From Candidatus Latescibacterota bacterium (GTDB lineage Bacteria > Latescibacterota > UBA2968 > UBA8231): 64,000 nt of DNA. This document shows, piece by piece, positions 1 through 64,000 of this stretch; within the stretch, counting starts at the first letter, position 1; each line of letters opens with the position of its first letter. Location: positions 3,552,001 through 3,616,000 of the forward strand of contig CBDETK010000013.1 of NCBI GenBank assembly GCA_965242865.1, in the 5' to 3' direction. A model generated the notes under the pieces. The model saw only the letters and a program-made list of their open reading frames with translations. It searched no databases and had not been told where the DNA came from. The position numbers and the translations under genes are program-made.

Positions 1-2
1 AC

Positions 3-479
3 CGCGCCTTGCAGGAAAACGGAGATAAACGACTCAAGATGATAGATGACTGTGTACGCACTGTTCTACGACGCTTGGGAGGCTTACCAGAGGCTAGGGG
101 TAACCGAACTGTGTATGTTGATTGTCCGTTCGGACGTGCTTGGTGGCGGGAACACTTAGTGAAACAGATCGCACAGGGAGAGACGGAACGCGAAACACAG
201 GTTCGCAGCGTTATCCGGATCCATCAGACCTACTGGGAGAAAATTATCCAGCTCATCGTTTCCAGAAACTCGACGTTTGGCTCACTTGAAGTCCGCAATG
301 CGTTCGTTCTAGCTCTAGCCCAATTCATCGCAGCCAATCCCAAAACTGAACTACGAGAAACGAAAGGACTTCAGCGCGCTTGTCGACGGGTCGCCGCGCA
401 CCAAGGCACTCGGGAACTCAGCATCCTTGATGATGCCGAACTCGGAGAAGTTATGGATGGAGTCCTCCGTTCTGTATAG
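3..479 (+). CDS. Hypothetical protein, 5'-truncated by window edge (accessory/defence-island associated)
   Basis: Frame open to the window start; lower GC than the core; directly upstream of the DUF262 gene. Confidence 0.6.
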   Translation, partial: RALQENGDKRLKMIDDCVRTVLRRLGGLPEARGNRTVYVDCPFGRAWWREHLVKQIAQGETERETQVRSVIRIHQTYWEKIIQLIVSRNSTFGSLEVRNAFVLALAQFIAANPKTELRETKGLQRACRRVAAHQGTRELSILDDAELGEVMDGVLRSV

Positions 480-565
480 AATGTGCCCTGATGTCGCAAT
501 TAAAAAATAGTGTCTCCGACGCATCTTGAGCAGTCACATAAACCCGAAAACCGAGGAACTCTCTC

Positions 566-2383
566 ATGCCCATTTCTAGGCCTGCACGATACGAACGCCG
601 GAAAATCAGAGACTGGCTCATAATGGCCGAAAACGGCGAAATCGCCCTCCCTACGTTCCAGAGAAGCTATGTCTGGGGAAATCAGCGAATCGCCGATTAC
701 CTAAAAGCTTTATTCGAGAATAGGCCAACTGGCATCTTTCTTATTCTCGAAACCAACGGTTCTCCCCAATTCGAGTCACGGACTCTGAAGGACCTTGATG
801 GTAGCGGAGCAAGTGTCCAAGAACTCGTCCTAGATGGCCAACAACGCCTCACATCTCTTCGGAAGGCACTCCATGGGACACCTAGCAGTCGATTCTATAT
901 AGAGGTTGAAGATCTCATCAGACTCAACATGAAAATCAAGAGGATTACTTGGTACTCGGATAAGTCTGGGGAAGGTCGATCATTGCTTAATCCAAGAACG
1001 GCTTATGAAAAAAATCACATGCCGTTAGATATTCTATGGGACGACCCCGATAAAGAAGAAAATGCTTACAAACCTGGAAAGATATGGCAATGGTGTCATG
1101 ATGCCTGTGGCGGTAACGGTGCCAGTACCGCAAGATGTCTTGAAATTGCAATTGAAAAGAGTCTCTACAACCTGTTATTCCTAGAGCGAGAACTCTACTA
1201 CTGCGCTCTTCCGCACGAGACCGAACGTAACGTAGCAATTGAAGTCTTCGTCGAGACAAATAAGTCATCTGCTACGATCAAGCGGTTTGACATCGTTGTT
1301 GCCCTTGCACAAGGAGGCTATGGAGAGGATCTCCGAAATCGTATTGCCGACTTTCGCACACAGTACCCTGTAACCACACATTACTTTAGTAAAGATGAAG
1401 AAGAGGCGATTCCCGAAATCGGAGAGTGGATCCTAAAGGTGGCCTGCCTGAAAATCAGCAGTAAAAAATTTCCCAATGGAGCACCACCAAGGGAGAGTAA
1501 CTATGAAGCTGCTCTCGAGAGTCTATTTCAAGAGGGAGAGAAAAGTGGGCAAGAACGACTAGATACGTTGCAGGGCGACTTGGTGGCTGCTCTGGAAACC
1601 GTGGCACGGCATGGAGGAGCAACGCGCGAAGTGTTAGCAAGCTGGCCTCCAGTCCACGTCATCGCCGCGCTCCAAGATGACATTCGAATGATCAAAGATC
1701 CAAGAAGAGAAAGTACTACCAACGCACTAATTTCTGTTTACCTGTGGCGTACGATCCTGACAGACAGGTATGAGGCACAAGCGAACGACCGGCTGTTCGA
1801 GGATTTTAAGGCTCTACGAGACTGTTTGATAAAGCTTAGGAAAACGGGGAATTTTGGCAATCCACCGTTGATTTTCGATAATGAGGCGTATCCGGTTCAT
1901 ACATGCAAAGAACTTATAAAAATGCTGCCATGGATAGGGAGAAAGTCACGTCTCGGACGTGGCATTGCTGGAATCGTTATGAAACAGACGCCTCAAGATT
2001 GGGTGACCGGAAATCCGCTTGACGTAAATACCGTTCGTGACCTAGAAGGGAGAGGAGAACTGAATCGTCACCATGTTTTTCCAAAAGCATTTCTGAAAGA
2101 ATCGGTGCCAAAAGAAAAAGTTGATCACGGGCTAAACGGCGTTCTGCTGAGCGGAGGCTCAAACCGTGTTCTTTCAAGTATGGATCCGAAGGAGTACCTT
2201 CAGAAACTTCTCAAGGACACTCAGAGCCTAGATGAAAAGGAGCTTCGCAAAAGGGTAGAGTCGCACCTCGTCCCGTACGATGCCCTGATAGCCGAAGGCA
2301 CCCCGGAAAGCCGGTACGAGAGCTTCCTTGAGCAAAGGGCCAAACTCATCGTAAAAGAAATCAAAAATCTTACGAATTTATGA
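566..2383 (+). CDS. GmrSD-like (DUF262 + C-terminal HNH-like) putative modification-dependent restriction nuclease
   Basis: LPTFQRSYVW, LDGQQRLT, FVETN motifs (DUF262); C-terminal HHVFPK...N...N; GAGGA RBS. Confidence 0.85.
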   Translation: MPISRPARYERRKIRDWLIMAENGEIALPTFQRSYVWGNQRIADYLKALFENRPTGIFLILETNGSPQFESRTLKDLDGSGASVQELVLDGQQRLTSLRKALHGTPSSRFYIEVEDLIRLNMKIKRITWYSDKSGEGRSLLNPRTAYEKNHMPLDILWDDPDKEENAYKPGKIWQWCHDACGGNGASTARCLEIAIEKSLYNLLFLERELYYCALPHETERNVAIEVFVETNKSSATIKRFDIVVALAQGGYGEDLRNRIADFRTQYPVTTHYFSKDEEEAIPEIGEWILKVACLKISSKKFPNGAPPRESNYEAALESLFQEGEKSGQERLDTLQGDLVAALETVARHGGATREVLASWPPVHVIAALQDDIRMIKDPRRESTTNALISVYLWRTILTDRYEAQANDRLFEDFKALRDCLIKLRKTGNFGNPPLIFDNEAYPVHTCKELIKMLPWIGRKSRLGRGIAGIVMKQTPQDWVTGNPLDVNTVRDLEGRGELNRHHVFPKAFLKESVPKEKVDHGLNGVLLSGGSNRVLSSMDPKEYLQKLLKDTQSLDEKELRKRVESHLVPYDALIAEGTPESRYESFLEQRAKLIVKEIKNLTNL

Positions 2384-2416
2384 TCAGCACTGTGGCCCAC
2401 GAATATCCGGTGGTGT

Positions 2417-2456
2417 AACAGCCCCTTAGCTTACGTACACAAGCTGAGGGGCTGTT
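2417..2456. terminator. Hairpin between convergent genes
   Basis: aacagccccttagctt-N8-aagctgaggggctgtt inverted repeat. Confidence 0.7.
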
Positions 2457-2476
2457 TGCATTATCCCGGTCCGGGT

Positions 2477-3394
2477 TCATCGCATCTCGCCTTCCTCGGC
2501 CATGCGCTTGATTTGTCCCCAGCTTGCGGCCTCCACTGCCGTGGCGGGGAGTTCGCGCACAGCACAGCGAAACCCGACGATGACGTAGGTCGCCGAAGGC
2601 GGCAGCCCACTGCGGTCGGTAGTGTGCAGGCGATACGGGTTGCTGCTCATTGACCCACCCCTAAGCACCCGGCTGCTCCCGGCGTCCGGCCTCTGCGGGT
2701 CGCGCTCGGGGCTCTGTGCATAGTAATCCGCGCCGTACCAATCCACTACCCACTCCCAGACATTGCCCCCCATATCGTAAGCCCCATAGGGAGAGACCCC
2801 GCACGGGTAAGAGCCAACCGGGGCTGAACCGAAAAAGCCGTCGCGGTCGTCGCCGTGGCCGCCGCTTTCGCGGCCGTAGTTGGCCCGGCTGCGGTCAATG
2901 GAATTGCCCCAGGGATAGAGGCGGCCGTCAGTGCCGCGGGCCGCCTTCTCCCACATGGCCTCGGTCGGCAACTGCAGGCCAGCCCAAGTGCAATACGCAC
3001 GGGCACCGTACCACGAGACCTCGGCGACAGGCCGCTGTTCAGAGCCGGGAATCGGCGCGTATCGCTCTCGGCCGTAGCGGATTGGTGCGTCGGGGTCGCG
3101 CAGATCGAACAGTAGATGCCCTTCCCCATCCGCATTGCGGCCCCTGTCGTTTAAAAAAGCAGCGTACTGGTCGTTGTTTACTTCAAAACGGTCAATGTAG
3201 AAGTCGTCGAGATAGACTGAGTGGACCGGCTGCTCGTCCGCCCGTCCCTCGGCCGAGCCCATCGTAAAATAACCGGCCGCGACGCGGGCCAACTCGTGCA
3301 TGGTGCCGGCGGGCGTCTGCACTTGGACTGTCTCTTGGGCTAGGACATTTGGCACCCATACCAAAAAGCACCAGAACGCACTGCTGCACACCAT
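2477..3394 (-). CDS. Secreted FGE-sulfatase (SUMF1/EgtB-like) domain protein with C-terminal SWGQIK motif
   Basis: FTMGS, LPTEAMWEKAARG, YDMGGNVWEW, RVLRGGS, VGFRC motifs; signal peptide; GGAGG RBS. Confidence 0.9.
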   Translation of the reverse strand: MVCSSAFWCFLVWVPNVLAQETVQVQTPAGTMHELARVAAGYFTMGSAEGRADEQPVHSVYLDDFYIDRFEVNNDQYAAFLNDRGRNADGEGHLLFDLRDPDAPIRYGRERYAPIPGSEQRPVAEVSWYGARAYCTWAGLQLPTEAMWEKAARGTDGRLYPWGNSIDRSRANYGRESGGHGDDRDGFFGSAPVGSYPCGVSPYGAYDMGGNVWEWVVDWYGADYYAQSPERDPQRPDAGSSRVLRGGSMSSNPYRLHTTDRSGLPPSATYVIVGFRCAVRELPATAVEAASWGQIKRMAEEGEMR

Positions 3395-3484
3395 GCTGCC
3401 TCCGCTACGTGGTCTTTTTCGTCGCGATCCGTTGATTTACTTTCCTAATACATAACTGCCAGCCCTCATTCCAGCAAAAAGAAA

Positions 3485-4750
3485 TTGGTCTCCACGCACC
3501 GCGAGGCCCTGTCGCTTTTTAACCGCGACGTGCGCCTAGTGCTTTTCAGCCAAGCCCTGCTCGGGTTTACGATTTTCGGCGGCGTCTATACGGTCCTGCT
3601 CAATCTCTATCTCCTGCGCCTAGGCTACGGCCCCCAACTGATCGGCCAAGTCAATGCGGTTGGCGCGCTGTCGTTTGCCCTCTTGAGCATGCCCGCAGGC
3701 GTGTTGGCCAACCGCTGGGGAGCGCGGCCGAGCATGATCGTCGGCATGGTGATCGCGGCTTTCGGGTTTGGTGCGTTGCCCCTCGGGGAGTTCGTTCCGG
3801 CCTCCGCCCAGCTAGCGTGGATCATGGGCGCGTATGCCCTCGGCGTCCTCGGCAATACGCTCTTCCTCGTCTGCTCCATTCCCTTCCTGACCCTGATCTG
3901 TCCGCCGCGCCTGCGCAACCACGTGTTCTCAACCCAAGTGGCCCTGTGGCCGCTAGCGGGTTTTGCCGGCAGCCTGTGCGGTGGCCTGCTGCCCGGCCTC
4001 TTCGCCGCGCTCCTCGGCCTGCCCGCAGACCACCCGGCCCCCTACCGCTATCCGCTGCTGCTGGCCGCCGGCGTGCTATTCATCAGCGCCGGAGCTATCG
4101 CCGCAACTCGCTCCCCGGCGCACAAACCGCCGGCGCGGGAACGCAGCCAAGCAACGCCCGTCCCGTGGGCCATCATCCTCGCCTTGAGCTTGGTCACCTT
4201 CTTGCAGATGGCCGCGGAAAACAGCCTCCGCGTCTTCTTCAATGTGTACATGGATGACGGCCTCGGGGCCTCCACCGCGCTGATCGGCAGTCTGACGGCC
4301 GGGGGACAGCTCCTAGCCGCTTGTACTGCGTTGGCCGCCCCGGCACTCAGCCGGCGGTTTGGCCGGGTGCCGGTGATTACCGCGGGGGCCGGGACGATGG
4401 TGCTGTGCCTCGTCCCCTTGGCGCTGGTCGCCCATTGGGCGGTGGCCGGCGCCGCCGGTATGGCGCTGGTCGCGCTCAGCTCGATCCGCCGGTCGGTCTA
4501 TATCGTCTTTCAGCAGGAATTGGTCCCCGAGCGCTGGCGAGTTACCATGAGCTCGGCGCTGACGATGGCTTACGGCATCAGCATTGCCGGCATTTCGCTC
4601 GGCGGCGGCCGGCTGATCGACGCGCTGGGGTATCGGGCGTTGTTTTTGAGCTGCGCCCTAATTACGACGGTGGGCGTGCTGTGCTTTCAGGGGTACTTCC
4701 GCATCCCGCGGGGCGAGTACGCCAACCGCCCGACCGAGGAGCGGGTGTAG
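3485..4750 (+). CDS. MFS transporter
   Basis: About 12 hydrophobic segments; GVLANRWGAR motif A. Confidence 0.85.
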   Translation: MVSTHREALSLFNRDVRLVLFSQALLGFTIFGGVYTVLLNLYLLRLGYGPQLIGQVNAVGALSFALLSMPAGVLANRWGARPSMIVGMVIAAFGFGALPLGEFVPASAQLAWIMGAYALGVLGNTLFLVCSIPFLTLICPPRLRNHVFSTQVALWPLAGFAGSLCGGLLPGLFAALLGLPADHPAPYRYPLLLAAGVLFISAGAIAATRSPAHKPPARERSQATPVPWAIILALSLVTFLQMAAENSLRVFFNVYMDDGLGASTALIGSLTAGGQLLAACTALAAPALSRRFGRVPVITAGAGTMVLCLVPLALVAHWAVAGAAGMALVALSSIRRSVYIVFQQELVPERWRVTMSSALTMAYGISIAGISLGGGRLIDALGYRALFLSCALITTVGVLCFQGYFRIPRGEYANRPTEERV

Positions 4751-4831
4751 CGCGACCAGAACTAAAGGCGTCCCACTTGCATGCGGCGGATGCGAGTGGG
4801 ACGCCCGCGATGGCAGCGGGGGGATGAACGC

Positions 4832-6496
4832 CTACTCGGTGCGCATCACCAACACCTCGTAGGTGACCGGCTCGGCTACGCGCTCCATCTTCACCCCGAA
4901 CTGCGCACGCAAGTAATCGAGGGCCACGTCCCAGCCCTCGGAGAAATCGACGTCGATATCTACTGGGCGTTCAAAGGGATTGTCGGCCGCGCCATCCCAT
5001 TGCAGCTCAATTTCGTCGAGGTCGAAGTCGTAGCCTTCGACTAGGTCGTTGCGCGCGGCGTTTGTGAGCATACTCTCGATCGCCGGCCCGAGCCGCCGCC
5101 CGGTAGCGTAGTAGTTGTATCCATTGGTCCCAGAGCCTCCCCGGTGCGGGTTCGTCGGAAATTCGGAGCCATCTTGGGTAAAAATCCAGCGACGCTTCGT
5201 GCCCTGCCGCTCTTCCACCGCAGCGACAAAACCAAAGCGGCGGCCTAAACGCTGGACGCGCTCAACCGGGGTTAGACGATGGCTGTAGGCCACCCGCACG
5301 GAGTAGGGCTGGTCGGCGACCTTCTCCACGCGAGGTTCCACCGGCATTTCCCCAAGAGACCGCACAATTTCGGCCAGCGGAGTGCGGTGAAATTCGCAGC
5401 GCGTGATCCCGCCGCCGGTGGAAGAGGCCCGGCTTTGGCTGCCCTTGCTCCGGTCATCCGAGGGCGGGTGGACGATGATATCCATCCCGTCTAGGGGCAT
5501 GTAAAACGCCCTGTTCCACGGCACAAACGGCTCTAGCATCATACCGAACGGATTGGCCTCAGCCGCCGAAAGGGGCAACGGCTGGACCGCATCCTCGGCA
5601 ACCGCAAACAGCTCGTCCGCCAGCGGCGCGTCGTACTCCAGATAGCTCAATTCGCTGACCAGCTCCCAATCTTCTTGGCCCACATCGAGATACACGCGGG
5701 AGTGGTTGGGCAACCGCGCCTGAGCATCCACTTCGACTTCGTACCGAATATCGGCCGGGGTCTTGCGCCCCAGCGAGGAGCGTTGCCAGATCGAAAAAAG
5801 CACGGTCGCCCCTCGATCCTCGTGCTCAATCTGGTAGTTCCCACGTTCTAGTTCCTCGTTTTCGGGCAGCGCTAGTTGCTCGGCGAGTGCGCCTATCGAC
5901 CACGCCTTTTCCGCGTCGAGGTCTTTTCCATACCAGACGCCGTCCGCGTACGTCTGCATTTTGGCGTCGTTCACCACGACCGCCCACCGCGCCGCGCCCG
6001 TGCCGACTTCAGAGCGGAAAGAGTGCGGGGCCTTGAGCCACTGCTTCACGGGCACCTGTTCGCCCTGTTCGCCGCGAATCCAGCCCTCCACGCGCACGGA
6101 GTTGAGCTTGCGCACTTCGGCCACCACTTCGGCCCACGCAGAAGTAGTCCCCTGCCAGAGCACGCCCAACACCACCCCGGCTAGCCCGGCCGCGAGCCCG
6201 GCCAGGTACACCGGCCGCGGCAGCCGCTGCCAAAATCCGGTGCGCTGGGTTTTGGCCGCGCGCTCCTCCGCGTGAATCGCTTGCCGCGCGTTGGCGCGAG
6301 CCGCTGCAAAGAGCGCGGCCGGCGGCTCGGCCGCGCCAATGTCGGCGCTCAGCTCCAGCACGGTGCGCACCGCCTCTACGTCGTCGACCGCTTCCGGGTG
6401 GTCGGCCAAGTAGGCTTCGATCTGGAGCGCTTCTGCGGTCGATAGCTCGCCCCGCACGTAGTCGCTCAGCTTGCGTTCAAATTCTTCTCTCAACAT
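4832..6496 (-). CDS. Anti-sigma factor (N-terminal ASD, TM helix, large periplasmic region)
   Basis: LSDYVRGELS...IEAYLADHP N-terminus, one TM, 'AWAEVVAEV' post-TM motif; directly downstream of the ECF sigma; start revised to ATG 6496. Confidence 0.75.
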   Translation of the reverse strand: MLREEFERKLSDYVRGELSTAEALQIEAYLADHPEAVDDVEAVRTVLELSADIGAAEPPAALFAAARANARQAIHAEERAAKTQRTGFWQRLPRPVYLAGLAAGLAGVVLGVLWQGTTSAWAEVVAEVRKLNSVRVEGWIRGEQGEQVPVKQWLKAPHSFRSEVGTGAARWAVVVNDAKMQTYADGVWYGKDLDAEKAWSIGALAEQLALPENEELERGNYQIEHEDRGATVLFSIWQRSSLGRKTPADIRYEVEVDAQARLPNHSRVYLDVGQEDWELVSELSYLEYDAPLADELFAVAEDAVQPLPLSAAEANPFGMMLEPFVPWNRAFYMPLDGMDIIVHPPSDDRSKGSQSRASSTGGGITRCEFHRTPLAEIVRSLGEMPVEPRVEKVADQPYSVRVAYSHRLTPVERVQRLGRRFGFVAAVEERQGTKRRWIFTQDGSEFPTNPHRGGSGTNGYNYYATGRRLGPAIESMLTNAARNDLVEGYDFDLDEIELQWDGAADNPFERPVDIDVDFSEGWDVALDYLRAQFGVKMERVAEPVTYEVLVMRTE

Positions 6497-6501
6497 GGCG
6501 T

Positions 6502-7050
6502 TTAGTCCTTGCAGTCGGCACCCATCTGGGCGCGGATTTTCTTGAGTGCTTTGTACTCGCTGGCTCTGGCCGATTCCTCGCTGCATCCGAGTCGGGCGGC
6601 GATCTCGGCAAAGGGCCAGCCCTCGAAGTTGCGCAGGGCAAAGACCATGCGCTGGCGGTCGGGCAATTCAGCGGCCAAGTCGCGCACCCGCTCCATGAGC
6701 AAGCGGCGCTCGGCATCTTGGTCGGCGACGGCTTCCACCGCGCGGTCCTCTGCTTCGCAGAATAGCACCCGACGTTGATACCGCCGGATTTTGAAGGCCG
6801 CGTTGGTCGCCACTTGGCAAAGCCACGCTTTGGGGTGGGCGATGCGCTCGCCCCGCGCACAGGCCGTGTAGAAGCGCAGGAAGGTCTCTTGGAAAACCTC
6901 CTGCGCTTCCTCGGCATTGGCGACGATCTTGTAGGCTACCTTGAGCACCAAGCGTCCGTAGTGCTCTACCGCTGCGGTGCTTTCGTCGGCTGGTCGGCGC
7001 AAAACTTCCTCCCGGTATGAATGTCTGAGCGTCGTCGCGATAACAGTCAT
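6502..7050 (-). CDS. ECF RNA polymerase sigma factor
   Basis: AQEVFQETFLR, AWLCQVATN (region 2); LPDRQRMVFALRNFEG..AEIA (region 4). Confidence 0.9.
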   Translation of the reverse strand: MTVIATTLRHSYREEVLRRPADESTAAVEHYGRLVLKVAYKIVANAEEAQEVFQETFLRFYTACARGERIAHPKAWLCQVATNAAFKIRRYQRRVLFCEAEDRAVEAVADQDAERRLLMERVRDLAAELPDRQRMVFALRNFEGWPFAEIAARLGCSEESARASEYKALKKIRAQMGADCKD

Positions 7051-7063
7051 GTCTAAGGTCCGA

Positions 7064-7849
7064 TTATAGGGCCGAGAAGAGAAAGGGATTCGGCCGCTTG
7101 GAGGCGTAAAAGACTTCGACAAAGCGCCACATCGCCCGCTCTGAATCCCAGACCAACCGACAGAAGAAGGGGGTGCAAACCGGCCCTTCCGACCCGGCGA
7201 ACTCGGCCGGCTCTGCGGCGACAAACGCGATGTCCGTAAAGACCCGCTTCTCGCCGGCGCGCAGTGCCGCGGCCACCTCTTGCTGCAACTTGAACCTAGC
7301 CTTGACGACATTCCGCGGATGCGACCGATAGCGCTCGTAGCGGCCCTGCATCTCAAACACCTTGAAGGTGCTGTGGCGGAAGAAGGCGTGGCCAAAGCGG
7401 TATTCGCAGCCTTGGCTGTCGAGGACGGCGCGGTGCATGGCGCGGAACAGGTCAAAGGGCGTGTCGCCCTGGGAAATGCCCCAATGCGCTAGGGTCTCTT
7501 TTAGGTGCTTCAAGGCCGTGGGGTTGTTGACGCCCTCGCGGAGGTAAAACTGGGCGGCGAGGCTGTCGTTGCCAGAGACGGAAAAGGCGATCAGAAAGTC
7601 GTAGAGCCAGTCGCGCAAGTCGGCTTCCTGCTCGGCGGTGATGGGGACGCCCGGGGCGATGGGGATGGCCGCGATGGCCTGCCACAACGCGGGACCGGCT
7701 TTGACCTCGATCTTCTCTGCGGTGTGGATGTAGCCCAGCAAGCTCTGGAGTTTGTCGAGGCGGGGAGGCTTGGTCTCGACGGCCGCTGCGCTGGAAACGC
7801 CGCCATAGACGGCGATCAGGGCGATGCACAGGATGCGAATGCGTTGCAT
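7064..7849 (-). CDS. Hypothetical secreted protein
   Basis: Signal peptide ending SSAAA; AAGGAGG RBS; co-oriented with sigma/anti-sigma. Confidence 0.7.
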   Translation of the reverse strand: MQRIRILCIALIAVYGGVSSAAAVETKPPRLDKLQSLLGYIHTAEKIEVKAGPALWQAIAAIPIAPGVPITAEQEADLRDWLYDFLIAFSVSGNDSLAAQFYLREGVNNPTALKHLKETLAHWGISQGDTPFDLFRAMHRAVLDSQGCEYRFGHAFFRHSTFKVFEMQGRYERYRSHPRNVVKARFKLQQEVAAALRAGEKRVFTDIAFVAAEPAEFAGSEGPVCTPFFCRLVWDSERAMWRFVEVFYASKRPNPFLFSAL

Positions 7850-7980
7850 GATGCCCTCCTTTGCGGAAGAGTGCGGGTTCGGGTTGTCGTGCCGGCCGGC
7901 AGCGCATTTGCCCTATATGACCCACAAAGCGCGATCATGTGAACCGCTAAAATAAAAAAACCGCCCCAACCCCCCCCTTC

Positions 7981-10893
7981 TCACAGCACCTTGACCGGCG
8001 TCAGCCAATCGCCGCGTGCGGCCGAAGCCGCTGCAATTGCGTCGGCCGACCCCAACACCGCGACCCGGCCCGCTGCGCCGACTTGGTCCAGCACGGAGGC
8101 AAAATCCGCAAAGTGCTCGGCCTTGGTGGCCAAGACTTGGTCGCGCATTTGCTGGCGATAGGCGTCGTCAATGCCGGTCAGGTAGCGCACCAATGAGGCG
8201 TAGCCCTTGGCGTCGGGGAGCTGGTAGGCGTCGAGGTCGCCGATGGTGCCGATGATCGCCTTGGTCAGCTCGTCGCTGCTAATCGGAAAGTCGCGCAAGA
8301 AGGCCCCGCTCTGGTCGTACACGTGCAGGGTCTCCAGCAAATTGGGGTCGCGGTACGACGCGTACGAGAACACCCCGGTAAACGGGTCGAGGGAGCAAAA
8401 GGCCCCGTAGGCCCCCCCTTGGACCCGCACCCGGTCCCACAGCCAAGTCGTGGCCAAGTAGCGAGTGATCACGGCCGACGACCCGTCCCATTGGTAGCCG
8501 AGCGCGAACAGGTTGGCCGCCTTGCCCACGTAGTTGACTTGGGCCGGGACGGTTAGGCCCTCGTCGGCCGCCGTCAGGTGCGGCGTCCAAGTCGCGGGCG
8601 CGTGGGCCTTTTGCGGCAATGCGCGCAACAGCGCGGTCAAGCTCTGGTCGCACGCTGCGCGGTCGGCGCCGGCCACGGTCGCATTGCACAGCATGCCCGG
8701 CCGGTTGACCAACAGGGCGCGGATCTGCTCCAGCCGGGCCTGCACGGCCGGCCAGTCGCGGCGGATGTCCTCGATGAGCTGCCGCAAGAAGAACAAGTAG
8801 CTCAAGCCGCGCATCTGCTCTGCGAGCCAGCCGGTCTCGTCGAATTGCGCGCGCAGCCGGGTGGATACCACGCGGTGGCCGCCCGGCACCAGCCCGGCCT
8901 CGGCACTGGCTCGCTCTTCTAAGGCCATCTGCAAAAAACGCTCGCGGTCGTCGAGGCGGCCCTCTAGCAGCACCTCGCGCACAATCGCCGTCAGCTCGGC
9001 GACCCGCTCAACCATGGCCTTGCCGCGCAAAAACAGGTACGCCGCGGCCGGCCGGCTGTCGCGGCGCGTCCCCACCAGCGACTGGGCGTTCAAGCCGCCG
9101 GTCTGGCTGCCGATTCGCTGTTGCAACTCGACAAAGCTCAGGCGCTTGGTTCCCATCTCCAGCAGGGCGCGGCCAAAAAGCGGGATGTAGGGCAAAAGCT
9201 CTTGCGGCAACACCCGCAGATCGCAGCCCACATCGAGATAGGCGATGCCGTTGGTGAAGAGGTCGTGGTGGAGCACTGGCACGCCGGCGATTTGGTCCTC
9301 TTGCCGGGGCACGGTCTTGACCTCGGCGTCGAGGTCGCTCAGTTGCAGGCGGGGCAGCTTGGCCAAGTCTTCGGGCGCGTCGGGTTGCTCTTGCTGGCGC
9401 TTGAGCGTTTGCGTCTGGGCGACTAGGGCCTCTAAATCCGCCCGGCTCATGCTCGCCCGGGCCGCTGTCAGCCGCGCGGTCTCTTCCTCCTCCAGCCGCG
9501 TCCCCAGCTCGGCATCGGGCTGGAGGACCACGGTCGTGCGGTGGGCGTTGTCGAGGAGGTGGCGTTGGATCAACCCCTCTAGATAGCGGTCGTCGGCTGC
9601 TAGCTTGGCCTTGAGCGCGGCAAATGAGTCGGCAAAGCGCAAGGGCGTGAAGGGGTCGCGATCGTAGAGCCAGTCGGTCAACAGCCGCAGCATCAGCCCC
9701 AAGCCACGCGGATAGGACCCGGTGTTGTTTTCTCGGAACAGGAACTCCGCGGTGTGCAGGGCGGCCGCGACCATCCCGCGGTCGACCCCGTCGCGCGCCA
9801 AGTCGCCGAGGTGCTGCACGATCAGGGCTTCAACCGCATCCACCTCGCCCGGTTGCACGCCCTTGAGGCCCACGCTGAAAAACATCTGCGCCAACTCGGT
9901 CTCCAGCCCGCTGCCGGTCAAATCTTCGCCGAGCCCGGAGTCGATCAGGGCCTTGCGCAGCGGCGATCCCGGGGTGCCGAGCAGCGCGTGTTCGAGCACC
10001 TGTAGGGCGCGGCGCTCGTCCGCGTCTAGCTCGTCTTGCAACAGCCAAGTGAGCGCGACAAAGCACTTGGGTTTTTCGGCCGCATCGGGATCGACCGAGT
10101 AGGGAAATTGCTGCCGCTTGGGCGCGGCAAAGCGCGGCTGGGTCCCAATGGTGGAATCCACGGGCCGCGCCTCGTAATCGCTCAGGTAGGAGTGTAAGAG
10201 CGCGAGGCGTTGCTGGGGGTCGTCGTCGCCGTAGAAGTAGATACGAGCGTTGGACGGGTGATAAAACTCCTCGTGGAAGCGCTTGAACTGGGCAAAGCTG
10301 AGGCCCGGGATGTGGCGCGGGTCGCCACCGGAATCCACGCCGTAGGTCGTGTCCGGGAAAATGGATTGCTGGGTGCGCTCGGCGAGGATCCGCTCCGGGT
10401 CTGAGTACGCGCCCTTCATTTCGTTAAAGACTACGCCTTTGTAGCGCAGGGGGTCGCCGGCGTCTTCTAGCTCGTAGTGCCAGCCTTCTTGTTGCAACAC
10501 CTCCGGCGTGAGTCGCGGATAAAACACCGCGTCGAGGTACACGTCGATCAGGTTGTAGAAATCCTGCAAGTTGGTGCTGGCGACCGGGTAGCAGGTTTTG
10601 TCTGGATAGGTGAAGGCGTTGAGGAAGGTGTTGAGCGAGCCTTTGATCAGCTCGACAAACGGCTCCTTGACCGGGTACTTGCGCGAGCCGCACAGGACGG
10701 AGTGTTCGAGGATGTGGGCAATGCCGGTCGAGTCGGCCGGCGGCGTGCGGAAGTTGATGCCAAAGACCTTGTTTTCGTCGTCGTTTATCAGCGAGACAAT
10801 CTCGCAGCCGGTGCGGTGTCGGTAGAGTAAGGCTCGCGTGTTGAGTTCGGGAATCTCTTCGTCGCGCAGCAGGGCAAAATCGCGTCGCTCCAT
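7981..10893 (-). CDS. M16C (PreP/Cym1-like) zinc metallopeptidase
   Basis: HILEHSVLCGSRKYP inverted zinc motif; LNAFT; RVQGGAYG; SYRDP. Confidence 0.95.
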   Translation of the reverse strand: MERRDFALLRDEEIPELNTRALLYRHRTGCEIVSLINDDENKVFGINFRTPPADSTGIAHILEHSVLCGSRKYPVKEPFVELIKGSLNTFLNAFTYPDKTCYPVASTNLQDFYNLIDVYLDAVFYPRLTPEVLQQEGWHYELEDAGDPLRYKGVVFNEMKGAYSDPERILAERTQQSIFPDTTYGVDSGGDPRHIPGLSFAQFKRFHEEFYHPSNARIYFYGDDDPQQRLALLHSYLSDYEARPVDSTIGTQPRFAAPKRQQFPYSVDPDAAEKPKCFVALTWLLQDELDADERRALQVLEHALLGTPGSPLRKALIDSGLGEDLTGSGLETELAQMFFSVGLKGVQPGEVDAVEALIVQHLGDLARDGVDRGMVAAALHTAEFLFRENNTGSYPRGLGLMLRLLTDWLYDRDPFTPLRFADSFAALKAKLAADDRYLEGLIQRHLLDNAHRTTVVLQPDAELGTRLEEEETARLTAARASMSRADLEALVAQTQTLKRQQEQPDAPEDLAKLPRLQLSDLDAEVKTVPRQEDQIAGVPVLHHDLFTNGIAYLDVGCDLRVLPQELLPYIPLFGRALLEMGTKRLSFVELQQRIGSQTGGLNAQSLVGTRRDSRPAAAYLFLRGKAMVERVAELTAIVREVLLEGRLDDRERFLQMALEERASAEAGLVPGGHRVVSTRLRAQFDETGWLAEQMRGLSYLFFLRQLIEDIRRDWPAVQARLEQIRALLVNRPGMLCNATVAGADRAACDQSLTALLRALPQKAHAPATWTPHLTAADEGLTVPAQVNYVGKAANLFALGYQWDGSSAVITRYLATTWLWDRVRVQGGAYGAFCSLDPFTGVFSYASYRDPNLLETLHVYDQSGAFLRDFPISSDELTKAIIGTIGDLDAYQLPDAKGYASLVRYLTGIDDAYRQQMRDQVLATKAEHFADFASVLDQVGAAGRVAVLGSADAIAAASAARGDWLTPVKVL

Positions 10894-10976
10894 GGCATCT
10901 CCTTTGTGGTTTGGGTCGAAAAACTAGCGGGCAAACATAAGTGGCGCGGGGGATTCTCAGCAAGGAAAACCGCCCC

Positions 10977-12128
10977 TCACGGCAGGGCAATTTTGCCGAG
11001 GACGACCGGGCGTTGGGCGCGGGTGGCGGCTGGGATATTGCCCGTGCGGCCCAGCAGGGTTTCGTTGGCCAAGACCGCAAAGGCGAGGGCCTCGCGCGCG
11101 TCTGGATCGACGCCCAGCTCGGCCAGCGACCGCACCGCTAGGCGCGGCAGCGCGCGGCGCAACCCCGCCATAATGCGCGGATTGTGGACGCCGCCGCCCC
11201 CGACCCACAGCGCGGCAAACGCCCCCGGACAAAAGCGGTCAATGCCCTCGGCAATGGATTGCACGGTAAAGGCGGTCAGCGTGGCGATCAGGTCGTCGGC
11301 ACTGCCCGGGCCGCGCCGCAGCACCTCCGCGAGGAACCGCTCGCCAAACTCCTCGCGCCCGGTGGATTTGGGCGGCTCGCGCTGCAAGAAGGGGGTGCGC
11401 ATCAGCTCGGCCAACAGGCCCTCGTCAATGCGGCCGCGCGCCGCCCGCTGGCCTCCGCGGTCGAAGCGCTCGCGCCCGCCGGTGTAGTGGGCCACGGCCG
11501 CGTCGATGAGCATGTTGCCCGGCCCGAGGTCAAAGGCCCGGATCGCGCTGGCCGCGGCGTTGGCTGGCAACGCCGTGACGTTGGCGATCCCGCCGATATT
11601 GAGCAGCAGACGCCCCTCGTGCGGCTGGGCAAAGAGCAGGCGATCGGCGAGCGGGACCAGCGGCGCGCCTTCGCCGCCGACCGCCAGGTCGGCCGCGCGA
11701 AAGTCCGCAATCGTCACCGCGCCGGTGCGGGCGGCAATGACGGCTGGCTCGCCGATCTGCAAGGTAGATCCGCTGGCCGGCAGGTGGCGCACGGTCTGCC
11801 CGTGCGAGCCGATTAGGTCGAGGGCGTCCGGGCCGAGCGCGGCCTGCTCTAGCGCGGCTAGGGCCGCTGTGGCAAACGCCTCGCCGAGGGCAAAATTGAC
11901 TCGGCACAGCGCGTCGAGCGAAGCATCCTCGGCAAACAGGGCGAACACCTCGCGCCGCAACGCGCTGGGCAGCGGCGTGGTGGCAAAGGACAACACTTCG
12001 TAGCGGGTGGATTCGCCGCAGCCCCACAGCTCGACCAGCACGGCGTCAATCCCGTCGGCCGAGGTGCCGGACATCAAGCCCACGACCCGCCGCGGCTGCT
12101 TGGCGGCCAGTGCTGCCAGCCGATGCAT
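10977..12128 (-). CDS. anmK: Anhydro-N-acetylmuramic acid kinase
   Basis: GLMSGTSADGID, GSHGQT, GEGAPLVP, LNIGGIAN, DLGPGN, PPKSTGRE. Confidence 0.95.
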   Translation of the reverse strand: MHRLAALAAKQPRRVVGLMSGTSADGIDAVLVELWGCGESTRYEVLSFATTPLPSALRREVFALFAEDASLDALCRVNFALGEAFATAALAALEQAALGPDALDLIGSHGQTVRHLPASGSTLQIGEPAVIAARTGAVTIADFRAADLAVGGEGAPLVPLADRLLFAQPHEGRLLLNIGGIANVTALPANAAASAIRAFDLGPGNMLIDAAVAHYTGGRERFDRGGQRAARGRIDEGLLAELMRTPFLQREPPKSTGREEFGERFLAEVLRRGPGSADDLIATLTAFTVQSIAEGIDRFCPGAFAALWVGGGGVHNPRIMAGLRRALPRLAVRSLAELGVDPDAREALAFAVLANETLLGRTGNIPAATRAQRPVVLGKIALP

Positions 12129-12130
12129 GC

Positions 12131-13234
12131 TTAGGAGCGGTCGCGGGCCGAGTGCCGGTAGTACCCGACGACCTGCCCGTGCTCGTCGATGACGTGGGCG
12201 CCTGGGTAGCGAATCGTCGTCGGACACACGTGCCCGGGCACGGCGAGGAGATAGGTGCCGACTGCGGGTTGAGGTTCGGGCCAAGCGAAGACGCCGTGTT
12301 CCTCGTTTTGCCTGAGCAACTCGGCTTGGGGGTTCTGCAAGAGCTCGGCCCGGCGCGGCAGGGGGCCATCGTCGCTAATGGCCTTGGTGCCCAAGTCCGT
12401 GGTGACCGTCTGCTGCTCGGCATAGCGATCGATCACTTGCGTTAGGACGAGGGCCGCCCATTTGAAGGGCAGGTCGGCCATGGCGCGGCCGTACCCGGCA
12501 TCCCAGTACACGCAGGTGCCCGGAGAGCCGTGCATGCCCTCGGCGCGGGCGTAGTACAAAAAGGAAAAGGAGCCACCGCCGACGACCCGGGGCACGGCCA
12601 AGCCCTCGCCTTCGAGGGCTGCTTTTAGGCGCTGGACATCGCGGATGTGCCGCTCGGCCGCGGCTTGACGCGCCTTAGGCTCGGAGATGTGCTCGTGCCC
12701 GTCGTACAAGTGCAGCCCGCCCGGCAACAGGTGCGGGTGGTGGGCGATTTGGCGGTAGAGGTCCGCGGCCGCGGCCAAGGGAACGCCGGTGCGGAACATG
12801 CCTACGTTGAGGTCGATCATCACCCGCAGGGTTTGCTGCCGCTCTTGGGCCACCGCGCCCAAGACCTGTACGTGCGCCGGGGCGCTGGCAATCGCGCGGA
12901 CCGTGGCCGCTCGTTGGGCCAGCGCGGCCAAGCGCAGCACCTTGCTTTTTTGCACCAGCGGATAGGATAAAATGGCTTCTTGGGCGCCGGCGTCGAGGAC
13001 CATTTCCAGTTCCTTGAGCGTGGCGCATTTGAACCCGGCGACGCCGGATGCGAGCTGCTTGCGCGCCACGTCAATGGACTTGTGGGTCTTGACGTGGACG
13101 AACAAATGCTCGCTGCCGCCGACTAGTTCGCCGACTCGCTGGATGTTGTGGTCGAGTGGGTCGGCAAATACCAGCATGGCCGGCGTCTCAATGCCGTCCG
13201 GCTCCGCGACTTTGTACTCTCCTATTTCGATCAC
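12131..13234 (-). CDS. D-threonine aldolase/DSD1-family PLP-dependent enzyme
   Basis: HVKTHK PLP lysine, YDGH, QNEEH, PGHVCPT; GTG start inferred. Confidence 0.85.
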   Translation of the reverse strand: MIEIGEYKVAEPDGIETPAMLVFADPLDHNIQRVGELVGGSEHLFVHVKTHKSIDVARKQLASGVAGFKCATLKELEMVLDAGAQEAILSYPLVQKSKVLRLAALAQRAATVRAIASAPAHVQVLGAVAQERQQTLRVMIDLNVGMFRTGVPLAAAADLYRQIAHHPHLLPGGLHLYDGHEHISEPKARQAAAERHIRDVQRLKAALEGEGLAVPRVVGGGSFSFLYYARAEGMHGSPGTCVYWDAGYGRAMADLPFKWAALVLTQVIDRYAEQQTVTTDLGTKAISDDGPLPRRAELLQNPQAELLRQNEEHGVFAWPEPQPAVGTYLLAVPGHVCPTTIRYPGAHVIDEHGQVVGYYRHSARDRS

Positions 13235-13423
13235 AGCGTTGCTTCCCGATTGAGGTGGGCGCGGAAGATAGCACAAGCCCCGATTGTGGACAAATTGGCC
13301 GCCGCGGTTTGGTGCGTTAAATTGCGAGTAAACAGAGTACGCACCCCTACGAGGATACCGTTGTCCAAGCGCGATAGATCGCGGCACCGTACCGATAAGC
13401 GCGAGCAGGCACGGCCTTGGTCC

Positions 13424-15061
13424 GTGCGCCTGCGTTTGGTGCCCCACCACCTGCTGCATTTACAAACACCCGCCGAGCGGTCGTGGAAATTCTTGTGGCC
13501 GCTGCTCGCTCTGGCCTTTGTCGCACGGGCGGCTGTGGCCCTGTCCGGCGACTTTGTTTTGCACCCCGACGAAATCATGCAGTACCTAGAGCCGGCCCAT
13601 CGTCTAGTTTTCGGCAACGGCATAGCGTACTACGAGTACTTCTACGGTGCTCGGTTATGGTTGGTGCCCGGCTTGGTCGCGGGCGTCTTAACGCTGTTCC
13701 ACCTCGTCGGCCTGGGTCAGCCTGAGTGGTACGTCGGGGGCGTCAAGCTCTTGTTTTGTGCGATTTCCCTGCTCATCCCGGCGGGCATGTACTTTTTTGC
13801 CCGCTGGCACTTTGGCGAGACGGCGGCGCGGGTCGCGTTGCTGCTCGGTGCTTTCTGGTACGAGTTGGTTGGTTTTGCCCACAAGCCGATGACCGAGTTC
13901 GTCGCCACGGCCCTGCTGATGTCCTTGCTCGCGCTCTGCGTGCGGCCGGCACCGGACCGACGTAGGGTGGTTTTGACGGTGGCCGCGTTGGCGGTACTGG
14001 CCGCGGCGATCCGGGTGCAGTACGCCCCGTTGGCCTTGCTGCTCCTCGGCCTGTTCTTTTGGCGCACCGGCAAGAAGAGGCACCTTGTGCTGGCCGCGGC
14101 CACGGCGTTTGTCGCGGTCGGTGTGTTCGACGCGATCACTTGGGATGGCGGCTTGTTTCACTCGTACCTCGTCGCCATCCGCGTCAACCTCGCCTTGGGC
14201 GACTTGCGCCTCGGTGAAAGCCCGGCATGGCAATTCCTCTATTGGCTCTTGATCGCCAGTATGGGACTGATCGCCCTGTGCGCCTTAGCGGTCTTGCAAG
14301 ACCTCCGGCGCTACGGTCTCCTGCTGGCACTCATCGCCTTGACGCTCCTGCTTCACTCTGCCCAGTCGCACAAGGAGTATCGCTACATCTTCGTCGTCCT
14401 GCCGCTCTGGCTGCTGATGGGCGCAGACTTTGTGGTGTGGTTCGCGTCCCGCGCCAGCCAGCACAGGGCGCGCCCAGCACTGGGGCCGACCGCCCTCGCG
14501 CTGACGGCATCCTTTGCCGCGATTTCCCTCGCCGGCATCCTGAACGCGCTGCCGCACCAAGCTAGAGTGTACCAAGCCTATTCAAACGAGACCGGCTTCG
14601 TGGGCTTTCTGCGCCAGCAGGACCCGATTTTCGCCGCGTACCGCTACCTTGCCAGCACCCCCGGAGTCGCCGGCGTGTGGCAGGTGGACCGTCCCTATTT
14701 CAATCTCCCCGGTTATTACTACCTACACCAAGCAATACCGTTCTACGACGCCAATACAGGGCGTCTCATCTTCGCGAATCCCAAAGAGATGCAGGTGGAG
14801 GAAATTGCAGCCGCGGTCAGCCACATCGTGTCGGCGGACTCGGCTACTTACGTTCCCGGCTACTCAGTAGAAAAAACATTCGGCCCCATCCGAATCCTGC
14901 GTCGAGATGCCGCCGAGCCGGCTATCCGCTCGTGGCGGGAGTACGCTCCAACGATTGCCGGCGGCCCTTTCACCGAGTCCGTGCGCCAATTCTATCCCGG
15001 GGCACCCGCGCCGCCGCCCAATTCGGGTATCCGCTTTGCCGACAGCAAGCGCAGTGAGTAA
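13424..15061 (+). CDS. GT22 (PIG-B/Alg9-like) membrane mannosyltransferase
   Basis: HPDEIMQYLEPAHRLVFG and HKEYRYI motifs; polytopic; start uncertain (ORF open from 13148). Confidence 0.8.
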   Translation: MRLRLVPHHLLHLQTPAERSWKFLWPLLALAFVARAAVALSGDFVLHPDEIMQYLEPAHRLVFGNGIAYYEYFYGARLWLVPGLVAGVLTLFHLVGLGQPEWYVGGVKLLFCAISLLIPAGMYFFARWHFGETAARVALLLGAFWYELVGFAHKPMTEFVATALLMSLLALCVRPAPDRRRVVLTVAALAVLAAAIRVQYAPLALLLLGLFFWRTGKKRHLVLAAATAFVAVGVFDAITWDGGLFHSYLVAIRVNLALGDLRLGESPAWQFLYWLLIASMGLIALCALAVLQDLRRYGLLLALIALTLLLHSAQSHKEYRYIFVVLPLWLLMGADFVVWFASRASQHRARPALGPTALALTASFAAISLAGILNALPHQARVYQAYSNETGFVGFLRQQDPIFAAYRYLASTPGVAGVWQVDRPYFNLPGYYYLHQAIPFYDANTGRLIFANPKEMQVEEIAAAVSHIVSADSATYVPGYSVEKTFGPIRILRRDAAEPAIRSWREYAPTIAGGPFTESVRQFYPGAPAPPPNSGIRFADSKRSE

Positions 15062-17310
15062 TGGGCAAAAGAAGACCGACGAAAAAGACTCCGCGCTCAG
15101 CTCGCTCCAAGCCCTCGCGGTCGGACGCACTGGCCCTCCTCGCGCTCGGCTTGCTGGTGGGGGTCAGCTACCTGCCGGCCATGCTGTGGGGAGGCTTTGT
15201 CTGGGACGACCACTCGTGCGTCACAGTCGATCCGGTGCGAGAGGTCTCCGGTCTGTGGCAAATCTGGTTCTCGCCCAGCGATCTCAAAGGAGAGGGGCAC
15301 TACTGGCCGCTGGTCTATACGACCTTCTGGCTGGAGCACAAGCTGTGGGGCTTTGCCCCGGCCGGCTACCACATCGTCAATGTGCTGCTGCACGCGGCGA
15401 ATACGGTGCTGGTGTGGCACCTTTTGCGGCGGTGGGCAGTGCCCGGCGCGTGGGGGGTGGCCGCGGTGTTTGCCGTGCATCCGCTGCACGTGGAGTCCGT
15501 GGCTTGGGTCATTGAGCGCAAGGACGTGCTTTCGGGCTTGTTCTACCTCGCCGCGGCGCTGGCGTGGACGCGCTTTGTCGAGCAGCCGCGGCCACAGCGG
15601 TACGCGGGCGCACTCGCGCTGTATGCGGCGGGCCTGCTCAGCAAGTCCATCGCGATTACCCTGCCCGCGGCCCTTTTGCTCGGGCATTGGTGGAAACAGG
15701 GCCGCGTGACCTCGACCGACTGGTTGCGACTGGTGCCGTTTTGCGCGATCGGGCTGGCCATCGCGGTCGGCGACTTGTCGTTTTATCGGGCGGTTGATGC
15801 TAAGGCCCTCGGCGCGCTCGACTACTCATTAACCGAACGGACGCTCATCGCGGCCCGCGCCCTGTGGTTTTACGCGGGAAAGCTCCTGTGGCCGTCCGAC
15901 TTGGCCATCATCTACCCGCTTTGGACTATCCGCGTCGCCGATCCGCTCGCTTGGGGGTATCTCATCGCCGCGGTCGCGCTGGCGGCGGCCCTTTGGCACT
16001 TCCGGCGGCCGCTCGGGCGCGGCCCGCTGGCCGGGGCGTTATTTTTTGCGGTCACCCTGTCGCCGGTGCTCGGCTTCGTCAATTACGGCTATATGCAGTA
16101 CGCTTTCGTCGCCGACCGCTTTCAGTACCTCGCCGGCATCGGGGTCATGGCGGTCGTCATCGGCGCGGCCACCGCTGGGGTGCGTCGCCTGCCAAGCGGG
16201 TGGCAAAAGGGGGCGCTGGGCGGTGCGGCCGTGATCCTCGCTGTGCTGGGGCTGCTGACTTGGCGGCAGGCGAGCATCTATCGGGACGACGAAACCTTCT
16301 ATCGCCACATCATCGCGCTCAATCCGCAGGCGCGACCCGCCCACCTCAACTTAGGCAGCACCTTGTACAAGCAGGCACGCTACGAGGAGGCCCTCGACAT
16401 CGCCCGCATCGCCGTCGAACAAGACCCGGAACTCGCGAAGGCTCATGCCAACCTCGGCGCGATCCTCAATGGGCTGGGACGCGCCGCGGAAGCAGAGATA
16501 CACTTGCGCCGCGCTGTCGCCCTCGGCCCGAATTACGCGAAGGCCCATGCCAACCTCGGCGTGGTGCTCAGTGCGCTGGGACGCACTGAAGAAGCAGAAA
16601 CGCGCCTGCGCCGCGCTGTCGCCCTTGACCCGGATTACGCGAAAGCCCATGCCAACCTCGGCGTGGTGCTCAATGGGCTGGGACGCGCCGCGGAAGCAGA
16701 AACGCACCTGCGCCGCGCCATCGCCCTTGACCCGAATTACGCGAAGGCCCATGCCAACCTCAGCATAGTTCTCAATGCGCTAGGACGCACCGAAGAAGCA
16801 GAAACGCACCTGCGACAGGCCATCGCCCTCGCCCCGCAAGATGTCGATCTTTTCGCGCAGATCCTCATGCGGCAGGGACGCTACCAAGAAGCGATTGACG
16901 CCCTCGCGCAGGCCGCAGCATTGGCCCCGGCCTCGCCGCAAGCCGCCGAACTGCATTTTCTCATGGGTCATGCCGCGCAGCAAAACGGGGAACTCGAAGC
17001 CGCGGCCGAATGCTACATGCAGGTCCTCGAGATGGACCCGCGCCATGCGAAGGCTCTCCGTTGGCTCGGTCGGCTGCGGAACGAGCAGCAGCGCTACGAC
17101 GAGGCCCTGCAACTCTTTCAGCGCCTCATCGCCGTCGATCCCAGCGACGCCGTGGCCTTGGGCAACATGGGCATCGCCCTCTTCTACTTGAACCGAGGCG
17201 ACGAGGCCCTGCAACGCTTCGACCAAGCACTCTCCCTCGACCCGACCCTCAAAAGCGTGCGGGCCAACCGCGAGGCCGTGCTCAAGGCGATGGAAGGAGC
17301 GGGCCAATAG
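15061..17310 (+). CDS. TMTC-like membrane glycosyltransferase with C-terminal TPR array
   Basis: FVWDD, FAVHPLHVESVAWVIERKD, ADRFQY motifs; multiple TPRs. Confidence 0.85.
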   Translation: MGKRRPTKKTPRSARSKPSRSDALALLALGLLVGVSYLPAMLWGGFVWDDHSCVTVDPVREVSGLWQIWFSPSDLKGEGHYWPLVYTTFWLEHKLWGFAPAGYHIVNVLLHAANTVLVWHLLRRWAVPGAWGVAAVFAVHPLHVESVAWVIERKDVLSGLFYLAAALAWTRFVEQPRPQRYAGALALYAAGLLSKSIAITLPAALLLGHWWKQGRVTSTDWLRLVPFCAIGLAIAVGDLSFYRAVDAKALGALDYSLTERTLIAARALWFYAGKLLWPSDLAIIYPLWTIRVADPLAWGYLIAAVALAAALWHFRRPLGRGPLAGALFFAVTLSPVLGFVNYGYMQYAFVADRFQYLAGIGVMAVVIGAATAGVRRLPSGWQKGALGGAAVILAVLGLLTWRQASIYRDDETFYRHIIALNPQARPAHLNLGSTLYKQARYEEALDIARIAVEQDPELAKAHANLGAILNGLGRAAEAEIHLRRAVALGPNYAKAHANLGVVLSALGRTEEAETRLRRAVALDPDYAKAHANLGVVLNGLGRAAEAETHLRRAIALDPNYAKAHANLSIVLNALGRTEEAETHLRQAIALAPQDVDLFAQILMRQGRYQEAIDALAQAAALAPASPQAAELHFLMGHAAQQNGELEAAAECYMQVLEMDPRHAKALRWLGRLRNEQQRYDEALQLFQRLIAVDPSDAVALGNMGIALFYLNRGDEALQRFDQALSLDPTLKSVRANREAVLKAMEGAGQ
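16435..16830 (+). repeat. About 4 near-identical 102-bp tandem repeats encoding TPR units
   Basis: gcgaaggcccatgccaacctcggc... recurs every 102 bp; AKAHANL x4. Confidence 0.85.
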
Positions 17311-17391
17311 AATTCTTGGTCGCCGCGCCTTAGTTCGTTATTTTGTTCACGCAATGCGCCCAACATCACCCCAATCTAAAGGGAGCCTCTA

Positions 17392-18231
17392 ATGCTCAAG
17401 CTCGGCTGCATGTCCCTCAGCTACAAAGACGAATTTGCCGCGAACAAGCTCGACTTGGAGCAGTTCATTGAACGCGCCTATCAGCTCGGCCTCGACGGCA
17501 TCGACATTCACACCCGCGCCTTTGCCTCGCTCGACTCGGCGTATCTGCGCGGCATTCGCATGCGGGCCTTCCGGCGCGGGCTCGCGCTCTCGTACATCGG
17601 CGTCAGCTCCAACTACGGCAAGCCCCAAGCCGAGCTCGCCGCCGAAGTTGCCACCACCAAGGAGTGGATCGACGTGGCCGAGTTCATGGGCATTCCGCTG
17701 GTGCGGGTCTTTGCCGCGTGGATTCCCGAAGGCGAGCGCGAAGAGGACGTGTGGGCGCGGATGATGCCCTGCCTCGAGGAAGTGGCGGCCTACGGCGAGG
17801 AAAAGGGCGTGGTCGTCGGCTTGCACAACCACAATCACGGCTGCGTCACGCGCACGGGCCAAGATGTGCGCCGAATTATCGAGGGCGTCAACAACCCCTA
17901 TTTCTCGCACATCCTCGACACCGGTCAATACGTCGGCTCGCCCGGGGCCTCGGGCCAGCGCGGGCACGAGGATCCCGCCCTCAACTTTTACGGCAGCATT
18001 GAGGAAACCGCTCCGTTGGCCGTCCACGTCCGCTGCAAGATCTATCGCATCCAAAGCGGCGTTGAAGAGTGGCTCAACTATCCGCGCATCTTCGAGATTT
18101 TGCGGGGAGTCAACTACAATGGTTGGCTGTCGGTGGTGTACGAAGGGCAGGACGCGGAAGCAGAGGCAACCGCCGTGCCCAAGGCCGTGCGCTACTTGCG
18201 CGGCTTAATGGCCGAATACGACGCAGCGTAA
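17392..18231 (+). CDS. Sugar phosphate isomerase/epimerase (xylose-isomerase-like TIM barrel)
   Basis: VRVFA, LHNH, LDTG, YNGWLSVVYEG. Confidence 0.85.
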   Translation: MLKLGCMSLSYKDEFAANKLDLEQFIERAYQLGLDGIDIHTRAFASLDSAYLRGIRMRAFRRGLALSYIGVSSNYGKPQAELAAEVATTKEWIDVAEFMGIPLVRVFAAWIPEGEREEDVWARMMPCLEEVAAYGEEKGVVVGLHNHNHGCVTRTGQDVRRIIEGVNNPYFSHILDTGQYVGSPGASGQRGHEDPALNFYGSIEETAPLAVHVRCKIYRIQSGVEEWLNYPRIFEILRGVNYNGWLSVVYEGQDAEAEATAVPKAVRYLRGLMAEYDAA

Positions 18232-18250
18232 GCAACGAGGGCCGAGCGGA

Positions 18251-18661
18251 ATGATCGCTGCACTAGGCAGGCACCCCCGCACCTTGGCGAAGTTCTCGCT
18301 GACCGGCCTCAGCGGGGTGGCCGTCAATTTAGGCTCGTTCCATCTCCTGCTCGAACTCGGCGTCCATAAATATCTGGCCTCACCCGTTGCCATTGAAATC
18401 TCGGTCCTTTCAAACTTTTTCCTCAACAGCTATTGGACCTTTGCCGACCGCGCCTTGAGTGGCCGCAAGCGGCTCCGGGGGTTGCGGTTTCACCTCGCGG
18501 CCCTGCTAGCCCTTGGGGTGAGCTATTCGACGTTTCTTGTCCTGTCGGTGCTGTTGCCGCACATCGCCCCGGTGTGGCTGCAAGGATGCGCCATCGGGCC
18601 GGGCACGTTGGTCAACTACGTCCTCAATTTCTACTGGACGTTTCGGGCGGAAGCGCCTTGA
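18251..18661 (+). CDS. GtrA-family flippase-like protein
   Basis: KFSLTGLSGVAVN, SNFFLNSYWTF, VNYVLNFYWTF. Confidence 0.85.
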   Translation: MIAALGRHPRTLAKFSLTGLSGVAVNLGSFHLLLELGVHKYLASPVAIEISVLSNFFLNSYWTFADRALSGRKRLRGLRFHLAALLALGVSYSTFLVLSVLLPHIAPVWLQGCAIGPGTLVNYVLNFYWTFRAEAP

Positions 18662-18676
18662 GCGGCCGGCACTGGC

Positions 18677-19561
18677 TCAGGGAATGCCCAGCTCCCGCCG
18701 GTACACCTCGTCGGCATTGGCCTGCAACTGCCAGTAGGGAACCCGGATCGTCCGCAGCAAGTCGCCGCGCCCCCCAGCTCCGTCCTCCCAGCGCAGAATC
18801 CGATGCGGATAGGCTTTTTCCGTCCACAACGTCGGCTGCCGCGGGCCGATGTGCAGCTCCCACCGCACGCTGGCCAGCGGCCCGGCGGCTGTCTGAATCT
18901 GCTCCTCAGCGGCCTTGTGGAGCCGCCCGCTGGCCAGCGCGTGCGGCCGATGCGCCTGCCTGAGTTGCCAAAAGCTCGGCAGCACCGTTAGCTCCCGCAC
19001 CTCGCCCAAGGCCATGACCGGCCCTTGCAGCTCGCGGACGCGGATCAGCAGGTGATCCTCGCTCGCAAAGCGCTCGGGCTGCGCTAGCTGATACGCCCCC
19101 CGGCCTTCGCTGGCAAAATAGCTGCTGATGCGCCCGTTGATCTGCCCATCGCTAAACAGGGCCTCGTCAAACACTTGCCCGCACCACTCCTGCGCGCTGA
19201 ACGAAATGCGCCGCAGCTCAAAGGGATGCCGCTCGCCTTCCACTTGGCTGAACACCGACGTCATTACCGAGTAGTCGTACATCCCGGTCGTAAACTTGAG
19301 GAGGTGGTTGAGCTTGAGCGCGTAGAAGCGGTCGGCCTCCCGAACCGGTGACTCGACCTTGAGCAAGGTCTGCCGGTGGAGGTCCTCGGTGACAAAGATC
19401 ATCACCCCGTACCCCGAGCGCAGCTCGCCGTAGCGGGGCTGGGCCACCTCGTAGCTAGAGACCTCGGCCTTCCCGTCGGCCCAGTGCGCGTAAAAATCCG
19501 ACGCGCCCACCTGCACGGCCCCCGCCAAGAGGGTTATCGCCATTTGCAAGAATAGGGCCAT
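18677..19561 (-). CDS. Conserved hypothetical exported protein
   Basis: WADGKAEVSSY, IFVTE, QEWCG motifs; start uncertain. Confidence 0.7.
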   Translation of the reverse strand: MALFLQMAITLLAGAVQVGASDFYAHWADGKAEVSSYEVAQPRYGELRSGYGVMIFVTEDLHRQTLLKVESPVREADRFYALKLNHLLKFTTGMYDYSVMTSVFSQVEGERHPFELRRISFSAQEWCGQVFDEALFSDGQINGRISSYFASEGRGAYQLAQPERFASEDHLLIRVRELQGPVMALGEVRELTVLPSFWQLRQAHRPHALASGRLHKAAEEQIQTAAGPLASVRWELHIGPRQPTLWTEKAYPHRILRWEDGAGGRGDLLRTIRVPYWQLQANADEVYRRELGIP

Positions 19562-19572
19562 GGTCGCGGTGC

Positions 19573-21204
19573 TCAGCGCGATTCGCTGCGGAGCCCCATC
19601 CAGATGCAGGCGCACATCCCGAGGACCGCAAAGGAAAAAGGCAGGCCGGTTGCGAGGGTGGCAGCCTGCAATGACTTCAGCCCGCCGCCGAGGAGGAGGG
19701 CAATCGCGACTAGCCCCTCAACCGTACACCAGAAGACCCGTTGCGGCACGGGCGCGTCCGTCTTGCCGCCGGCGGCGATGGTGTCGATGATCAGCGAGCC
19801 CGAGTCCGACGAGGTGACAAAAAAGACAATGGTCAGGAGCATACCGATGCAGGACAGCAGACTCGCCAGCGGGAGTTGGTCGAACATTTTGAACAGCACG
19901 AGGGCCGGCTTATAGGCCTCCACCGTTTCGGTTACGCCGGTGTAGCCCGCGTCGAGGAATTGGTGGATGGCCGTGCCGCCAAACGCCCCGAACCACACCA
20001 TGCACAACAGCGTCGGCATGAGGAGTACGCAAGCCATGAACTCGCGCACCGTGCGCCCTTTGGAAATGCGGGCGATGAAGGTGCCGACAAACGGCGCCCA
20101 AGCAATCCACCACGCCCAGTAGAACGTCGTCCAGCCGTGCAAAAAGCCCGTATCCTCCCGCCCGATCCAGTTGCTGAGCGGCACAATTTTCGCGACGTAT
20201 TCGCCCAGCCCAGCGAACATGCTGCGAAAGATGTAGGACGTTGGGCCGAGTACGATAACGGTCAGCAGCAGCAACAACGCGAGCATGATGTTGAACTCGC
20301 TGAGCCGCCTGATGCCGACGTCAATACCGGTCAGCACAGAAACCAGCGCGATAGACGTAATCACCACAATGAGCAGCACCATGGTCGCGTTGGTCGCGGG
20401 AATGTCGAACAAATAGTTGAGGCCGGCCGACACTTGCTGGACGCCGAGGCCGAGCGAGGTCGCAAGCCCAAACAGCCCGGCGAAGATGGCAAACGTGTCG
20501 ATGACGTGCCCGGGCCAACCCCAGACGCGCTCGCCAAACAGCGGATAGAACGCCGAGCGGATGGCGAGGGGAAACCCCCTGTTGTAAGCGAAGAACGCGA
20601 GGGTCAGCCCGACGATGCCATAGACCGCCCAACCGTGCAGCCCCCAGTGAAAAGTCGTCACCGCGACCCCTAAGGCACCCGCCACTTGGGTGTTGGCGTC
20701 GTCCATGTCGGGCGTATTCTCGGCGTTGTACGCGATCTCTGTATCATAGACTTGGTCTAGGTTTGACAAGCCGAGGGGGGGACTCTGAAAGTAGGTCACA
20801 GGCTCTAGTACGCCAAAGAACAGGAGACCTATTCCCACGCCGGCCGCAAAGAGCATTGCAACCCAAGTTAAGTAGGAGTATTCAGGCTGTGCGTCTTTCC
20901 CGCCGAGGCGCACCTTGCCGAGGGGGGAGAGGGCCAGAAACAGGCAAAAGAGAACGACGAAATTGGTGGTGATCATGAACAACCAATCGAGGTTCGTCGT
21001 GAGCCACGTGCGGGTATTGCCGAAAACTAGGGTCGCGCCTTCGCGAAAGACGAGGGCGCCGACGATAAAGACTACAATGGCAATACTCGAAGTCACGAAC
21101 ACGGGCGTGAGGTAAATCTCTAAGCCGAATAGCTTTCTGTACTCTTCAGCGCCCGGATCGCCCGGCAGTTGGTGGTGGGGTCGTTTTTGCATTTCCTCTA
21201 TCAA
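19573..21204 (-). CDS. BCCT betaine/choline/carnitine transporter
   Basis: MLFAAGVGIG, HWGLHGW, WTTFYWAWWIAWAPFVGTFIARISKGRT, TSSDS. Confidence 0.95.
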   Translation of the reverse strand: MIEEMQKRPHHQLPGDPGAEEYRKLFGLEIYLTPVFVTSSIAIVVFIVGALVFREGATLVFGNTRTWLTTNLDWLFMITTNFVVLFCLFLALSPLGKVRLGGKDAQPEYSYLTWVAMLFAAGVGIGLLFFGVLEPVTYFQSPPLGLSNLDQVYDTEIAYNAENTPDMDDANTQVAGALGVAVTTFHWGLHGWAVYGIVGLTLAFFAYNRGFPLAIRSAFYPLFGERVWGWPGHVIDTFAIFAGLFGLATSLGLGVQQVSAGLNYLFDIPATNATMVLLIVVITSIALVSVLTGIDVGIRRLSEFNIMLALLLLLTVIVLGPTSYIFRSMFAGLGEYVAKIVPLSNWIGREDTGFLHGWTTFYWAWWIAWAPFVGTFIARISKGRTVREFMACVLLMPTLLCMVWFGAFGGTAIHQFLDAGYTGVTETVEAYKPALVLFKMFDQLPLASLLSCIGMLLTIVFFVTSSDSGSLIIDTIAAGGKTDAPVPQRVFWCTVEGLVAIALLLGGGLKSLQAATLATGLPFSFAVLGMCACIWMGLRSESR

Positions 21205-22982
21205 TTCCCCACCACGCGGATCTCAAGGGTTTGCAAGCCTTTGAGGGCTAGGTCAACGGCTTGCTGCGTAGAAACCGCGGGCTCGGGGGCCAACGCAGGA
21301 AACCCACCGGCCCCAGCCTCGGAAGTGGGAACGGCTCCGTCCTCCAAGGGCCGCACAAACGTCAACTGCGCCTTTAAGATCACGTGTTCGTCCGGTCCAT
21401 TCACGCGGGCAAAAAATTCTTCGAGCGTTTCATCCGACTCAGCACCCGAGGGCGCGGATGGTGGGCCGGGCGGGGCGGGCGGAGCTTCATCGCCAAAACC
21501 ACCCAATGCACCAAACGGCTCGTCTCCCGCCAAGGCGGCGGCCGAACCCACTTCGAGCCGATAGACGCCAACGGGCAGGTCGTCCGGGATGCTGAGTGCC
21601 AACTCAATCGCTTGGTCCCGGCGGCGGCCGACGCGCAACGATGTCGCAACAGGCAGGGTGCTCCCGGCACTGACGACGGTGTCGGCCGCAACCGCCACGA
21701 CTTTTGCAAAGCGAGATTCCGCGAGCAGTTCGATGTGAATCTCTGCCGCGCGCAGTTGCAACTCGTAATCGTCCCTAGTCAGGAGTTGCCGGATTATGCC
21801 GTTCAAGTCTTCAGTTGCACTCCCGATCTGAGAATAGAGGAACGATTCTGCACTGGCGTAGAGCCGGGAGTGGGCGAGTATTGAATCCGTGCCGACAAAA
21901 GAAATGTTCGTCTGAACCCGCATACTGCGGTTTAGCTCGTTTGGAACCTCGTTGTTCAACGGAGTAAAAAAAGCGAGCATGAGCAATCGGCTCGTTTTTT
22001 CCATTCTGTGCCTATATTCGATCTCCCGCCCCGAAGGCAACACGTACACGCTCCGAATAGGCACCAATTCTGGCCCTTCTCCTAGCTGGCCGCGCACCCC
22101 GGGCAAAAAGTCTTCGGTCACGGTGCCGCGCACCGTTGGATTGAGTGCTGCATACTTATACGGCGCCTGCACACTCGATATTTCGGCGAGCACCTGGGCC
22201 TCTATGATGGGCATTTCGACCAAACCAGCGTTGACCATTTGGTGCCCGAAACCATATACCCGGTCGCCCTCGACATAGGATATAGTCCCCAACGAGGCTT
22301 GCGTAAACTCCCCTAAAAGGGACCCCACTGCAAGCGGCCTGCCAGGCGCAAAACTTGTCTGATGCTGAGAGGTCTTCCCGGCTGGCGTCACCTCGCCGCG
22401 GACCGACAGCCCCTGTTGGTTGGGATGAAAGCCAGTCCTCAACACCGGAATCTCCAAGGGGGCGATGCGGTTGCCGGCCCAAGTCGCCGCGGGCTTGGCC
22501 AAGGGCATGGGACCCTCGCGGCCAATCACCCACTCTATGGGCGTGGCAAAGAAGTAGTACGGCGGGCTAGTTTGACCATTAGGCCCATAAGAAATGGCCC
22601 CCCAAGTGCCTTGCTCGGTGAAAATGGGCGAACCGCTCATCCCTTTGGCAATGCCCTTCAACTGGATCAAAATCGGATCCGATGCTTCAACCATGTAAAT
22701 CGGCATGGGCGGCAAAAAATCATCGACCACCTGTATGAACGTCATTTCGAGATCGGTGAGCTGGCCATTGGCAAATTCGGTGCGCAAGAACACGGGCGTA
22801 CCCGCAGGCATGGCGCGCACCGAGTCAACCGGGACAATAGGCGACAGATCCCAAGGTTTTAATTCCCCGGTCGGGCGCAGCACCGGATGCTGCGGCGCGA
22901 TGGGCGAAGGGGCCTCATCGTCGTCGTTGCTACAACTCCCTAGGCCGACGACGAGCGCGAGCAGGGCTAAATGGATCCACAT
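21201..22982 (-). CDS. SpoIVB-like (S55) peptidase lipoprotein
   Basis: Lipobox LGSC; GIAKGMSGSP; YGFGH. Confidence 0.8.
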   Translation of the reverse strand: MWIHLALLALVVGLGSCSNDDDEAPSPIAPQHPVLRPTGELKPWDLSPIVPVDSVRAMPAGTPVFLRTEFANGQLTDLEMTFIQVVDDFLPPMPIYMVEASDPILIQLKGIAKGMSGSPIFTEQGTWGAISYGPNGQTSPPYYFFATPIEWVIGREGPMPLAKPAATWAGNRIAPLEIPVLRTGFHPNQQGLSVRGEVTPAGKTSQHQTSFAPGRPLAVGSLLGEFTQASLGTISYVEGDRVYGFGHQMVNAGLVEMPIIEAQVLAEISSVQAPYKYAALNPTVRGTVTEDFLPGVRGQLGEGPELVPIRSVYVLPSGREIEYRHRMEKTSRLLMLAFFTPLNNEVPNELNRSMRVQTNISFVGTDSILAHSRLYASAESFLYSQIGSATEDLNGIIRQLLTRDDYELQLRAAEIHIELLAESRFAKVVAVAADTVVSAGSTLPVATSLRVGRRRDQAIELALSIPDDLPVGVYRLEVGSAAALAGDEPFGALGGFGDEAPPAPPGPPSAPSGAESDETLEEFFARVNGPDEHVILKAQLTFVRPLEDGAVPTSEAGAGGFPALAPEPAVSTQQAVDLALKGLQTLEIRVVGN

Positions 22983-23126
22983 GATGTATCCTCCTCGTTG
23001 TAGAAAATTCCCAAGTACGCGATACCCGCATACTCTATGGTACGTTATACGCTAAAACGGCCTCTGTGTCAAAGTCCGCCTACAATGTCGCGCCGGTCCG
23101 CACCGTCCGTTGCCCTTAATTGTACA

Positions 23127-23197
23127 TTGACTTAGGGCTTTGATTGGCTATATATTACAAGTATTTGGCATGTCAAACATATTTTTAGCAACCTAAA
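23127..23197 (+). promoter_or_regulatory. Sigma-70-like promoter plus two 14-bp imperfect palindromes (candidate metal-repressor operators) upstream of feoA
   Basis: TTGACT-N18-TATATT; tttggcatgtcaaa (23164-23177) and tttagcaacctaaa (23184-23197). Confidence 0.5.
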
Positions 23198-23218
23198 CAA
23201 TTCCCACCGGAATATCGC

Positions 23219-23470
23219 GTGAAACGCCGCAAAACACCCCGCCCACCCGGCGCCCCGCTCGACTTGTCGCAACTGCCTCGGCACGTCGAGGCCGTCATCG
23301 CCGAGATCGCCGGGCCAGCGCACTTGGCCGCCCGCCTGCGCGAATTGGGCTTTTTGCCCGGCGAGCACTTGTGCGTGTTGCGCTCGGGTGCCGCGCTCAT
23401 CGTCCAGATAGGCCAGACCCGCTTGGCACTGCGGCGTCGAGATGCGGCCGCCATCCGCCTCGTCCCCTAG
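23219..23470 (+). CDS. feoA: Ferrous iron transport protein A
   Basis: RLRELGFLPG...RLALRR; upstream of feoB. Confidence 0.85.
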   Translation: MKRRKTPRPPGAPLDLSQLPRHVEAVIAEIAGPAHLAARLRELGFLPGEHLCVLRSGAALIVQIGQTRLALRRRDAAAIRLVP

Positions 23471-25625
23471 TGTTCAGTTGAGCAGCCCCGCTTTGCGGAC
23501 CCTCGCACTTATCGGCAATCCCAACACCGGCAAGACCACGCTCTTTAACGCCCTGACCGGATTGTCCCAGCACGCCGGGAACTATCCGGGCGTCACGGTC
23601 GAGCACAAAGTGGGCACGGTGGCACTCGCTGGCGGGGAACCGCTCAAGCTGATCGACCTGCCCGGCACGTACAGCCTCGCGGCGCACTCGCCCGACGAGA
23701 TGCTGGCCATTGACGTGCTCTTGGGCCAACAGCAAGACGCGCCGCCCATCGATGGCATTTTGGCGGTCGTCGATGCCAGCAACCTGCGGCGCAATTTTTA
23801 CTTGGTTTCCCAACTCGCGGAAATAGGGTTGCCCTTGGTCGTGGCCCTCAATATGGAGGACATCGCCATTCGGCGCGGCATTCGCATCGACGCCCAGGCC
23901 TTGTCTGAAGCACTCGGCGCGCCCGTGGTGCCCATCTGCGCCCACCGCCGGCAGGGGCTCGCCGAGCTGGGGCGCGCCTTGGCGGCCTTGAGCGCAGACC
24001 CAGTGCCTGTGCGGGCGCGGCAGGTCGCTCTGCCCGACCCGCTCCAGCGCGCCACGGCCGAGCTGCAAGCCGCAGTCTCCGGGCCGCTCTCGCCCGTAGA
24101 GGCCCTGCGCGCGCTCGTGGACGAAGGCGGCTACGCCGAGCACCGCTTGTTGGCGTCCGCGGGCGCTGGGGCCGCCGACCGCTTGCACAGCCTGCGCGCG
24201 GCCGGCGCGACTTCCCTGTCCGCATTGGAAAGCAACGCCCGCTATGCTTGGATCGATGACCTGCTCGCACGGGCGATTTCCCAGCCCACGCGCCTACAGG
24301 GCCGCCGCTCGGACCGGGCCGACCGCATTCTCGCGCACCGCCTTTTCGGCACGGCGATTTTTGTGCTGATCAACGTCTTGGTCTTTGAAGCCATTTATAC
24401 GTGGTCGGGGCCGCTGATGGACGCCATTGACGCGCTCTTTGCCGCGGCTGGCGACCGCGTCGCCGCGCTCATCGCCCCTGGTGCCCTGCAAAGCCTCGTC
24501 GTCGATGGTCTGATTGCCGGCGTGGGCGGCGTCCTCATCTTCCTGCCTCAGATCGCCATCTTGTTCTTTTTTCTGGCCCTGCTAGAAGACAGCGGCTACA
24601 TGGCCCGCGCCGCGCTGTTGATGGACCGGCTGCTCACCCGCGTGGGGCTTTCTGGCACGGCCTTCATTCCCCTGCTGTCCAGCTTTGCCTGCGCCGTCCC
24701 GGGCATCATGGCCACCCGCACGATTGAAGACCGGCGCGACCGCTTCGCCACCATCTTGGTCGCGCCGCTGATGAGCTGCTCGGCGCGGCTGCCGGTGTAC
24801 GTGCTCTTCATCGGGACCTTTGTCCCCGAGCGCGCGCTGGGGGGTGGCATCATCGGCTTGCAGGCTCTGACCTTGTTCGCCTTCTACTGCCTCGGGGCAC
24901 TCGTCGCCATCCCGGTGGCTTGGTTGCTCAAGCGGACCTTGCTCCGCGGCGATCCCCCGCCCTTGCTGCTGGAGCTGCCTTCGTACAAGATGCCCGACCC
25001 GCGCACGGTCCTGCTTCGCGTGCATCACAGCAGTCGCGCCTTTGTCGTCCGCGCGGGCAGCCTCATCTTGGCGACGACGATTGTGATGTGGGCGCTGGCG
25101 TACTTCCCGCGCCCGGCCGAGGTGGTCGAGCGTCACCAAGTGGAGCGCCAAGCGGTCGCGCCCCAAGCCCTCGACGCCTTGGAAAAGCACCAAGCGGCCG
25201 AGTTGGTAGCAAACAGCTATCTCGGCCAAGCCGGGCACTGGGTCGCGCCGGCCGTGCGCCCCTTGGGCTGGGACTGGCGCATTGGCATGGCGGTCATCGC
25301 CTCTTTCCCGGCCCGCGAAGTCATCATCTCGGCCTTGGGCACCATCTACAGCCTCGGCGCCGGCGAGGACGAAGGCACTGAGAGCCTGCGGGCGACCTTG
25401 GCCGCGGCGACGTGGCCGGATGGCCGCCCGATTTACACCTTGGCGGTGGCGCTGTCGATCATGGTCTTCTTCGCCCTTTGCGCCCAGTGCCTATCGACCT
25501 TGGTGGTCATAAAAAAGGAGACCGGCTCCTATCGCTGGTCCCTGTTTAGCTTTGGCTATATGACGGCTCTCGCTTATGTCGGCGCGCTGGCGACCTACCA
25601 AGTCGGCACGGCATTGGGTTTTTGA
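23442..25625 (+). CDS. feoB: Ferrous iron transport protein B
   Basis: GNPNTGKT, GNYPGVTVE, DLPGTYSL, MSCSARLP; start may be TTG 23478. Confidence 0.95.
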   Translation: MRPPSASSPSVQLSSPALRTLALIGNPNTGKTTLFNALTGLSQHAGNYPGVTVEHKVGTVALAGGEPLKLIDLPGTYSLAAHSPDEMLAIDVLLGQQQDAPPIDGILAVVDASNLRRNFYLVSQLAEIGLPLVVALNMEDIAIRRGIRIDAQALSEALGAPVVPICAHRRQGLAELGRALAALSADPVPVRARQVALPDPLQRATAELQAAVSGPLSPVEALRALVDEGGYAEHRLLASAGAGAADRLHSLRAAGATSLSALESNARYAWIDDLLARAISQPTRLQGRRSDRADRILAHRLFGTAIFVLINVLVFEAIYTWSGPLMDAIDALFAAAGDRVAALIAPGALQSLVVDGLIAGVGGVLIFLPQIAILFFFLALLEDSGYMARAALLMDRLLTRVGLSGTAFIPLLSSFACAVPGIMATRTIEDRRDRFATILVAPLMSCSARLPVYVLFIGTFVPERALGGGIIGLQALTLFAFYCLGALVAIPVAWLLKRTLLRGDPPPLLLELPSYKMPDPRTVLLRVHHSSRAFVVRAGSLILATTIVMWALAYFPRPAEVVERHQVERQAVAPQALDALEKHQAAELVANSYLGQAGHWVAPAVRPLGWDWRIGMAVIASFPAREVIISALGTIYSLGAGEDEGTESLRATLAAATWPDGRPIYTLAVALSIMVFFALCAQCLSTLVVIKKETGSYRWSLFSFGYMTALAYVGALATYQVGTALGF

Positions 25626-25719
25626 ATCAGCGCGCTGGGCGCGGGCCATGGCGGCTTGCTCGGCGAGGGGCGGGCTGGGGATCCTCAAGGAACCGAACTT
25701 TTCCACTCCGGAATAAAAA

Positions 25720-26568
25720 ATGAACGCCGAAGTTTGGGGCCTCGTATTGACGGCCGCCATCGGCCACGCCCTGTGGAATTTCGCCGCCCGCAAGGCCGCG
25801 GGCGATGCGGCCGTAATCTGGCTCTCGGTCGTCGTGGGTGCGCTCGTCGCCGTCCTGCTTTGCGCCTACACGTGGTGGCAGGGCGCGCCGCCGCTCCTGT
25901 CGTGGCCAGGGGGCCTGTGCCTCCTGGCTACGGGCCTTACTCACGGGCTGTACTTTGCGCTGCTGGCCGAGGCGTACGAGCACGGCGAAATTTCCTTGGT
26001 CTATCCGGTCGCCCGCGGGTCGGGCGTGGGGCTGACGGCCCTCGTCGCGTGGCTGGCCTTGGGCGAAGACATTTCCCTGTTGGGCGCCAGCGGCATCGCC
26101 TTGGTCTTGGCGGGGATTTTCTGCTTGGGTGCCTCGGCCCTCAAGCACCAGACGCGCGGCTTGCGGCTGGCCTTGGGCGTGGGGCTGACGATTGTCTGCT
26201 ACTCGCTGGTCGATAAAATAGGCGTCGGGTACGTGCAGCCGCTCTACTACATCGCCGGCATGTGGCTGATCGGCACCCTCGTGCGCGCCCCTTGGGTCGT
26301 GCGCCGGTACGGGGCGGGGTTGCTGACGACGGCTCGCGTCCATTGGCAGGCCATCGCCCTGATCGGCGGGGCCTCGCTGGGCACGTATCTCCTGATTCTC
26401 CACGCCTATACCCAAGGGCCGGTCGGGTACATCGTCGCCGCACGCGAGTCGTCGGTCGTAATCGGCGCGCTGCTGGGCTGGATATTCCTCGAGGAGCGGC
26501 TCACCCCGCTCAAGGCAACCGGCCTCCTCGCCATCGTCGGGGGTTTGATGCTTATTAAGGCCAGCTAA
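25720..26568 (+). CDS. EamA/DMT transporter
   Basis: AYEHGEISLVYPVARG, AARESSVV; about 10 TMs. Confidence 0.9.
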   Translation: MNAEVWGLVLTAAIGHALWNFAARKAAGDAAVIWLSVVVGALVAVLLCAYTWWQGAPPLLSWPGGLCLLATGLTHGLYFALLAEAYEHGEISLVYPVARGSGVGLTALVAWLALGEDISLLGASGIALVLAGIFCLGASALKHQTRGLRLALGVGLTIVCYSLVDKIGVGYVQPLYYIAGMWLIGTLVRAPWVVRRYGAGLLTTARVHWQAIALIGGASLGTYLLILHAYTQGPVGYIVAARESSVVIGALLGWIFLEERLTPLKATGLLAIVGGLMLIKAS

Positions 26569-26569
26569 C

Positions 26570-27157
26570 ATGGACCCGCGCATCTTCCCCATCCACCCAC
26601 CGTCCGCGGCCCTGTTCGGCAAAGTGCTGGCCGCGTCTTTTGCCGCGACCACCGCCTTTTTTGCCGTGCTGACCTTCGCGCTCTACGCGGTCATTGACCC
26701 GGCTGGCCCGGTAGCCCAACTCGCCGCGCCCGTGGCCTTGGGCACGTCGTACGCGCTGATGCTGATCATATTCTTTTCGGTCCTCACTTGGTTTTACTTG
26801 AGCGCCCGCCGCACGGATTTCGCCTTGCTGGCCGAGCACCTCCTCATCCGCAACAGCGCCCACGGCAAGCACTTTGCCTATCACGAGCTAACGGTGGAGG
26901 AGGCCCGCGTCGTCGATTTGCCGGCCGCGCCCCAATATCGGCCCGGGCGCAAAATTTTTGCCATCAGCGCGTTCTTTTTTTACGGAGGGTCGTTTCATCT
27001 GCGCAGCAAGGAGAAGGCCCACGTTTTCTACACCGGGGCGTCGCACGCCGTGTATATTCCAACGCACGGCCCTTACGCTCTCTTGCTCGGCCCGGCCGAT
27101 CCTGCCGCGTTTTTGCACGCCTTGCGAGAAGCGGCGCACTGCCCATCGCACACCTAA
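26570..27157 (+). CDS. Membrane protein with putative bacterial PH domain
   Basis: Two TMs then soluble domain ending LLGPADPAAFL. Confidence 0.6.
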   Translation: MDPRIFPIHPPSAALFGKVLAASFAATTAFFAVLTFALYAVIDPAGPVAQLAAPVALGTSYALMLIIFFSVLTWFYLSARRTDFALLAEHLLIRNSAHGKHFAYHELTVEEARVVDLPAAPQYRPGRKIFAISAFFFYGGSFHLRSKEKAHVFYTGASHAVYIPTHGPYALLLGPADPAAFLHALREAAHCPSHT

Positions 27158-27178
27158 CCTTTTTCCGCGGAGCTCGTC

Positions 27179-28192
27179 ATGGCCTATCACGTCTATGTTT
27201 CAAACTCGGGCAACAACTTTTTCTCTCATTTCCTCATGGACGAAGACAGCGGCGCGTTAGAGCCGCAGCCCAATATCGAGCTGGAGGACGCCCCCGGAGC
27301 GGTGGCCATGCACCCAGACGGGGGCGTGATGTTTGTGGCCCTGCGCGCCGCCAAACTACTGGTCAACTATGTGGTAGATCGGGAGAAGGGGACGCTCGTC
27401 AGGCTCTCGGAGACGGCCCTAGCCGAAGGCCCGCCTTATTTGTTTTTGGACAACACCTGCGCCTTTTTGTTGTCGTCGTACTACGGGTCGGGCCACGTCG
27501 GCGTTCACCGCGTGAGCGGCGGCGGCGTGCTCTCGGCCCAGCCGCTGCAAATGCTCCCCACCGCCGGGCATGCCCACAGCATCCAAACCGACCGCTCAAA
27601 CCGCTTTGCCTTTGTGCCGCACACCAACCCGGCCAACGCCATCTTTCAGTTTCGCTTTGACGAGCAAACCGGGCGGCTGACGCCCAACGACCCGCCCAAG
27701 GTACAACCGGCCACGCCCGAAGGCCCGCGCCACTTCGCCTTCCACCCGACCCGCGATCTCCTCTATTCGATCAACGAAAACGGCAGCACGATTTCGGCCC
27801 ACCGCTTTGACCCGGCGGCTGGGACCTTGTCGTCGTTTCAGGTCATTTCGACCTTGCCGGAGGGAGTTGCGGGCGAGGACAACACGACGGCCGAAATAAA
27901 GATCACACCCGACGGCCGGTTTCTCTACGGGTCCAATCGCGGCCACGATTCCTTGGCCCTGTTTGCCATTGGCAACGATGGGCGGCTGACGGCCAAAGGC
28001 CACTATCCCACCGAGGCCACGCCGCGCTTTTTTGAGTTGGATCCGAGCGGCCGCTTCGCCTACGCGGTCGGCCAAGGATCCGGGCGGCTCGCTTCGTATC
28101 GCCTTGACGCGGCTACCGGGGTGCTGACGCCCTTGGAGCAATGGGACGTAGGCGAAAGCCCGCTGTGGATCACCTTCGTCAAGCAGGCCTAG
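27179..28192 (+). CDS. 6-phosphogluconolactonase-like 7-bladed lactonase
   Basis: HAHSI, GPRHFAFHP, LYGSNRGHDSL, PRFF. Confidence 0.9.
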   Translation: MAYHVYVSNSGNNFFSHFLMDEDSGALEPQPNIELEDAPGAVAMHPDGGVMFVALRAAKLLVNYVVDREKGTLVRLSETALAEGPPYLFLDNTCAFLLSSYYGSGHVGVHRVSGGGVLSAQPLQMLPTAGHAHSIQTDRSNRFAFVPHTNPANAIFQFRFDEQTGRLTPNDPPKVQPATPEGPRHFAFHPTRDLLYSINENGSTISAHRFDPAAGTLSSFQVISTLPEGVAGEDNTTAEIKITPDGRFLYGSNRGHDSLALFAIGNDGRLTAKGHYPTEATPRFFELDPSGRFAYAVGQGSGRLASYRLDAATGVLTPLEQWDVGESPLWITFVKQA

Positions 28193-28215
28193 GGCGTTCA
28201 AGTACTAGCCAATTC

Positions 28216-28250
28216 TAGCGCACTGCGACACTTCTGACGCACTTGTTCTA
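28216..28250 (+). promoter_or_regulatory. Orphan copy of the peptide-locus enhancer (UAS) sequence
   Basis: tagcgcactgcgacacttctgacgcacttgttcta matches the reverse complement of 52732-52766 at 31 of 35 positions (manual alignment). Confidence 0.55.
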
Positions 28251-28289
28251 GTCTAAGGTTAATGGCGGCAAGGGAAGGAGTGCAGCCCC

Positions 28290-29423
28290 CTACCAATTTG
28301 TATAGGAGCCATCATCGCGCCGATAGCCGGTGGGGGGGCCGTAGTCTTGGGTTGACGCGCTGGTGAGCGCGGCTTCGTTGAATTCAATGCCAAGGCCGGG
28401 GGCCTGAGGCGGCAAGAGGTAGCCCGCTTCAAACGGCACTTGCACCGGAAACTCATCCACTAGGGAAGACATGGGCGCCTGTGGAAGTTCCTGCACGCCG
28501 ACGAGGGAGGACGCCAAACACAGGTGCAGACAGGCGGCGGTGGAAACGGGACCGAGCGGGTTGTGGGGGGCCAGATGGATGTAATGGGTTTCGCACCACC
28601 CGGCAATTTTGCGGGCCTCAGTCAACCCACCGGCAATGCACAGATCAACGCGACAGTAGTCCATCAGGTCCTCCTCAATGACTTCGCGGAAGGTCCACTT
28701 GCTGTCAAATTGTTCGCCAACGGCCAGCGGGACGGAGGTCTGTTGGCGGAGCCGCCGGAGACTCGCCGGGTTTTCGCTCCGCAGCGGATCTTCAATGAAA
28801 AACGGATTGTAGGCGGCGACCCGGTTGCAGAAATCGAGGCTGTCCGCCGGATCGAGCCGGGTGTGTACATCCACTAGTATTTCGACGCGGTCGCCCAAGG
28901 CGTCGCGCACGGCCCGCACCTGCTCAACGCCGTGCTGAAGGGCGCGTCTGGGTTCAAACGTCCCGGTGTCGGCGTCATCGGCCAAGCCCCAGCGGACGAA
29001 TTTCCAACCGGCTGCCTGGGTTTTTCTACAGCTCTCGACGAGCGCGTCAATCCCGCCCCCGCCGTTGTGCGGATAGCAGACGACTTTGTCGCGCGTCCGT
29101 CCGCCCAACAGTTCGTACACCGGGACGTCGAGTGCTTTTCCCTTGATGTCCCAAAGTGCAATATCAACGGCACTCACGGCCGCGGCTTGGACGACGCCCC
29201 CGGGAAAGAAGGCCCCGCGGAACATCACTTGCCACAGGTGTTCCGTTTGGAACGGGTCTGCGCCGATGAGAAACGGCTCAAAAGAACGCACCACTTCGGC
29301 TAGGGCGAGGCCGCGCCGCCGCAAGCCCCCTTCGCCGAGGCCGTAGAGCCCAGCATCGGTTTCCACCTTGACAAAAAAATGGCCGCTCGCTGAGACAAAG
29401 GATTTGATCTGGGTGATTTTCAT
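28290..29423 (-). CDS. Mandelate racemase/galactonate dehydratase-like enolase-superfamily enzyme
   Basis: SAVDIALWDIKGK, DVH, IEDP, AVGE, APHNPLGP. Confidence 0.9.
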   Translation of the reverse strand: MKITQIKSFVSASGHFFVKVETDAGLYGLGEGGLRRRGLALAEVVRSFEPFLIGADPFQTEHLWQVMFRGAFFPGGVVQAAAVSAVDIALWDIKGKALDVPVYELLGGRTRDKVVCYPHNGGGGIDALVESCRKTQAAGWKFVRWGLADDADTGTFEPRRALQHGVEQVRAVRDALGDRVEILVDVHTRLDPADSLDFCNRVAAYNPFFIEDPLRSENPASLRRLRQQTSVPLAVGEQFDSKWTFREVIEEDLMDYCRVDLCIAGGLTEARKIAGWCETHYIHLAPHNPLGPVSTAACLHLCLASSLVGVQELPQAPMSSLVDEFPVQVPFEAGYLLPPQAPGLGIEFNEAALTSASTQDYGPPTGYRRDDGSYTNW

Positions 29424-29457
29424 AAGTCCTCCATTCGCGTTTTGGGGTTGCAACGGC

Positions 29458-30351
29458 TCACTCTACCGGCCCGTAGTGCGACCCCCATTGGCGGGCCAGC
29501 GCTCGTCCTTCGGCTAGCAGTGCCTGCTGTTGGCCAGCATCCAACGGCGCGTAACGCCGCACCCATTCGATGTTCTGCACCAGCTCCTCCTCGTTATAGA
29601 CGCCAATGACCGCTATCTGTACTCCCGGCAAGCCCAAGGCGTAGCGCAGTGCGCGCTCGTGATCGTCAAAGCCGCTGTCGGCCAGCTGGGAGGCGCACGG
29701 CGTTTTGTACTGCATGTCAATGGCCCCGCCGTACACCTTCATCGCAGCGACGCCGGCATGCTGGGCTTGGGCCAAGGGCAAGACCAGCTCCTCAAAGTTG
29801 TAAATGTGGCAGTCGGCGAAACTGAGGGCGAACATGCAGGCGTCGATCTCGACCTCGCGCAGGACCTTGGCGGATTTCCACGGTGCGTGATGGGCGGTAA
29901 TGCCGACATAGCGGGTCCAACCGCGACGCTGCGCCTCGCGCAAGCCGGCGAGCGCGCCGTCTTTGGCCAGCACTTGTTCTACGTCCAAGTGGCCCAGCGA
30001 GTGGACGTACATCAGGTCCAAGTGGTCGGTGCCCAAGGCGTCCAAGTTCTTGGCGACGATGTCGAGGGCCTCCTCGTAGTGAGCCGTGTGAGCCTTGCTG
30101 ACCAAGAACAACTCGCGTCGGCAATGGGGGACGATCTGGGCGAGTTGGTGCTGGGCGCGCTCGTAGCCCGGGGCCGTGTCGATGTACGTGACACCCAACT
30201 CAATGGCCCGTTCAAAAAGCGCGATGGCGTCCGCGTCGGCTAGGCCCATGCCGCCGGGGGCCGTGCCCAAGCCGAGCAAGGGAACGCGCTCGCCGGTCTT
30301 GCCAAAAGTGGCTTGCGGCAGGGGGGCGATGTCGATAGATGTGGTCGTCAT
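29458..30351 (-). CDS. Aldo/keto reductase
   Basis: LGLGT, IDTAPGY, LVSK, GITAH, AMKVYGG. Confidence 0.9.
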   Translation of the reverse strand: MTTTSIDIAPLPQATFGKTGERVPLLGLGTAPGGMGLADADAIALFERAIELGVTYIDTAPGYERAQHQLAQIVPHCRRELFLVSKAHTAHYEEALDIVAKNLDALGTDHLDLMYVHSLGHLDVEQVLAKDGALAGLREAQRRGWTRYVGITAHHAPWKSAKVLREVEIDACMFALSFADCHIYNFEELVLPLAQAQHAGVAAMKVYGGAIDMQYKTPCASQLADSGFDDHERALRYALGLPGVQIAVIGVYNEEELVQNIEWVRRYAPLDAGQQQALLAEGRALARQWGSHYGPVE

Positions 30352-30503
30352 GATGGCTACTCCCTCGCTTGGGTAGATGAGTACTTAAAAGCGAATCTAA
30401 CCAAACGACGCCCGAGGAACAGGGCGCGCTTTGCCCGCCAGCCGCCGTTTGGTAGGTTAGACCGACGAATTGCACCAATAAAATCAAACGCGAGGAGGAC
30501 GTT

Positions 30504-30866
30504 TTGGTCATTCGCAACTGGCGCGATGTAACGCCCGTCGTCGGGCACCACTCCAAACTGATCTGGTCCATTTTTCGCGCTCAGAGTGCCGAAGGGCTCG
30601 ACGAGCGCGAGGCCGTACTCGAGGGATTTTCCGGCCTGACGCTCCATCGTCTGCAAGGGGGGCTGGAGGGCGATTACCACGAGCACGAGGCCACTGAGCA
30701 GGTGTACTACTTCCTCAGCGGCCAAGGGCGGATGAGAATCGACGGGGAGCTGTACGAGGTGCGCGAAGGCGACGCGGTACACATTCCGCCGAAGGTCAAG
30801 CACCAGCTTTGCAACACAGGGGACGATTGGATCGAGCACTTGATCATCAGTGCCGAGGTCGCTTAG
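30504..30866 (+). CDS. Cupin-domain protein
   Basis: HEHEATEQVYYFLSGQG...GDAVHIPPKVKH; GAGGAGG RBS before TTG. Confidence 0.85.
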   Translation: MVIRNWRDVTPVVGHHSKLIWSIFRAQSAEGLDEREAVLEGFSGLTLHRLQGGLEGDYHEHEATEQVYYFLSGQGRMRIDGELYEVREGDAVHIPPKVKHQLCNTGDDWIEHLIISAEVA

Positions 30867-30888
30867 CCGTTGACGCGGAGGTTAGGCA

Positions 30889-31824
30889 TTGCTGGCAACT
30901 CCCCTGATTTTAGACGTCGATACGGGCGTTGACGACGCCCTCGCCCTGCTTTTGGCCCTGTCCTCGCCCGAGGTCGAGTTGGTCGGCGTCTCTACGGTCG
31001 CCGGCAATGTGCCGCTACAGCAGACGACCGACAACACCCTGCGCCTGTTGCAGTGGGCCGGGCGGGACGACGTGCGCGTGTACCCCGGGTCCGAGCACCC
31101 CTTAGAGCGGAGCGCGGTCACCGCGACTCACGTCCACGGCGTCACCGGGCTGGGCGCGGCCCAGCTCCCCGAGGCGCGTACCTCGCCAGCGGGCGACGGC
31201 GTGGAATTTCTGCTGAACACCTTGCAAGCACACCCCGGGGAAGTGTCCCTCGTCGCGACCGGGCCGTTGACCAACTTGGCGCGGGCCGAGGCGCGGGTGC
31301 CGGGCGCGCTACGGCAGGCACGTCAAGTGGTGATCATGGGCGGGGCCGGGCGCGGCCCGGGCAATGCCACGCCCACGGCCGAGTTCAATTTCTACGCCGA
31401 CCCGCATGCCGCACGCCAAGTCCTCGCGTCCGGGGCCGAGCTGGTGTTGGTGGGGCTGGACGTCACCGGGCAGGTCGAGCTCGCGCTGGCCGATTTGCAA
31501 GCTCGCCCCGGGGAGTGGGCGGCGTTTTGCCGGGCAGCGTGTGAGCCGGTGATGACCTTTGAGGCCGAGCGCTGCGGGTTTGCTGGCATGCGCTTGCACG
31601 ATCCCGTGGCCTTGGGCGCGGCCCTGTGGCCACAGCTTTTTCGCACGCAGCCATTGTGGGTAGATGTGGAGACCAGCGGAGAACTAACCGCCGGGCAGTT
31701 GGTGGTTGACCAGCGCACCTTGGCGAGCGACCAACAGCGGCAGGGGCGGCCCGTAGCGTGTGCAATGGATGTGGATCGAGCGCGCTTTCTCGAGCTATTC
31801 ACCGCACGGGTATTGACGCCCTAG
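30889..31824 (+). CDS. Inosine/uridine-preferring nucleoside hydrolase
   Basis: DVDTGVDDA, TGPLTN, AEFNFYADP, LHDP. Confidence 0.93.
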   Translation: MLATPLILDVDTGVDDALALLLALSSPEVELVGVSTVAGNVPLQQTTDNTLRLLQWAGRDDVRVYPGSEHPLERSAVTATHVHGVTGLGAAQLPEARTSPAGDGVEFLLNTLQAHPGEVSLVATGPLTNLARAEARVPGALRQARQVVIMGGAGRGPGNATPTAEFNFYADPHAARQVLASGAELVLVGLDVTGQVELALADLQARPGEWAAFCRAACEPVMTFEAERCGFAGMRLHDPVALGAALWPQLFRTQPLWVDVETSGELTAGQLVVDQRTLASDQQRQGRPVACAMDVDRARFLELFTARVLTP

Positions 31825-31943
31825 GTTGGGACGAACTAGGCGATTTAGACTGCAAGCAAAAAGTAGATTTTTCATTGACGCGGCTCTATCTCGTCCTGTA
31901 TGTTCACAGTACCTTCCGACCCCAAACGAAAGGAGAACGACGT

Positions 31944-32240
31944 ATGGCTACCATACCTCTAACTATTGAAGAGCGTCTAGCAAGGCTCGAAGGCGTGTAC
32001 GATCACCTCGCTTCCAAAGCAGACCTTGCTGAGTTGAGAGCGATCCTAAAGGACGATATTGCGCGAATTGAGAGCGAGTTCAAAGATGACATTGCGCGTG
32101 TCGAGAGCAATGTCAAGAATGATATTGCGCGATTACAGGCCGAGATTGCCGAACTCAAGGGCAGTATCAAGGTGCTGCTCGTAGTGATGACTTCCGGTTT
32201 AGCTCTACTCAATATCGTTTTGCGGTTCTGGCCCACCTAA
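31944..32240 (+). CDS. Small coiled-coil, C-terminally anchored protein (DUF1640/CCDC90-like)
   Basis: LASKADL followed by KDDIARxESxx 11-mer repeats and a C-terminal TM; AAGGAG RBS. Confidence 0.7.
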   Translation: MATIPLTIEERLARLEGVYDHLASKADLAELRAILKDDIARIESEFKDDIARVESNVKNDIARLQAEIAELKGSIKVLLVVMTSGLALLNIVLRFWPT

Positions 32241-32264
32241 CGGAAGCGGGACGCTAGGCATGAG

Positions 32265-32302
32265 AAGGCCCCACCGAGCGCAGCTTATCGGTGGGGCTTT
32301 TT
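32265..32302 (+). terminator. Intrinsic terminator
   Basis: aaggccccaccga-loop-tcggtggggc followed by ttttt. Confidence 0.75.
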
Positions 32303-32364
32303 ATGACGCGGCCGCCGGTTGAGCAGTTCGCGCTGACGGCATCCACACTCCTGCCGCTCACCTG

Positions 32365-33516
32365 TTAGACCGCGTCTTGACGCCCCCAAAAAAGGGGCAG
32401 CGGACACCACTGTTCGAGGGGAGCCGCGGCCGCAGGCAAGGGCATCACGAGCGTCGGTGGCAGGGAGCCGCAGAGCAGGCGCATGGCGGTGAAGGCGTCG
32501 AGCTGCAGCGCGGGCGCGGCGTCGGTGCGCACGCACTGGGCGGCACCGCCTCGCACCGCCAGCTCGACCCGGCCGTATCCCGCAATCTCTACGACGACTG
32601 CGCCGTCCAGCAGGGGCGCCAGCGCGGCGCGCGTCTTGAGCAAGGCGTTGAGCGTCGTCTCCCAATCAAAAATCTGCCAGTTGCCCGAACACGATGCGCT
32701 CGCGCCTTCGCAGAGCTGGGCCAGCTTGGGCAAGAGGCGACTCCAAGGCGGCAGCTCAAAGCAGGTACTCCCGTGCTGCTGCACCCAAGCAGCGGCCAGA
32801 GCCAATTCGGGCTCGCCCTCGTGGACCGCCAACAGTTCGGTGACGCACGTCCGGTCGGCTTGGGCCACGAGATAGCCGATCATGCGGCCGTCGCGCGACT
32901 GGGCCACGTAGGGCCGGTGCCCCCAACTCAGGAGCAGGTCGTAGAAGCGGGGCGGGGCGCGCACTCCGCGAAACGGCTGGCCGTCGTGGAGGCCAATCGC
33001 CCCTTGCAGGTGCGTGCGGTCCGCGCGCCTGAGTGGGCGAAAGTCAATGCCGCGGTCGGCCGCCCCCAAGGCGTGGCGCACATTCGCCGGGTCCAGCGTG
33101 AGCCGATAATAAACGCCGCATCTTTCGTAGCCGAAGTAGCCGTAGCGCTGGCGCTGGCCCCCCAGCCAAGACAGGTGAAAACCCTCGGCGCGGGCCGCTT
33201 GGACGCAATGGACCATGAGCTTTTGCATGTAGCCGCGGCCGCGCGCATGCGGATGGCAGGAAACGCCGCCAATGCCAGCCACGCGCAACGTGACGCCGCC
33301 CCAGCGGCAGGCGAGGGGGAACAGCCCGACGATGGTGCGGATGCGACCGCCTTCGCACAAGGCAAAGTTCCAGCGCATCTCCTCTTCCCCGCGTCGGTAC
33401 AGGGCCGGCAAAATGGTCTCAAAGTCCCGGGGCGGTGCTTTGCCAAAGGCGAGGTTGAGGACGTCGAGGGCTTCCTCAAAGTCTGCGGCGCCCAGCTGGC
33501 GGATGGCGATCGTCAC
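32365..33516 (-). CDS. Eis-like GNAT acetyltransferase
   Basis: GIGGVSCHPHARGRGYM, RYGYFGYE; GTG start overlaps the msrA stop (GTGA). Confidence 0.85.
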   Translation of the reverse strand: MTIAIRQLGAADFEEALDVLNLAFGKAPPRDFETILPALYRRGEEEMRWNFALCEGGRIRTIVGLFPLACRWGGVTLRVAGIGGVSCHPHARGRGYMQKLMVHCVQAARAEGFHLSWLGGQRQRYGYFGYERCGVYYRLTLDPANVRHALGAADRGIDFRPLRRADRTHLQGAIGLHDGQPFRGVRAPPRFYDLLLSWGHRPYVAQSRDGRMIGYLVAQADRTCVTELLAVHEGEPELALAAAWVQQHGSTCFELPPWSRLLPKLAQLCEGASASCSGNWQIFDWETTLNALLKTRAALAPLLDGAVVVEIAGYGRVELAVRGGAAQCVRTDAAPALQLDAFTAMRLLCGSLPPTLVMPLPAAAAPLEQWCPLPLFWGRQDAV

Positions 33517-34052
33517 GTCGGCTGGAGTTGCTCGGCAAACTGCCGGCGGAACGCCCGCATCTTGGGATCGATAACCACCGCGCAATAGGGCTGGTTGGGG
33601 TTGCGCCGATAGTAGTTTTGATGGTACGACTCGGCCGGCCAAAAGGGGCGGGCGGGCGCGATCTCGGTCACAATCGGATCGGCCCAAAGGTCGCTCTCGT
33701 CCGCAGCGGCTTTGGAGGCTGTAGCCTGCGCGTGTTGCTCGGGGCTGTGATAGAAAATCACCGAGCGGTACTGGGTGCCGCAGTCCGCGCCTTGGCGGTT
33801 GAGCGTGGTGGGGTCGTGGGTGCGCCAGAATACGTAAAGCAAGTCGGCAAAGCGAATGACCTCCGGGTCGAATTGCAGTTGGACGACCTCGGCGTGGTCG
33901 GTCTGGCCGCTGCAAACGGCTTCGTAGGTGGGATGCTCCAACGCGCCGCCCATATAGCCGGAGACCGCGCTTTCGACTCCTCGCAGGTCTTGGTATATGG
34001 CTTCGACGCACCAGAAACAACCCGCGCCCAAGGTGGCAGTTTCCCAATTCAT
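33513..34052 (-). CDS. msrA: Peptide-methionine (S)-S-oxide reductase
   Basis: GCFWC, HDPTTLNRQG, QYRS, AESYHQNYY. Confidence 0.95.
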   Translation of the reverse strand: MNWETATLGAGCFWCVEAIYQDLRGVESAVSGYMGGALEHPTYEAVCSGQTDHAEVVQLQFDPEVIRFADLLYVFWRTHDPTTLNRQGADCGTQYRSVIFYHSPEQHAQATASKAAADESDLWADPIVTEIAPARPFWPAESYHQNYYRRNPNQPYCAVVIDPKMRAFRRQFAEQLQPT

Positions 34053-34163
34053 CTGGCGTCCTCCATCCACCCTGTAAGGTAGGAATCCCGGCGGCCTCCG
34101 GCAACGCGCCCGCTTGACCGGCGCGGGCAGTCGCTTACCTTGAAGCGCAGAAAGGAGACTAAC

Positions 34164-35087
34164 ATGTTGTGCAGAGCATTTGGCCGGACGGGCTGGCAGG
34201 TCTCGGCCATCGGTTTGGGAACTTGGAACATCGGCAACCAATGGGGCGCCGTTGACGAAGCCACCGCTTGGAGCACCGTGCGCACGGCCTTTGACTGCGG
34301 CGTCAATCTCTTCGACGCGGCCGAGTCCTACGGCACGCCCAACGGGCTGTCTGAGGAGCGGTTGGGGCGCGCCTTGGCCGGCATCCGGCACCAAGTTCTC
34401 GTAGTCAGCAAAATCGGCAATTGGGGCGCTCGCACCGGGCAGGGCGTACCCAAAACCACGGTCGACATGATCCGCCTGTGTGCCCACGCCTCCCTGCACC
34501 GGCTGCGCACGGACTGGCACGACGTGCTGTTGTGTCACGAAGGCCACATCGCCGACCCGTCGATCTACTTGGACGCCTTTGCCGCGCTGGTCGAGGAAGG
34601 GCGGTTGCGGGCCTTCGGCATCTCGACCGACAGCCTAGCCGTGCTCCAGCGCTTCAACGCGCACGGCGACTGCTCGGTGGTGGAGGTGGATTACTCGTTG
34701 ATCAACCGCCAGCCCGAAGCCGAGTTTTTGCCCTATTGCCAAGAGCAGGGCATTGCCGTGCTGGTGAGGGGGCCGCTGGCCAAGGGGCTTTTGTCTGGGC
34801 ACTACACCAAGGAGTCGGTTTTTACCGACGAAGTGCGGCAACCCTTCAACGCGGGCGCGGCGCAACGCCCCGAATTCGAGGCCAATTTGGCGCAAGTCGA
34901 GCGTCTGGCCGAGGTCGTCGCGCCCGGAGCGGCCATGGTCGAGAAGGCCCTCCAGTACGTCATTTCCCATCCGGCCGCGCCCGTGGCCATCCCCGGCGCC
35001 AAGTCGGCCGCCCAAGCCCGCGCCAACGCCGCGGCTGGCACCCAGCTGTTGCCCGCCGACGAGTTGGAGCGGCTGCGAGGCGATTGA
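34164..35087 (+). CDS. Aldo/keto reductase
   Basis: IGLGTW, FDAAESYG, VSK, PLAKGLLSG, IPGAKS. Confidence 0.9.
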   Translation: MLCRAFGRTGWQVSAIGLGTWNIGNQWGAVDEATAWSTVRTAFDCGVNLFDAAESYGTPNGLSEERLGRALAGIRHQVLVVSKIGNWGARTGQGVPKTTVDMIRLCAHASLHRLRTDWHDVLLCHEGHIADPSIYLDAFAALVEEGRLRAFGISTDSLAVLQRFNAHGDCSVVEVDYSLINRQPEAEFLPYCQEQGIAVLVRGPLAKGLLSGHYTKESVFTDEVRQPFNAGAAQRPEFEANLAQVERLAEVVAPGAAMVEKALQYVISHPAAPVAIPGAKSAAQARANAAAGTQLLPADELERLRGD

Positions 35088-35112
35088 TCCCTAAATGAAA
35101 GAGGAGAGTCCC

Positions 35113-35973
35113 ATGACCTTAGTAGGCAGCGGAGCATTCACTTATGCAGTGCAGCAGGATTGGTTTGAGTTGCCGGAGGGCTGGTGCTTTGGCTGGGTTC
35201 CGGCCGTGGCCTGCGACTCCGAGGATCGGGTCTATGTGTACAGCCGCAGCGAGCATCCCATGGTCGTCTTCGACCGCGACGGGCACTTTGTCGCCTCCTG
35301 GGGCGACGAGGTGCTAAAGGACGCCCACGGCATCTTTATCGACGACCGCGACCAAGTCTGGTGCGTCGAGCGCGAAACCCACTGCGTGCGCCAGTTCACC
35401 CGCGATGGCGAGCTGCTGATGACCTTGGGGACGCCCGGCCAAGAAGGCGCCGACGGCCAGCCCTTCCGGCTGCCGACCGACTTGGCGCTCGATGCCGACG
35501 GCTGCATCTACGTATCCGACGGCTACGGCAACGCCTGCATCCACAAGTATTCACCCGCCGGCGACTGGATCAAGACCTGGGGCCGCCCGGGCACCGGCCC
35601 GGGGGAGTTCGATTTGCCCCACTGCGTGCGCGTAGATAGGCGCGGGCGGCTGATGGTGGCCGACCGCGCCAACAATCGCATCCAGTTCTTCGACCTCGAC
35701 GGCAACTACCTAGCCGAGTGGGGCGGTTTTCACCACCCCGATACGATCTTCCTCAACGGGGACACAGTCTATGTCGCCGAGCTCGACCAACGGGTGAGCA
35801 TCCTCAATCTCGACGGCGACTGGCTCGCCCAGTGGGGCTCGGGCGAGCGCAACGACCGCCCTGGGGAATTCCTCGGCTGCCCCCACGGGATATGGATGGA
35901 CTCCCGCGGCGACCTCTACGTCGGCGAAGTGCAGGCCGACCACCGCATCCAGAAGTTCGTGCGGCAGCCCTAG
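35113..35973 (+). CDS. NHL-repeat protein (peptidyl-alpha-hydroxyglycine lyase-like)
   Basis: PTD, VSDGYGN, FDLPH, VADRANNRIQ, PHGI. Confidence 0.85.
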   Translation: MTLVGSGAFTYAVQQDWFELPEGWCFGWVPAVACDSEDRVYVYSRSEHPMVVFDRDGHFVASWGDEVLKDAHGIFIDDRDQVWCVERETHCVRQFTRDGELLMTLGTPGQEGADGQPFRLPTDLALDADGCIYVSDGYGNACIHKYSPAGDWIKTWGRPGTGPGEFDLPHCVRVDRRGRLMVADRANNRIQFFDLDGNYLAEWGGFHHPDTIFLNGDTVYVAELDQRVSILNLDGDWLAQWGSGERNDRPGEFLGCPHGIWMDSRGDLYVGEVQADHRIQKFVRQP

Positions 35974-36042
35974 CAGCGGTTGAGCCGCCGAGCTTCCACA
36001 CTTTACTTTGATTGCTTTCTGATATTCCCGACGCGTCTAGTG

Positions 36043-36063
36043 TCGAGGACGGGACGCCCTCGA
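36043..36063. repeat. REP-like palindrome, family B (GAGGGCGGGACGCCCTCGA)
   Basis: tcgaggacgggacgccctcga; same family at 60421-60476 and 63316-63350. Confidence 0.55.
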
Positions 36064-36115
36064 TACTTGGAAGGCGGGTCGCCGGGGTCGTATAGAAGGG
36101 GGAACAGACTAATCA

Positions 36116-37516
36116 CTATCCTCGATCTACGAACTGTTTACCGTCTATCTCGTATTGCTTGAGCTTCCGCTGTAGATTTCTGCGGGTCAATTGTATCGCC
36201 GTCGCGGTCTGGCTTACGTTGCCGTTGCCCCTTTCTAAGGCGCGGCGGATAAAGATCCGCTCAAACTGCTCGCGCGCCTCGTGGAAGTGCTGCTGCGGAA
36301 TATCGTAGTGCGAATCCTCGTCGCCATAGAGCTGTGCCGCGTCACCGGCCAAGGATGGGGGCAGATATTCGAGTTTGATCGCGTCGCCTTTGGCCACGGT
36401 CATCGCCCGCATGATCGCGTTTTCCAATTCGCGCACATTGCCGGGCCAGTTGTGTTCCTCCAAACGCTGCATGGCCTCGCTGGTAAACCCCTCAATGCGC
36501 TTGCCCAGCACTCCGTTGTAGCGGTTGACGAAGAAGGCGCACAAGAGCGGCAGGTCGCTCGTGCGATCCCGCAGCGGCGGGATTTCAATGGTCAGCGCGT
36601 TGATGCGGAAGTAGAGATCTTCGCGGAAAAGGCCCTCCGCAATGCGGGCTTCGAGGTTTTGGTGGGTGGCGGTGATCAGGCGCACATCCACTTGCCGGGT
36701 CTGTGTCGATCCCACCGGCTCAAACTCCCCTTCTTGGAGCACGCGCAAGAGCCGAATCTGCATATTGGTTTCGAGGTCGCCGATCTCGTCGAGGAGCAAG
36801 GTGCCGCCGTCGGCCTCGGCAAAACGACCGGCGCGGCCGCGGACCGCTCCGGTAAAGGCTCCCTTGACGTGGCCGAAAAGTTCGCTCTCCAGCACGCCCG
36901 GCGACAAGGCGGCGCAGTTGCAGCGCACAAAAGGCTTGTCCGCCCGGTCGCTGGTGCTGTGGATGGCGTTGGCAACCAGCTCCTTGCCGGTCCCGCTCTC
37001 GCCCCGGAGCAGGACAGTGACCGGCGTGGGTGCCACGTCCCGGATGAGCTGGTAGAGCTGTCTCATGCTCTCGCTCCGGCCCACTAAATTGCCGAACTCG
37101 CCCCGTTGCCCCTGCCGCAGGGCCTCGTTTTCGCGGCGCAGCACCTGCAACTCCAAGATGCGATCGAGATGCGCCAGCACTTCCCCGATGTCAAAGGGCT
37201 TGGACAGATAGCCGTAGGCCCCGAGCTTGACGGCTTTTACCGCGCTTTCCACGTCGGCATAGGCCGTCAAGATGACGACCTCTTCGCGGCGTTGCTGCTT
37301 TTTGAAGATCTCCAAGAAGCCGAGCCCATCCATGCCCGGCATCCTCAAATCGAGGAGGATGAGATCGAATTCCTCGTTGTTCAGTAGCGTTAGGGCCGCC
37401 TTTCCACTGACGCAGGTAGCAACCTCCAAGCCCTCGCGGCGCAACAGAATGGCCGATAAATCCAGCAAGTCCCGCTCGTCGTCTATCATGAGTATCCTGC
37501 CCTTGCGTTTGCCCAT
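36116..37516 (-). CDS. NtrC/AtoC-family sigma-54-dependent response regulator
   Basis: REC (DD, DLRMP, KP), GESGTGKE, ESELFGH, GAFTGA, WPGNVREL, Fis-type HTH. Confidence 0.95.
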   Translation of the reverse strand: MGKRKGRILMIDDERDLLDLSAILLRREGLEVATCVSGKAALTLLNNEEFDLILLDLRMPGMDGLGFLEIFKKQQRREEVVILTAYADVESAVKAVKLGAYGYLSKPFDIGEVLAHLDRILELQVLRRENEALRQGQRGEFGNLVGRSESMRQLYQLIRDVAPTPVTVLLRGESGTGKELVANAIHSTSDRADKPFVRCNCAALSPGVLESELFGHVKGAFTGAVRGRAGRFAEADGGTLLLDEIGDLETNMQIRLLRVLQEGEFEPVGSTQTRQVDVRLITATHQNLEARIAEGLFREDLYFRINALTIEIPPLRDRTSDLPLLCAFFVNRYNGVLGKRIEGFTSEAMQRLEEHNWPGNVRELENAIMRAMTVAKGDAIKLEYLPPSLAGDAAQLYGDEDSHYDIPQQHFHEAREQFERIFIRRALERGNGNVSQTATAIQLTRRNLQRKLKQYEIDGKQFVDRG

Positions 37517-37517
37517 G

Positions 37518-39662
37518 TCAATCGTTCCTCTCAGAGTTCGTGGTTAGTGGCCGCTGGCCGCTGCTTATTGTCGTAGGTAGATGGAGCGAAAAGTGCGTAC
37601 CTCGACCGGGGACGCTTTCGACCTCAATCCGACCGCCGATTTCCCGTATTTGCCGGTGGGCGATGGCCAACCCCAGTCCGGTGCCCTGCCCCGGCGGTTT
37701 GGTCGAGTAAAACGGCTCAAATATGTGCCGGATATGCGCTTGGGGAATGCCCGTACCGGTATCGTCGATCCCCACCACCACCCAATCATCCCGCTGCTCG
37801 GCCAAAATTAGCAGCTTGCCGCCCTCGGGCATGGCCGCAAAGGCATTGCTGATCAGGTTGAGAAACACATCCTTGAGCATGTCCCGATTCACCCACACTT
37901 GCGGCACCTCGTGCAGCCGGGCCTCAATGGCTATGCCGAGGTGATCGGCGTGTTTTTGTTCGAGGTCGATCAGTTGCCGTAGGATGCCCGCGGGGTCAAC
38001 CCACTCCTGCGTCTGCTGGGCGGGTCGGGCAAAGTCGAGCAGATTGACTACTCGTTCGTCGATCCGGCCGATAGCCGCGCCGAGGGGCCGGAGCGCTTGG
38101 TCCCGCCCCTCCACTTCCGCCGGGACAATCTGCGCCAACAACTCGTAGGCGTGCCGGATGATCGCCAGCGGGTTCTTGATCTCGTGCGCCACGCCCGCGG
38201 CCATCTCGCCGAGGGAGGCCAGCTTCTCGGACTGGACGTAGTGGAGCTCCAGCAGCTTGTGCTGGGTCTGGTCGTCGATCACCAGCAATAGATGCCCCGG
38301 CAAGGCCCCGGCCAAGTCCACGACCTTCAGGTTCCAAAACCGGGTGCCGCCTTGGGGGGACTTGATCTCCAAGTTGTCGATCGGCCGCGCCTTGGGGTTG
38401 CTTTTGATCCAGTCCCAAAGCTGCTGGCCCTCGGCCGTGTGTTCCCAAGAGCCAGCCTCGTCTTCGCCAAAGAGTTGGTGCCAAGCCTTGTTCACCCGCA
38501 CGGTTCGCCACGGCTGGGCCACCACCGCGAGGGCGAGGGGATTGTCCTCAATCAGCCGGTCGTTGAAGTTCAACTCGGCTTCCAGCGCGGCCTTGCGGGT
38601 TTCGAGGGCTTGGTTCATTTCGGTGAACGCCTGCCCCAGCTCCCACAGTTCGTCCTTTATGGCCGGCAGCTCCAGTGCAAACTCCTCGCCGGCCTGCGCG
38701 GCTCGCACCGCCTGCATCAGGCGATTGATGGGCCGAGTGATCGACCGCAGCAACAACAAGCCTAGCAAAATGGCCCCCGCGACCGAGGCGACCGTGATCC
38801 AGTTGGCACGGTGCTGCATCATCGCCACCAGCCCGAACGCCTCGCGTGCCTCCTGCTGTACCACCACGGTCCAGCCCCAGTCCGCAATGTACGCAAAGCC
38901 CGCTACCCACTCGCGTCCGTCTATGTCGCGCCATTGCCGGGTGCCATTGCCGCTTAGACGGGGCACGAATTGCGGATGGGTGGCGTCGAGATACACGTCT
39001 TGGCGCGCGGGAAAGGCGATATAGTGGCCCCGTGCGTCCAACAGCACCCCGCGGCCGGTATCGCCCAGCCGAATTTGGTCCACCTGCTGCCAGATTTCGT
39101 ACAGGGCAAACCGGGTGATCAAGGCACCGACCACTTGGTCGCCCTCTTTGACCGCCAAGCCAATAAACAGGCTCGGTTGCCCTTCGCGCTGGACCACTTC
39201 CGAAGCGTAGAATTTCTCTCGCTTCACCTGCGCCCACAGCACCCGGGCATGGGGCAGGTAATTGGGCGGCAGCCGATCGCCGCGCTGGAGTGGGGCTTGG
39301 ACATCGAGCACATTGGTGGCTTGGATTGTGCCGGCCGTATCCACGAAGCAGAGTTCGGCTACCGCGCCCAATTCCAACCCGACCTGACTCAACAGGCTCT
39401 GCCGACGCCAAGGGTCGCGGACCACATTCATGCTCTGGGCCAGCACCTTGAGGCTGGCGATGGGCTGGTCGAGAAAATGGTGGACCTCCTTGGCCGCCCG
39501 CTGGGCCACCTGCTGATGGGTGTTGAGCACGGCCTGCTCTAGCGCACTGCGCGCCGTGTACACGAGTACGCCGGCCACCAACAGCACGGGCACCAGCCCG
39601 ACGATCAGGTGATTGCCCAGCAGCCGCACCCACAGGCGATGTATGTTGGCGATGAATGTCAT
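37518..39662 (-). CDS. Sensor histidine kinase (Cache-HAMP-PAS-HisKA-HATPase)
   Basis: Two TMs around a periplasmic Cache-like domain; AHEIKNPL; NLISNA; DTGTGI; FEPFYSTK; GTGLGL. Confidence 0.93.
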   Translation of the reverse strand: MTFIANIHRLWVRLLGNHLIVGLVPVLLVAGVLVYTARSALEQAVLNTHQQVAQRAAKEVHHFLDQPIASLKVLAQSMNVVRDPWRRQSLLSQVGLELGAVAELCFVDTAGTIQATNVLDVQAPLQRGDRLPPNYLPHARVLWAQVKREKFYASEVVQREGQPSLFIGLAVKEGDQVVGALITRFALYEIWQQVDQIRLGDTGRGVLLDARGHYIAFPARQDVYLDATHPQFVPRLSGNGTRQWRDIDGREWVAGFAYIADWGWTVVVQQEAREAFGLVAMMQHRANWITVASVAGAILLGLLLLRSITRPINRLMQAVRAAQAGEEFALELPAIKDELWELGQAFTEMNQALETRKAALEAELNFNDRLIEDNPLALAVVAQPWRTVRVNKAWHQLFGEDEAGSWEHTAEGQQLWDWIKSNPKARPIDNLEIKSPQGGTRFWNLKVVDLAGALPGHLLLVIDDQTQHKLLELHYVQSEKLASLGEMAAGVAHEIKNPLAIIRHAYELLAQIVPAEVEGRDQALRPLGAAIGRIDERVVNLLDFARPAQQTQEWVDPAGILRQLIDLEQKHADHLGIAIEARLHEVPQVWVNRDMLKDVFLNLISNAFAAMPEGGKLLILAEQRDDWVVVGIDDTGTGIPQAHIRHIFEPFYSTKPPGQGTGLGLAIAHRQIREIGGRIEVESVPGRGTHFSLHLPTTISSGQRPLTTNSERND

Positions 39663-39670
39663 CCTTTTAT

Positions 39671-39729
39671 GATTTCAAAGGGCAACCACGTCATTGATTC
39701 CAAAGGGCAACCACGAGGGTTGCCCCTAC
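39671..39729 (-). repeat. REP-like element, family A (GTAGGGGCAACCCTCGTGGTTGCCC) with partial 25-bp duplication
   Basis: GTAG + GGGCAACC/GGTTGCCC hairpin overlapping the SBP stop codon; aaagggcaaccacg occurs twice. Confidence 0.7.
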
Positions 39730-41306
39730 GGTGCCCAGTACCATGCGGGCAAACTGCGGAAAATTCCCATTGGCACGACCGATTCCAGGCCCCGCAGCGG
39801 CTGCCGCACCGCGTACATGACCGGCTCTCGACAAATAAAAATGGTGGGATGATCCGTTAGCAGATGGCGATGGATACTCCGGTAGATCGCTATGGACGCG
39901 GCCTCGTCGTAGGCCACCCGACCGGCTTCGATCAGCCGATCCACTTCGGCATTGACATAACCCGACTCATTGCGGGCGTCCTGCGAATGCCATTCAGACG
40001 CGGCTACATCGGGATCGAGGACATTGTATCCTCTCTCCAATACCATGTCGAACCGCGACCTCACGGAAGAGAGCACCTGCAGCGGCGCGGTCTGCATGAG
40101 CAGGTGAATCCCTACTTCTTCCAAGTCTTTCCGCAACTGGGCCGCGATGTCGTGCCGATGCGGCATCTCCTTGGCCATGACCAAGGTCAATTCCAACGCA
40201 TCCCGCTCGCGCAACCCATCCCCGGCCCCATCCACCCAGCCGGCCGCTTGCAGGATGGCCCGGGCGCGCCGCTGGTCTTTGACCGGCGTGGGCACCTGCG
40301 GATCGCCATAGACCGAGCCGGGCGGAAAAGGCCCGGCCACAAAGACCGAGTCCGCCGTTGCTTCCCCGCCGAGTAGGTGCCATATCGCTCGGCGATCAAT
40401 CGCGTAATGGAGCACCGCTCGCACGCGCGGATCGCTCAACACCGATTCCGAGCGACAGTTTAATTTTAAGGCTGCATAGGCCGGACTCGCCCCTTTGAGC
40501 ACCTTGAAGGCCGAGTTGTCGGCGATGCTTTTCAGATCGTCGAGCGCGGCGGACGGGGCCACATCGCTTTCGCCGCGCATAAACGCGGCCCATGCGTAGC
40601 GCGTGTCTGGGTAATCGCCGCGCACCTCCACGGTGTCTAGGTACGGACGCCCCCCGTAATAGCCCTCAAAGGCTACCAACCGCACGTGATCCTCGCCGAC
40701 CCAATTGGCAAAGCGGAACGGCCCCGACCCGATGGGATGCCGATTGAAGGGCAACTCGTCTAGCCCATAGCCGGCCGCCAACTGCGGCTCGACGAGGTGC
40801 TTGGGCAGAATGTGCAACCGCAAGGGCACTAGTGCCGACCCTTGCGGTGGAGCGGCGTAGTGCAGCCGCACAATGTCGTGGCTGAGTGCCTCAATCCGAT
40901 CAAAGCGCAAATCCTCCCCGCGCCGCTGCTCCTTCATCAACTGGAGCGTAAAGACCACGTCCGCAGCCGTCACTGGCCGACCATCGTGGAACTGGGCATC
41001 AGATCGCAGCAAGATGTCCCAAAACTTTTTCCTAGGGCTGAATGGCCAAGCTACGGCCAGGGCCGGGGTAAGCTGACCGGTGGGCTCTTCCGTGAATAGG
41101 CGTTCAAAGAGCAGGTCCAATACCTCCGTGCTCACGGTGTGAGAGGCCGTGAGTGGATTGATCGGCTCCATGCCCCCGGTTGCCCCAATTCGCACCCGGC
41201 CCCCATAGAAAGGCCCATCGCGGTCAGGCGCGCTGCACCCGAGGACGAGCAAAAACGCCCATATCGCGGTTGTGCCTGTGCTTGGGGGCCGGGCTGGCCG
41301 GACCAT
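39726..41306 (-). CDS. Orphan family-5 (oligopeptide) ABC substrate-binding lipoprotein
   Basis: Lipobox VLGC; FHDGRPVTAADVVFT; PIGSGPF; no permease or ATPase genes adjacent. Confidence 0.9.
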   Translation of the reverse strand: MVRPARPPSTGTTAIWAFLLVLGCSAPDRDGPFYGGRVRIGATGGMEPINPLTASHTVSTEVLDLLFERLFTEEPTGQLTPALAVAWPFSPRKKFWDILLRSDAQFHDGRPVTAADVVFTLQLMKEQRRGEDLRFDRIEALSHDIVRLHYAAPPQGSALVPLRLHILPKHLVEPQLAAGYGLDELPFNRHPIGSGPFRFANWVGEDHVRLVAFEGYYGGRPYLDTVEVRGDYPDTRYAWAAFMRGESDVAPSAALDDLKSIADNSAFKVLKGASPAYAALKLNCRSESVLSDPRVRAVLHYAIDRRAIWHLLGGEATADSVFVAGPFPPGSVYGDPQVPTPVKDQRRARAILQAAGWVDGAGDGLRERDALELTLVMAKEMPHRHDIAAQLRKDLEEVGIHLLMQTAPLQVLSSVRSRFDMVLERGYNVLDPDVAASEWHSQDARNESGYVNAEVDRLIEAGRVAYDEAASIAIYRSIHRHLLTDHPTIFICREPVMYAVRQPLRGLESVVPMGIFRSLPAWYWAP

Positions 41307-41425
41307 TATGCCTCATTTCTGTGACGAGATATACTGAATACCGTCAGATAATAAGGCGCGTCGCTTTAGGACAAAAGCACCGTCTATAAGGCATGGCCCT
41401 TGCTACACGACACTACCCGGCCTTT

Positions 41426-43345
41426 TTAAGCATCTTCGGCCACCGGCCGGCTCTCCGCGGCAAAATGGTTGACAACGACATCAACCATTCGCTGCTGCCC
41501 CTCCACGGCAACAATCGCCACGGCCGGCAAGCCGAACGAAGCCTCCAAGCGCTCCAAGTGCGCCTTTATCTCATCCTCGCTCATTTGGCGAGAAGAAACC
41601 CAAGTTTTGCCATAGACCGAGCGAGCGTGTTTCTCCTTGTCGCTCATCGCCAGTAATATAACCGGGGCTTTGCCCAATATGCGGATGCCATCAAGGGTGT
41701 CTTGGATATACGCATCCGAATCCGTGCTGTTGACCACCAGAATGCAGGCGTCCGGTTTGGTCCCCAACAAGAAGTGGATCGACGGCTCGGTATGGGAGTT
41801 GTGGTTGGCGACATCGTAGGGTATGGTGCCCGACTGGCAGCCGACCATCATGATATCCGGTTTTTTCGCCGCGTTAATCTCGCGCATCTTGTGGTCTAGG
41901 TACGGGCCGTAGTATTGCAACGGCAGGTCTCTGGGCACGGCGTAGCCCATGGGAAAGGAAAAATCCATCCCGAACAGGGCCGAATGATGCTCCGTACCAA
42001 GCTGACCAACCTTGTATCCTTGCTCAATCAGCTTCTGCCGCAATGCGAGTTGCAAGGTGAACTTGCCCTGTTGAGAGCTCGTGCCAAACACCCCGACCAC
42101 CGGCACATCCACGGCGCGCTCGGAACCTTGGGCCGCAAGGCACCGTTGGACATCGGCAAAATCGAAATCCGGGAACTCCAAGTGCAACCCCTTGCTCCGC
42201 GCCAAGTCGTACAGGTCGGCGTAGGTCTCTAAATCAACCGCTAAGAAGCTGAACACGTTGAGCCCCCGTTCCAACGCCGTTTGTATCGCCTCGCGCAGCA
42301 AGTCCTTTTTGCCCAACCGGGATAGCTGATCTACGTACCCCAACACGAGGGTATCGGCCCCTTCGAGAGCGTCCCCGAGTTTGGGGACAATGCGCACACC
42401 TAACGGTTCGACGCCAATGGCCGCGCCAGCGTCCTTGCCCACCAAGCCTTTGCCGACCGGGTCGGCAATGCCAGCGATGGTGAAACGCAAATGCTTCGCG
42501 TGGCGCACCAGCGCATGCATTTCCTTGTTGTACGGATACAGGGCCGCCCGGCCAATCCACTCGTAGCTGGGAAAACCCGGCCGCTCGACCGTGACCGGCC
42601 CAGGATCCTCCGACTCTAAGGCGTTTGCCGCCAAAATCTCCCGCACTGGAGTCAGCCCTGCTTTGGGAAAGTGCTGGCGGATCAGGGCGACAATCGCCGA
42701 TACGTGGGGCGCGGCAAAACTGGTTCCGCCGGTGATCGTCTCCCCTCCGTTTAGCCAGCACAGACGCTGCGGATCGCCCCGGGCCACGCACTCAATGGCC
42801 TGCCCGGGTCGGTAGTAGTACCCGTAGCGGTCGTAGATTTTTCCCCAAGTGACGCCTATTACGTCGGCCAACTCGGCTGGGTAGCTCTCCAAGCCCTCGT
42901 TGTGCTGGGAACCGACCAAGATCAGATTGGCTGCAACGGCCTTGCGGCAGATCTCGGCCAAGGGCCTCTTAGACGCGGGGTCAATCGTCCCCAAGCTGAG
43001 ATTGACCACGTCCATGCCTTCTTCTATGGCCCAAGCGATGGCCGCGACCAGCGACTGTCCATCCGTAGTCAGCGACTCGTCGAAAATGCGGATCCCGTAG
43101 AGTTCGGCTTCCGGGGCTAGTTTGCGGATAATGCCGGCGCAGGCCGTACCGTGACCGGCCTGGTCGGAAAAGTCTCCCTCGCGTTGGATACCGCCGTCGG
43201 CAAGCGCACACAACCCAACTCCGCCGGCAATAGTGCCGATCTTGGGGTGATTGGGTTCAATACCGCTATCGACTACCGCGACCTTGACTCCGCGTCCGGT
43301 CAATCGGGTAAAGTCGAGCGTCTGCAACTGCTCATTGGTTCTCAT
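41426..43345 (-). CDS. S8 subtilase fused to DUF1611-like (Rossmann + P-loop) domain
   Basis: Catalytic triad motifs VVDSG, HGT, GTSFAAP; no signal peptide; C-terminal GVFGTSSQQGKFT. Confidence 0.85.
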   Translation of the reverse strand: MRTNEQLQTLDFTRLTGRGVKVAVVDSGIEPNHPKIGTIAGGVGLCALADGGIQREGDFSDQAGHGTACAGIIRKLAPEAELYGIRIFDESLTTDGQSLVAAIAWAIEEGMDVVNLSLGTIDPASKRPLAEICRKAVAANLILVGSQHNEGLESYPAELADVIGVTWGKIYDRYGYYYRPGQAIECVARGDPQRLCWLNGGETITGGTSFAAPHVSAIVALIRQHFPKAGLTPVREILAANALESEDPGPVTVERPGFPSYEWIGRAALYPYNKEMHALVRHAKHLRFTIAGIADPVGKGLVGKDAGAAIGVEPLGVRIVPKLGDALEGADTLVLGYVDQLSRLGKKDLLREAIQTALERGLNVFSFLAVDLETYADLYDLARSKGLHLEFPDFDFADVQRCLAAQGSERAVDVPVVGVFGTSSQQGKFTLQLALRQKLIEQGYKVGQLGTEHHSALFGMDFSFPMGYAVPRDLPLQYYGPYLDHKMREINAAKKPDIMMVGCQSGTIPYDVANHNSHTEPSIHFLLGTKPDACILVVNSTDSDAYIQDTLDGIRILGKAPVILLAMSDKEKHARSVYGKTWVSSRQMSEDEIKAHLERLEASFGLPAVAIVAVEGQQRMVDVVVNHFAAESRPVAEDA

Positions 43346-43360
43346 CTGGGTCGTCCTTTT

Positions 43361-45091
43361 TTAAGTATCCGCAAGCTGAGTTTTGAACAACTCCCAGTAG
43401 TGGCCTTTTTTCTCGATCAATTCGGCATGGGTGCCTTTCTCGACAATTTTTCCCTCGTCCATGCAGACGATCTCATCAACTTCTCGGATGGCACTGAGCC
43501 GGTGGCTAACGATGATGACCGTCTTGTCGTCGGCTTGGCCCTTGAGCCGGCGCAACAGCTTCTCCTCGCTCTCCGAGTCAAGGGCTGAGGTCGCCTCGTC
43601 CAGCACTACAATCTCAGGGTTTTTCAGCATCGCCCTCGCTAGTGCTATCCGCTGTTTCTGCCCACCCGACAGGTTGGCTTTAGAGTCGCATACCGTCGCC
43701 AAGGAGTCTTCGGGCGCGTGGATATCCGCGCCTTTGATCTCAAGTTCCGCCGCCGTGCGTTCAACCTCTTCTTTAGAACTATCCAACCGACCATAGCGTA
43801 TGTTTTCGAGCACCGAATCGCGAAAGAGCGGTGCTTCTTGCGACACCAAGCCGATGCGGTCCCGGTACTTGCCCAGACCAAAGGCCCTGCACGGCGCGTC
43901 GTCTATGGCGATCTCGCCTTTTTGCGGTTGGTAAAAACGACACAACAGATCGACGACCGTGCTTTTGCCGCAACCGCTCGCGCCGACGAGCGCGTACGTC
44001 TTGCCCTTTTCAATCTCTAAGTCAAAATGGCTGAGTACGGGGTGACCGTTGTAGGCAAACTCCACATCTTTGAACGCTATCTTCTCTTTGAACGAGAAGG
44101 GTTTGGCCTGCTTTGGCTCTACGTCAACCTCGGCTGGTACATCCATGAATTCCACAATCCGCCGCAGGGAAACCGACGCCCGTACGCAGTCTATGTACAG
44201 TTGGTTCAGGCTCTCTAAGGGGGCGAAGATGCGCATGAAGTACTGGAAAAAGGCGATGAGTGCCCCCAAACCGATCTCGCCCTGCATGACTTGATGCCCT
44301 CCCCAACCGAGGATGACGACAGGGGCCAAGGACATGATAAAGGACGCGATGGAACCAGCGGAAAGATTCAACGCGGTGCTGTGCATCTCCAGCTCGAACA
44401 ACTTCCCTTGTCGGCTGCCCAATTTGTCGCTCTCGTGCCTGTACGTGTTGTACGACTGGACGAGTTTGATGTTGTCGAATCGCTCAATAAAAAAACCTAG
44501 TATATCCGAAGTCGTGCGCTGGGTTGTCTCGGCCACCTTGCCTATTTTCGGCTGGAAGTACTTGAGATTCACGATGAAGCAGGGCACGAGCAGGCTCAGG
44601 CCGAGGAAGAGGGGAGCGTCCAGCCATATCAGCACCGCCCCCAAGCTGACCAGCGTCAGCACGCTGTTGACGAGCCTCAGTACGCTGGAGGTGAGCGTTT
44701 TCTGGACGACCTGCACATCGTTGTTGAGCCGATGGGCAATATCCCCGGTCTTGTTGCGTTTGAAGAAATTGAGCGGCAGGCGCAACAGGTGGCTGAACAA
44801 CTCGCTCCGCATCTCGAACACGACGCGATTGCCGACCCAGAGGTAGAGATAATTGGCGATGAAAGCACTGATGATGTTCAGGGCCATCATACCGAATAGG
44901 GTAGCCAGCAGGATGCCCAGCAGATAGTAATCTTCGTCGGGCAGCACTTCGTCAATGAGGATCATCAGGATATAGGGGAAGGCGAGTGAACTGGCTATCG
45001 CTAAAACCATGAAGACGAATACGATTGAACTTTGCCACCAGTACGGTTTGATGTACCGGGCGAAGCGCATTGCAAATTCTTTGAATACCAT
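43361..45091 (-). CDS. ABC exporter (TMD + NBD, no C39 domain)
   Basis: GASGCGKST, LSGGQKQR, LDEATSALD, SHRL. Confidence 0.95.
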   Translation of the reverse strand: MVFKEFAMRFARYIKPYWWQSSIVFVFMVLAIASSLAFPYILMILIDEVLPDEDYYLLGILLATLFGMMALNIISAFIANYLYLWVGNRVVFEMRSELFSHLLRLPLNFFKRNKTGDIAHRLNNDVQVVQKTLTSSVLRLVNSVLTLVSLGAVLIWLDAPLFLGLSLLVPCFIVNLKYFQPKIGKVAETTQRTTSDILGFFIERFDNIKLVQSYNTYRHESDKLGSRQGKLFELEMHSTALNLSAGSIASFIMSLAPVVILGWGGHQVMQGEIGLGALIAFFQYFMRIFAPLESLNQLYIDCVRASVSLRRIVEFMDVPAEVDVEPKQAKPFSFKEKIAFKDVEFAYNGHPVLSHFDLEIEKGKTYALVGASGCGKSTVVDLLCRFYQPQKGEIAIDDAPCRAFGLGKYRDRIGLVSQEAPLFRDSVLENIRYGRLDSSKEEVERTAAELEIKGADIHAPEDSLATVCDSKANLSGGQKQRIALARAMLKNPEIVVLDEATSALDSESEEKLLRRLKGQADDKTVIIVSHRLSAIREVDEIVCMDEGKIVEKGTHAELIEKKGHYWELFKTQLADT

Positions 45092-45118
45092 TTTGCCCTC
45101 CCTTGCGCTAGGGGCCGA

Positions 45119-45463
45119 TCAGTAGAGTAGGTGCTTGACCGAACTCAAATCGGCCTTGTTGGTGATGACATCGTAGTACTTCACGCCTTTGAAGTTGAAA
45201 GCGAGCGGCTCGACCAAGTCGAACCAAGGCTTCAACTCGTTGTAGAAGATGACCGAAAGATGCGGCTTCTCCTGCACGGGAATATGGACGTTGACGACCG
45301 TGTTGTTCTCATCAATTACAAACACGGCTGGGGTCGGTTCGCCAAAGGGCGTCTCGTTGAAGTATCCGGTCGTGTCCGACGCCACCGGAAACGCAATCTG
45401 AAAAGTCCGCACATAGTCCGAGAACTTCCGCTTGCTCATCCTCGCGATGCAGTAGATGGGCAT
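45119..45463 (-). CDS. C-terminal half of an AhpC/TSA thioredoxin-like fold (possibly truncated)
   Basis: FPVASD...TPAVFVIDEN; no CxxC; no clear RBS. Confidence 0.5.
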   Translation of the reverse strand: MPIYCIARMSKRKFSDYVRTFQIAFPVASDTTGYFNETPFGEPTPAVFVIDENNTVVNVHIPVQEKPHLSVIFYNELKPWFDLVEPLAFNFKGVKYYDVITNKADLSSVKHLLY

Positions 45464-45568
45464 CGGCTGATGACGGCAACCTGCGCGACGCGTACGATGC
45501 TGTGGGGTGCTGTCGATGGGAACGGTGGACGATGCGGGAAACTAATCTGCGAGTTGCGGAACCGCCGT

Positions 45569-46216
45569 TTACGAAGTGAAGTACCGATCCAGCCAGTCTC
45601 GGATACCCTGCTCCGTCGCCTCTTCGTCGTCTTGGTCGCTATAGTGCCAGTTGAGCACCTCAAAGGCGTCATCTACTACAAACCAGACCGGCACGGACGA
45701 CCGGGCGTCCGACTGGAACAGCAGGGCTTCGAGTTGCTGCTCGGCCACGAAGGTGAAGGCGAAGGGCACGATACCCACCTTGTTCTTGATGGCGATCTGC
45801 TGCTTGATGTGTTCGTTGGCGTCGCCTACGACCAACAGCAATTTGCCGTGAGAGACGCCCTGCTGCGCCATGGCCTGCTTCCACTGGTCGAGTTGGGCAA
45901 ACAGGCAGGCTCCACAGGTCCGGCTCGTCGATACAACTACGACAAAAGGCTGGCCGTCCTCGGCGGCCGACTCGTCGAACTGGGCGAAGCGGCCCAAGTC
46001 CACCGATTCGAGCAGCTTGCGGTGTAGTTTGTTCTTGAGGGCGGCGTTGACCTCGTAGTTCCACTGGACGGTTTCCAAGTGTTTTAGCCGCTCGTTGAGG
46101 GTCTCCAACTCGTCGAGTCTGTCGGTATTGTCTCGGTGCAGGGCCAAGGCGACTGAGCCGAGGCCGAGAGACAACAGTAGCAGGGCTTTGGTTAGCTGAG
46201 TGGCATTCATGGTCAT
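45569..46216 (-). CDS. Membrane-anchored thioredoxin-like (CxxC) protein
   Basis: N-terminal hydrophobic anchor, TCGAC, VPVWFVVD; AAGGAG RBS. Confidence 0.7.
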   Translation of the reverse strand: MTMNATQLTKALLLLSLGLGSVALALHRDNTDRLDELETLNERLKHLETVQWNYEVNAALKNKLHRKLLESVDLGRFAQFDESAAEDGQPFVVVVSTSRTCGACLFAQLDQWKQAMAQQGVSHGKLLLVVGDANEHIKQQIAIKNKVGIVPFAFTFVAEQQLEALLFQSDARSSVPVWFVVDDAFEVLNWHYSDQDDEEATEQGIRDWLDRYFTS

Positions 46217-46228
46217 GGTCTCCTTATT

Positions 46229-47404
46229 CTACTGGCCGCCCCGCGAGCGGCTGAACGCACTCTTGCCAGCTCCCGTGCGATCGTTGATTCGATAGATGGC
46301 TACGTATGGATCGCTCGTCTCGCCGGTCGCTTCGTCGAGGGCATCCTCAACCACAAAATACAGTTCCATACCGTCAACCGTCAGCAGTCTATGGCTGGCG
46401 GGTAATCTGATGCCGTCGGCAACCGAATGGCCGTCCTTGTAAAAGAGATTTAGATAGTATTCCGGCTTACCGTTAACCACACGCCGGTATTGTGTAAGCA
46501 CCAGCAGGTCGGGACCGAATTCATAGAGTCGGGAACGGACAATGTGCTCGGCAAACCATTCGTTGTGCCGAGCGGTCCAATTGACCGGATCCAAGTCGGC
46601 GGGAAAAGGCTTGATCCGGTCCCGGTGCTTAGACTGGTACTCGCTAAACCAAGTCCGTTCCAACTGGCCCTGCTCGCTGTATTGGTGGATCTCGTAGGTC
46701 GTCGGGTAGATGAAGTAGAAGCCGCCTCCCCGCTTGGGAGTGAGCACGGTGTTATGATAGCGATTCAACGCCCGTCCGGTTCGTTTGTCTTCGACCGGAT
46801 ACAGGCCGGCAACTTTATTGAGGTTGTCGTCGAAGCGGAACAGCGCGTATTGGCCTTCCGCTCGCACCCCGGCCGAGCCGGCGTCAATGACGTCCACTTG
46901 TGCGCCATAAATATGGCCACCCGTGGTGAGCACAATATGGTCAATGAACTCAGGGTTGGGATCTGGCACCTGCCGCTTGAATTTATATGAATCGCCAGAG
47001 AAGAAGAGATATTTCCTACTTTCTCCCAAGCTGTAGAAATAGAAGTCTCCGTTAGGGGCCAACCGTGGTCTTAATGGATTGAAGTATTCGTCCTCGGCTC
47101 CTCCACGCACTCCAATTTGCCGCAGGTAATGGCCCTCGGCATCGGTCTGAAAAATCATATTCTGGATACCATCTAAAACAATGAGGTTGCCCTTAGCATC
47201 AACGAAGACGTAGCTAATCTGGCCCACAATGACATGCTCAGGCATTTGCAAATGGATGTCCCGATCCTTGACGAATGCCTCGTCAAACGTAAGGTCGGCT
47301 GCCGGTGGGGTGATTTCTATCCGGCCAGCAGGCTGGTCATCACCGCATCCGACCAGAGGCACCATAGTACCGACGATTGCGATGAACTGTATCCGATTTT
47401 TCAT
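46229..47404 (-). CDS. 6-bladed beta-propeller lipoprotein
   Basis: Lipobox LVGC; IGVRGGAEDEYFNP NHL-like blade; YEIHQYS. Confidence 0.75.
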   Translation of the reverse strand: MKNRIQFIAIVGTMVPLVGCGDDQPAGRIEITPPAADLTFDEAFVKDRDIHLQMPEHVIVGQISYVFVDAKGNLIVLDGIQNMIFQTDAEGHYLRQIGVRGGAEDEYFNPLRPRLAPNGDFYFYSLGESRKYLFFSGDSYKFKRQVPDPNPEFIDHIVLTTGGHIYGAQVDVIDAGSAGVRAEGQYALFRFDDNLNKVAGLYPVEDKRTGRALNRYHNTVLTPKRGGGFYFIYPTTYEIHQYSEQGQLERTWFSEYQSKHRDRIKPFPADLDPVNWTARHNEWFAEHIVRSRLYEFGPDLLVLTQYRRVVNGKPEYYLNLFYKDGHSVADGIRLPASHRLLTVDGMELYFVVEDALDEATGETSDPYVAIYRINDRTGAGKSAFSRSRGGQ

Positions 47405-47476
47405 AACATTTTCCTTGTGGATGGTTGGTGTTGAGCCACTATGTATTCATAAGGCTCAGTACCCGAAGATTCAGAG

Positions 47477-47512
47477 GAGTGGACCGGGGATCACTTTGAC
47501 CCCGGTCCACTC
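47477..47512 (-). other. Strong stem-loop downstream of peptide ORFs, module 1 (no U-tract)
   Basis: gagtggaccgggg-atcactttga-ccccggtccactc; near-identical copy at 52215-52250. Confidence 0.75.
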
Positions 47513-47598
47513 GCTCGTCAACGGCTCGGTGGTTGTTTAGCTACCCCTCCAGTGGCGATTCTATCGAATCAAGCAGGGCGGAAGGGCCTGCTGACTGA

Positions 47599-47742
47599 CT
47601 AGCCGCAGCAGCAGCAGAGGCGGCCCTCTCCAGAGCAATCAGCTTTCGGAGGACTGCTTTCGCAGATGGAGAGGGCGAATTCCAGCTGCGCCTCGACGGC
47701 CTGGCCGTAGGTGGCGCGTTGGGGTTTGTGCAGAGCGATCAT
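47599..47742 (-). CDS. Putative RiPP precursor, 47 aa: MIALHKPQRATYGQAVEAQLEFALSICESSPPKADCSGEGRLCCCCG
   Basis: AAGGAG RBS before ATG 47742; leader-like N-terminus shared with paralogues; six Cys in the C-terminal part. Confidence 0.8.
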   Translation of the reverse strand: MIALHKPQRATYGQAVEAQLEFALSICESSPPKADCSGEGRLCCCCG

Positions 47743-47938
47743 GATTATGCTCCTTGAGTAAGTGAATGGTTCTATTGAACCAAAGGGGGACGCCAAGGGC
47801 GTCGCGAAAGGGCCTCCTTATGAGAACCCTTGATAGGGCTGATACAGGCAGCGTCATGTTACGAGAAGGAACGGCAGATGCCTGCGTGGCTTCAATGGCC
47901 GAGCCGTAGCTTGTATTTACGGATGGATGCAGGGACAT
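47639..47938 (-). CDS. Precursor paralogue MSLHPSVNTSYGSAIEATQ... (long tail probably read-through/degenerate)
   Basis: GAGGAGG RBS; LH-x6-YGxA[IV]EA motif shared with 47599-47742; 3' part overlaps that ORF out of frame. Confidence 0.5.
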   Translation of the reverse strand: MSLHPSVNTSYGSAIEATQASAVPSRNMTLPVSALSRVLIRRPFRDALGVPLWFNRTIHLLKEHNHDRSAQTPTRHLRPGRRGAAGIRPLHLRKQSSES

Positions 47939-47971
47939 GGCTTCAGACCTCCTCGACTGTGAACGCTAGCT

Positions 47972-48052
47972 TTACCAGCGCGCCCCGAAAAAGGGCCACT
48001 GCACAGACCGCCGAAAGCGGCGGCGGTAACGGCGGTTGATAACGCGGTTCAT
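47972..48052 (-). CDS. Arg/aromatic-rich 26-aa peptide MNRVINRRYRRRFRRSVQWPFFGARW
   Basis: AAGAGGAGG RBS; first ORF after the sigma-54 promoter; translated by hand. Confidence 0.6.
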   Translation of the reverse strand: MNRVINRRYRRRFRRSVQWPFFGARW

Positions 48053-48149
48053 TGTTCCCTCCTCTTATGGGGTGGATGGAAAGCCTGCCCGTCGGCCCCT
48101 ATTCCTTAGTGGCCAACAACAGCTTGCTTTCGTGTTCACTTACTATATA

Positions 48150-48166
48150 AGCATATTCCGTGCCAA
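48150..48166 (-). promoter_or_regulatory. Sigma-54 -24/-12 promoter (module 1)
   Basis: TTGGCACGGAATATGCT, GG-N10-GC. Confidence 0.85.
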
Positions 48167-48256
48167 ACTGATTCTTGATAAAAGATAAACTACTAATAAA
48201 CATATACTTATAAAAAATTAAGGCACTTCATGCCAAACGCTGAATCGCGCTTCAAT

Positions 48257-48355
48257 TGCACCCTTTCGACGCACCTAACCCCCCATTTGCTCTCTATTTC
48301 TATTTTTTACAACAGTTTAGAGCAAGTGCGTTAAAAAGGACGCAGTGCGTCAAGG
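48257..48355. promoter_or_regulatory. Candidate bEBP enhancer sites (module 1)
   Basis: tgcaccctttcgacgca (48257) and tgcgttaaaaaggacgca (48327), 70 bp apart; conserved in module 2. Confidence 0.7.
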
Positions 48356-48603
48356 TCGACTTGGTCCACGACGAGTAGCGGAGTTAGAAACCAATCCTTT
48401 TTTAATGCGCTAACACCCATTCTCGCCTACTGCGTTCTGGCCGAGGCGTCCCCCTTAGTGTGCGTCTAAGACGGGAGGAGAATGGGGAGTGGAGGAATTG
48501 AAATTGAAACCGGACAACTTTACAGGTGAATGGACCGGACTGCGGATCTGGGCCTTAGAGCCTCTTTTCGTCCTCGCAATTTACGAGGTGGAGTAGCACC
48601 CTT

Positions 48604-49644
48604 TTATCTTAGAGATGAGAGATGCGAAAGCACCTCACCCAAGAGCGCGAACTCATCCTTTCTCAGGCGGCATAGTTCATCTTGGGCAAACGTTCGACCT
48701 TCCTTGGCCTTTTTGCCTCTCATCTGGTTTCTCAACACAACCATGCGGATCTGATTTGCGCGGCTGGCGATATCCGAGTATCTCCGGGCAAAACCGACCT
48801 CTTCGGGCAGGATCCCTTGGCCCTCCATGTACTCCAGCCGAGCGACCATGCACTTTTTGTGCTCCCAGAAAATACGCAAGGAGATAAGCAGCTCGTCCTC
48901 GGTCGCCTCCGGCTCATCAAGCAGCCCTGCGAGGAACTGGTAAGTATCCATCCCCCACAGGTCGCCGCGGTTTCTCGGTTCGGCGAGTATCCGCAACCGC
49001 GTTGAGGTGTTGCGAGACAGGTAGAGGTCGGTCAATTCCTCCCGGGCCTGCACTAAGTCAAAAGCACACTCAGCAGACGACCGGTAGTAGTAGAGCACAA
49101 CTTGAGGATTCTCAACCTTGTCCTGTAGCCAATCAGGGCCACCCTCCGGCCTAAACGCCGTGGATAACGCCCGCTCAAACTCGGCGAACCCCACGGCGAA
49201 ACGGCCGTAGCTCCCATCGCGGCCGTAGCCCGACGCAGTAAAAGTGCCTTGTCGCCAGTCAAAGCCGCTCAAAAGCAGTTCGTGAAGAAAATGAACCCGT
49301 TGGTAATACACGCCCTGTGGAATGTAAAAGTAGTCCACATCCAACTGCACGTAGTAATCCCTTTCGAGGCACTCCAAGACGAATTTTGTGACTTCATCCG
49401 GCTTGTCCCCGGCCAGTCGCCGGTCAACCCTATTGGATTCGAGCAAAGGGCAGGTGGAGAACTCTCGATAAAACGGATGGAGGTAGAAATTCAGCCCCCG
49501 TCCCTCAAACTGTCGCAACTGGATATAGTGACAATAGAACCACGGCCGGTACGCTGTGTCGCGGGCGAGGATCGAAAGCGGGTATAGATGGTGCATATAC
49601 CCGGTGATGGGCGGTTTGCCGATGGGCAAACACTTTTTCGTCAC
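48604..49644 (-). CDS. BtrH-like (papain-fold) putative acyltransferase/peptide-modifying protein
   Basis: YYVQLDVDYFYIP...HFLHELLLSGFD pattern typical of BtrH_N/C39-like folds; GTGA overlap with the GT4 gene. Confidence 0.55.
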   Translation of the reverse strand: MTKKCLPIGKPPITGYMHHLYPLSILARDTAYRPWFYCHYIQLRQFEGRGLNFYLHPFYREFSTCPLLESNRVDRRLAGDKPDEVTKFVLECLERDYYVQLDVDYFYIPQGVYYQRVHFLHELLLSGFDWRQGTFTASGYGRDGSYGRFAVGFAEFERALSTAFRPEGGPDWLQDKVENPQVVLYYYRSSAECAFDLVQAREELTDLYLSRNTSTRLRILAEPRNRGDLWGMDTYQFLAGLLDEPEATEDELLISLRIFWEHKKCMVARLEYMEGQGILPEEVGFARRYSDIASRANQIRMVVLRNQMRGKKAKEGRTFAQDELCRLRKDEFALLGEVLSHLSSLR

Positions 49645-50900
49645 GACGCGATCCTCGCTTTCGCGTCCGTGGTTCCTTGGAGGAGACGCATTAGCCGCCG
49701 TGCGGAAGCAGACCAGCTAAATCGAGGTCGATCCGGGGGGATTTGGGGCGGAAAACCAACCGTATAGGCTTGAGCCAATAGCCTCACCAGCGAATCAGCA
49801 TCGTCGAGTCCGTAATACCGCCCCTGCTTGCCTACCACCTCGTTCATTATCGGAATGTCGGGAACAATGACTTCCGTCCCGCAGGCCAACGCCTCCACCG
49901 CTGGCAGGCAAAAGCCCTCATCTACCGACGAGATCACCAGTGCTGCGGCACTGTGGTATAGAGCAGCCAGTTCGTCGTCGTCAACCCGACCGAGGAACCG
50001 GACTTGCTCCCCCAAGGCATTGGCTGCGACGGACCGTTCCAATTCGCTTTGGTACGCCCCGTAATCCCCCACCATCACCAACGGAGGACACAGCCCCCGC
50101 TCGGCCTTGAGCTCGGCCAACACCGAAAAGAGCCAGTCCAACCTTTTGCGCTTGTGTGCTAGCCCTACAAAGAGGAAGAACGGGGATTTTAGGCCGTGCT
50201 GGACCAGTACTCGGGCGATGGTTTCGCCATCCCGCTGGCCGCTGAAAATGCGCTCGTCAGCCGCCCCCGACACCACATCAATCTTCTCGTTGGAGATGCC
50301 GAGTATCTGTACAATGTCTTGCTTGACCGTATTGGAAACAGTGATCACCCCTTCGCATTGGGTCGCTAAACGTCTGTTCATAGCCCAGAAATAGTGGTGG
50401 AACACTTCTTTGCCTTCGGGCACATCCCCAAATCCAACTGTGTTGTGTCCAAGACGCTCACACGCCATCCTCATTTGCTCAAACTCCGACCGGCCGAATT
50501 TGGCTTGGAACGCCGCATCCGTATAGGTCGATAGATCGGGGTGCTTGAGCCGGATTAGGTCGTGGATAGTGAATATGTAGGGAACGGGCAGCAACGGATC
50601 AACGATATAATGGATTGAGTAGTACAAATTGACCCCTTCCCGGATAAGCCAATTCCGCAACCACGACGAATCGCGCACAAATCCACCGTCGTCCGGCACT
50701 TCCACGAAGCGGAGCCGACGAGTCAAACGCGGATTTTTCAGATCGGCTGCGATTTCACCACTGCGTCCCGGCCAAGCGATCACGGTCAGGCGGTAATCTC
50801 CATCGATTTCGTCGGCATCCAGCGCGTGCAACAGGGAAGTGCCATAGCGATAGATGCCGCTATAGTGGGTCGTGCGTAGGTCAAAGGCTAAATGGGTCAT
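49641..50900 (-). CDS. GT4 (GT-B) glycosyltransferase
   Basis: TIHDLI, ITVS, FVG, EGFCLPAVEALACG. Confidence 0.92.
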   Translation of the reverse strand: MTHLAFDLRTTHYSGIYRYGTSLLHALDADEIDGDYRLTVIAWPGRSGEIAADLKNPRLTRRLRFVEVPDDGGFVRDSSWLRNWLIREGVNLYYSIHYIVDPLLPVPYIFTIHDLIRLKHPDLSTYTDAAFQAKFGRSEFEQMRMACERLGHNTVGFGDVPEGKEVFHHYFWAMNRRLATQCEGVITVSNTVKQDIVQILGISNEKIDVVSGAADERIFSGQRDGETIARVLVQHGLKSPFFLFVGLAHKRKRLDWLFSVLAELKAERGLCPPLVMVGDYGAYQSELERSVAANALGEQVRFLGRVDDDELAALYHSAAALVISSVDEGFCLPAVEALACGTEVIVPDIPIMNEVVGKQGRYYGLDDADSLVRLLAQAYTVGFPPQIPPDRPRFSWSASARRLMRLLQGTTDAKARIAS

Positions 50901-50954
50901 GGTATCTCACTCCTTAGCAACGGGAATAGGGAAGCCTAGCAAGTTCTCATGTTG

Positions 50955-51392
50955 TTAGCGGTCGGCTGGAATTTCCCGCTCCTTCTGCACCAACAGCGTT
51001 GCAGCACCCCCAGCCAACAACAAACCGCGCAACAGTGCCCAACCCAGCGAAGCACCCTCGTCGCCACCAAAACAACCGCACGTCACCTCGTTGCCGCGGT
51101 ACATATTGATGCCGAGCGCCGCACTAAAAACCACCAGTAGCCCCAAGATGACCAAGGCGTTACTGCGCGACCAGATGCCCAAGAGCAGAAGGCCGCCGGC
51201 AATCAGTTCAACCCAGACGACCGACAGCGCAAACGGCGCAGCCCAATCCACCGGGAGCATATCAAAGGCCGCGACCGTCTCGACGAAAGACGGTATTTGC
51301 ACGAGCTTTGCACTCCCCGCCCAAACAAAGACACCGCCCAACACCAGCCGGACCGTCAGAGCCAGATAGGGCCTGAGTGCAAGTCTGTCCAT
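50955..51392 (-). CDS. MauE/DoxX-family membrane protein
   Basis: RLVLGGVFVWAGSAK, VELIAG, CGCFG; TAATG coupling to the rhodanese gene. Confidence 0.88.
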   Translation of the reverse strand: MDRLALRPYLALTVRLVLGGVFVWAGSAKLVQIPSFVETVAAFDMLPVDWAAPFALSVVWVELIAGGLLLLGIWSRSNALVILGLLVVFSAALGINMYRGNEVTCGCFGGDEGASLGWALLRGLLLAGGAATLLVQKEREIPADR

Positions 51393-51868
51393 TAGAAAGG
51401 ACCCTCCGATTCCACGGGATAACCCGCTTCTTCCCATTGGGGAAATCCGCCCGCGAAGACGTAGATCTGCGTAAAATCCATCTCCGTTGCGAGCTTTTGC
51501 GCCAGTTTGGAGCCCAAGTTACACGTCGTCCCTGAACAGTAAACGACCAGCGCGGTATCCTTGGACAAGTCGGCCAATTCCGCGCCAAAAGCGGCGAGAA
51601 TCTCCGACGGTGGGACATTAAGAGCCCCGGGCACATGCCCCAACTGGTAGGGCCAAGAAGACCGAGCGTCCACGAACACAGCCGCCCTTTGGTCCAAGAG
51701 CCGTTTGGCCGTTGCTAAATCAATCAGATGCACACCATTTTCGGGCCGCTGGACCTCTTCTATTGCCAAGCTATGCAGTCCGCCGCTGGAGACGCCGATC
51801 GCCACTACCAGCAATGCCTTTCCAACAATTCGCTTCATCACAGCGAATCCCCTTTCTCCGGTAGTCAA
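51392..51868 (-). CDS. Exported rhodanese-like domain protein
   Basis: VDARS, GHVPGALNVP, VYCSGTTC, GGFPQW. Confidence 0.88.
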   Translation of the reverse strand: MTTGERGFAVMKRIVGKALLVVAIGVSSGGLHSLAIEEVQRPENGVHLIDLATAKRLLDQRAAVFVDARSSWPYQLGHVPGALNVPPSEILAAFGAELADLSKDTALVVYCSGTTCNLGSKLAQKLATEMDFTQIYVFAGGFPQWEEAGYPVESEGPF

Positions 51869-52137
51869 ACCCCTATTGGCGGTACTTTGCCGCGCACGAA
51901 TTCGGCGATGGAACGCACCGACACAAACCGTTCCGCCCGCAGTTCCTCGTCTTCCACATCAATGGCAAAGTGCGTTTCCAAGGCCATGACGAGCTGTAGC
52001 ATGACTATTGAATCAGCCCCCAGACCATCACCCAACAGCAACTCGTCGTCCGCGATAGCCTCCGGTTCGATCTCCAGTTCAAGAGCTTGGACGATAACCT
52101 GTTTGATCTGTGCTTCGAGTTTCATCTCGATGTCCAT
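51865..52137 (-). CDS. Stand-alone acyl carrier protein
   Basis: GLGADSIVML phosphopantetheine Ser motif; acidic, 90 aa. Confidence 0.9.
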   Translation of the reverse strand: MDIEMKLEAQIKQVIVQALELEIEPEAIADDELLLGDGLGADSIVMLQLVMALETHFAIDVEDEELRAERFVSVRSIAEFVRGKVPPIGV

Positions 52138-52214
52138 GATCGCCTATTCTTCCGTTTGCGGCGCACGAAACATGCTTCGTGAGGGCATGCTTTAGAAATA
52201 CCCGAAGATCAGCG

Positions 52215-52250
52215 GAGTGGACCGGGGATCACTTTGACCCCGGTCCACGC
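52215..52250 (-). other. Stem-loop downstream of peptide ORFs, module 2
   Basis: gagtggaccggggatcactttgaccccggtccacgc. Confidence 0.75.
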
Positions 52251-52269
52251 GCTCATCAACGGCTCCGTT

Positions 52270-52375
52270 CTACCGAACTAAGTCGTGCCAGCAAGACCGA
52301 CAAGGAACGATGGCGCCCTACGTGTCAACACAGGCCGGACCGTAGCTTGTATTTACGGATTGGATGCAGAATCAT
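52270..52375 (-). pseudogene. Degenerate precursor paralogue (as written: 16 aa MILHPIRKYKLRSGLC, 52325-52375)
   Basis: One extra base relative to the 47938 copy; corrected frame reads MILHPSVNTSYGPACVDT*GAIVPCRSCWHDLVR*; GAGGAGG RBS. Confidence 0.55.
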
Positions 52376-52409
52376 GGCTTCAGACCTCCTCTACCTTGGC
52401 TACCCAGGG

Positions 52410-52475
52410 CTAGGCCAGCGGGGACTGTTCGTCGAGCCGACGATACCTGATTTCGGCTAAGGGGTGCAGAGTCAT
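52410..52475 (-). CDS. 21-aa peptide MTLHPLAEIRYRRLDEQSPLA
   Basis: AAGAGGAGG RBS; LH-x6-Y motif; first ORF after the module-2 sigma-54 promoter. Confidence 0.6.
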   Translation of the reverse strand: MTLHPLAEIRYRRLDEQSPLA

Positions 52476-52565
52476 GGCGGACCTCCTCTTTATAGGGTGG
52501 ATGGAAAGCCGGCCCTTCAGCAGGTGCGGCCAAACGGCTTGCTTTCGCGCTCACCTATACACCAT

Positions 52566-52582
52566 AGCACATTCCGTGCCAA
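52566..52582 (-). promoter_or_regulatory. Sigma-54 -24/-12 promoter (module 2)
   Basis: TTGGCACGGAATGTGCT, GG-N10-GC. Confidence 0.85.
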
Positions 52583-52670
52583 ACGGAGCCGCAAAGCCGT
52601 AATTGATTGTTATACAAAGGGTTATAGAAAATGGGGGCCTTTCGTCCAAGTCGCCGAGTCGCGCTTCCAT

Positions 52671-52766
52671 TGCACCCTTTTGACGCACCTAACGACCTGT
52701 TTTATTTGTATCTCACGTCTTTACAATGGCTTAGAGCAAGTGCGTCAAAAGAGCCGCAGTGCGCTA
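52671..52766. promoter_or_regulatory. Candidate bEBP enhancer sites (module 2)
   Basis: tgcaccctttTgacgca (52671) and tgcgtcaaaagagccgca (52741), 70 bp apart. Confidence 0.7.
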
Positions 52767-52845
52767 AAAGTGACCGCGGGGGCCGTTGCGTGAGTTGCTC
52801 TCAATCGTTACGCTCAGGTTTATCCTTCGTTTGAGGAGTCGCGCC

Positions 52846-54582
52846 ATGCTTGGATCCTACCCCCGCATTCCCTACGGTTGGGCCGATTTCCGGGCCATCC
52901 GCTTGGAAAAGCGTCTCTACGTGGATAAGACGCGCTTTGTCCACGCCTTGGAAGAGGAGCGCTACGTCTTTTTCATTCGGCCGCGTCGCTTTGGCAAGTC
53001 CTGCTGGGTGTCCCTGCTGGCCAACTACTACGACCGCACCCGCGCCGACGACTTTGATGCCGTCTTCGGCGGCACGGACCTCGGCAATAATCCCACCGCC
53101 AACCGCCATCGCTACGTCGTCCTGCGCTTCAACTTTTCGACGTTCAAAAACGCCTTGGAAACCCTCGAACACTACTTTGGAGAGTATTGTCAACTGGTGG
53201 TTCGGCACGCGCTGGAGCGCAACCGAGATTTGTTTCCCGAGGCGGCACGGCGGCACATTCGCTCGTCGAGTTCGGTCAATGGCCAGCTCAACGAGCTATT
53301 CTTGTACGCCGGCGATCACGGCATTCGGCTGTACGTGCTCATTGACGAGTACGACAACTTTGCCAACACGGTGCTGGCGCACCACGGCGAGGCGGCCTAT
53401 CAGTCGTTCACGCACGGCGGCGGCTTCTACCGCAACTTTTTTGCCACGCTCAAGGGCGGCACGGAACAAAGTCGCGGCGGCTTGGAGCGGCTGTTCATCA
53501 CCGGGGTGTCGCCGATTACCATGGACGACGTCACCAGCGGCTTCAACATCGGCCGCAACATCAGCCTGCGGCCGGAGTTCAACGACCTGCTCGGCTTCAC
53601 CGAGGAGGAGGTGCGAAGCCTGCTGGAGCTGTACCTCGACCACGGCGTGTTCAATCAGGATGTCGAAGGCGCGCTGGCGGTGATGCGCGAGTGGTACAAC
53701 GGCTATCGGTTCGCCAAGAGTGCCCAAGGCGACCTCTACAACACCGACATGGTGCTCTATTTCCTCGCTGAATCCATTCCGAACAAACCCATGCCGGACG
53801 AATTGATCGACACCAATGTCCGCATCGACTACGGCAAGTTGCGCCACTTGCTGACGGTCAACCGCCAACTCAACGGCAACTTCGACCTGCTACGCCACAT
53901 CATCGGCGAGCAACAGGTAGATACCCCCCTCCAACTCAGCTTCCCCCTCGACCGACTCGACCGGCGCGAAAACTTCCTGTCCCTGCTGCATTACTTCGGT
54001 CTGCTCAGCATTCGGGGGGTGTCGCAGGGGGTGCCGCGGTTAGGCATTCCCAACCAAACGGTCAAGCGGCTGATGTACGGCTACCTGCGCGATGGATACG
54101 ATGATGTGGGGGTGTTTTCCGTCGATGGGTACACCTTCTCCCGCTTGGTGCGCGAGATGGCCTACGAAGGAGCTTGGCGACCGGTATTGGACTTTCTGCG
54201 CGACGCCCTCGCCGAACAAACCGGCATCCGCGACTACATGGACGGCGAAAAGGTCATCCACGGCTTTGTCGCCGCGCACTTGAGCATGGTCGCTCAGTTT
54301 CTGCTCCACTCCGAGTACGAACTGAACAAGGGCTATGCGGACCTGTACTTGGAGCCGTTCCTCGCCCGATACCCCGATATGCGGTTCGGCTATGTGCTCG
54401 AACTCAAGTATGTGAAACGAAGCGATCCCCTCGGCGAATCCGTCGCCGCGGCCAAGGTGCAGGAAGCCGTGCTTCAGTTGCGCGGCTACTTGGCGGACCC
54501 GTCCCTGCGCCGCGGCCACCCGGCGGTGCGGCACATTGGCTTGGCGGCGGTGTTTCACGGCTGGGAGTTGGTTGCCTACTAA
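52846..54582 (+). CDS. AAA-ATPase-like + PD-(D/E)XK nuclease domain protein
   Basis: YVDKT, RPRRFGKS, LIDEYD, FITGV, WYNGY, SEYELNKGYADL, LELKY; GAGGAG RBS. Confidence 0.9.
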   Translation: MLGSYPRIPYGWADFRAIRLEKRLYVDKTRFVHALEEERYVFFIRPRRFGKSCWVSLLANYYDRTRADDFDAVFGGTDLGNNPTANRHRYVVLRFNFSTFKNALETLEHYFGEYCQLVVRHALERNRDLFPEAARRHIRSSSSVNGQLNELFLYAGDHGIRLYVLIDEYDNFANTVLAHHGEAAYQSFTHGGGFYRNFFATLKGGTEQSRGGLERLFITGVSPITMDDVTSGFNIGRNISLRPEFNDLLGFTEEEVRSLLELYLDHGVFNQDVEGALAVMREWYNGYRFAKSAQGDLYNTDMVLYFLAESIPNKPMPDELIDTNVRIDYGKLRHLLTVNRQLNGNFDLLRHIIGEQQVDTPLQLSFPLDRLDRRENFLSLLHYFGLLSIRGVSQGVPRLGIPNQTVKRLMYGYLRDGYDDVGVFSVDGYTFSRLVREMAYEGAWRPVLDFLRDALAEQTGIRDYMDGEKVIHGFVAAHLSMVAQFLLHSEYELNKGYADLYLEPFLARYPDMRFGYVLELKYVKRSDPLGESVAAAKVQEAVLQLRGYLADPSLRRGHPAVRHIGLAAVFHGWELVAY

Positions 54583-54617
54583 GCCGTAGAAGAGGCCTAG
54601 CCGCACGGAGAATCCCA

Positions 54618-54941
54618 ATGGCCAAAAATAGCCAGCTCGTGTATTCCTCGGATACCGGCCGCGTACCCCAGCAAAAAAAGCAGGCCGCGGCCCCCACTGG
54701 CGACGGCATCGCCCGCGTGCGCCGCGAGAAAAAGGGCCGCCGCGGCAAGACCGCGACCACGATCTCGGGCCTGCGGCTATCCCCAACCGAGCTCAAGGCC
54801 CTCGCCTCCGCACTCAAGCGCCACTGCGGCAGCGGCGGGTCGGTCGTCGATCGCGTAATAGAAATTCAGGGGGATAAGGTAGAAGTCGTGCTCGCCGAAC
54901 TGGCCAAGCGCGGCTATCGGGCCAAGCGCGCTGGCGGCTGA
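54618..54941 (+). CDS. yciH: SUI1-family translation initiation factor YciH
   Basis: LVYSSDTG, KGRRGK, LKRHCGSGG, IEIQGD, AKRAGG. Confidence 0.92.
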   Translation: MAKNSQLVYSSDTGRVPQQKKQAAAPTGDGIARVRREKKGRRGKTATTISGLRLSPTELKALASALKRHCGSGGSVVDRVIEIQGDKVEVVLAELAKRGYRAKRAGG

Positions 54942-54950
54942 TGAGGCCCT

Positions 54951-56228
54951 TCAATTTGAGGGCGGGATTTGCTTGCCCTGCGGGTCTTGCTCGTCGCTGA
55001 TTTGCGCGCCCAACTCGGCGGCCAGCTCGCCGCCAATAAAGTGTTCAATCGCGTCGGCCGGGGCGTGGACGTGGTCTTTGGGGAGGCCCAACTGGCTCAT
55101 ATAGGTCTCCCAAAGCCGGTGATTGCGCAGCAGGCGCAGCGCGGCTTGTTGGCCCTTGGCAGACAAGCCGACGAGGCCATTGGCCTCGCTCAGCAGGTGC
55201 CGCCGCCGCAGGTTGCCAACCGCCAGCCGCGCCAGCAGGCCCCAAACAGCCGCGACCGCCACGAGCTCGGCCGGCCGCAGCCCCGCGCGCTCAGCCCCGC
55301 TTTCCTCGCGTCGCACCAAGGCGAGCAGTATGTGGTCTTGCGCCACTTGCAGGGATAGCCGCACGCGCTGGTAGATCCGCGCCAGCACGCCCTGATTGGG
55401 CGAAAAAAGCAGGGAAAAGACAAAGACCGCGCCGATGACCACCACCATGGCCCCGGCGATGGAGCTATTCCACAGGCTGGCCAAAAAGTAGCCCGCCACC
55501 GCCGAGACCACGCCAAAGAACGCGGCCAACCCCAGCACCGCGATGAGCCGGTCGCTCCACAGGTACGCGGCAGCCCCGGGCACGATCAGCATGGCCACGA
55601 CTAAGATCGCGCCGACCGCCTCAAACGACGCCACCGTCGTCAGGGCGACCAACCCCATCAAGAGATAGTGCATCAGGGTGGCGTTGATCCCCACCGACAT
55701 GGCCATGGCCGGATCAAACGCGGAAATTTTGAATTCCTTGTACAAAAGCGCGACCACCGTCAGATTGATCGCGAGCACCGCGCCCAATATCCACACCGGG
55801 CGCGGCCCCAGCGACGTATCGCCCCACAGCAGCAGGTCCCAAGGGGTATAGGCGATTTCGCCGTAGAGCACGCACTCCTGATCGAGATCGACTTGGCCGG
55901 CATACGCGGTAATGATCACCACGCCCAGCGCGAACAGCGCGGTAAACACAATGCCGATGGCCGCGTCCTCCTGCACGCGCCACCGCCGGTGAAACGCCTC
56001 GACCAACAGCGCGGTCACCAAGCCTAAGACGGCCGCGCCCAAAAACATCGGCAGCACCGCCCGGCTGCCCGACAGCAGGAAGGCCACGGCGATCCCGGGC
56101 AGCACCGAGTGGCTCAACGCGTCGCCCAACAGTGCCATCTTGCGCAGCACCAAGAAGGTGCCCAACAAGCCACAAGACGCGGTGACCAACGCGCCAGTGA
56201 GCACGATCCAGAAAGCCCCTTCGCTCAT
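54951..56228 (-). CDS. Mn/Zn/Fe ABC permease (TroD-like) with C-terminal DtxR-type domain
   Basis: DALSHSVLPG; C-terminal HRLWETY...ADAIEH. Confidence 0.9.
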   Translation of the reverse strand: MSEGAFWIVLTGALVTASCGLLGTFLVLRKMALLGDALSHSVLPGIAVAFLLSGSRAVLPMFLGAAVLGLVTALLVEAFHRRWRVQEDAAIGIVFTALFALGVVIITAYAGQVDLDQECVLYGEIAYTPWDLLLWGDTSLGPRPVWILGAVLAINLTVVALLYKEFKISAFDPAMAMSVGINATLMHYLLMGLVALTTVASFEAVGAILVVAMLIVPGAAAYLWSDRLIAVLGLAAFFGVVSAVAGYFLASLWNSSIAGAMVVVIGAVFVFSLLFSPNQGVLARIYQRVRLSLQVAQDHILLALVRREESGAERAGLRPAELVAVAAVWGLLARLAVGNLRRRHLLSEANGLVGLSAKGQQAALRLLRNHRLWETYMSQLGLPKDHVHAPADAIEHFIGGELAAELGAQISDEQDPQGKQIPPSN

Positions 56229-56417
56229 TCGCCCCCCCCCGGCGGCAGTGGCTCCATCCCCGTACCCGTGGGGGCGTCCCCCTGTGGACGCCCTCCCTTC
56301 CCTCGCTCATTCGCCCCCCCCCGGCAGTAATGGCTCCATCCCCGTACCCGTGGGGGCGTCCCCCTGTGGACGCCCTCCCTTCCCTCGCTCATTCGCGCCC
56401 TCCCCGGCGGTAGTGGC
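56221..56417. repeat. 82-bp tandem repeat (about 2.4 copies), each unit with a REP-like hairpin and a C9 tract
   Basis: tcgctcattc at 56221, 56303, 56385; gtgggggcgtccccctgtggacgccc hairpin. Confidence 0.9.
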
Positions 56418-57717
56418 TGCCGGTGCCGTGGATATTGACGATCCGGGCCGGGTCCAACCCTTGCTCGCGCTTGAGGATGTCCTCTAGCTCGGCAATGATT
56501 TCCGGCGTCAGCAAGTGCTCCACCTCGTCGGCCGGCCGATCCACGTGATCCGCGTCGAGTATATCCCGATAATACAAGTAGTGTTCCCACAAGCGGTGCG
56601 ATTTAACCACGAACAGCCCTTCCTCCGCGCCGGTGGCCGTTAGGACGAAACGCCCGTCTCGGGGCGCGACCAGCCCCTTTTCGGCGAGCTGCCGCCCGAG
56701 GCGTTTGACCCGGTCGGGCGACAGGCCCATCTCAATGGCCAGTTCCTCCACGGCCCAGGGGCGGCTCGTTCTTAGCTTCTCTTGCAGCTCGACGCAGGCG
56801 CGCAAAAAGTGCTGCTGGCTCTCGCGGCGGCTGTTGTGCCGCTGCCGCCGCCACCGCGCCAACACCCCGCGCCGGGGCGCGAAAAGAGCCGAAACCACAA
56901 AGCACCAAGTGGCGATGAGCACCATCACCGGGCCGGTGGGAACCCGCGGCACCAAGGAGCTGATGAAGGTGCCGACCACGCCAGCCAACCCCCCGAACGC
57001 AGCCGCGAGCAGGACCATCTCGTGCAACCGCTCGGTCCAAAAGCGCGCTGCCACGGCCGGCGTGATGAGCATGGCCGCAATCAGCACCACGCCGACGGCC
57101 TGCAAGCCGACGATCACCGTCAGGGCAATAAGCCCCATGAGCAGGGCGTCGATCCAGCGGGATGAGTACCCGAGTGTCTGCAAGAAGTCCGCGTCGAAAA
57201 TCAGGGCCTTGAACTCCTTAAAAAACAGGGCCACTGCGAGGAGGATGAGGACCGCCAGTGCGCTCATGACGCGCAGGTCGTCTTCTACCAGCGAGGCCGC
57301 TTGCCCAAAGAGGAATTTGTCCAAGCCGCTCTGATTGCCCGTGCCGACCCGCTGAACGTGGGTCAACAGCACGATGCCCACGCCAAAAAACACGGACAGG
57401 ACAATGCCGATGGCTGAATCGGCCTTGACGCGGGTAAAGTTGATGATGAACTGCATCACCAACACCCCGAGCACCCCGGAAATCGCCGCGCCCGCCAGCA
57501 GCACCGGCAGGGCCTTGCTCCCAGTCCACAAGTAGGCCAACGCCACGCCCGGCAGGGCCGCGTGCGCCAGCGCGTCGCCGACGAGGCTCCGCCGCCGCAA
57601 CACGGCAAACGACCCCAGCAACCCGCCAGTCGCGCCGATCAGCAGGGCGCCGAAGAGCACGAAGCGCACGTTGGCGTCGGCCAAGCTCAAAAAGCGCAGG
57701 GCGTTTTCGGCGATCAC
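56389..57717 (-). CDS. Mn/Zn/Fe ABC permease (TroC-like) with C-terminal HTH/DtxR-type domain
   Basis: DALAHAALPG; HRLWEHY...ADEVEH; GTG start inferred. Confidence 0.9.
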   Translation of the reverse strand: MIAENALRFLSLADANVRFVLFGALLIGATGGLLGSFAVLRRRSLVGDALAHAALPGVALAYLWTGSKALPVLLAGAAISGVLGVLVMQFIINFTRVKADSAIGIVLSVFFGVGIVLLTHVQRVGTGNQSGLDKFLFGQAASLVEDDLRVMSALAVLILLAVALFFKEFKALIFDADFLQTLGYSSRWIDALLMGLIALTVIVGLQAVGVVLIAAMLITPAVAARFWTERLHEMVLLAAAFGGLAGVVGTFISSLVPRVPTGPVMVLIATWCFVVSALFAPRRGVLARWRRQRHNSRRESQQHFLRACVELQEKLRTSRPWAVEELAIEMGLSPDRVKRLGRQLAEKGLVAPRDGRFVLTATGAEEGLFVVKSHRLWEHYLYYRDILDADHVDRPADEVEHLLTPEIIAELEDILKREQGLDPARIVNIHGTGSHYRRGGRE

Positions 57718-57719
57718 GG

Positions 57720-58490
57720 TCAACTCTCGCGCCGCTGCTCCGCCATGGCTTGGGCGGCCTGCGAGAGCACGGTCAGCCGACCGCCGTAGGTCTTTTGCAG
57801 GTTGTCGTCGGTAAAGACTTCGCGGGTTGGGCCGGATGCCACGACCCGCATGTTGAGCATGATGACCCAGTCGAAGTATTCGGTCACCGTCTGCAAGTCG
57901 TGGTGAACCACTAAGATGGTTTTGCCCTGCTGGCGCAGGGCCACCAAGCTGGCGATGATCGCGCGCTCGGTGGCCGCATCCACCCCGGCAAAAGGCTCGT
58001 CCATGATGTAAATGCGGGCCTCTTGGGCCAAGGCGCGGGCGAGAAAGACTCGCTGCTGCTGGCCGCCCGACAGCTGGCTGATCTGCCGCTCGGCAAACGG
58101 GGCCATATCGACCTCGTCGAGGGCCGCCCAAGCGAGGCGGCGATCTTCCTTGCGCGGCCGCCGCAGCCATCCCACATGGCCATAGCGGCCCATGAGCACC
58201 ACGTCGAGCGCGCTGACCGGGAAGTCCCAATCCACGGATTCGCGCTGCGGCACATAGCCGATGATCTTGCGCATCTGGCTGTAGTCCTCGCCGTAGATTT
58301 TGACCCAGCCCGACGCCTTGGGCACGAGATCCATAATGGCCTTGATCATGGTGCTCTTGCCCGAGCCGTTGGGACCGATGATGCCGACGAGCTGCCCTTC
58401 GGGCACATCGAGGTCCACGTCCCACAGCACCGGCTTCTTGTGGTAGGCAATGGTCATGTCGTGGATTTGGATGGGATGGAGCGCGCTCAC
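57720..58490 (-). CDS. Metal ABC transporter ATP-binding protein (TroB/MntB-like)
   Basis: [31 protein letters not shown]. Confidence 0.93.
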
Positions 58491-59389
58491 CGCAAGGCTC
58501 CCACCAGGGTATTGACGTTGCTTTCGACCATGCCCACGTACGTGTCGGCGCCGCTGCCGGCCACCCCCATTGCGTCCGAGTATAGGGTGCCGCCGATTTC
58601 CACTTGGAAGCCGCGCTCCAAGCACCCTTCGCGCACCGCCTCAATCGAGCGCGCCGGCACGCTGCTCTCGACGAATATGGCCTTGACCTCGCGCTCCACG
58701 ATCAGATCGACGAGCCGAGTGACGTCGTTGACCCCGTACTCGGCCACCGTGGAAATGCCTTGCAGGCCGACGACCTCCACGCCGTAAGCCCGACCAAAAT
58801 AGCCAAAGGCATCGTGGGCCGTAATCAGCACCCGGCGGGCCTCCGGCAGCAGCGCGACCTGCTCGACGACCCATTGGTGCAGCGAGTCGAGGCGCGCTCG
58901 GTAGCGGGCGCCGTTCTGGCGATAGACCGCGGCCCCGTCCGGGTCCAGCGCGCTCAGGCGGGCCACGACCGGCTCAATCGTCTGCGCCCACAGCGATACG
59001 TCGAACCAGATGTGGGGATCAAAGTGGCCCTCAAACTCCGGGGGACGCAGCAAGCGCTCTTTCGGTAGGTGCTCGGCCACGGCCAACACCTGCTTGCGGC
59101 GGGCCATTTTGGCGAACACATCTTCGAGCTTGCCTTCGAGGAAAAGGCCGTTGAAGAGAATCAAATTCGCGGCCGTTAGCTTGGCCAAATCGCCCTGCGA
59201 TGCCTTGTAGTAATGCGGATCAACGCCCGGGCCCATCATCCCGACAACCGCGATGCGATCGCCGCCGATGTTCCGAGCGAGGTCGGCCACCATTCCCGTG
59301 GTACACACCACCTCGATCTGTTGGTCGCCGCGCTCGGGTGCGCCGCACCCCAACGCGCACGACAAAATGAAAATGAAAATCCAGCGCAT
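58487..59389 (-). CDS. Metal-binding lipoprotein (TroA/MntA-like)
   Basis: Lipobox ALGC; GVDPHYY, DPHIWFD, TAHDAF, YSDAMG. Confidence 0.93.
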
Positions 59390-59425
59390 AGTTCCTTACT
59401 CGTTTAACCGCCGCTCCGCCTCGTC

Positions 59426-59465
59426 GCTTGAAGATGCAGCTTGAAGATGCAGCTTGAAGATGCAG
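59426..59465. repeat. Three 13-bp tandem repeats in the metal-ABC operon leader
   Basis: gcttgaagatgca x3. Confidence 0.85.
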
Positions 59466-59782
59466 AGCGCAGTATGCAGTTGATTGGTGATATAGCCGTC
59501 CTAAATGACTTGAAAGCATGAAATGTTCATCGGCCCTGTTTTTTGCGTAGAGAGGTCATTTGTATGTTGCAGTCGGGTTTCCGATTGGCCACTCTGAAAG
59601 GGCGGGGTGAGGGGCGCGTCGTGCGTCACTGGGTGCGCGGCCTGGTTTGGGCGGCGGCACCGTGCGGGAGTACGACCACCCCTCACCCACCTATCTCGTT
59701 GTCGCTCCGAACGGATACAGGGGCCCAAGGCCCGCATTACAAGTGTGGAGGACAGCATCATTATAACCAGGAGGCTATTCGT

Positions 59783-60410
59783 ATGAAAGTCATTGCCGGT
59801 ATGGACGTAGGCAAGACGAGTTTGGACGTGTCGGTGTCGGCGGGTCCGGTGCGTCGGTTTGAGAACACCCCGGCGGGCTTTGCGGTCTTGGGGGCGTGGT
59901 TGACCCGTCAGGGGGCAACCGAGGTCGTGTGCGAACCGACGGGGGGCTATGAGCGGGCGGCGGTGCGGTGGTTGCAGCGCACGGGGGTGTCGGTCCACGT
60001 AGCGCACCCCAACCGCGTGCGAAGCTTCGTGCGGGCAGCTAGGCACCAGGCCAAGACCGACGCTTTGGACGCCCAGATGCTGGCGCGGTATGGGGCGGTC
60101 TTCCCGATGCCGCGCTGGCTGGCCAAGGAAGCCGATCGGGAGGAACTACAGGACCTGCTGCGCCGGCGTAAGCCGTTGGTTCAACAGCGGGTGCAGGAAA
60201 GCCAGCGGCTGGACAAAGGGCTGACCGAAGGGGCTACACCTCCATTGAGCGCCATCTCCAGTGGCTCGACGAAGAGATTGCACAGGTGGAGGAAGCCCAC
60301 CGGGCGGCGGTGAAAAACAACGCCTCGCTGGAGTGTACCGGGCGTCGGGGAACGGACCGCCGCGACACTGGTGGGGTATCTGCCGGAGTTAGGGCAATGG
60401 GGTACTTTAC
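59783..60410 (+). pseudogene. IS110-family recombinase, frameshifted and truncated
   Basis: GMDVGK, CEPTGGYE, AKTDALDA (DEDD domain); continues in shifted frames (SIERHLQWLDEEI; SVPGVGERTAATLVGYLPELG) then stops. Confidence 0.88.
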
Positions 60411-60420
60411 TACACAAGGG

Positions 60421-60476
60421 TCGAGGGCATCTTGCCCTCGTCGAAGGCGGGACGCCCTCGATCCCGGCCGCAACGG
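60421..60476. repeat. REP-like palindrome pair, family B
   Basis: cgagggcatcttgccctcg + tcgaaggcgggacgccctcgatcccgg. Confidence 0.6.
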
Positions 60477-60610
60477 CAACGTTTCCAAGCTCTTGATCTG
60501 TATATCGCCTCCATGTCTAAGTATATTTGACGCACAACTCACTCATCTCCAGATCGAATACGGCCCGTCTATACTGGGCGGGCAATTCCACTCATTTTAA
60601 GGAGGTCGAA

Positions 60611-63184
60611 ATGACACTGCACACGCTCGCTATGCTACGGTGGCCGACAGCCCTCGCGCTCGGCATCGCCGTGGCCCTTTCCCTCGACGCCGTGGCCCAA
60701 GAGGATAAGACCGCAGCAGAGGAGAGCCCTGCCGACGCGGAAATGCTCGAAGGGGTCGTAGAGCTCGAAGAGCAGGTGGTGACCGGGGCGCGGCAACCGC
60801 GCTCGGTAACGGATTCGGCCGTGCCGGTCGACGTCGTCCGCGGCGAAGATTTCGTCAAGCAAGGGGGCACAGACCTGCCTGACCTGCTGAGAAACGTCGT
60901 CCCCTCGTACAACGTCTCGTTCCAGCCGATCAGCGATGCGGCCACAGTCGTCCGTCCTCCCAATCTGCGGGGGCTGGCACCGGACCATGCGCTCGTGCTG
61001 GTCAACGGCAAGCGTCGCCACCGCGCCTCGGTGATCTACTGGCTGGGCAATGGCTACTCTGATGCGGCGCAGGGGCCGGACATTTCCCCGATCCCGGCCA
61101 TCGCGCTCAAGCGGGTAGAAGTGCTGCGCGACGGGGCCTCGGCTCAGTACGGGTCCGACGCCATTGCCGGGGTGCTGAACTTTCAACTCAAGGACAGGTA
61201 CCAAGGCGGGTCTCTCGAGATCAAGCCCGGCATTTTCCAAGAAGGCGATGGGTTCACGTACAGTGCTGCGGGCAATATCGGCTTGGGCAGCGAGCGGGCT
61301 TGGGCCAACCTCAGCCTAGAGTACGGCAACGCCGATGAGACCGACCGATCGGTGCAACGAGCGGATGCTACGGCCCTGAGAGAGGTCGGCAATACCGATG
61401 TGGCCGACCCGGCCCAACCTTGGGGTCAACCCATCATCAGGAACGACCTAAAGTTCTTTGCCAACTACGGCGCGAATCTCAACGACAACCTCGGGCTGTA
61501 TGGTCACGCCAACTATGCCAGCAAGGAGGTCGAAGGCGGATTCTACTTCCGCAACCCCAATACGCGGCCGGCCGTATTTAGCATCGACGAAGGGGCGACC
61601 TTGCTCGTGGGCGATCTGGACGGTTTGGACGACGAGGGCAATAGCGATTGTCCCACGGTGCCCATAACCGACAACGTGCCAGAATCCGGTGCCCTGCAGC
61701 AGGTTTTTGACGACGACAATTGCTTCACCTTCCAAGAGGTTTATCCGGGTGGGTTCACGCCCCGCTTTGGCGGCAACACCACCGATCGCGCCGTTTTGCT
61801 GGGCATAAAAGGCACGGTTCCCAACCCGACGGTTACTTGGGATCTAAGTGCCTCCTATGGCCGCCATCACTCCGACTTCTTCATTTTCAACACCGTAAAC
61901 GCCTCGCTGGGGCCTGACTCGCCGACATCGTTTGAGCCGGGCGACTACATCCAGACCGATACCAACGTCAACTTTGACGTTACTCTTCCGGTCAACCAGC
62001 AGCTATTCCTCGCGGCGGGCCTTGAATACCGCACGGAAGCCTTTGAAATCGTGCAGGGACAAGAAGAATCTTTTGCCGTCGGCCCCTTAGCGTCTCAAGG
62101 CTTTAGCTCCGGTTCCAATGGTTTTCCGGGTTTCGGGGAGATTGCGGCCGGCCGCTGGGATCGGTCCAACGTTGCTGCATACCTAGAAGCGGAAGTTAGC
62201 CCGCTCGAAAACTGGTTGCTGGCCGGTGCGGTGCGCTACGAAAACTTCGACGACTTTGGCAGCACCACCAACTACAAGCTGGCGACCAACTACGGCTTTA
62301 CCGACCAGCTAAAAGTGCGCGGCAGCTACAGCACCGGGTTCAGAGCACCGACCCCCGGCCAGCAAAACGCCTTCAACGTGACGACCGAATTCGGCCAAGA
62401 CAGCGAAGGCAATTTCATCCTGATCAATAAGGGCACGATTCCTTCTACGCATTCAGCGGCCGAACTGGTCGGCGGCAAGGGACTCGAGCCTGAAAGGTCG
62501 AAGAATTTCACGATGGGTGCTGTTGTTGGTAATGATGCGCTGAGCCTGACGATCGACTACTTCAACATCGAAGTGGAGGATCGCATGACGGTCTCCAGCG
62601 ACAAGCAGCTTACGCCCGAGCAGATCGAGCAGTTGGAGGCTACGGGCATAAACGCACGCAACCTACAGGAGTTTCGCTTTTTTACCAATGACTTTGCAAC
62701 GAAAACCCAAGGCATCGACTTGGTCGTCACGGCGCCCGTGGCTGCGGGTGAACTGAGCTACACGTATAACTTCACGAGCACCGAAGTTACCCAGTACGAC
62801 ACGCTCCTGCTCGACGACCAACGCATCACCTTGTTGGAGAAGGGGCTTCCCAGACACCGCTGGAATTTGACCCTGACCCAAGCCCTGAGCGATAATTTGG
62901 CTGCCCTCGGGCGCGTCAGTTATTACGAGTCTTGGAATGAGTGGGCCTTTGGGCCTGCGGCCCAAGTCTTTGGTCACGCCTTCTTGCTCGACCTAGAGGC
63001 CAGTCTCTCGCTAGCTCCTCGCTCAACGGTCGCTGTTGGCGTCCACAACCTCCTCAACGTCGAGCCGGATAATCGCACCGCTGGGCCGGACTGGGGGCCG
63101 GCAGTCGGTCGGCCTTTCGGCGAGTACAGCCCTTATGGCTTTGGCGGCGCATTCTGGTACACAAAGTATAGCTACAACTTCTAG
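60611..63184 (+). CDS. TonB-dependent receptor
   Basis: AAGGAGG RBS; signal peptide; VVTGAR, LVLVNGKR, RVEVLRDGASAQYGSDAIAGVLN; C-terminal Phe. Confidence 0.95.
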   Translation: MTLHTLAMLRWPTALALGIAVALSLDAVAQEDKTAAEESPADAEMLEGVVELEEQVVTGARQPRSVTDSAVPVDVVRGEDFVKQGGTDLPDLLRNVVPSYNVSFQPISDAATVVRPPNLRGLAPDHALVLVNGKRRHRASVIYWLGNGYSDAAQGPDISPIPAIALKRVEVLRDGASAQYGSDAIAGVLNFQLKDRYQGGSLEIKPGIFQEGDGFTYSAAGNIGLGSERAWANLSLEYGNADETDRSVQRADATALREVGNTDVADPAQPWGQPIIRNDLKFFANYGANLNDNLGLYGHANYASKEVEGGFYFRNPNTRPAVFSIDEGATLLVGDLDGLDDEGNSDCPTVPITDNVPESGALQQVFDDDNCFTFQEVYPGGFTPRFGGNTTDRAVLLGIKGTVPNPTVTWDLSASYGRHHSDFFIFNTVNASLGPDSPTSFEPGDYIQTDTNVNFDVTLPVNQQLFLAAGLEYRTEAFEIVQGQEESFAVGPLASQGFSSGSNGFPGFGEIAAGRWDRSNVAAYLEAEVSPLENWLLAGAVRYENFDDFGSTTNYKLATNYGFTDQLKVRGSYSTGFRAPTPGQQNAFNVTTEFGQDSEGNFILINKGTIPSTHSAAELVGGKGLEPERSKNFTMGAVVGNDALSLTIDYFNIEVEDRMTVSSDKQLTPEQIEQLEATGINARNLQEFRFFTNDFATKTQGIDLVVTAPVAAGELSYTYNFTSTEVTQYDTLLLDDQRITLLEKGLPRHRWNLTLTQALSDNLAALGRVSYYESWNEWAFGPAAQVFGHAFLLDLEASLSLAPRSTVAVGVHNLLNVEPDNRTAGPDWGPAVGRPFGEYSPYGFGGAFWYTKYSYNF

Positions 63185-63207
63185 GAACGGCTGTCCGAGG
63201 AGTCCAT

Positions 63208-63246
63208 GCAAAAGGCTGAGTACCCAAGTGGTACTCAGCCTTTTGC
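63208..63246. terminator. Bidirectional intrinsic terminator
   Basis: gcaaaaggctgagtacc-caagt-ggtactcagccttttgc. Confidence 0.85.
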
Positions 63247-63315
63247 GGTTTCTGATTTAGACACTAACCTCTAAGTACGCGATACTTGCTTTGCGTCCGC
63301 CTTTTCTGGTGTTCC

Positions 63316-63350
63316 CGTTGCATCCGGGATCGAGGGCGTCCCGCCCTCAA
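63316..63350. repeat. REP-like palindrome, family B, inverted relative to 60441-60476
   Basis: Reverse complement ttgagggcgggacgccctcgatcccggatgcaacgg. Confidence 0.6.
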
Positions 63351-63372
63351 CGTTTGTTCAGTTTAAAAAATG

Positions 63373-63561
63373 CTATCGAGCACTATCAGCCACAACACGC
63401 AAGAAAGGATGATTGGCTTTATTATGTCCCGTCTCTTCTTCCCTCCTTTTGGATTTTCCAATACATATATTGATCGCTTCCATTTTGTCAAGAACTTCGG
63501 CAACCTTTTCGTATCCATCAGGTTGGTTCTTGATCTTGATATGAGATTTATTCGTTGTCAT
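63373..63561 (-). CDS. Small hypothetical protein (low GC)
   Basis: AAGGAG RBS; follows the protease-like gene. Confidence 0.45.
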   Translation of the reverse strand: MTTNKSHIKIKNQPDGYEKVAEVLDKMEAINICIGKSKRREEETGHNKANHPFLRVVADSAR

Positions 63562-63580
63562 AACTAGTCTCCTTTTTCAA

Positions 63581-64000
63581 TTAAATTAGATTCTTACTCT
63601 GAATAAAACTGCGAAACCCGTTACGATTACAATAGTCCATCAAAAACCAGAAATGATCCCGAATAAGCTGCCATTGCTTTGGGTCCTGTTCTAGGTCTTC
63701 TATCTTCAACTCCAGTTCATCCCTTAAAACTTTACTACTAATTCCTCTTCCATGAGACCCCCATCGCTGCTGGTCGTTTAAAGCCTCTGCAATCTTATTT
63801 GCCCGTTCTTCACGCATCTTATCACTCACTGCAATTTTTTGATCCTCTGTCTCTTTCCAATTCCGAAATTTATACTGAACAAGCCATTTCTTTAGTAGAT
63901 CTATAGTAAGATCCTTCGCTAAACGATACATATCTAGCTCTGCAAGATCCAATTTCTGAAGTAGTATCATCTCGGCTGGCGTTATTCCAGGACCTTTCTT
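63581..64000 (-). CDS. C-terminus of ClpP-class/SDH-like serine protease (partial)
   Basis: KIAEALNDQQRWGSHGRGIS motif; frame runs off the window edge; low GC. Confidence 0.6.
   Translation of the reverse strand, partial: KKGPGITPAEMILLQKLDLAELDMYRLAKDLTIDLLKKWLVQYKFRNWKETEDQKIAVSDKMREERANKIAEALNDQQRWGSHGRGISSKVLRDELELKIEDLEQDPKQWQLIRDHFWFLMDYCNRNGFRSFIQSKNLI

Follow-up and report, generated by a model that had tools for sequence, protein, structure and literature searches.

What is sensed by a solute-binding protein whose gene adjoins a sensor kinase gene instead of permease genes, and what is switched on as a result? These questions are raised by three consecutive minus-strand ORFs encoding a binding protein, a kinase and a regulator (the trio), within a 64-kb stretch of Latescibacterota DNA (the window, 64,000 nucleotides, analysed at its full length). 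An earlier note had assigned them as a family-5 lipoprotein, a Cache kinase and a GAFTGA activator, and had proposed that a peptide exported from the same locus is sensed by the trio and activates its own synthesis in a quorum-sensing-like loop. The assignments are confirmed by ORF calling, Pfam matches and motifs, and the three ORFs span 36116-41306 exactly:

36116..37516, minus strand: NtrC-type response regulator and sigma-54 activator, 466 aa (Pfam and motifs)
37518..39662, minus strand: sensor histidine kinase, 714 aa (Pfam, H-box and ortholog alignment)
39726..41306, minus strand: family-5 (cluster C) solute-binding lipoprotein, 526 aa, candidate periplasmic co-sensor (PF00496, lipobox and fold)
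41343..41381, minus strand: candidate promoter of the trio itself, a conserved element in the 119-nt gap 5' of the binding-protein gene

As the earlier note had it, the binding-protein gene is co-oriented with and directly upstream of the kinase and regulator genes, with intergenic gaps of 63 nt (binding protein/kinase) and 1 nt (kinase/regulator). The lack of a permease likewise holds locally, with no BPD_transp_1 or Opp-type permease or ATPase among the 49 larger ORFs scanned over the window, and with the closest PF00528 match ~84 kb from the binding-protein gene. Genome-wide, there are 12 matches to PF00496 and 38 to PF00528, several Opp-like operons among them. The cognate ABC permease and ATPase genes that accompany a transport binding protein are absent from the 64-kb window, and the arrangement, with the binding-protein gene beside that of the kinase and away from transporter genes, is that of binding-protein-dependent two-component sensors. 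The element GTGCTTTTGTC...TTATTATCTGA 5' of the binding-protein gene is kept in 9 of 10 loci regardless of the upstream gene, so that the trio behaves as a single unit. A sigma-70 consensus scan reported nothing at this element; between 35900 and 53000 it returned 4 promoter-like sites where 6.7 were expected, and 23 terminator-like sites where 18 were, and is therefore uninformative. Rfam, searched with 35000-53500 (E up to 0.1), yielded no match.

The regulator combines Response_reg (PF00072, 99.4), Sigma54_activat (PF00158, 232.3), AAA_lid_14 and HTH_8 (PF02954, 38.1) domains, and its translation contains KGAFTGA, Walker A GESGTGKE and Walker B LLLDEIG. The receiver, AAA+ and HTH_8 domains together with GAFTGA and both Walker motifs place it among the response-regulator-type NtrC-family sigma-54 activators. 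All NCBIfam activator equivalogs score below their cut-offs (AtoC 439 against 714, NtrC 422 against 559, ZraR 395 against 760, LuxO 351, unrounded 350.8, against 800). It is the sole PF00158 gene in the window; the genome contains a single rpoN copy and 18 PF00158 matches, so a different activator is formally possible for the promoters described below.

The kinase is composed of TM1, a periplasmic dCache domain (~residues 37-286), TM2, HAMP, a PAS-like linker, HisKA and HATPase_c. Pfam scores are 54.4 bits for dCache_1 (cut-off 45), 34 for HisKA, 90.7 for HATPase_c and 23.2 for HAMP, slightly below its cut-off of 25, and the H-box reads AHEIKNPL. Searching with the sensor domain recovered 21 orthologous clusters at 83-96% identity and a single relative at 46%.

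The binding protein matches SBP_bac_5 (PF00496) at 195.6 bits (Pfam cut-off 32.4), and its N-terminus, MVRPARPPSTGTTAIWAFLLVLGC, is a signal peptide with the lipobox LVLGC (Cys24), of which LGC is kept in the ortholog consensus. Its AF2 model reached pLDDT 91.4 with a 96-row alignment (a 14-row alignment gave 53.5, which is unusable). The bilobed cluster-C fold was recovered, with AppA (PDB 1xoc), CtaP, NikZ, NikA and DppA as the best Foldseek matches (probability 1.00, TM 0.67-0.78). The nearest solved relative in both sequence and fold is AppA of Bacillus subtilis (profile E 1.6e-69, Foldseek E 1.9e-43), at ~25% identity only; the structural matches ranked after it are the nickel/metallophore binders NikZ and NikA, then DppA. 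None of the NCBIfam binding-protein equivalogs (NikA, Opp4A, CntA, GsiB, DppA, OppA) reaches its cut-off, the best being NikA with 111.2 against 393. Six more distant homologs are known at 46-49% identity; a scan of genome contigs returned 2 orthologs and otherwise generic relatives at <=36% identity, and a metagenome scan one relative at 25%.

Upstream of the trio, on the same strand, lie two sigma-54 promoters, which we call P1 and P2:

48151..48165, minus strand: -24/-12 element of P1, TGGCACGGAATATGC (pattern and conservation)
48241..48354, minus strand: upstream activating sequence (UAS) of P1, repeated GACGCA/TGCGTC half-sites (GACGCACTGCGTC, TTTTAACGCAC, GGTGCGTCGAAAGGGTGCAAT) (conservation)
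52567..52581, minus strand: -24/-12 element of P2, TGGCACGGAATGTGC (pattern and conservation)
52655..52768, minus strand: UAS of P2, a paralog of that of P1 (conservation)

A loose sigma-54 pattern shows no enrichment in the window, with 8 matches where 6.06 are expected (30 of 100 shuffles reach 8), but P1 and P2 are taken as genuine sites because they are conserved, a judgement made from sequence comparison. They share a ~115-bp UAS, a 5' leader and a hairpin, and an A/T-rich IHF-like stretch follows the P1 UAS. The blocks shared by P1 and P2 recur at no other place in the whole 6.0-Mb genome. The promoter TGGCACG-N4-xTGC was found in 30 copies in the loci of 9 of 10 trio-bearing genomes, the tenth (G014, from which 8 kb were fetched) giving none. 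All 30 copies share the orientation of the trio and are found no more than ~35 kb upstream of it, and a UAS with repeated GACGCA/TGCGTC is recognised at 29, the remaining copy being at a locus end. They display the GG and GC of the -24 and -12 elements at canonical spacing, with activator sites ~80-200 bp upstream. Each island holds one to six such promoters in relatives and two in the window. In four relatives (G020, G007, G002 and G042) a UAS promoter heads an operon encoding a TlpA-like protein, the ABC exporter, the S8/DUF1611 protein, the binding protein, the kinase and the regulator.

The genes between the promoters and the trio are as follows:

47972..48052, minus strand: first small ORF after P1, 26 aa (MNRVINRRYRRRF...), start MNR[FV]I kept in relatives
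47599..47742, minus strand: precursor peptide, 47 aa, with invariant leader MIALHKPQRATYGQAVEAQ and variable cysteine-rich core ending CCCCG
47481..47508, minus strand: stable conserved hairpin 3' of the peptide gene; a further copy is at 52219-52246
46229..47404, minus strand: DUF5128-type six-bladed beta-propeller lipoprotein, 391 aa (weak Pfam match; ESM Atlas 0.96 to DUF5128 clusters; tblastn)
45569..46216, minus strand: membrane-anchored protein, 215 aa, with a CGAC (CxxC) motif (translation)
45119..45463, minus strand: C-terminal remnant, 114 aa, of a ~240-aa TlpA/ResA-like CQPC protein (full-length ORFs of relatives)
43361..45091, minus strand: ABC exporter whose transmembrane and ATPase domains are fused, lacking a peptidase domain (Pfam and NCBIfam families)
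41426..43345, minus strand: subtilase (S8)-DUF1611 fusion without a signal peptide (Pfam)
48604..52137, minus strand: P2 operon, five genes after P2, namely
51868-52137, minus strand: ACP-like protein
51392-51868, minus strand: rhodanese
50955-51437, minus strand: MauE/DoxX
49641-50900, minus strand: GT4 glycosyltransferase
48604-49644, minus strand: 346-aa protein

The precursor peptides carry four-cysteine, hypervariable cores behind an invariant leader, with up to 3 different cores per genome, and a profile built on them finds only 11 hits in a set of 1.84 billion representative proteins (E up to 0.001). The hairpin, present in two copies only in the genome (-41.2 kcal/mol, z -4.68), is possibly an attenuator or processing site. 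The S8/DUF1611 fusion is a likely leader protease and maturation protein, predicted as cytoplasmic from its lack of a signal peptide; it scores 139 bits to QhpE and 122.8 bits to TIGR04066, both under the cut-off, and the literature found in our search contains no paper joining DUF1611 with RiPP. The 215-aa CGAC protein has no family match in Pfam or NCBIfam and may be thioredoxin-like, by motif only. The TlpA/ResA-like CQPC protein, whose remnant here gives a weak ResA match (E 3.6e-4), is full-length in L019, L020, L021 and L117. In relatives, the DUF5128 propeller lipoprotein is the constant cargo of the island, in 1 to 7 or more copies, and the relatives' islands also carry RND pumps and adaptors. 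Co-variation of the peptide core with the downstream propeller gave a Mantel Spearman r of 0.22, equalled or exceeded by 870 of 5000 permutations, with 7 of 12 peptide ORFs usable.

The island is accessory, present in about one third of the species of one uncultured Latescibacterota genus. Among the 31 genomes of the genus, 11 contain the UAS and 10 a binding-protein ortholog, all of them UAS-positive, and 20 contain neither; the eleventh UAS genome (G008, in 340 contigs) has the regulator and the kinase C-terminus at a contig end. No ortholog of the binding protein was found in 137 genomes of the phylum outside the genus. The order binding protein-kinase-regulator is contiguous in all 10 genomes, with a gap of 12 to 63 nt before the kinase gene, and the genes upstream of the trio are shuffled among them. 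Of the conserved proteins of the island, the binding protein evolves fastest: its mean amino-acid identity is 0.81, compared with 0.87 (kinase), 0.90 (regulator) and 0.92-0.93 (ABC exporter and S8/DUF1611 protein). Purifying selection acts on the binding protein and the kinase sensor (dN/dS 0.21 and 0.16), while the peptide cores vary freely.

The sigma-54 promoters lie in front of the peptide genes, in agreement with the earlier note, and the trio is very likely their regulator because the UAS is unique to the locus, the UAS and the binding-protein ortholog co-occur, and no PF00158 gene other than the regulator's lies in the window. The co-occurrence is not independent regulatory evidence, since both are co-inherited on one island in genomes that are close kin. 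The trio most likely switches on the peptide genes of the island, as judged from gene and promoter content, and it is probably the resident regulator of the island as a whole, exerting binding-protein-assisted two-component control of its sigma-54 promoters. The arrangement would fit a signal-peptide circuit: UAS promoters, putatively regulated by the trio, precede peptide and exporter genes.

In the proposed mechanism, a periplasmic ligand would load the binding protein, and the loaded protein would dock on the kinase dCache domain (compare CBP on ChiS and LuxP on LuxQ). Contact between binding protein and kinase is suggested by analogy; a complex prediction with residues 25-526 of the former and 37-286 of the latter, each with its own alignment, scored 0.34, 0.01 and 0.01, which weighs neither way. 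The kinase would then phosphorylate the activator, which is presumed to bind the island UAS (GACGCA/TGCGTC half-sites ~90-200 bp upstream, with an A/T-rich bend site in the intervening DNA) and would fire the sigma-54 promoters. These would drive the cysteine-rich leader-peptide precursors, DUF5128 lipoproteins, thiol-redox and maturation genes and exporters, and also the trio, by read-through here and directly in the four relatives, suggesting positive feedback.

The premise of the earlier note that binding proteins and kinases sense jointly in other systems stands, with CBP-ChiS, LuxP-LuxQ, TorT-TorS and AioX-AioS as established cases in the account of PMC8050422. In the Vibrio LuxP-LuxQ-(LuxU)-LuxO pathway, a periplasmic binding protein is likewise encoded beside the membrane kinase for which it is co-sensor (PMC8050422). 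The output is likewise a sigma-54 activator, LuxO, to whose model the trio's regulator scores far under the cut-off (350.8 bits against 800). By contrast, LuxP is a Peripla_BP_4 protein that binds AI-2, not an SBP_bac_5 protein, LuxQ is a hybrid kinase signalling through LuxU, and the targets are Qrr sRNAs instead of peptide and lipoprotein operons. In the Vibrio cholerae CBP-ChiS pair the same two families meet: CBP belongs to SBP_bac_5, and ChiS, the kinase on which it acts, has a periplasmic domain that is dCache-like (PMC8050422, Table 1). CBP differs in binding chitin oligosaccharides and feeding an ABC importer encoded adjacently, whereas the trio has no local permease, and ChiS binds DNA itself without a sigma-54 activator, whereas the trio has a separate NtrC-type regulator. 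AioR, the regulator of the AioX-AioS-AioR system, is sigma-54 dependent. This system is also a three-gene set, with the binding-protein gene placed among signalling and not transporter genes (PMC8050422, Table 1). AioX differs in being a phosphonate-binding-family protein for As(III), and the target is an oxidase operon. In Firmicutes, three-component regulation of bacteriocins and autoinduction of lantibiotics involve an induction peptide or nisin, a kinase and a regulator. These loci are similar in having their own two-component system, an ABC exporter, positive feedback and precursors whose core varies behind a conserved leader, but their kinases bind the peptide directly at a monoderm membrane and their promoters are of sigma-70 type; the present locus adds a periplasmic binding protein and sigma-54 as intermediates, and its sensing of peptide is hypothetical. 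AppA, for its part, differs in serving the App ABC importer. No description of this combination of binding protein, kinase and sigma-54 peptide island was found in the literature covered by our search.

The ligand is most likely oligopeptide-like, and that it should be the peptide of the island itself, or of a neighbour, is a real prospect, short of even. The strict form of this idea, in which the binding protein has as its ligand the island's own cysteine-rich peptide, matured and exported, so that the island switches itself on with density, is unlikely, and the loop proposed in the earlier note is unsupported and somewhat weakened. Peptide genes directly behind UAS-bearing sigma-54 promoters, the exporter and trio in one co-oriented gene string (one promoter-headed operon in four relatives), a binding-protein family that includes sequence-promiscuous oligopeptide binders, with AppA as the nearest solved relative, and the rapid evolution of the binding protein all speak for it. 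Against these stands G009, a complete single-contig genome with an intact trio and four UAS promoters, which has no hit to the peptide profile, no S8/DUF1611 ortholog (only a 58% paralog 3.5 Mb away) and no ABC-exporter match in the 30 kb fetched. A peptide quorum-sensing circuit would be expected to have a peptide gene wherever its receptor occurs, and in G009 none was detected; the trio without the peptide cluster, named in the earlier note as an observation that would count against its proposal, is found in part: G009 lacks a peptide-profile hit and the S8/DUF1611 ortholog. The fragmented genome G014 likewise has no peptide-profile hit. In the agr and com systems, receptor and peptide co-diversify; here the cores are hypervariable while the sensor proteins are under purifying selection, with no co-diversification of that type. 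A core of ~25 residues is also too large to re-enter the diderm periplasm via general porins. A lipoprotein that binds exported disulfide-rich peptides through the backbone, in an Opp/App-like, sequence-independent manner, and relays this to the dCache kinase and sigma-54 activator would make the island a self-inducing, kin-eavesdropping system of peptide communication and competition in a diderm of an uncultured phylum; this reading, by analogy, is unlikely. We know of no characterised precedent for a periplasmic binding-protein route to peptide quorum sensing.

The persistence of trio and promoters in G009 would be expected if the ligand were an external cue unrelated to the island product (foreign peptides, muropeptides, a metal-chelate complex or an oligosaccharide) by which the trio induces a competitive or defensive island. 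This reading, somewhat unlikely, fits the cross-species conservation of the sensor proteins and an invariant cargo consisting of propeller lipoproteins, with RND pumps and adaptors in relatives, and not of the peptide. It also fits the range of family-5 ligands, which includes nickel-histidine, metallophores, chitobiose, opines, AI-2 and peptides (Foldseek matches; PMC8050422, Table 1). The peptide binder AppA as nearest solved relative argues against it, as does the lack of metal-uptake or sugar-catabolic genes in the regulon at any locus inspected. Very unlikely is a binding protein that is no co-sensor at all, serving a distant permease (compare MppA with OppBCDF in E. coli), peptide handling or immunity while the dCache domain senses alone. 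The 38 PF00528 matches and Opp-like operons could be shared in this way, and dCache domains often bind small ligands directly; the trio order, invariant in all 10 genomes with a short gap before the kinase gene while the upstream genes are shuffled, and the element kept before the binding-protein gene whatever its upstream neighbour, argue against this reading.

If the regulatory link holds, the preferred reading of the trio as resident regulator describes a compact and fully specified sigma-54 switch, built from a single sensor trio, a single unique UAS and a few promoters. It would control a lineage-specific, hypervariable cysteine-rich peptide family in Latescibacterota, a phylum without cultured model organisms, and could be transferred to E. 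coli for ligand finding and peptide expression. A peptide ligand would demonstrate diderm peptide signalling through a periplasmic binding protein, and any other ligand would still leave a clear case of a family-5 binding protein that lacks a transporter and has been recruited to signalling.

Elsewhere in the same genome, a paralogous kinase-activator pair is likewise preceded by a secreted accessory protein (CBM9-like), suggesting that an accessory protein with a dCache kinase is a recurring layout in this genome.

The binding-protein, kinase and activator genes at 36116-41306 (the trio) probably constitute a dedicated binding-protein/kinase/sigma-54-activator switch of an island of peptide and lipoprotein genes confined to one genus. 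The three ORFs reported in the earlier note are confirmed on the minus strand with exactly the boundaries it gave, and are listed here with the island features discussed below.

36116-37516, minus strand: regulator, 466 aa (receiver, Sigma54_activat, AAA lid, HTH_8)
37518-39662, minus strand: sensor kinase, 714 aa (dCache_1, HAMP slightly below cut-off, HisKA, HATPase_c)
39726-41306, minus strand: SBP_bac_5 binding protein, 526 aa (195.6 bits)
41426-43345, minus strand: subtilase (S8)-DUF1611 fusion (QhpE-like and TIGR04066-like, ‘peptide maturation system’, matches, both below cut-off)
45119-45463, minus strand: TlpA-like CQPC remnant, 114 aa (C-terminal part only)
48151-48165, minus strand: P1, sigma-54-type element upstream of the trio
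52567-52581, minus strand: P2, sigma-54-type element upstream of the trio

The N-terminal signal peptide of the binding protein ends in LVLGC (lipobox Cys24), the kinase contains an H-box, and the regulator contains GAFTGA and both Walker motifs. The binding-protein gene is separated from the kinase gene by 63 nt, and the latter from the regulator gene by 1 nt. By sequence, the proteins are assigned to broad families (SBP_bac_5, dCache kinases and NtrC-type activators), and none matches any of the named NCBIfam equivalogs above cut-off. In the relative G020, the regulator ORF (L019:1500-2873) runs for only 332 codons from its start, while tblastn aligns residues 1-458, and this may reflect an in-frame stop or an assembly error (MAG 77% complete).

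A loose sigma-54 consensus shows no enrichment across the window (8 matches, 6.06 expected), so the reality of P1 and P2 rests on their conservation. The two are paralogous modules. In each, an upstream block of ~115 bp, in which GACGCA/TGCGTC half-sites recur, is followed by an A/T-rich, IHF-site-like stretch and the -24/-12 element; then come a 5' leader, also conserved, and, downstream, a conserved and very stable hairpin (-41.2 kcal/mol, z -4.68). Each block is unique to these two sites genome-wide. The genome contains one rpoN gene and 18 PF00158 matches, the trio's regulator being the sole one in the window. The P2 module (52180-52510, minus strand) contains a small ORF (MTLHPLAEIRYRR...), the conserved mid-block and the hairpin without a precursor gene, and looks like a peptide module after deletion of its precursor; a 1-nt indel in its mid-block indicates that this block is conserved as DNA, not protein.

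Orthologs of the binding protein (75-82% identity) occur in 10 of the 31 genus genomes, this one included, and in none of 137 genomes of the phylum outside the genus; the three trio genes are contiguous in all 10. Six further homologs of the binding protein (P0034-P0039) are more distant, at 46-49% identity. Scored as a 17-mer with up to 1 mismatch across the 31 genus genomes, the upstream activating sequence (UAS) of these promoters is present in all 10 genomes with the ortholog (absent from 0), and in 1 of those without it (G008), the other 20 having neither. G008, an assembly of 340 contigs, retains the regulator and the kinase C-terminus at the end of a contig, and their downstream flank is the same. 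The fetched loci contain 30 promoter matches, spread over 9 of the 10 trio genomes (G014, of which 8 kb were fetched, has 0). All 30 share the orientation of the trio and are located at most ~35 kb upstream of it, and the UAS is recognised at 29, the remaining one lying at the end of a fetched stretch. In G020, G007, G002 and G042, a UAS promoter directly heads an operon encoding the TlpA-like protein, ABC exporter, S8/DUF1611, binding protein, kinase and regulator, and the sensor genes there are, judging from this layout, themselves under a UAS-type promoter. The TlpA-like CQPC protein is full-length (~240 aa) in these four genomes; in the window it is without its N-terminal part and without a UAS promoter of its own. 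Immediately before the binding-protein gene, 9 of 10 loci retain a conserved element regardless of the preceding gene, a candidate basal promoter of the trio; a sigma-70 consensus scan is uninformative. At the regulator end, the island is flanked by aldo-keto reductase (34140-35087, plus strand) and NHL-repeat (35095-35973, plus strand) genes, and the same flank in G042 and G008 points to a conserved insertion site.

The P1 string starts with a 26-aa basic ORF, a leader-like ORF, a 47-aa precursor (MIALHKPQRATYGQAVEAQ-LEFALSICESSPPKADCSGEGRLCCCCG) and the hairpin, followed by genes for a DUF5128-type six-bladed propeller lipoprotein, a membrane-anchored CGAC protein and the truncated TlpA-like protein, and then by the ABC exporter and the signal-less S8/DUF1611 fusion. 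A 119-nt gap separates the fusion gene from the trio, with which the whole string is co-oriented. The P2 string encodes an ACP-like protein, a rhodanese, a MauE/DoxX protein, a GT4 glycosyltransferase and a 346-aa unknown protein. The peptides combine an invariant 19-residue leader with a hypervariable 23-29-residue core containing four conserved cysteines (two spaced Cys, then a C-terminal CC pair). There are 12 peptide ORFs in 7 genomes (1 degenerate, at most 3 per genome), with additional ones in G008 (2) and G042 (one partial). The family is tiny: of 1.84 billion representative proteins, just 11 match its profile at E up to 0.001. Every locus with sufficient sequence encodes propeller lipoproteins, in 1 to at least 7 copies. 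For example, G043 (L115-L116) has at least seven tandem DUF5128 propeller lipoprotein genes, compared with two intact and one degenerate precursor genes. RND pumps and adaptors lie behind other UAS promoters in relatives. An S8/DUF1611 ortholog is absent from G019, G009 and G043, which contain 35-58% paralogs elsewhere or none. The invariant core of the island is thus limited to the trio, its UAS promoters and the genes for propeller lipoproteins. Several 54-62% paralogs of the fusion occur elsewhere in genus genomes (G009, G004 and G014 among them), and the fusion may be a marker of further peptide clusters.

A predicted AAA-ATPase with a PD-(D/E)XK domain (PF09820, PF08011) is encoded at 52786-54582 (plus strand) and recurs in L018-L024 and L119-L122. 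In all islands such genes, often fragments, are scattered among the promoter modules on the opposite strand, and they may be linked to island shuffling. At 54951-58644 (minus strand) are two ABC-3 (Znu/Mnt-type) permease genes, each with a C-terminal DtxR-type metal-binding/dimerisation domain (Fe_dep_repr_C), adjoining a ZnuA gene and a TonB-dependent receptor gene.

The binding protein had been described as an orphan. This is correct for its neighbourhood, as no Opp-type permease or ATPase is found among the 49 larger ORFs scanned across the whole 64-kb window, and the nearest PF00528 match is ~84 kb from its gene. Since the 6.0-Mb genome contains 38 PF00528 matches (and 12 PF00496 matches), orphan status holds for the neighbourhood only, and the protein may share a distant permease. 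The earlier note further proposed that the exported peptide is sensed by the trio and activates its own synthesis. The regulatory half of this proposal is well supported by architecture and UAS/trio co-occurrence, with the caveats that genes on one island are co-inherited and that the genomes compared are closely related. The sensing half, a hypothesis, is somewhat weakened, and strict peptide autoinduction appears unlikely: one relative has the trio but no match to the peptide profile, and selection on the sensor proteins does not follow the free variation of the peptide cores. G009, a single contig, contains an intact trio and 4 UAS promoters, yet has 0 matches to the peptide profile. Neither the ABC exporter nor the S8/DUF1611 protein has a match in the 30 kb fetched from it, the latter being represented genome-wide only by a 58% paralog 3.5 Mb away.

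dN/dS of island proteins, with number of pairs compared
Binding protein: 0.21 (45 pairs)
Kinase, periplasmic domain: 0.16 (45 pairs)
Kinase, cytoplasmic part: 0.17 (45 pairs)
Regulator: 0.13 (45 pairs)
ABC exporter: 0.10 (10 pairs)
S8/DUF1611: 0.11 (10 pairs)

Sequence-promiscuous backbone binding, as in Opp/App proteins, would reconcile a conserved sensor with variable cores. Among solved structures, AppA, which binds nonapeptides, is closest to the binding protein (profile E 1.6e-69, Foldseek E 1.9e-43), with NikZ, NikA and DppA close behind; its scores do not come near the cut-off of any NCBIfam equivalog.

The island resembles bacteriocin and lantibiotic regulation in Firmicutes, where a peptide locus has its own two-component system and positive feedback, but differs in the interposed periplasmic binding protein and the use of sigma-54. 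A literature search returned no published description of the trio-island system. By analogy, the trio would work like binding-protein-assisted two-component sensors. Co-sensing by a binding protein and a kinase, which the earlier note took as established elsewhere, is indeed described (PMC8050422) for CBP-ChiS, in which an SBP_bac_5 protein is likewise paired with a dCache-like sensor, for LuxP-LuxQ, whose pathway also ends in a sigma-54 activator (LuxO), and for AioX-AioS, in which the binding-protein gene is similarly attached to signalling genes. Elsewhere, the genome under study also encodes a dCache kinase paralog (45% identity) paired with a sigma-54 activator of its own (G000:C13:4551078-4555381; L033:9078-13381). 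This pair is preceded by a CBM9-like 258-aa protein, not a family-5 binding protein, consistent with a repeated arrangement in which a secreted accessory protein precedes a dCache kinase and an activator.

Follow-up and report, generated by a model that had tools for sequence, protein, structure and literature searches.

Described relatives of the locus

CLI_3235 systems (e.g., SacP23, Paenibacillus polymyxa; TIGR04065, TIGR04066, TIGR04068, and TIGR04069) are uncharacterised, and the Paenibacillus cluster is described, in the available part of the source, as holding S8, TIGR04066, TIGR04069, and radical SAM genes (PMC10731318). The cluster presented here, which lies in a 64,000-nucleotide stretch of a Latescibacterota bacterium genome (the window), is related to these CLI_3235/TIGR04066 systems and has in common with them a Cys-rich precursor, a DUF1611-type protein, a carrier-like protein, an S8 protease, and an ABC exporter, as far as that part of the account extends (PMC10731318). 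This likeness was already drawn in a first-pass annotation of the window, and it is borne out by the TIGR04066 match in residues 266-629 of the S8-DUF1611 protein (E 1.6e-35; 122.8 bits versus a cut-off of 200). The HMM searches nevertheless speak against membership, all four TIGRFAM scores being below cut-off or absent: the carrier protein reaches 19.2 bits against TIGR04069 (cut-off 70) and scores higher with general ACP models, and no NCBIfam match to TIGR04065 was obtained at E ≤ 1 among nine precursors scanned. In addition, S8 and DUF1611 are fused in the window, and a BtrH/CtaG-fold protein stands in place of the radical SAM enzyme (TIGR04068). A further likeness to the CLI_3235 systems is that relatives of the fusion in Bacteroidota/Firmicutes (L050, L057, and L059) adjoin a radical SAM gene.

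CtaG, BtrH, and AsbE form amide bonds as carrier-protein-dependent ligases, whereas AziU2/U3 is an aziridine-forming enzyme; known members of the papain-like BtrH/AsbE/CtaG/CcbD group acylate small molecules or carrier-bound intermediates and, within the available text, no ribosomal peptides (PMC12865890). The window shares with this group the full-length two-domain fold and an adjacent stand-alone carrier protein, but appears to differ from it in its catalytic residues and stays below the BtrH_N cut-off, as given below. Selidamides, lipolanthines, goadvionins, and lipoavitides also combine a ribosomal peptide with acyl-transfer genes. In several N-acylated RiPP lipopeptides the N-terminus is acylated following leader removal, and all of those covered use GNAT acyltransferases, papain-like enzymes and BtrH having no mention (0) in the accessible portion of the source (PMC13647313). 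GNAT is absent from the window locus and was found in 9/45 related loci.

QhpE/QhpF and MauE/MauD mature small Cys-rich dehydrogenase subunits. The window resembles the former in its cytoplasmic, prodomain-less S8 leader peptidase and ABC exporter, and the latter in its combination of MauE and thioredoxin-like proteins with a small Cys-rich polypeptide, but it has neither dehydrogenase subunits nor the QhpD radical SAM enzyme; no QhpC, QhpD, or QhpG neighbours were found in the block with Pfam and NCBIfam.

Gene content of the block

The block spans 36116-52780, with every gene on the minus strand (Table 1). The co-oriented block and the genes named at first pass are real, with corrections for the BtrH-like, propeller, and thioredoxin-fold proteins and for the short ORFs. 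Searches of its 13 large ORFs with Pfam and NCBIfam returned neither a radical SAM nor a YcaO nor a Lan enzyme (LanM/B/C), as had been stated, and the block has no ACP-loading enzyme of known kind (adenylating enzyme, ATP-grasp enzyme, or ketosynthase). Nearby, at 54951-56228, is a gene that joins a metal ABC-3 transporter to a repressor domain.

Table 1. Features of the block (positions counted from the first nucleotide of the window).
Feature	Position	Strand	Basis
NtrC-type sigma-54 enhancer-binding response regulator	36116-37516	-	Pfam/NCBIfam; PF00158, 232 bits
dCache-HAMP-PAS histidine kinase (HisKA-HATPase)	37518-39662	-	Pfam/NCBIfam
Family-5 solute-binding lipoprotein (SBP_bac_5; peptide/nickel type)	39726-41306	-	Pfam/NCBIfam
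S8 protease + DUF1611_N/C fusion	41426-43345	-	Pfam/NCBIfam
ABC exporter, permease and ATPase fused, without C39/peptidase domain	43361-45091	-	Pfam/NCBIfam
5'-truncated remnant (114 aa) of 238-aa Redoxin/ResA-like gene	45119-45463	-	Orthologue comparison
Thioredoxin-like protein, 215 aa, membrane-anchored, CxxC	45569-46216	-	Paralogy to Redoxin-type protein
Lipoprotein, probably six-bladed beta-propeller	46229-47404	-	DUF5128 below cut-off; lipobox visible
Hairpin directly 3' of precursor gene, without T-run	47479-47512	-	Both arms co-change in L003 copy
Precursor peptide gene, 47 aa, six Cys	47599-47742	-	Leader family; conserved RBS
Conserved 5' leader (leader B), ~390 nt	47743-48129	-	Orthologous copies compared
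Promoter cassette B (upstream blocks, sigma-54-type promoter), ahead of precursor	48130-48360	-	Copy alignment
BtrH/CtaG/CcbD-fold protein, 346 aa, divergent subtype	48604-49644	-	Fold comparison
GT4 glycosyltransferase	49641-50900	-	PF00534, PF13692, PF13439
MauE/DoxX membrane protein	50955-51437	-	PF07291, 101.8 bits
Rhodanese-domain protein, hydrophobic N-terminal segment	51392-51868	-	PF00581, 61.7 bits
Acyl/peptidyl carrier protein (ACP), 90 aa	51865-52137	-	PP-binding PF00550, 34.9 bits
5' leader A, ending in conserved hairpin 52215-52248	52139-52544	-	Comparison with leader B
Promoter cassette A (inverted-repeat upstream blocks, -24/-12 sigma-54-type promoter), ahead of ACP operon	52545-52780	-	10-copy alignment A3

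Conserved core and precursor family

The S8-DUF1611 fusion is encoded in 82/168 Latescibacterota genomes, and synteny was counted in the 45 loci whose flanks each extend for 5 kb or more. The order S8-DUF1611, ACP, BtrH/CtaG/CcbD-fold protein is conserved, and because it repeats in dozens of loci the block is not a chance assembly. In this comparison, of the kind suggested at first pass, the fusion is accompanied by ACP in 43/45 loci, by the BtrH-like gene in 36/45, and by both in 34/45, with the ACP start -37 to +250 bp from the S8-DUF1611 stop in 36/45; the ABC exporter is present in 41/45.

In the 47-aa precursor a conserved leader at the N-terminus is followed by a core of ~23 residues with six Cys, which ends in four consecutive Cys and Gly. 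An HMM of the leader detected, at E<0.01, 32 small ORFs in 25 related loci plus the window (only 21 of the 45 full-flank loci at this threshold), and six further sub-threshold ORFs have the same leader/core pattern. The leaders of this family are conserved while the cores are hypervariable, some being 110-140 aa long or Gly/Ala-rich, and neither Pfam nor NCBIfam has a model for these precursors. Across four orthologous copies the RBS of the precursor is kept and changes in the leader are synonymous; the orthologous precursors keep just four Cys and are otherwise variable. A conserved-leader, variable-core precursor is thus found beside tailoring genes, the arrangement by which RiPPs are recognised. 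Of the short ORFs in the block only this one, newly recognised here as the actual precursor gene, is supported as a peptide gene; those at 52372-52688 were rejected as peptide genes because they overlie a promoter cassette. The peptide-maturation cluster proposed earlier passed the co-occurrence test set for it, because the precursor family accompanies S8-DUF1611, ACP, and BtrH-like genes elsewhere. The window holds a real gene cluster, best read as serving to make, tailor, and export a small cysteine-rich peptide, and we think it fairly probable that the family is a RiPP-type biosynthesis and export cluster, widespread and multi-copy in Latescibacterota.

The extreme diversity of the cores, including long and Gly/Ala-rich hydrophobic ones like those of class II bacteriocins, would also suit a system that exports and processes unmodified or merely disulfide-bonded bacteriocin-like or signalling peptides, in which the leader is an S8/ABC tag and ACP, the BtrH-like protein, and DUF1611 produce or alter some other molecule, for instance an envelope lipid or a small amide. 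CPBP-type (12/45), HlyD (26/45), and RND (11/45) genes in the related loci point the same way, as does the catalytic centre of the window BtrH-like protein, discussed below. We regard this explanation as unlikely, given the conserved fusion of S8 to DUF1611, the closeness of the ACP start to its stop, and the joint presence of ACP and BtrH-like genes at the counts given above; an unrelated substrate for these two proteins is hard to explain because they are tightly coupled to the leader peptidase.

The S8-DUF1611 fusion

The fusion is itself conserved, and the S8 catalytic residues D26/H65/S209 and the Walker A motif of DUF1611 are invariant in 41 sequences. The S8 domain begins at residue 17, leaving no space for a signal peptide or prodomain, and its closest named relative in NCBIfam is QhpE (E 1.3e-40), at 139.1 bits below the equivalog cut-off of 165. 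Complex prediction of S8-DUF1611 with the precursor gave a score of 0.58 (best control 0.00), with runs agreeing in at least 66% of contacts and a partner pLDDT of at least 45. The mark applied is reached by 116/157 solved complexes and 2/215 mismatched pairs, while scores of 0.60 or lower comprise just 18/157 solved complexes and both mismatches that passed, and the predicted complex gives weak support to binding of the precursor by S8-DUF1611.

Carrier protein and BtrH-like protein

Ser43 of the ACP, the phosphopantetheine serine, is invariant in 48/48 homologues, and a PPTase gene is present in the genome; the NCBIfam matches of this ACP include AsbD. The 346-aa protein, described at first pass as BtrH-like, fails the Pfam BtrH_N model (13.7 bits versus a cut-off of 29.7) but has the CcbD/AziU/CtaG fold over its full length. 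Its model (mean pLDDT 69; below 50 at residues 1-27) shows the bipartite fold of a papain-like N-domain and a helical C-domain (Foldseek E 4.9e-7) and aligns along its whole length with CcbD (Z 15.4, rmsd 3.7 Å, 292 residues), equally well with AziU2/U3 (Z 15.1), and with CtaG (Z 13.7). Paralogues with BtrH_N and DUF4872 occupy the same position in 12 sister loci (44.4 and 34.9 bits in the one scanned), and the 346-aa protein is linked to these true BtrH_N proteins by a weak profile-profile match (probability 40%, E 3e-4) and has protein-atlas feature scores of 0.98 to clusters with a minority of BtrH_N members (17-33%). Across 23 sequences of the window subtype no conserved N-terminal Cys nucleophile was found. 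His120 is nearly invariant, Asp128 is invariant, and Ser/Thr starts the first helix, residue equivalence being uncertain in this low-confidence N-terminus. With just His and Asp conserved, the window protein may not be a transacylase, judging from the alignment.

Accessory genes

Glycosyltransferases (10/45 loci; GT28 in seven and GT4 in three), MauE (10/45), and rhodanese (14/45) are infrequent, and GT4, MauE, rhodanese, thioredoxin-like, and propeller genes are accessory rather than class-defining. The acylated, glycosylated, and disulfide-bonded peptide class proposed at first pass was drawn from gene names and is not supported in that form, in view of these counts and of the BtrH-like subtype without a conserved N-terminal Cys. 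The propeller lipoprotein scores 22.4 bits with DUF5128, just below the cut-off of 22.9, and its relatives elsewhere reach 60.9 bits. In NCBIfam the rhodanese protein comes closest to the TsoB-like and rhodanese-related (seleno)protein models, without reaching either cut-off. The 215-aa thioredoxin-like protein has no family match; it is paralogous to the Redoxin-type 238-aa protein (E 6e-7), and the CxxC motifs of the two align.

The MauE protein also weakly matches the HvfX family of Cu-binding RiPP maturation (E 6.7e-5, below cut-off). Together with its PF07291 score, the kinship of S8 to QhpE, the six Cys of the short core, and the nearby metal transporter-repressor fusion, this match could suggest a metal-binding or redox peptide rather than an antibiotic, matured extracytoplasmically with functional cysteines (including the terminal four), like the small subunits of methylamine and quinohemoprotein amine dehydrogenases or Cu-binding RiPPs. 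We find this improbable: orthologous precursors keep just four Cys, MauE and rhodanese are accessory, the block has no dehydrogenase subunit genes, MNIO enzyme, or radical SAM enzyme, and ACP and the BtrH-like protein would be left unexplained.

The 114-aa gene corresponds to the 3' half of the 238-aa gene that is intact in orthologous loci, its CxxC part being missing; contigs from two runs read through the junction of this deletion, and a related strain lacks that junction. The third promoter cassette of the orthologues is also deleted in the window, cassette A resembles a promoter-precursor unit minus its precursor, and the G+C content across 44-54 kb is 0.54-0.57 versus 0.63-0.65 in the flanks, a drop that suggests a mosaic or acquired origin. 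That the locus is a decaying copy whose product is no longer made nevertheless seems very improbable, as the remaining 13 genes are full-length open frames, the catalytic residues are intact, and the proteins are 79-92% identical to those of the orthologous loci.

Probable regulation by sigma-54

Sigma-54 promoters have the consensus -24 GG/-12 GC. The promoter cassette occurs twice in the window, ahead of the ACP operon and ahead of the precursor, and its -24 and -12 elements are invariant in the 10 copies of alignment A3, accompanied by conserved upstream blocks. It is restricted to this locus within the genome and confined to this locus type. With -24 GG/-12 GC promoters, the PF00158 activator, and rpoN in the genome (201 bits), the features of a sigma-54 regulon are all present, and the dedicated sigma-54 circuit that the first-pass annotation had recognised is well supported. 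Leader B has small hairpins and, at 47938, a degenerate leader-like ORF start, and it has no Rfam match; leader A is a shortened copy of it without the precursor gene.

Proposed pathway and its meaning

From the gene content, synteny, precursor family, and promoter conservation observed here, we infer the chemical steps and the sensing of a signal as follows. The dCache kinase and the solute-binding lipoprotein would form the sensing side, and the cluster's own NtrC-type regulator would drive both promoters. Promoter A would transcribe ACP, rhodanese, MauE, GT4, and the BtrH-like gene, and promoter B the precursor, the hairpin, and then the genes from the propeller, thioredoxin-like, ABC, and S8-DUF1611 proteins to the solute-binding protein, kinase, and regulator. 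The conserved leader would guide the peptide to the cytoplasmic S8-DUF1611, where the S8 domain, by homology to QhpE, may cut the leader off. A unit borne on holo-ACP would then be moved onto a peptide amine, most simply the new N-terminus; the BtrH/CtaG-fold protein and the DUF1611 domain would divide the work, one making the transfer and the other loading the ACP, as homology suggests. The ABC pump would then export the product; in loci of this subtype the core cysteines may be treated outside the cytoplasm by MauE, rhodanese, and the CxxC thioredoxin-like protein, and GT4 may add an optional sugar.

We put forward tentatively, as something rather short of an even chance, that in these loci a ribosomal peptide receives a unit from a stand-alone carrier protein through the action of a papain-like BtrH/CtaG-type enzyme, that this step is coupled to the removal of the leader by S8-DUF1611, and that the system serves as a multi-copy hypervariable arsenal. 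The S8-DUF1611 fusion is uncharacterised and Latescibacterota are a little-studied phylum. If the proposal is true, thiotemplated chemistry on a gene-encoded substrate would be seen for the first time in a RiPP family, DUF1611/TIGR04066 would acquire its first role in peptide maturation, and a hypervariable peptide arsenal would span Latescibacterota and neighbouring, partly sponge-associated, phyla.

Gene content and surroundings of the locus

The gene list of the first-pass annotation was upheld by Pfam and NCBIfam searches, with the block in place and all of its genes on the minus strand (see the list of features), and the statement that no radical SAM, YcaO or lanthipeptide family is visible also held, as none matched among the block's 13 proteins. 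The block is flanked by unrelated or opposite-strand genes, and its G+C content is 0.54–0.57 across 44–54 kb vs 0.63–0.65 in the surroundings. Rfam returned 0 matches at E ≤ 1 for 47300–52900 of the window. The flanking NHL-repeat gene is also kept beside the orthologous loci L001 and L002. Another copy of the AAA-ATPase_like + PDDEXK_9 gene (~81% DNA identity) lies inside the cluster of the orthologous locus L003 (5255–7096, minus strand), where it adjoins a promoter cassette, and such copies may be markers of rearrangement points.

Features of the locus and its flanks (window coordinates)
Feature	Coordinates	Strand	Pfam/NCBIfam match or remark
AAA-ATPase_like + PDDEXK_9 gene	52786–54582	+	flank
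Metal ABC-3 gene			flank
Cassette A	52545–52780		before ACP operon
Upstream ORF, 21 codons	52410–52475	-	5' leader
ACP	51865–52137	-	PP-binding, 34.9 bits
Rhodanese	51392–51868	-	matched
MauE/DoxX	50955–51437	-	101.8 bits
GT4 glycosyltransferase	49641–50900	-	matched
346-aa (BtrH-like) protein	48604–49644	-	without family match
Cassette B	48130–48360		before precursor
Upstream ORF, 26 codons	47972–48052	-	5' leader
Upstream leader-like ATG	47860–47940	-	strong ribosome-binding site
Precursor, 47 codons	47599–47742	-	good ribosome-binding site
Hairpin	47479–47512		after precursor
391-aa lipoprotein	46229–47404	-	DUF5128 propeller, 22.4 bits vs cut-off 22.9
215-aa protein	45569–46216	-	
114-aa ORF	45119–45463	-	
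ABC exporter	43361–45091	-	matched; without peptidase domain
S8 + DUF1611_N + DUF1611_C fusion	41426–43345	-	matched
SBP_bac_5 lipoprotein	39726–41306	-	matched
dCache-HAMP-HisKA-HATPase kinase	37518–39662	-	matched
Receiver + Sigma54_activat + HTH_8 regulator	36116–37516	-	matched
NHL-repeat/6-bladed propeller gene	35095–35973	+	just outside block, convergent to regulator gene
Aldo-keto reductase			flank

A precursor family with a conserved leader

The precursor ORF lies in the 1.2 kb that separate the genes of the lipoprotein and the 346-aa protein. It encodes a peptide with six Cys, four of them in a row before a final Gly. A first motif search in all fetched loci gave 23 matches, 12 of them small peptides with the same N-terminus, and an iterated leader HMM collected 32 ORFs (E < 0.01) from 25 loci and the window. 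In the leader alignment, made of the window peptide and 29 of the 31 other ORFs (one duplicate and one ORF without a Met start were left out), a leader of ~25 residues is conserved, running from Met through a basic Lys-Pro-x-Arg-type stretch and a Val-x-Ala-Tyr motif, in which the window group has Gln instead of Tyr, to acidic residues. The cores are mutually unrelated, being short with four to six Cys, 50 residues rich in Cys and aromatics, ~110 residues long, or Gly/Ala-rich. Six further sub-threshold ORFs, one of them in the host genome's second locus, show the same leader/core pattern. The four orthologous copies (one each in the window and L003, two in L001) keep the leader codons, with synonymous changes, as well as the ribosome-binding site; their cores diverge but retain four Cys.

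No NCBIfam model matched any of nine precursors at E ≤ 1, and Pfam gave only chance-level matches for the two precursors scanned. Of 3984 candidates from a large protein collection, the precursor profile matched 68 at E ≤ 1e-3; none of the 68 carries a Pfam domain, and the only two that are named are each a 'hypothetical protein', from Poribacteria and Gemmatimonadetes. Upstream of the precursor, an ATG with a strong ribosome-binding site is also found in L001 (2190–2260), and its first 17 codons are 41% identical to the precursor leader (pairwise E 0.002; E 0.02 in L001); judging from this similarity, the ORF start looks like a degenerate copy of the leader-coding sequence, and the cassettes may have been dispersed as units of promoter plus precursor. 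In L050, a related locus of a Bacteroidota MAG, a 137-aa Cys-rich ORF (6417–6830) lies between HlyD and radical SAM genes and upstream of the S8-DUF1611 and ACP pair, with an N-terminal leader pattern that is similar by eye, so the leader type may be common to the radical SAM and BtrH-like versions of the locus.

Conservation of the locus in Latescibacterota

The fusion protein has 603 relatives at E ≤ 0.001 (protein collection, 8000 candidates scored), and both the S8 and DUF1611 domains are present in all 120 relatives among the matches listed. It was found in 82 of 168 Latescibacterota species genomes (E ≤ 1e-80; 25 of the 52 of high quality), spread over 22 of the 49 genera of the phylum, with up to seven matches per genome and three copies in the host genome. 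The window, 61 fetched loci and two other loci of its own genome made 64 sources, the closest of them 90% identical to the window; we counted the 45 in which the fusion gene is flanked by ≥5 kb on each side and set the remaining 19 aside.

Gene families in the 45 loci (first eight rows: family HMMs over all ORFs; values given as 'at least' are lower bounds from greedy-ORF clusters)
Family	Loci
ACP	43
BtrH-like, either type	36
BtrH-like, window's type	24
BtrH-like, second type	12
ACP plus BtrH-like	34
ABC exporter	41
MauE	10
Rhodanese	14
Leader-bearing ORF	at least 21
Propeller	at least 19
Thioredoxin-like, type 1	at least 11
Thioredoxin-like, type 2	at least 6
CPBP protease	at least 12
GNAT	at least 9
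GT28	at least 7
GT4	at least 3
HlyD	at least 26
RND	at least 11
AraC-type regulator	at least 15

Because of these counts, the class-defining set is the fusion, ACP, BtrH-like protein, exporter and precursor. Only L001 and L003, orthologues of the window locus, are without ACP in this count, the gene lying beyond the fetched range in both; the ACP start is -37 to +250 bp from the fusion stop in 36 of the 45. The fusion, ACP and BtrH-like genes thus do co-occur with similar short ORFs elsewhere, as the leader-bearing ORFs demonstrate. The sugar and redox genes, on which the first-pass annotation had remarked, are present as accessories of this subtype (MauE, rhodanese and GT4 in the table), and the SBP-kinase-activator module was found only in the orthologous group (L001–L005).

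In L014, a related locus, ACP, MauE, GT4 and BtrH-like genes (12074–15750) stand directly 3' of that locus's own S8-DUF1611 gene. Its GT4 and BtrH-like proteins are 83–85% identical to those of the window, while its fusion protein is only 57% identical, which points to modular shuffling between paralogous loci. In-frame TGA codons in some paralogue matches were ruled out as selenocysteine, being the genes' own stops with alignment read-through.

The fusion protein, the carrier protein and the BtrH-like protein

An alignment of the window protein with 40 relatives, out of the 120 listed, shows no change in the S8 triad (D26/H65/S209), in the oxyanion Asn115 or in the Walker A motif of DUF1611. 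Pfam places the start of the S8 domain at residue 17, too early for a signal peptide or prodomain to precede it. Among named S8 proteins, the leader peptidase QhpE is nearest to it (E 1.3e-40; 139.1 bits vs a cut-off of 165). In NCBIfam, the C-terminal half matches TIGR04066 (122.8 vs a cut-off of 200) and, weakly, the N-acetyltransferase DgcN (PMC12363236, excerpts), and its closest solved structure is the uncharacterised 2G0T (E 1.2e-7). Ser43 of ACP is invariant in 48 of 48 homologues, and the host genome has one ACPS-family PPTase. Complex prediction gave the fusion and precursor a score of 0.58 (best control 0.00; runs sharing ≥66% of contacts; partner pLDDT ≥45), within the range up to 0.60 that holds only 18 of 157 solved complexes and both mismatches that reached the mark; the mark itself was reached by 116 of the 157 solved complexes, against 2 of the 215 mismatched pairs. 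The score is weak support for a complex of the two.

The 346-aa protein gave only a sub-threshold BtrH_N match in Pfam (E 0.075). Its AlphaFold model (mean pLDDT 69, pTM 0.67) used the window protein plus 22 of the 23 homologues found, without one whose ORF start seemed over-extended. The best Foldseek matches of the model were AziU2/U3 (E 4.9e-7), CtaG and CcbD, and VIA-align aligned it over its whole length with CcbD (Z 15.4, rmsd 3.7 Å, 292 aligned), AziU2/U3 (Z 15.1) and CtaG (Z 13.7), helical-bundle matches ranking lower (Z ≤ 11.7, C-terminal domain only). In a protein atlas, its feature scores were 0.98 to clusters with BtrH_N in 17–33% of members. In the available sections of one paper, CtaG, BtrH and AsbE are described as papain-like ligases, equipped with a Cys-His-Asp triad and supplied with acyl groups by carrier proteins, and AziU2/U3 as having the same fold with a different reaction (PMC12865890). 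The label 'BtrH-like' is right as to the predicted fold, but the homologue alignment has no conserved N-terminal Cys; instead there is Ser/Thr at the start of the first helix, with a nearly invariant His120 and an invariant Asp128. Where the BtrH-like gene is of the second type (12 loci), ACP is followed by a gene for a true BtrH_N + DUF4872 protein (44.4 and 34.9 bits in the one scanned). A profile-profile comparison, with 12 of 13 members in the alignment, links the two types weakly (probability 40%, E 3e-4).

Promoter cassettes and a deletion

Two intergenic regions have a common cassette of ~550 bp, which occurs in only these two places in the host genome; rpoN is also present there. In an alignment of ten copies (from the window, L001 (three), L002, L003 (two), L004 and L006), the -24 element is invariant, a -12 GC follows at sigma-54 promoter spacing, and the canonical -12 tetranucleotide is found in 8 of the 10. 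We take these elements, by the -24/-12 consensus, to be those of a sigma-54 promoter, a putative assignment made from their conservation. Invariant blocks including an inverted repeat lie ~100–190 bp upstream, with an A/T-rich stretch in between. The ~390-nt leader downstream of promoter B is conserved at the DNA level and is probably non-coding, because its indels are not multiples of three. Both arms of the hairpin after the precursor are altered together in the L003 copy, as would be expected of a device setting the precursor : enzyme transcript ratio; in cassette A the same promoter is followed by a shorter leader and that hairpin, with no precursor. The small upstream ORFs of the two 5' leaders have conserved strong ribosome-binding sites and a start kept in 4 of 5 copies; their peptide sequences are not kept, and the first is very Arg-rich in the window and L003. 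Nothing stood out in scans for sigma-70 promoters (4 sites vs 7.2 expected) or terminators (23 vs 17.2), and no RNA datasets are listed among the 12 sequencing runs holding the locus.

Homology to L001 and L003 begins exactly at 45463, within their 238-aa Redoxin-type gene, and the window keeps only the second half of that gene, the 114-aa ORF, without the CxxC, and lacks a third promoter cassette that both orthologues have in front of the gene, so that the ABC-fusion-sensor genes of this strain must, as far as the DNA indicates, be read from promoter B. The exact deletion junction, at 45463–45569, is bridged without differences by contigs of two runs of one study, possibly from the original sample; contigs of a related strain, from a sponge-metagenome run in a different study, diverge exactly at the junction and keep the undeleted arrangement, with a cassette piece adjoining the 215-aa gene. 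The 215-aa CxxC protein showed no significant similarity to the AhpC-type 183-aa protein of L007, another related locus.

Proposed pathway and implications

The locus holds a real and conserved system for peptide maturation, for the most part without annotation and related to the uncharacterised CLI_3235/TIGR04066 kind. That cassette, the nearest described system, has separate S8, TIGR04066, TIGR04069 and radical SAM genes, with a guessed role for TIGR04066 (PMC10731318, in the part available). Radical SAM versions of the fusion locus occur in Bacteroidota and Firmicutes; the block described here has none. From the genes we infer, as the most economical reading, that the S8 domain would recognise and cut the leader in the cytoplasm, that an ACP-borne unit would be passed to the peptide via the BtrH-like protein, DUF1611 or both, and that the product would be exported by the ABC pump, its cysteines being handled outside the cytoplasm by MauE, the CxxC protein and rhodanese; expression may be autoinduced via the SBP, kinase and activator. 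The acylated, glycosylated and disulfide-bonded product of the first-pass annotation is a hypothesis. Known lipidated RiPPs all use GNATs, as far as the sections at hand of PMC13647313 describe them.

In the literature collection searched, no paper was found that joins DUF1611 or BtrH-type enzymes to ribosomal peptides. Papers on DUF1611, TIGR04066, CLI_3235 or TIGR04069 do not, in their retrieved passages, characterise DUF1611 or ACP-like proteins, and none on Latescibacterota gene clusters or RiPPs is, by title or abstract start, about this system. If the chemistry is as proposed, two usually separate fields, ribosomal precursors and carrier-protein (thiotemplate) transfer by protease-like ligases, would be joined, and the DUF1611/TIGR04066-TIGR04069 pair, so far annotated only as 'peptide maturation system', would gain a role. 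The putative sigma-54 promoter cassette, self-contained with its kinase and binding protein, would be a defined regulatory switch for heterologous work, and the conserved leader is a handle by which the hypervariable peptides of this uncultured phylum, numerous and unannotated, can be mined.

What the first reader, a model, noticed from the sequence alone, without database searches (positions are those of the whole stretch)
47599..47742. Cys-rich precursor ending in CCCCG
47-aa ORF with a good RBS. Leader-like MIALHKPQRATYGQAVEAQ is followed by a core with C-x8-C-x6-CCCC-G. AVEAQ recalls the [TN][IV]EA leader ends of CLI_3235-type and NVEALA peptides (inference). Four vicinal Cys are unusual and could be sites of disulfides, S-glycosylation, S-acylation or metal binding.
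Basis: partly seen in the sequence, partly recalled or inferred. Interest (0 to 1): 0.85.

Follow-up and report, generated by a model that had tools for sequence, protein, structure and literature searches.

The report
Cysteine-rich secreted peptide with partner propeller
This is a real, conserved gene for a small cysteine-rich peptide with a leader, found in one group of uncultured sponge-associated bacteria, always beside a matching lipoprotein, and probably a new secreted antagonistic or signalling peptide.

Summary
The ORF exists as described, on the minus strand (47742..47599, 47 aa, AAGGAG 7 nt before the ATG). It is a gene. I found 24 distinct homologues (43-48 aa), with a near-invariant 19-aa N-terminus that carries synonymous changes. 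The core is variable and keeps C..C..CC; every member has 4 or 6 Cys. CCCCG is a local variant: 4 of 24 end in CCCC(G), and only CC is conserved.

The family occurs in 9 of 31 genomes of one Latescibacterota genus and in 0 of 92 genomes of other families. Each copy has its own invariant sigma-54 promoter about 400 nt upstream. In 13 of 14 copies a 6-bladed beta-propeller lipoprotein follows, and its clades track the core types.

The window's locus also holds:
- a membrane-anchored CGAC thioredoxin-like protein
- an ABC exporter without a peptidase domain
- a QhpE-like S8 protease fused to a TIGR04066-like DUF1611 domain
- a peptide-binding-type SBP, a histidine kinase and an NtrC-type regulator
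- an upstream, similarly promoted ACP-rhodanese-MauE-GT4-BtrH-like operon

There is no radical SAM enzyme.

Best reading: a leader-cleaved, ABC-exported, disulfide-knotted polymorphic peptide, with the propeller as its cognate binder, most likely for immunity. No curated family matches the peptide.

The parts
47599..47742 (-). Precursor peptide gene, 47 aa: leader about residues 1-19, Cys-rich core residues 20-47
   Evidence: Translation; 24 distinct homologues; synonymous variation in invariant leader columns
47750..47755 (-). Ribosome-binding site AAGGAG, 7 nt before the ATG
   Evidence: Sequence; invariant in 6 of 6 aligned loci
48150..48165 (-). Sigma-54 (-24/-12) promoter TGGCACGGAATATGCT
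   Evidence: Only match in the window. TTGGCACGG.A..TGC is invariant in 8 of 8 aligned promoter regions. Found at -372 to -433 before 13 of 13 peptide copies. No sigma-70-like site in 47300-48400.
48166..48351 (-). Conserved upstream region, a candidate enhancer-binding-protein site, including the palindrome GACGCACTGCGTC at 48351..48339
   Evidence: Aligned and conserved across loci. A near-copy stands upstream of the second promoter at 52680-52780. Function inferred.
47743..48149 (-). Long conserved 5' leader region holding uORF1 (48051..) and uORF2 (47938.., a degenerate copy of the peptide's leader)
   Evidence: Alignment; present before 13 of 13 copies, but the uORF frames are not kept; no Rfam match
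47477..47512 (-). 13-bp perfect inverted repeat (hairpin) between the peptide and propeller genes
   Evidence: the intergenic region folds with z = -5.3; no T-run, so it is not a canonical terminator
46229..47404 (-). 6-bladed NHL/DUF5128-type beta-propeller lipoprotein (lipobox LVGC), 391 aa
   Evidence: Sequence. PF17170 scores 22.4 bits against a cut-off of 22.9. AF2 pLDDT 84.5. Best PDB match 4raa BF0058, E 1.6e-13. Follows 13 of 14 peptide genes at 159-323 nt.
45569..46216 (-). Membrane-anchored thioredoxin-like protein with a CGAC motif, 215 aa
   Evidence: N-terminal hydrophobic segment. CGAC present in all 8 aligned segments that cover the motif. No Pfam hit, so the thioredoxin-like assignment rests on the motif and context.
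45119..45463 (-). Truncated remnant (residues 123-238) of a 238-aa Redoxin/ResA-like protein; the CQPC half is missing here
43361..45091 (-). ABC exporter (transmembrane plus ATPase domains, 576 aa) without an N-terminal C39 peptidase domain
41426..43345 (-). Cytoplasmic S8 protease (QhpE-like) fused to a DUF1611/TIGR04066-like domain, 639 aa
   Evidence: Pfam and NCBIfam. Motifs resembling subtilisin's D/H/S catalytic motifs (VVDSG, GHGT, GTSFA) are visible in the sequence (my reading). No hydrophobic N-terminus. PDB relatives are subtilisins and 2g0t.
39726..41306 (-). SBP_bac_5 solute-binding lipoprotein of the peptide/nickel-binding type, with no cognate permease beside it
   Evidence: Orthologues occur in 10 of 31 genus genomes. 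In the 7 loci examined (G130, G124, G138, G133, G141, G145, G144) the SBP lies in the locus.
37518..39662 (-). Sensor histidine kinase (dCache, HAMP, PAS, HisKA, HATPase)
36116..37516 (-). NtrC-type sigma-54-dependent response regulator
48604..49644 (-). BtrH_N-like protein, possibly a carrier-protein-dependent papain-like ligase or transacylase, 346 aa
   Evidence: Weak PF14399 hit: E 0.075 here, 1.3e-5 for the paralogue. Low-confidence AF2 model whose best PDB hits are AziU2/U3 and CtaG. Sits next to S8-DUF1611 paralogues at 5 further places in the genus.
49641..50900 (-). GT4 glycosyltransferase
50955..51437 (-). MauE/DoxX-family membrane protein
   Evidence: PF07291, E 4.5e-29; weak HvfX hit
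51392..51868 (-). Rhodanese-domain protein with an N-terminal hydrophobic segment
51865..52137 (-). Acyl carrier protein (GADS motif)
   Evidence: PF00550; weak TIGR04069 hit of 19.2 bits; sequence
52199..52587 (-). Degenerate second copy of the promoter/UTR/hairpin unit with the peptide deleted, in front of the ACP operon; -24/-12 element TGGCACGGAATGTGCT
   Evidence: blastn; sequence

Best explanation
The ORF is the precursor gene of a genus-restricted family of leader-bearing, cysteine-rich secreted peptides.

Proposed course:
1. The SBP, the dCache histidine kinase and the NtrC-type regulator switch on the sigma-54 promoters. One promoter stands before every peptide cassette and before the accessory operons.
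2. The 47-aa precursor has no Sec signal. It is recognised through its conserved 19-21-residue N-terminus.
3. The leader is removed in the cytoplasm by the QhpE-like S8 domain of the S8-DUF1611 protein.
4. The core is exported by the peptidase-less ABC exporter.
5. In the periplasm the CGAC thioredoxin-like protein, the Redoxin, MauE and the rhodanese fold the core into two disulfides (three in this window's 6-Cys allele).
6. The mature peptide is bound by the cognate beta-propeller lipoprotein encoded directly downstream. I read this as self-protection against an antagonistic, bacteriocin-like peptide, with extra orphan propellers protecting against other alleles.

Shown: the gene is real and under protein-level constraint; the leader/core architecture; the gene set and its co-occurrence; the promoters; even Cys parity.

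Inferred: cleavage and its site, export, disulfide formation, peptide-propeller binding, the immunity role and autoinduction.

Further tailoring by the ACP, BtrH-like and GT4 genes (acylation or glycosylation) is possible but not shown.
For: Real gene and leader/core split.

Cysteines:
- 20 of 24 peptides have 4 Cys, 4 of 24 have 6, and none has an odd number.
- C27 and C43 are replaced together (I...ICCC) in 3 sequences.

Distribution:
- The peptide occurs in 9 of 31 genus genomes. There is 1 weak hit in another genus and 0 of 92 in other families.
- The propeller occurs in 9 of 31 genus genomes, 8 of them shared with the peptide.
- SBP orthologues occur in 10 of 31. In the 7 loci examined the SBP lies in the locus.

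Promoter: invariant sigma-54 element in 8 of 8 and 13 of 13 copies, with no sigma-70-like site.

Propeller:
- It follows 13 of 14 peptide genes.
- It has a lipobox (G19 and C20 are at least 90% conserved).
- It is a confident 6-bladed model.
- Its clades track core types. The one exception (L006) has a matching-clade propeller third in the row.
- Mantel r = 0.57, p = 2e-4, over 13 pairs.
- G144 keeps two intact sigma-54-driven propellers plus SBP-HK-RR with no peptide ORF. That fits protection or sensing better than maturation.

Protease and exporter:
- S8 against QhpE: 139 bits, E 1.3e-40. TIGR04066: 122.8 bits.
- The ABC exporter has no C39 domain.
- QhpE cleaves the QhpC leader before export through the ABC transporter QhpF (PMC7876137, passages).
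- The CLI_3235-type cluster has the same accessory set (PMC10731318, passages).

Redox set: CGAC in all 8 aligned segments that cover the motif, CQPC in 3 of 3 full-length Redoxins, MauE at E 4.5e-29 and a rhodanese.

The accessory ACP operon carries a near-copy of the same promoter and upstream region.
Against: - The orthologous S8-DUF1611 and ABC genes are deleted, leaving remnants, in G133 and G138, and were not found in G130. All three genomes keep intact peptide genes. So processing and export by these two proteins is not universal, or those strains do not produce the peptide.
- In this window the Redoxin is truncated and lacks its CxxC.
- No cleavage site, mass or activity is known.
- Peptide-propeller correlation is expected from linkage alone.
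- A propeller-FGE-like fusion exists (P0038), and FGE-like or thioredoxin-like genes follow the propellers. These point as much to a periplasmic processing complex as to immunity.
- S8-DUF1611, BtrH-like and ACP genes also occur at loci without this peptide, so their substrate here is inferred.
- The BtrH-like model is poor (pLDDT 63), and no Cys is invariant among its 6 homologues.
Confidence: 0.5

Rival explanations
1. Pheromone or kin-recognition peptide. The exported peptide is an autoinducer. The variable propeller lipoprotein is its specificity-determining receptor or co-receptor, and it feeds the SBP, histidine kinase and sigma-54 regulator. The alleles are pherotypes.
For: A two-component system and a peptide-type SBP without a permease always sit in the locus. 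Every cassette has the regulated promoter. Discrete core types are shared between species: an identical core occurs in G141 and G145. Propeller clades match the core types. Peptide-less genomes keep the propeller and the sensor.
Against: The kinase and SBP are 75-87% identical across genomes, while cores differ by about 40-50%, so the sensor itself does not co-vary. Up to 8 propellers stand against 3 peptides in one genome, and rows of orphan propellers look more like immunity arrays.
Confidence: 0.2
2. The propeller is a periplasmic maturation scaffold or enzyme partner. It recognises the leaderless core after export and presents it to thioredoxin-like or FGE/PvdO-like partners for cysteine chemistry. 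Each core type therefore needs its own propeller.
For: P0038 is a propeller-FGE-like fusion. FGE-like or CGAC-protein genes directly follow the propellers. Propeller clades match core types.
Against: Intact propeller(+FGE) cassettes exist with no peptide gene in G144, and many orphan propellers exist in G133. The family changes fast (54-83% identity). No catalytic motif was identified.
Confidence: 0.15
3. The peptide is a small Cys-rich subunit, or a metal-binding peptide, that assembles with the propeller. This would resemble the small subunits of methylamine dehydrogenase or quinohemoprotein amine dehydrogenase, or a Cys4 metal site or metallophore taken up through the NikA-like SBP.
For: The accessory set parallels Qhp and Mau biogenesis: a QhpE-like protease, an ABC exporter and MauE. 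The SBP's best curated matches are nickel, opine and peptide binders. Four conserved Cys include a CC pair.
Against: No Trp is conserved (7 of 24 cores have one). There is no QhpD-type radical SAM and no haem subunit. Hypervariable cores and multi-allele cassettes are not expected of an enzyme subunit or metallophore. No permease stands beside the SBP.
Confidence: 0.08
4. A CLI_3235-type, radical-SAM-crosslinked (sacti- or ranthipeptide-like) peptide.
For: TIGR04066-like domain, ACP, S8 and ABC as in the published CLI_3235-type cluster.
Against: No ORF of 100 aa or more with CxxxCxxC exists in the 64-kb window. The best TIGR04068 match in the genome scores 86 bits against a cut-off of 500 and lies about 0.9 Mb away. 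The precursor does not match TIGR04065.
Confidence: 0.03
5. A chance ORF or a purely RNA-level element.
For: The surrounding 5' region is conserved at the DNA level, and its uORFs are not kept in frame.
Against: The ORF is kept open, with the same start, an RBS and a Cys pattern, in 24 distinct sequences. Synonymous changes occur in invariant residues.
Confidence: 0.02

Closest known systems
CLI_3235-type Cys-rich peptide maturation systems (NCBIfam TIGR04065-TIGR04069; e.g. the SacP23 cluster of Paenibacillus polymyxa, PMC10731318)
   Same: A short leader (19 aa predicted for SacP23) and a Cys-rich core, with a TIGR04066-type protein, an ACP-type protein, a subtilisin-like protease and an ABC transporter in one locus.
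   Different: No TIGR04068 radical SAM enzyme. The precursor does not match TIGR04065. S8 and the TIGR04066-like domain are fused. This system adds a propeller lipoprotein, periplasmic thiol-redox proteins and a sigma-54 two-component circuit, and it sits in a Gram-negative-type candidate phylum.
Quinohemoprotein amine dehydrogenase gamma-subunit maturation (QhpC/QhpE/QhpF) and methylamine dehydrogenase MauE/MauD
   Same: A cytoplasmic subtilisin-like protease (the best curated match of the S8 domain), an ABC exporter for a leader-bearing small Cys-rich polypeptide, a beta-propeller partner in the periplasm and a MauE-family membrane protein.
   Different: Scores fall below the QhpE cut-off (139 against 165 bits). 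There is no QhpD, QhpG or haem subunit, and no conserved Trp for a quinone cofactor. The propeller has 6 blades and is lipidated. The cores are hypervariable.
Bacteroidales 6-bladed propeller lipoproteins (Pfam DUF5128/PF17170; PDB 4raa BF0058; DUF4221 3s9j)
   Same: Best fold match (E 1.6e-13, TM 0.61/0.67). PF17170 is precomputed on most homologues.
   Different: 12% identity, and the function of those proteins is unknown. My recollection that such Bacteroides propellers neighbour NVEALA peptides could not be tested here. PF14055 rang in neither this genome nor the 14 controls, and no paper holds the word NVEALA.
Autoinduced bacteriocin or lantibiotic loci with lipoprotein immunity (LanI-type) and two-component control
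   Same: Works alike in outline: a precursor with a leader, a dedicated protease and ABC exporter, a lipoprotein encoded beside the peptide, two-component regulation, allelic diversity and orphan immunity-like genes. The comparison is recalled from general knowledge, not tested.
   Different: No double-glycine leader, no C39 domain and no lanthionine enzymes. The putative immunity protein is a 390-aa propeller. Control runs through sigma-54.

Membership tests
CLI_3235 family precursor (TIGR04065) | Match to the precursor HMM (cut-off 26 bits) | tested here: not met
   0 NCBIfam hits at E<=10 for 13 of 13 peptides; no TIGR04065 match in the genome at E<=1
CLI_3235-type maturation system | Radical SAM maturase TIGR04068 in the locus | tested here: not met
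   No CxxxCxxC ORF of 100 aa or more in the window; best genome match 86 bits against a cut-off of 500, at a distant site
CLI_3235-type maturation system | TIGR04066 family protein | tested here: inconclusive
   122.8 bits, E 1.6e-35, over residues 266-629, but below the curated cut-off of 200
CLI_3235-type maturation system | ACP-related protein TIGR04069 | tested here: not met
   19.2 bits against a cut-off of 70; a generic ACP (PF00550) is present
Qhp system (quinohemoprotein amine dehydrogenase) | QhpE equivalog score; QhpD radical SAM; conserved Trp/Cys for the CTQ cofactor | tested here: not met
   139.1 bits against a cut-off of 165; no radical SAM; Trp in only 7 of 24 cores
NVEALA (PF14055) | Match to the Pfam model | tested here: not met
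   No hit at E<=10 for 13 of 13 peptides. No hit in the genome, but the control genomes were silent too, so that search was uninformative.
DUF5128 (PF17170) 6-bladed propeller | Pfam gathering score; 6-bladed propeller fold | tested here: inconclusive
   22.4 bits against a cut-off of 22.9 for this protein. PF17170 is recorded for most of 79 homologues. The fold is confirmed by AF2 and Foldseek.
RiPP (generic definition) | Ribosomal precursor with a conserved leader and a variable core | tested here: met
RiPP (generic definition) | Post-translational modification of the core by enzymes encoded in the locus | not testable with these tools
   Candidates only: thioredoxin-like, MauE and rhodanese (disulfides); DUF1611, ACP, BtrH-like and GT4 (acylation or glycosylation). 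No chemistry data.
Double-glycine-leader bacteriocins | GG/GA cleavage motif and a C39-peptidase ABC transporter | tested here: not met
   No GG in the leader; the ABC transporter starts with its membrane domain at residue 23 and has no peptidase domain

The most novel reading that the evidence does not exclude
The locus is a previously undescribed type of polymorphic peptide system. Cassettes of peptide, cognate propeller lipoprotein and a thiol-redox or FGE-like partner each carry their own sigma-54 promoter and act as toxin/immunity or self-recognition alleles in sponge-associated Latescibacterota. The peptide is matured by a radical-SAM-free route: the S8-DUF1611 fusion, with an ACP and a papain-like BtrH/CtaG-type ligase, cleaves the leader and then acylates (or, with GT4, glycosylates) a disulfide-knotted core. 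That would assign a first function to the TIGR04066/DUF1611 and DUF5128 families.
Probability: 0.2. Interest if true: 0.85.

Novelty: new variant of a known kind. Interest (0 to 1): 0.62.

Why it matters
- It defines a peptide family that no curated model covers, in a candidate phylum with no cultured members.
- The gene set offers testable functions for three families of unknown function: DUF5128-type propeller lipoproteins, TIGR04066/DUF1611 'peptide maturation' proteins, and their fusion to S8 proteases. More than 500 relatives of the fusion protein appeared in the protein search, the best 120 of which all carry both domains, some named from Spirochaetales.
- If the propellers are cognate binders, the cassettes are a compact natural set of peptide/receptor pairs.
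- If the peptides are antagonistic, they are new disulfide-rich antimicrobial scaffolds from sponge symbionts.

Tried and rejected
- Radical SAM reading: rejected.
- Curated precursor families (NCBIfam, Pfam, NVEALA): no match.
- Rfam on the 5' region: 0 matches at E<=1.
- uORF1 and uORF2 as conserved coding genes: rejected, because the frames are not kept among 13 copies. uORF2 is a degenerate copy of the leader.
- Canonical intrinsic terminator after the peptide: not found. There is a hairpin without a T-run.
- Expression: no RNA holder listed among 22 runs. The laid runs were contigs only, so nothing can be said about transcription.
- Habitat: four 'sponge metagenome' runs hold 0.29-0.38 of the sampled words. 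One was laid and carries a 98%-alike leader/UTR contig. I treat this as a hint only.
- Variability mapping on the propeller: entropy peaks fall at residues 62-67, 77-82, 109-114, 124-130, 150-153, 177-185, 313-316 and 337-344. A loop-class comparison gave 0.79 against 0.97 bits. This is not decisive without coordinates.
- Mantel test: significant, but linkage alone explains it.
- BtrH-like structure: the model is poor (pLDDT 63), so the CtaG and AziU2/U3 hits are only a lead.
- Literature searches:
  - NVEALA: 0 papers.
  - DUF1611, TIGR04066, CLI_3235: 6 papers.
  - DUF5128, DUF4221, BF3164, PF17170, PF14055: nothing relevant.
  - MauE, precursor peptide, beta-propeller, subtilisin-like: 1 review.
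  - Latescibacter + RiPP + sponge: 15 papers. I read passages of one, and it lists only antiSMASH classes.
  - DgcN: the 5 of 810 hits that were listed were unrelated.
  - I therefore found no description of this family in the held library. Supplementary files were not seen.
- Paralogous S8-DUF1611 loci in this genome (L028, L029): a crude scan for short Cys-rich ORFs found no obvious precursor.
Full report
OBSERVATION

The ORF is on the minus strand, 47742..47599. It encodes MIALHKPQRATYGQAVEAQLEFALSICESSPPKADCSGEGRLCCCCG. AAGGAG lies at 47755..47750, 7 nt before the ATG.

IS IT A GENE?

A search of 5.8 billion protein clusters returned 12 further proteins of 43-48 aa. All begin MIALHKPQRA... 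and have divergent C-terminal halves. A profile of these found copies in genomes, and 14 distinct sequences were read from the loci. The union is 24 distinct peptides.

Among the 14 genome copies, ten leader positions are invariant. Seven of them (L4, K6, R9, Q14, V16, E17, A18) carry synonymous codon variants, which marks selection on the protein. The RBS is invariant in 6 of 6 aligned loci.

Public contigs add two points. A near-identical strain has three synonymous changes and one G13D change in the gene. Another contig is 98% alike over the UTR and leader but stops matching at 47674, about codon 23, which is the leader/core boundary.

THE FAMILY

- Leader: residues 1-19 are near-invariant.
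- Core: x(1-3)-E-[FY]-x4-C-x(6-8)-C-x(5-8)-CC-x(0-1).
- Cysteine counts: 20 of 24 peptides have four Cys and 4 of 24 have six. None has an odd number.
- In three sequences C27 and the first Cys of the terminal run are replaced together (I...ICCC). This is what a C27-C43 disulfide would predict, although it may be a single evolutionary event.
- CCCC(G) occurs in only 4 of 24, so it is an allele feature. The window's peptide is the 6-Cys form.

No curated family matches:
- Pfam, 13 of 13 members at E<=10.
- NCBIfam, 13 of 13 at E<=10.
- TIGR04065 in the genome.

DISTRIBUTION

The four titled genome records are Candidatus Latescibacterota MAGs. Among 168 genomes of the phylum:
- the peptide is in 9 of 31 genomes of the window's genus (G000 included);
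- one weak 20-residue match occurs in a second genus;
- it is in 0 of 92 genomes of the 13 other families.

There are one to four copies per genome.

NEIGHBOURHOOD IN THE WINDOW (MINUS STRAND; CALLS 5, 6, 7, 15, 46, 48, 61, 81)

Downstream of the peptide:
- a 391-aa lipoprotein (lipobox LVGC) that is a 6-bladed propeller
- a 215-aa membrane-anchored protein with an invariant CGAC motif
- the C-terminal remnant of a 238-aa Redoxin, whose CQPC half is missing here
- a 576-aa ABC exporter without a peptidase domain
- a 639-aa protein with a compact subtilisin domain (VVDSG, GHGT and GTSFA motifs visible, no signal peptide), whose best curated match is the QhpE leader peptidase (139 bits, cut-off 165), fused to a DUF1611 domain that matches TIGR04066 'peptide maturation system protein' (122.8 bits, cut-off 200)
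- an SBP_bac_5 lipoprotein
- a dCache histidine kinase
- an NtrC-type sigma-54 activator

Upstream, with overlapping genes: ACP, rhodanese, MauE/DoxX, GT4 and a 346-aa BtrH_N-like protein.

No ORF of 100 aa or more in the 64 kb has a CxxxCxxC motif. The genome's best TIGR04068 match scores 86 bits against a cut-off of 500, far away.

REGULATION

The only TGGCAC-N5-WTGCW site in the window is at 48165..48150 on the gene's strand. TTGGCACGG.A..TGC is invariant in 8 of 8 aligned promoter regions. The element lies 372-433 nt before 13 of 13 peptide copies. No sigma-70-like site is present.

The same promoter, with its upstream region, also precedes orphan propellers and the Redoxin-ABC-S8 block in other genomes. 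A degenerate copy of promoter, UTR and hairpin, with the peptide part missing, sits at 52587..52199 in front of the ACP operon. I therefore take both operons as one regulon under the adjacent regulator; this is inference.

SBP orthologues occur in 10 of 31 genus genomes. In the seven loci I examined the SBP lies within the locus.

THE PROPELLER

- AF2 gives a confident model (pLDDT 84.5).
- The best solved match is the Bacteroides fragilis exported protein BF0058 of unknown function (4raa, E 1.6e-13), followed by NHL domains.
- The protein scores just under the PF17170 cut-off. Most of its 79 homologues carry that Pfam mark.
- It follows 13 of 14 peptide genes at 159-323 nt. Eleven of 24 propeller genes in the loci examined have no peptide of their own.
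- It is found in 9 of 31 genus genomes, eight of them shared with the peptide. G123 has only a contig-end fragment of the peptide. G144 has two intact, sigma-54-driven propellers and the sensor genes but no peptide ORF.
- On a tree of the 24 propellers the clades follow the core types. The one exception (L006) has a propeller of the matching clade third in the row.
- Core and propeller distances correlate (Mantel r = 0.57, p = 2e-4, 13 pairs), which linkage alone could produce.
- Secreted FGE-sulfatase/PvdO-like genes follow many propellers, and P0038 is a propeller-FGE fusion.
- The repeating cassette is peptide, propeller, then FGE-like and/or the CGAC protein.

THE PROTEASE AND EXPORTER ARE NOT UNIVERSAL

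Orthologues of S8-DUF1611 at 88% identity or more are in G000, G141, G124, G145, G123, G125 and G118. In G133 and G138 only remnants remain in the locus, and G130 has none. All three keep intact peptide genes.

Paralogues at 37-62% identity occur in 20 of 31 genus genomes at other loci. At five further places they lie directly beside BtrH-like genes, and in this genome's paralogue loci an ACP lies close by.

The protein search found 549 relatives of the S8-DUF1611 protein at E<=1e-10. The best 120 all carry both domains, and some are named from Spirochaetales.

The BtrH-like model is poor (pLDDT 63). Its best PDB hits are AziU2/U3 and CtaG. CtaG is described as a papain-like ligase acting on carrier-protein-bound substrates (PMC12865890, start of abstract in the search listing). 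No Cys is invariant among six homologues.

INTERPRETATION

The anatomy matches a leader-dependent, Sec-independent export route known from two systems.

- In the Qhp system, the subtilisin-like QhpE removes the 28-residue leader of the Cys-rich QhpC before export through the ABC transporter QhpF (PMC7876137, passages).
- The CLI_3235-type cluster SacP23 combines a 19-aa leader with a Cys-rich core, an ABC transporter, a subtilisin-like protease, TIGR04066, an ACP-related protein and a radical SAM enzyme (PMC10731318, passages).

Here the radical SAM enzyme is missing. In its place stand periplasmic thiol-redox proteins and MauE. Together with even Cys parity, these point to disulfides.

I read the paired, fast-evolving, often multiplied lipoprotein propeller as the cognate binder of the mature peptide, most likely an immunity protein. 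Two observations favour this: propeller-only cassettes with sensors persist in G144, and rows of orphan propellers exist. A receptor role or a periplasmic maturation scaffold remain serious rivals; the fusion to an FGE-like domain favours the scaffold.

Not shown: cleavage, export, disulfide formation, binding and any biological activity.

WHAT COULD NOT BE DONE

- The Atlas did not hold the sequence.
- No RNA run was listed.
- Supplements were not seen.
- My recollection that Bacteroides DUF5128-type propellers neighbour NVEALA peptides could not be tested.

VERDICT

The finding is a real and previously undescribed precursor family with an unusual, well-defined gene set. It is a new variant of the leader-peptide, protease and ABC-exporter kind. 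Interest 0.62.

Noticed in passing
window 47743-48149 (-): A ~400-nt conserved 5' region lies between the sigma-54 promoter and the peptide. uORF1 (48051.., strong RBS, MNR[VF]I...) and uORF2 (47938..) sit in it. The first ~19 codons of uORF2 are a degenerate copy of the peptide's leader. The frames are not kept among 13 copies, so the region may act as RNA or as short regulatory uORFs.
   Followed up: partly
window 47477-47512 and 52213-52245 (-): A 13-bp perfect inverted repeat lies after the peptide gene, and the region folds with z = -5.3. The same hairpin is kept at 93% identity in the peptide-less degenerate copy before the ACP operon. It may be an attenuator or an mRNA-stability element.
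   Followed up: partly
window 52199-52587 (-): A degenerate duplicate of the promoter/UTR/hairpin unit has lost its peptide gene. Its -24/-12 element reads TGGCACGGAATGTGCT and now heads the ACP-rhodanese-MauE-GT4-BtrH-like operon.
   Followed up: yes
G000:C13:2916196-2919367 (L028) and G000:C13:3227834-3229714 (L029): Two paralogous S8-DUF1611 genes (61% and 37% identity) lie elsewhere in the same genome. One sits with an ACP, a BtrH-like gene, a histidine phosphatase and a GT4. The other sits with an ABC exporter, an ACP, a kinase-like gene and a sigma-54 regulator. A crude scan found no precursor, so their substrates are unknown.
   Followed up: partly
L003 11518-19073; L004 15863-16756; L006 14242-15192; L025 7513-8490; L030 7902-8879; protein P0038: Secreted FGE-sulfatase/PvdO-like genes alternate with propeller genes. 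One database protein is a propeller-FGE fusion. The window's own locus has no such gene.
   Followed up: partly
window 45119-45463 (-): The Redoxin (CQPC) gene is truncated to its C-terminal half in this genome. The sigma-54 promoter that precedes it in other genomes is also missing here.
   Followed up: yes
window 52786-54582 (+); L004 236-2068, 7567-9387, 12272-14119; L005 12155-13684: AAA-ATPase_like + PDDEXK_9 genes recur inside and beside these loci. They may be mobile and involved in the rearrangements and deletions seen between genomes.
   Followed up: no
window 54951-58644 (-): Two ABC-3 (Mn/Zn/Fe-type) permease genes are fused to iron-dependent-repressor C-terminal domains, an unusual fusion just beyond the locus.
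   Followed up: no
L024 17222-17356; L006 15645-15845: Short in-locus remnants of S8-DUF1611 show that the protease and exporter block was deleted independently in two complete genomes that keep peptides and propellers.
   Followed up: yes
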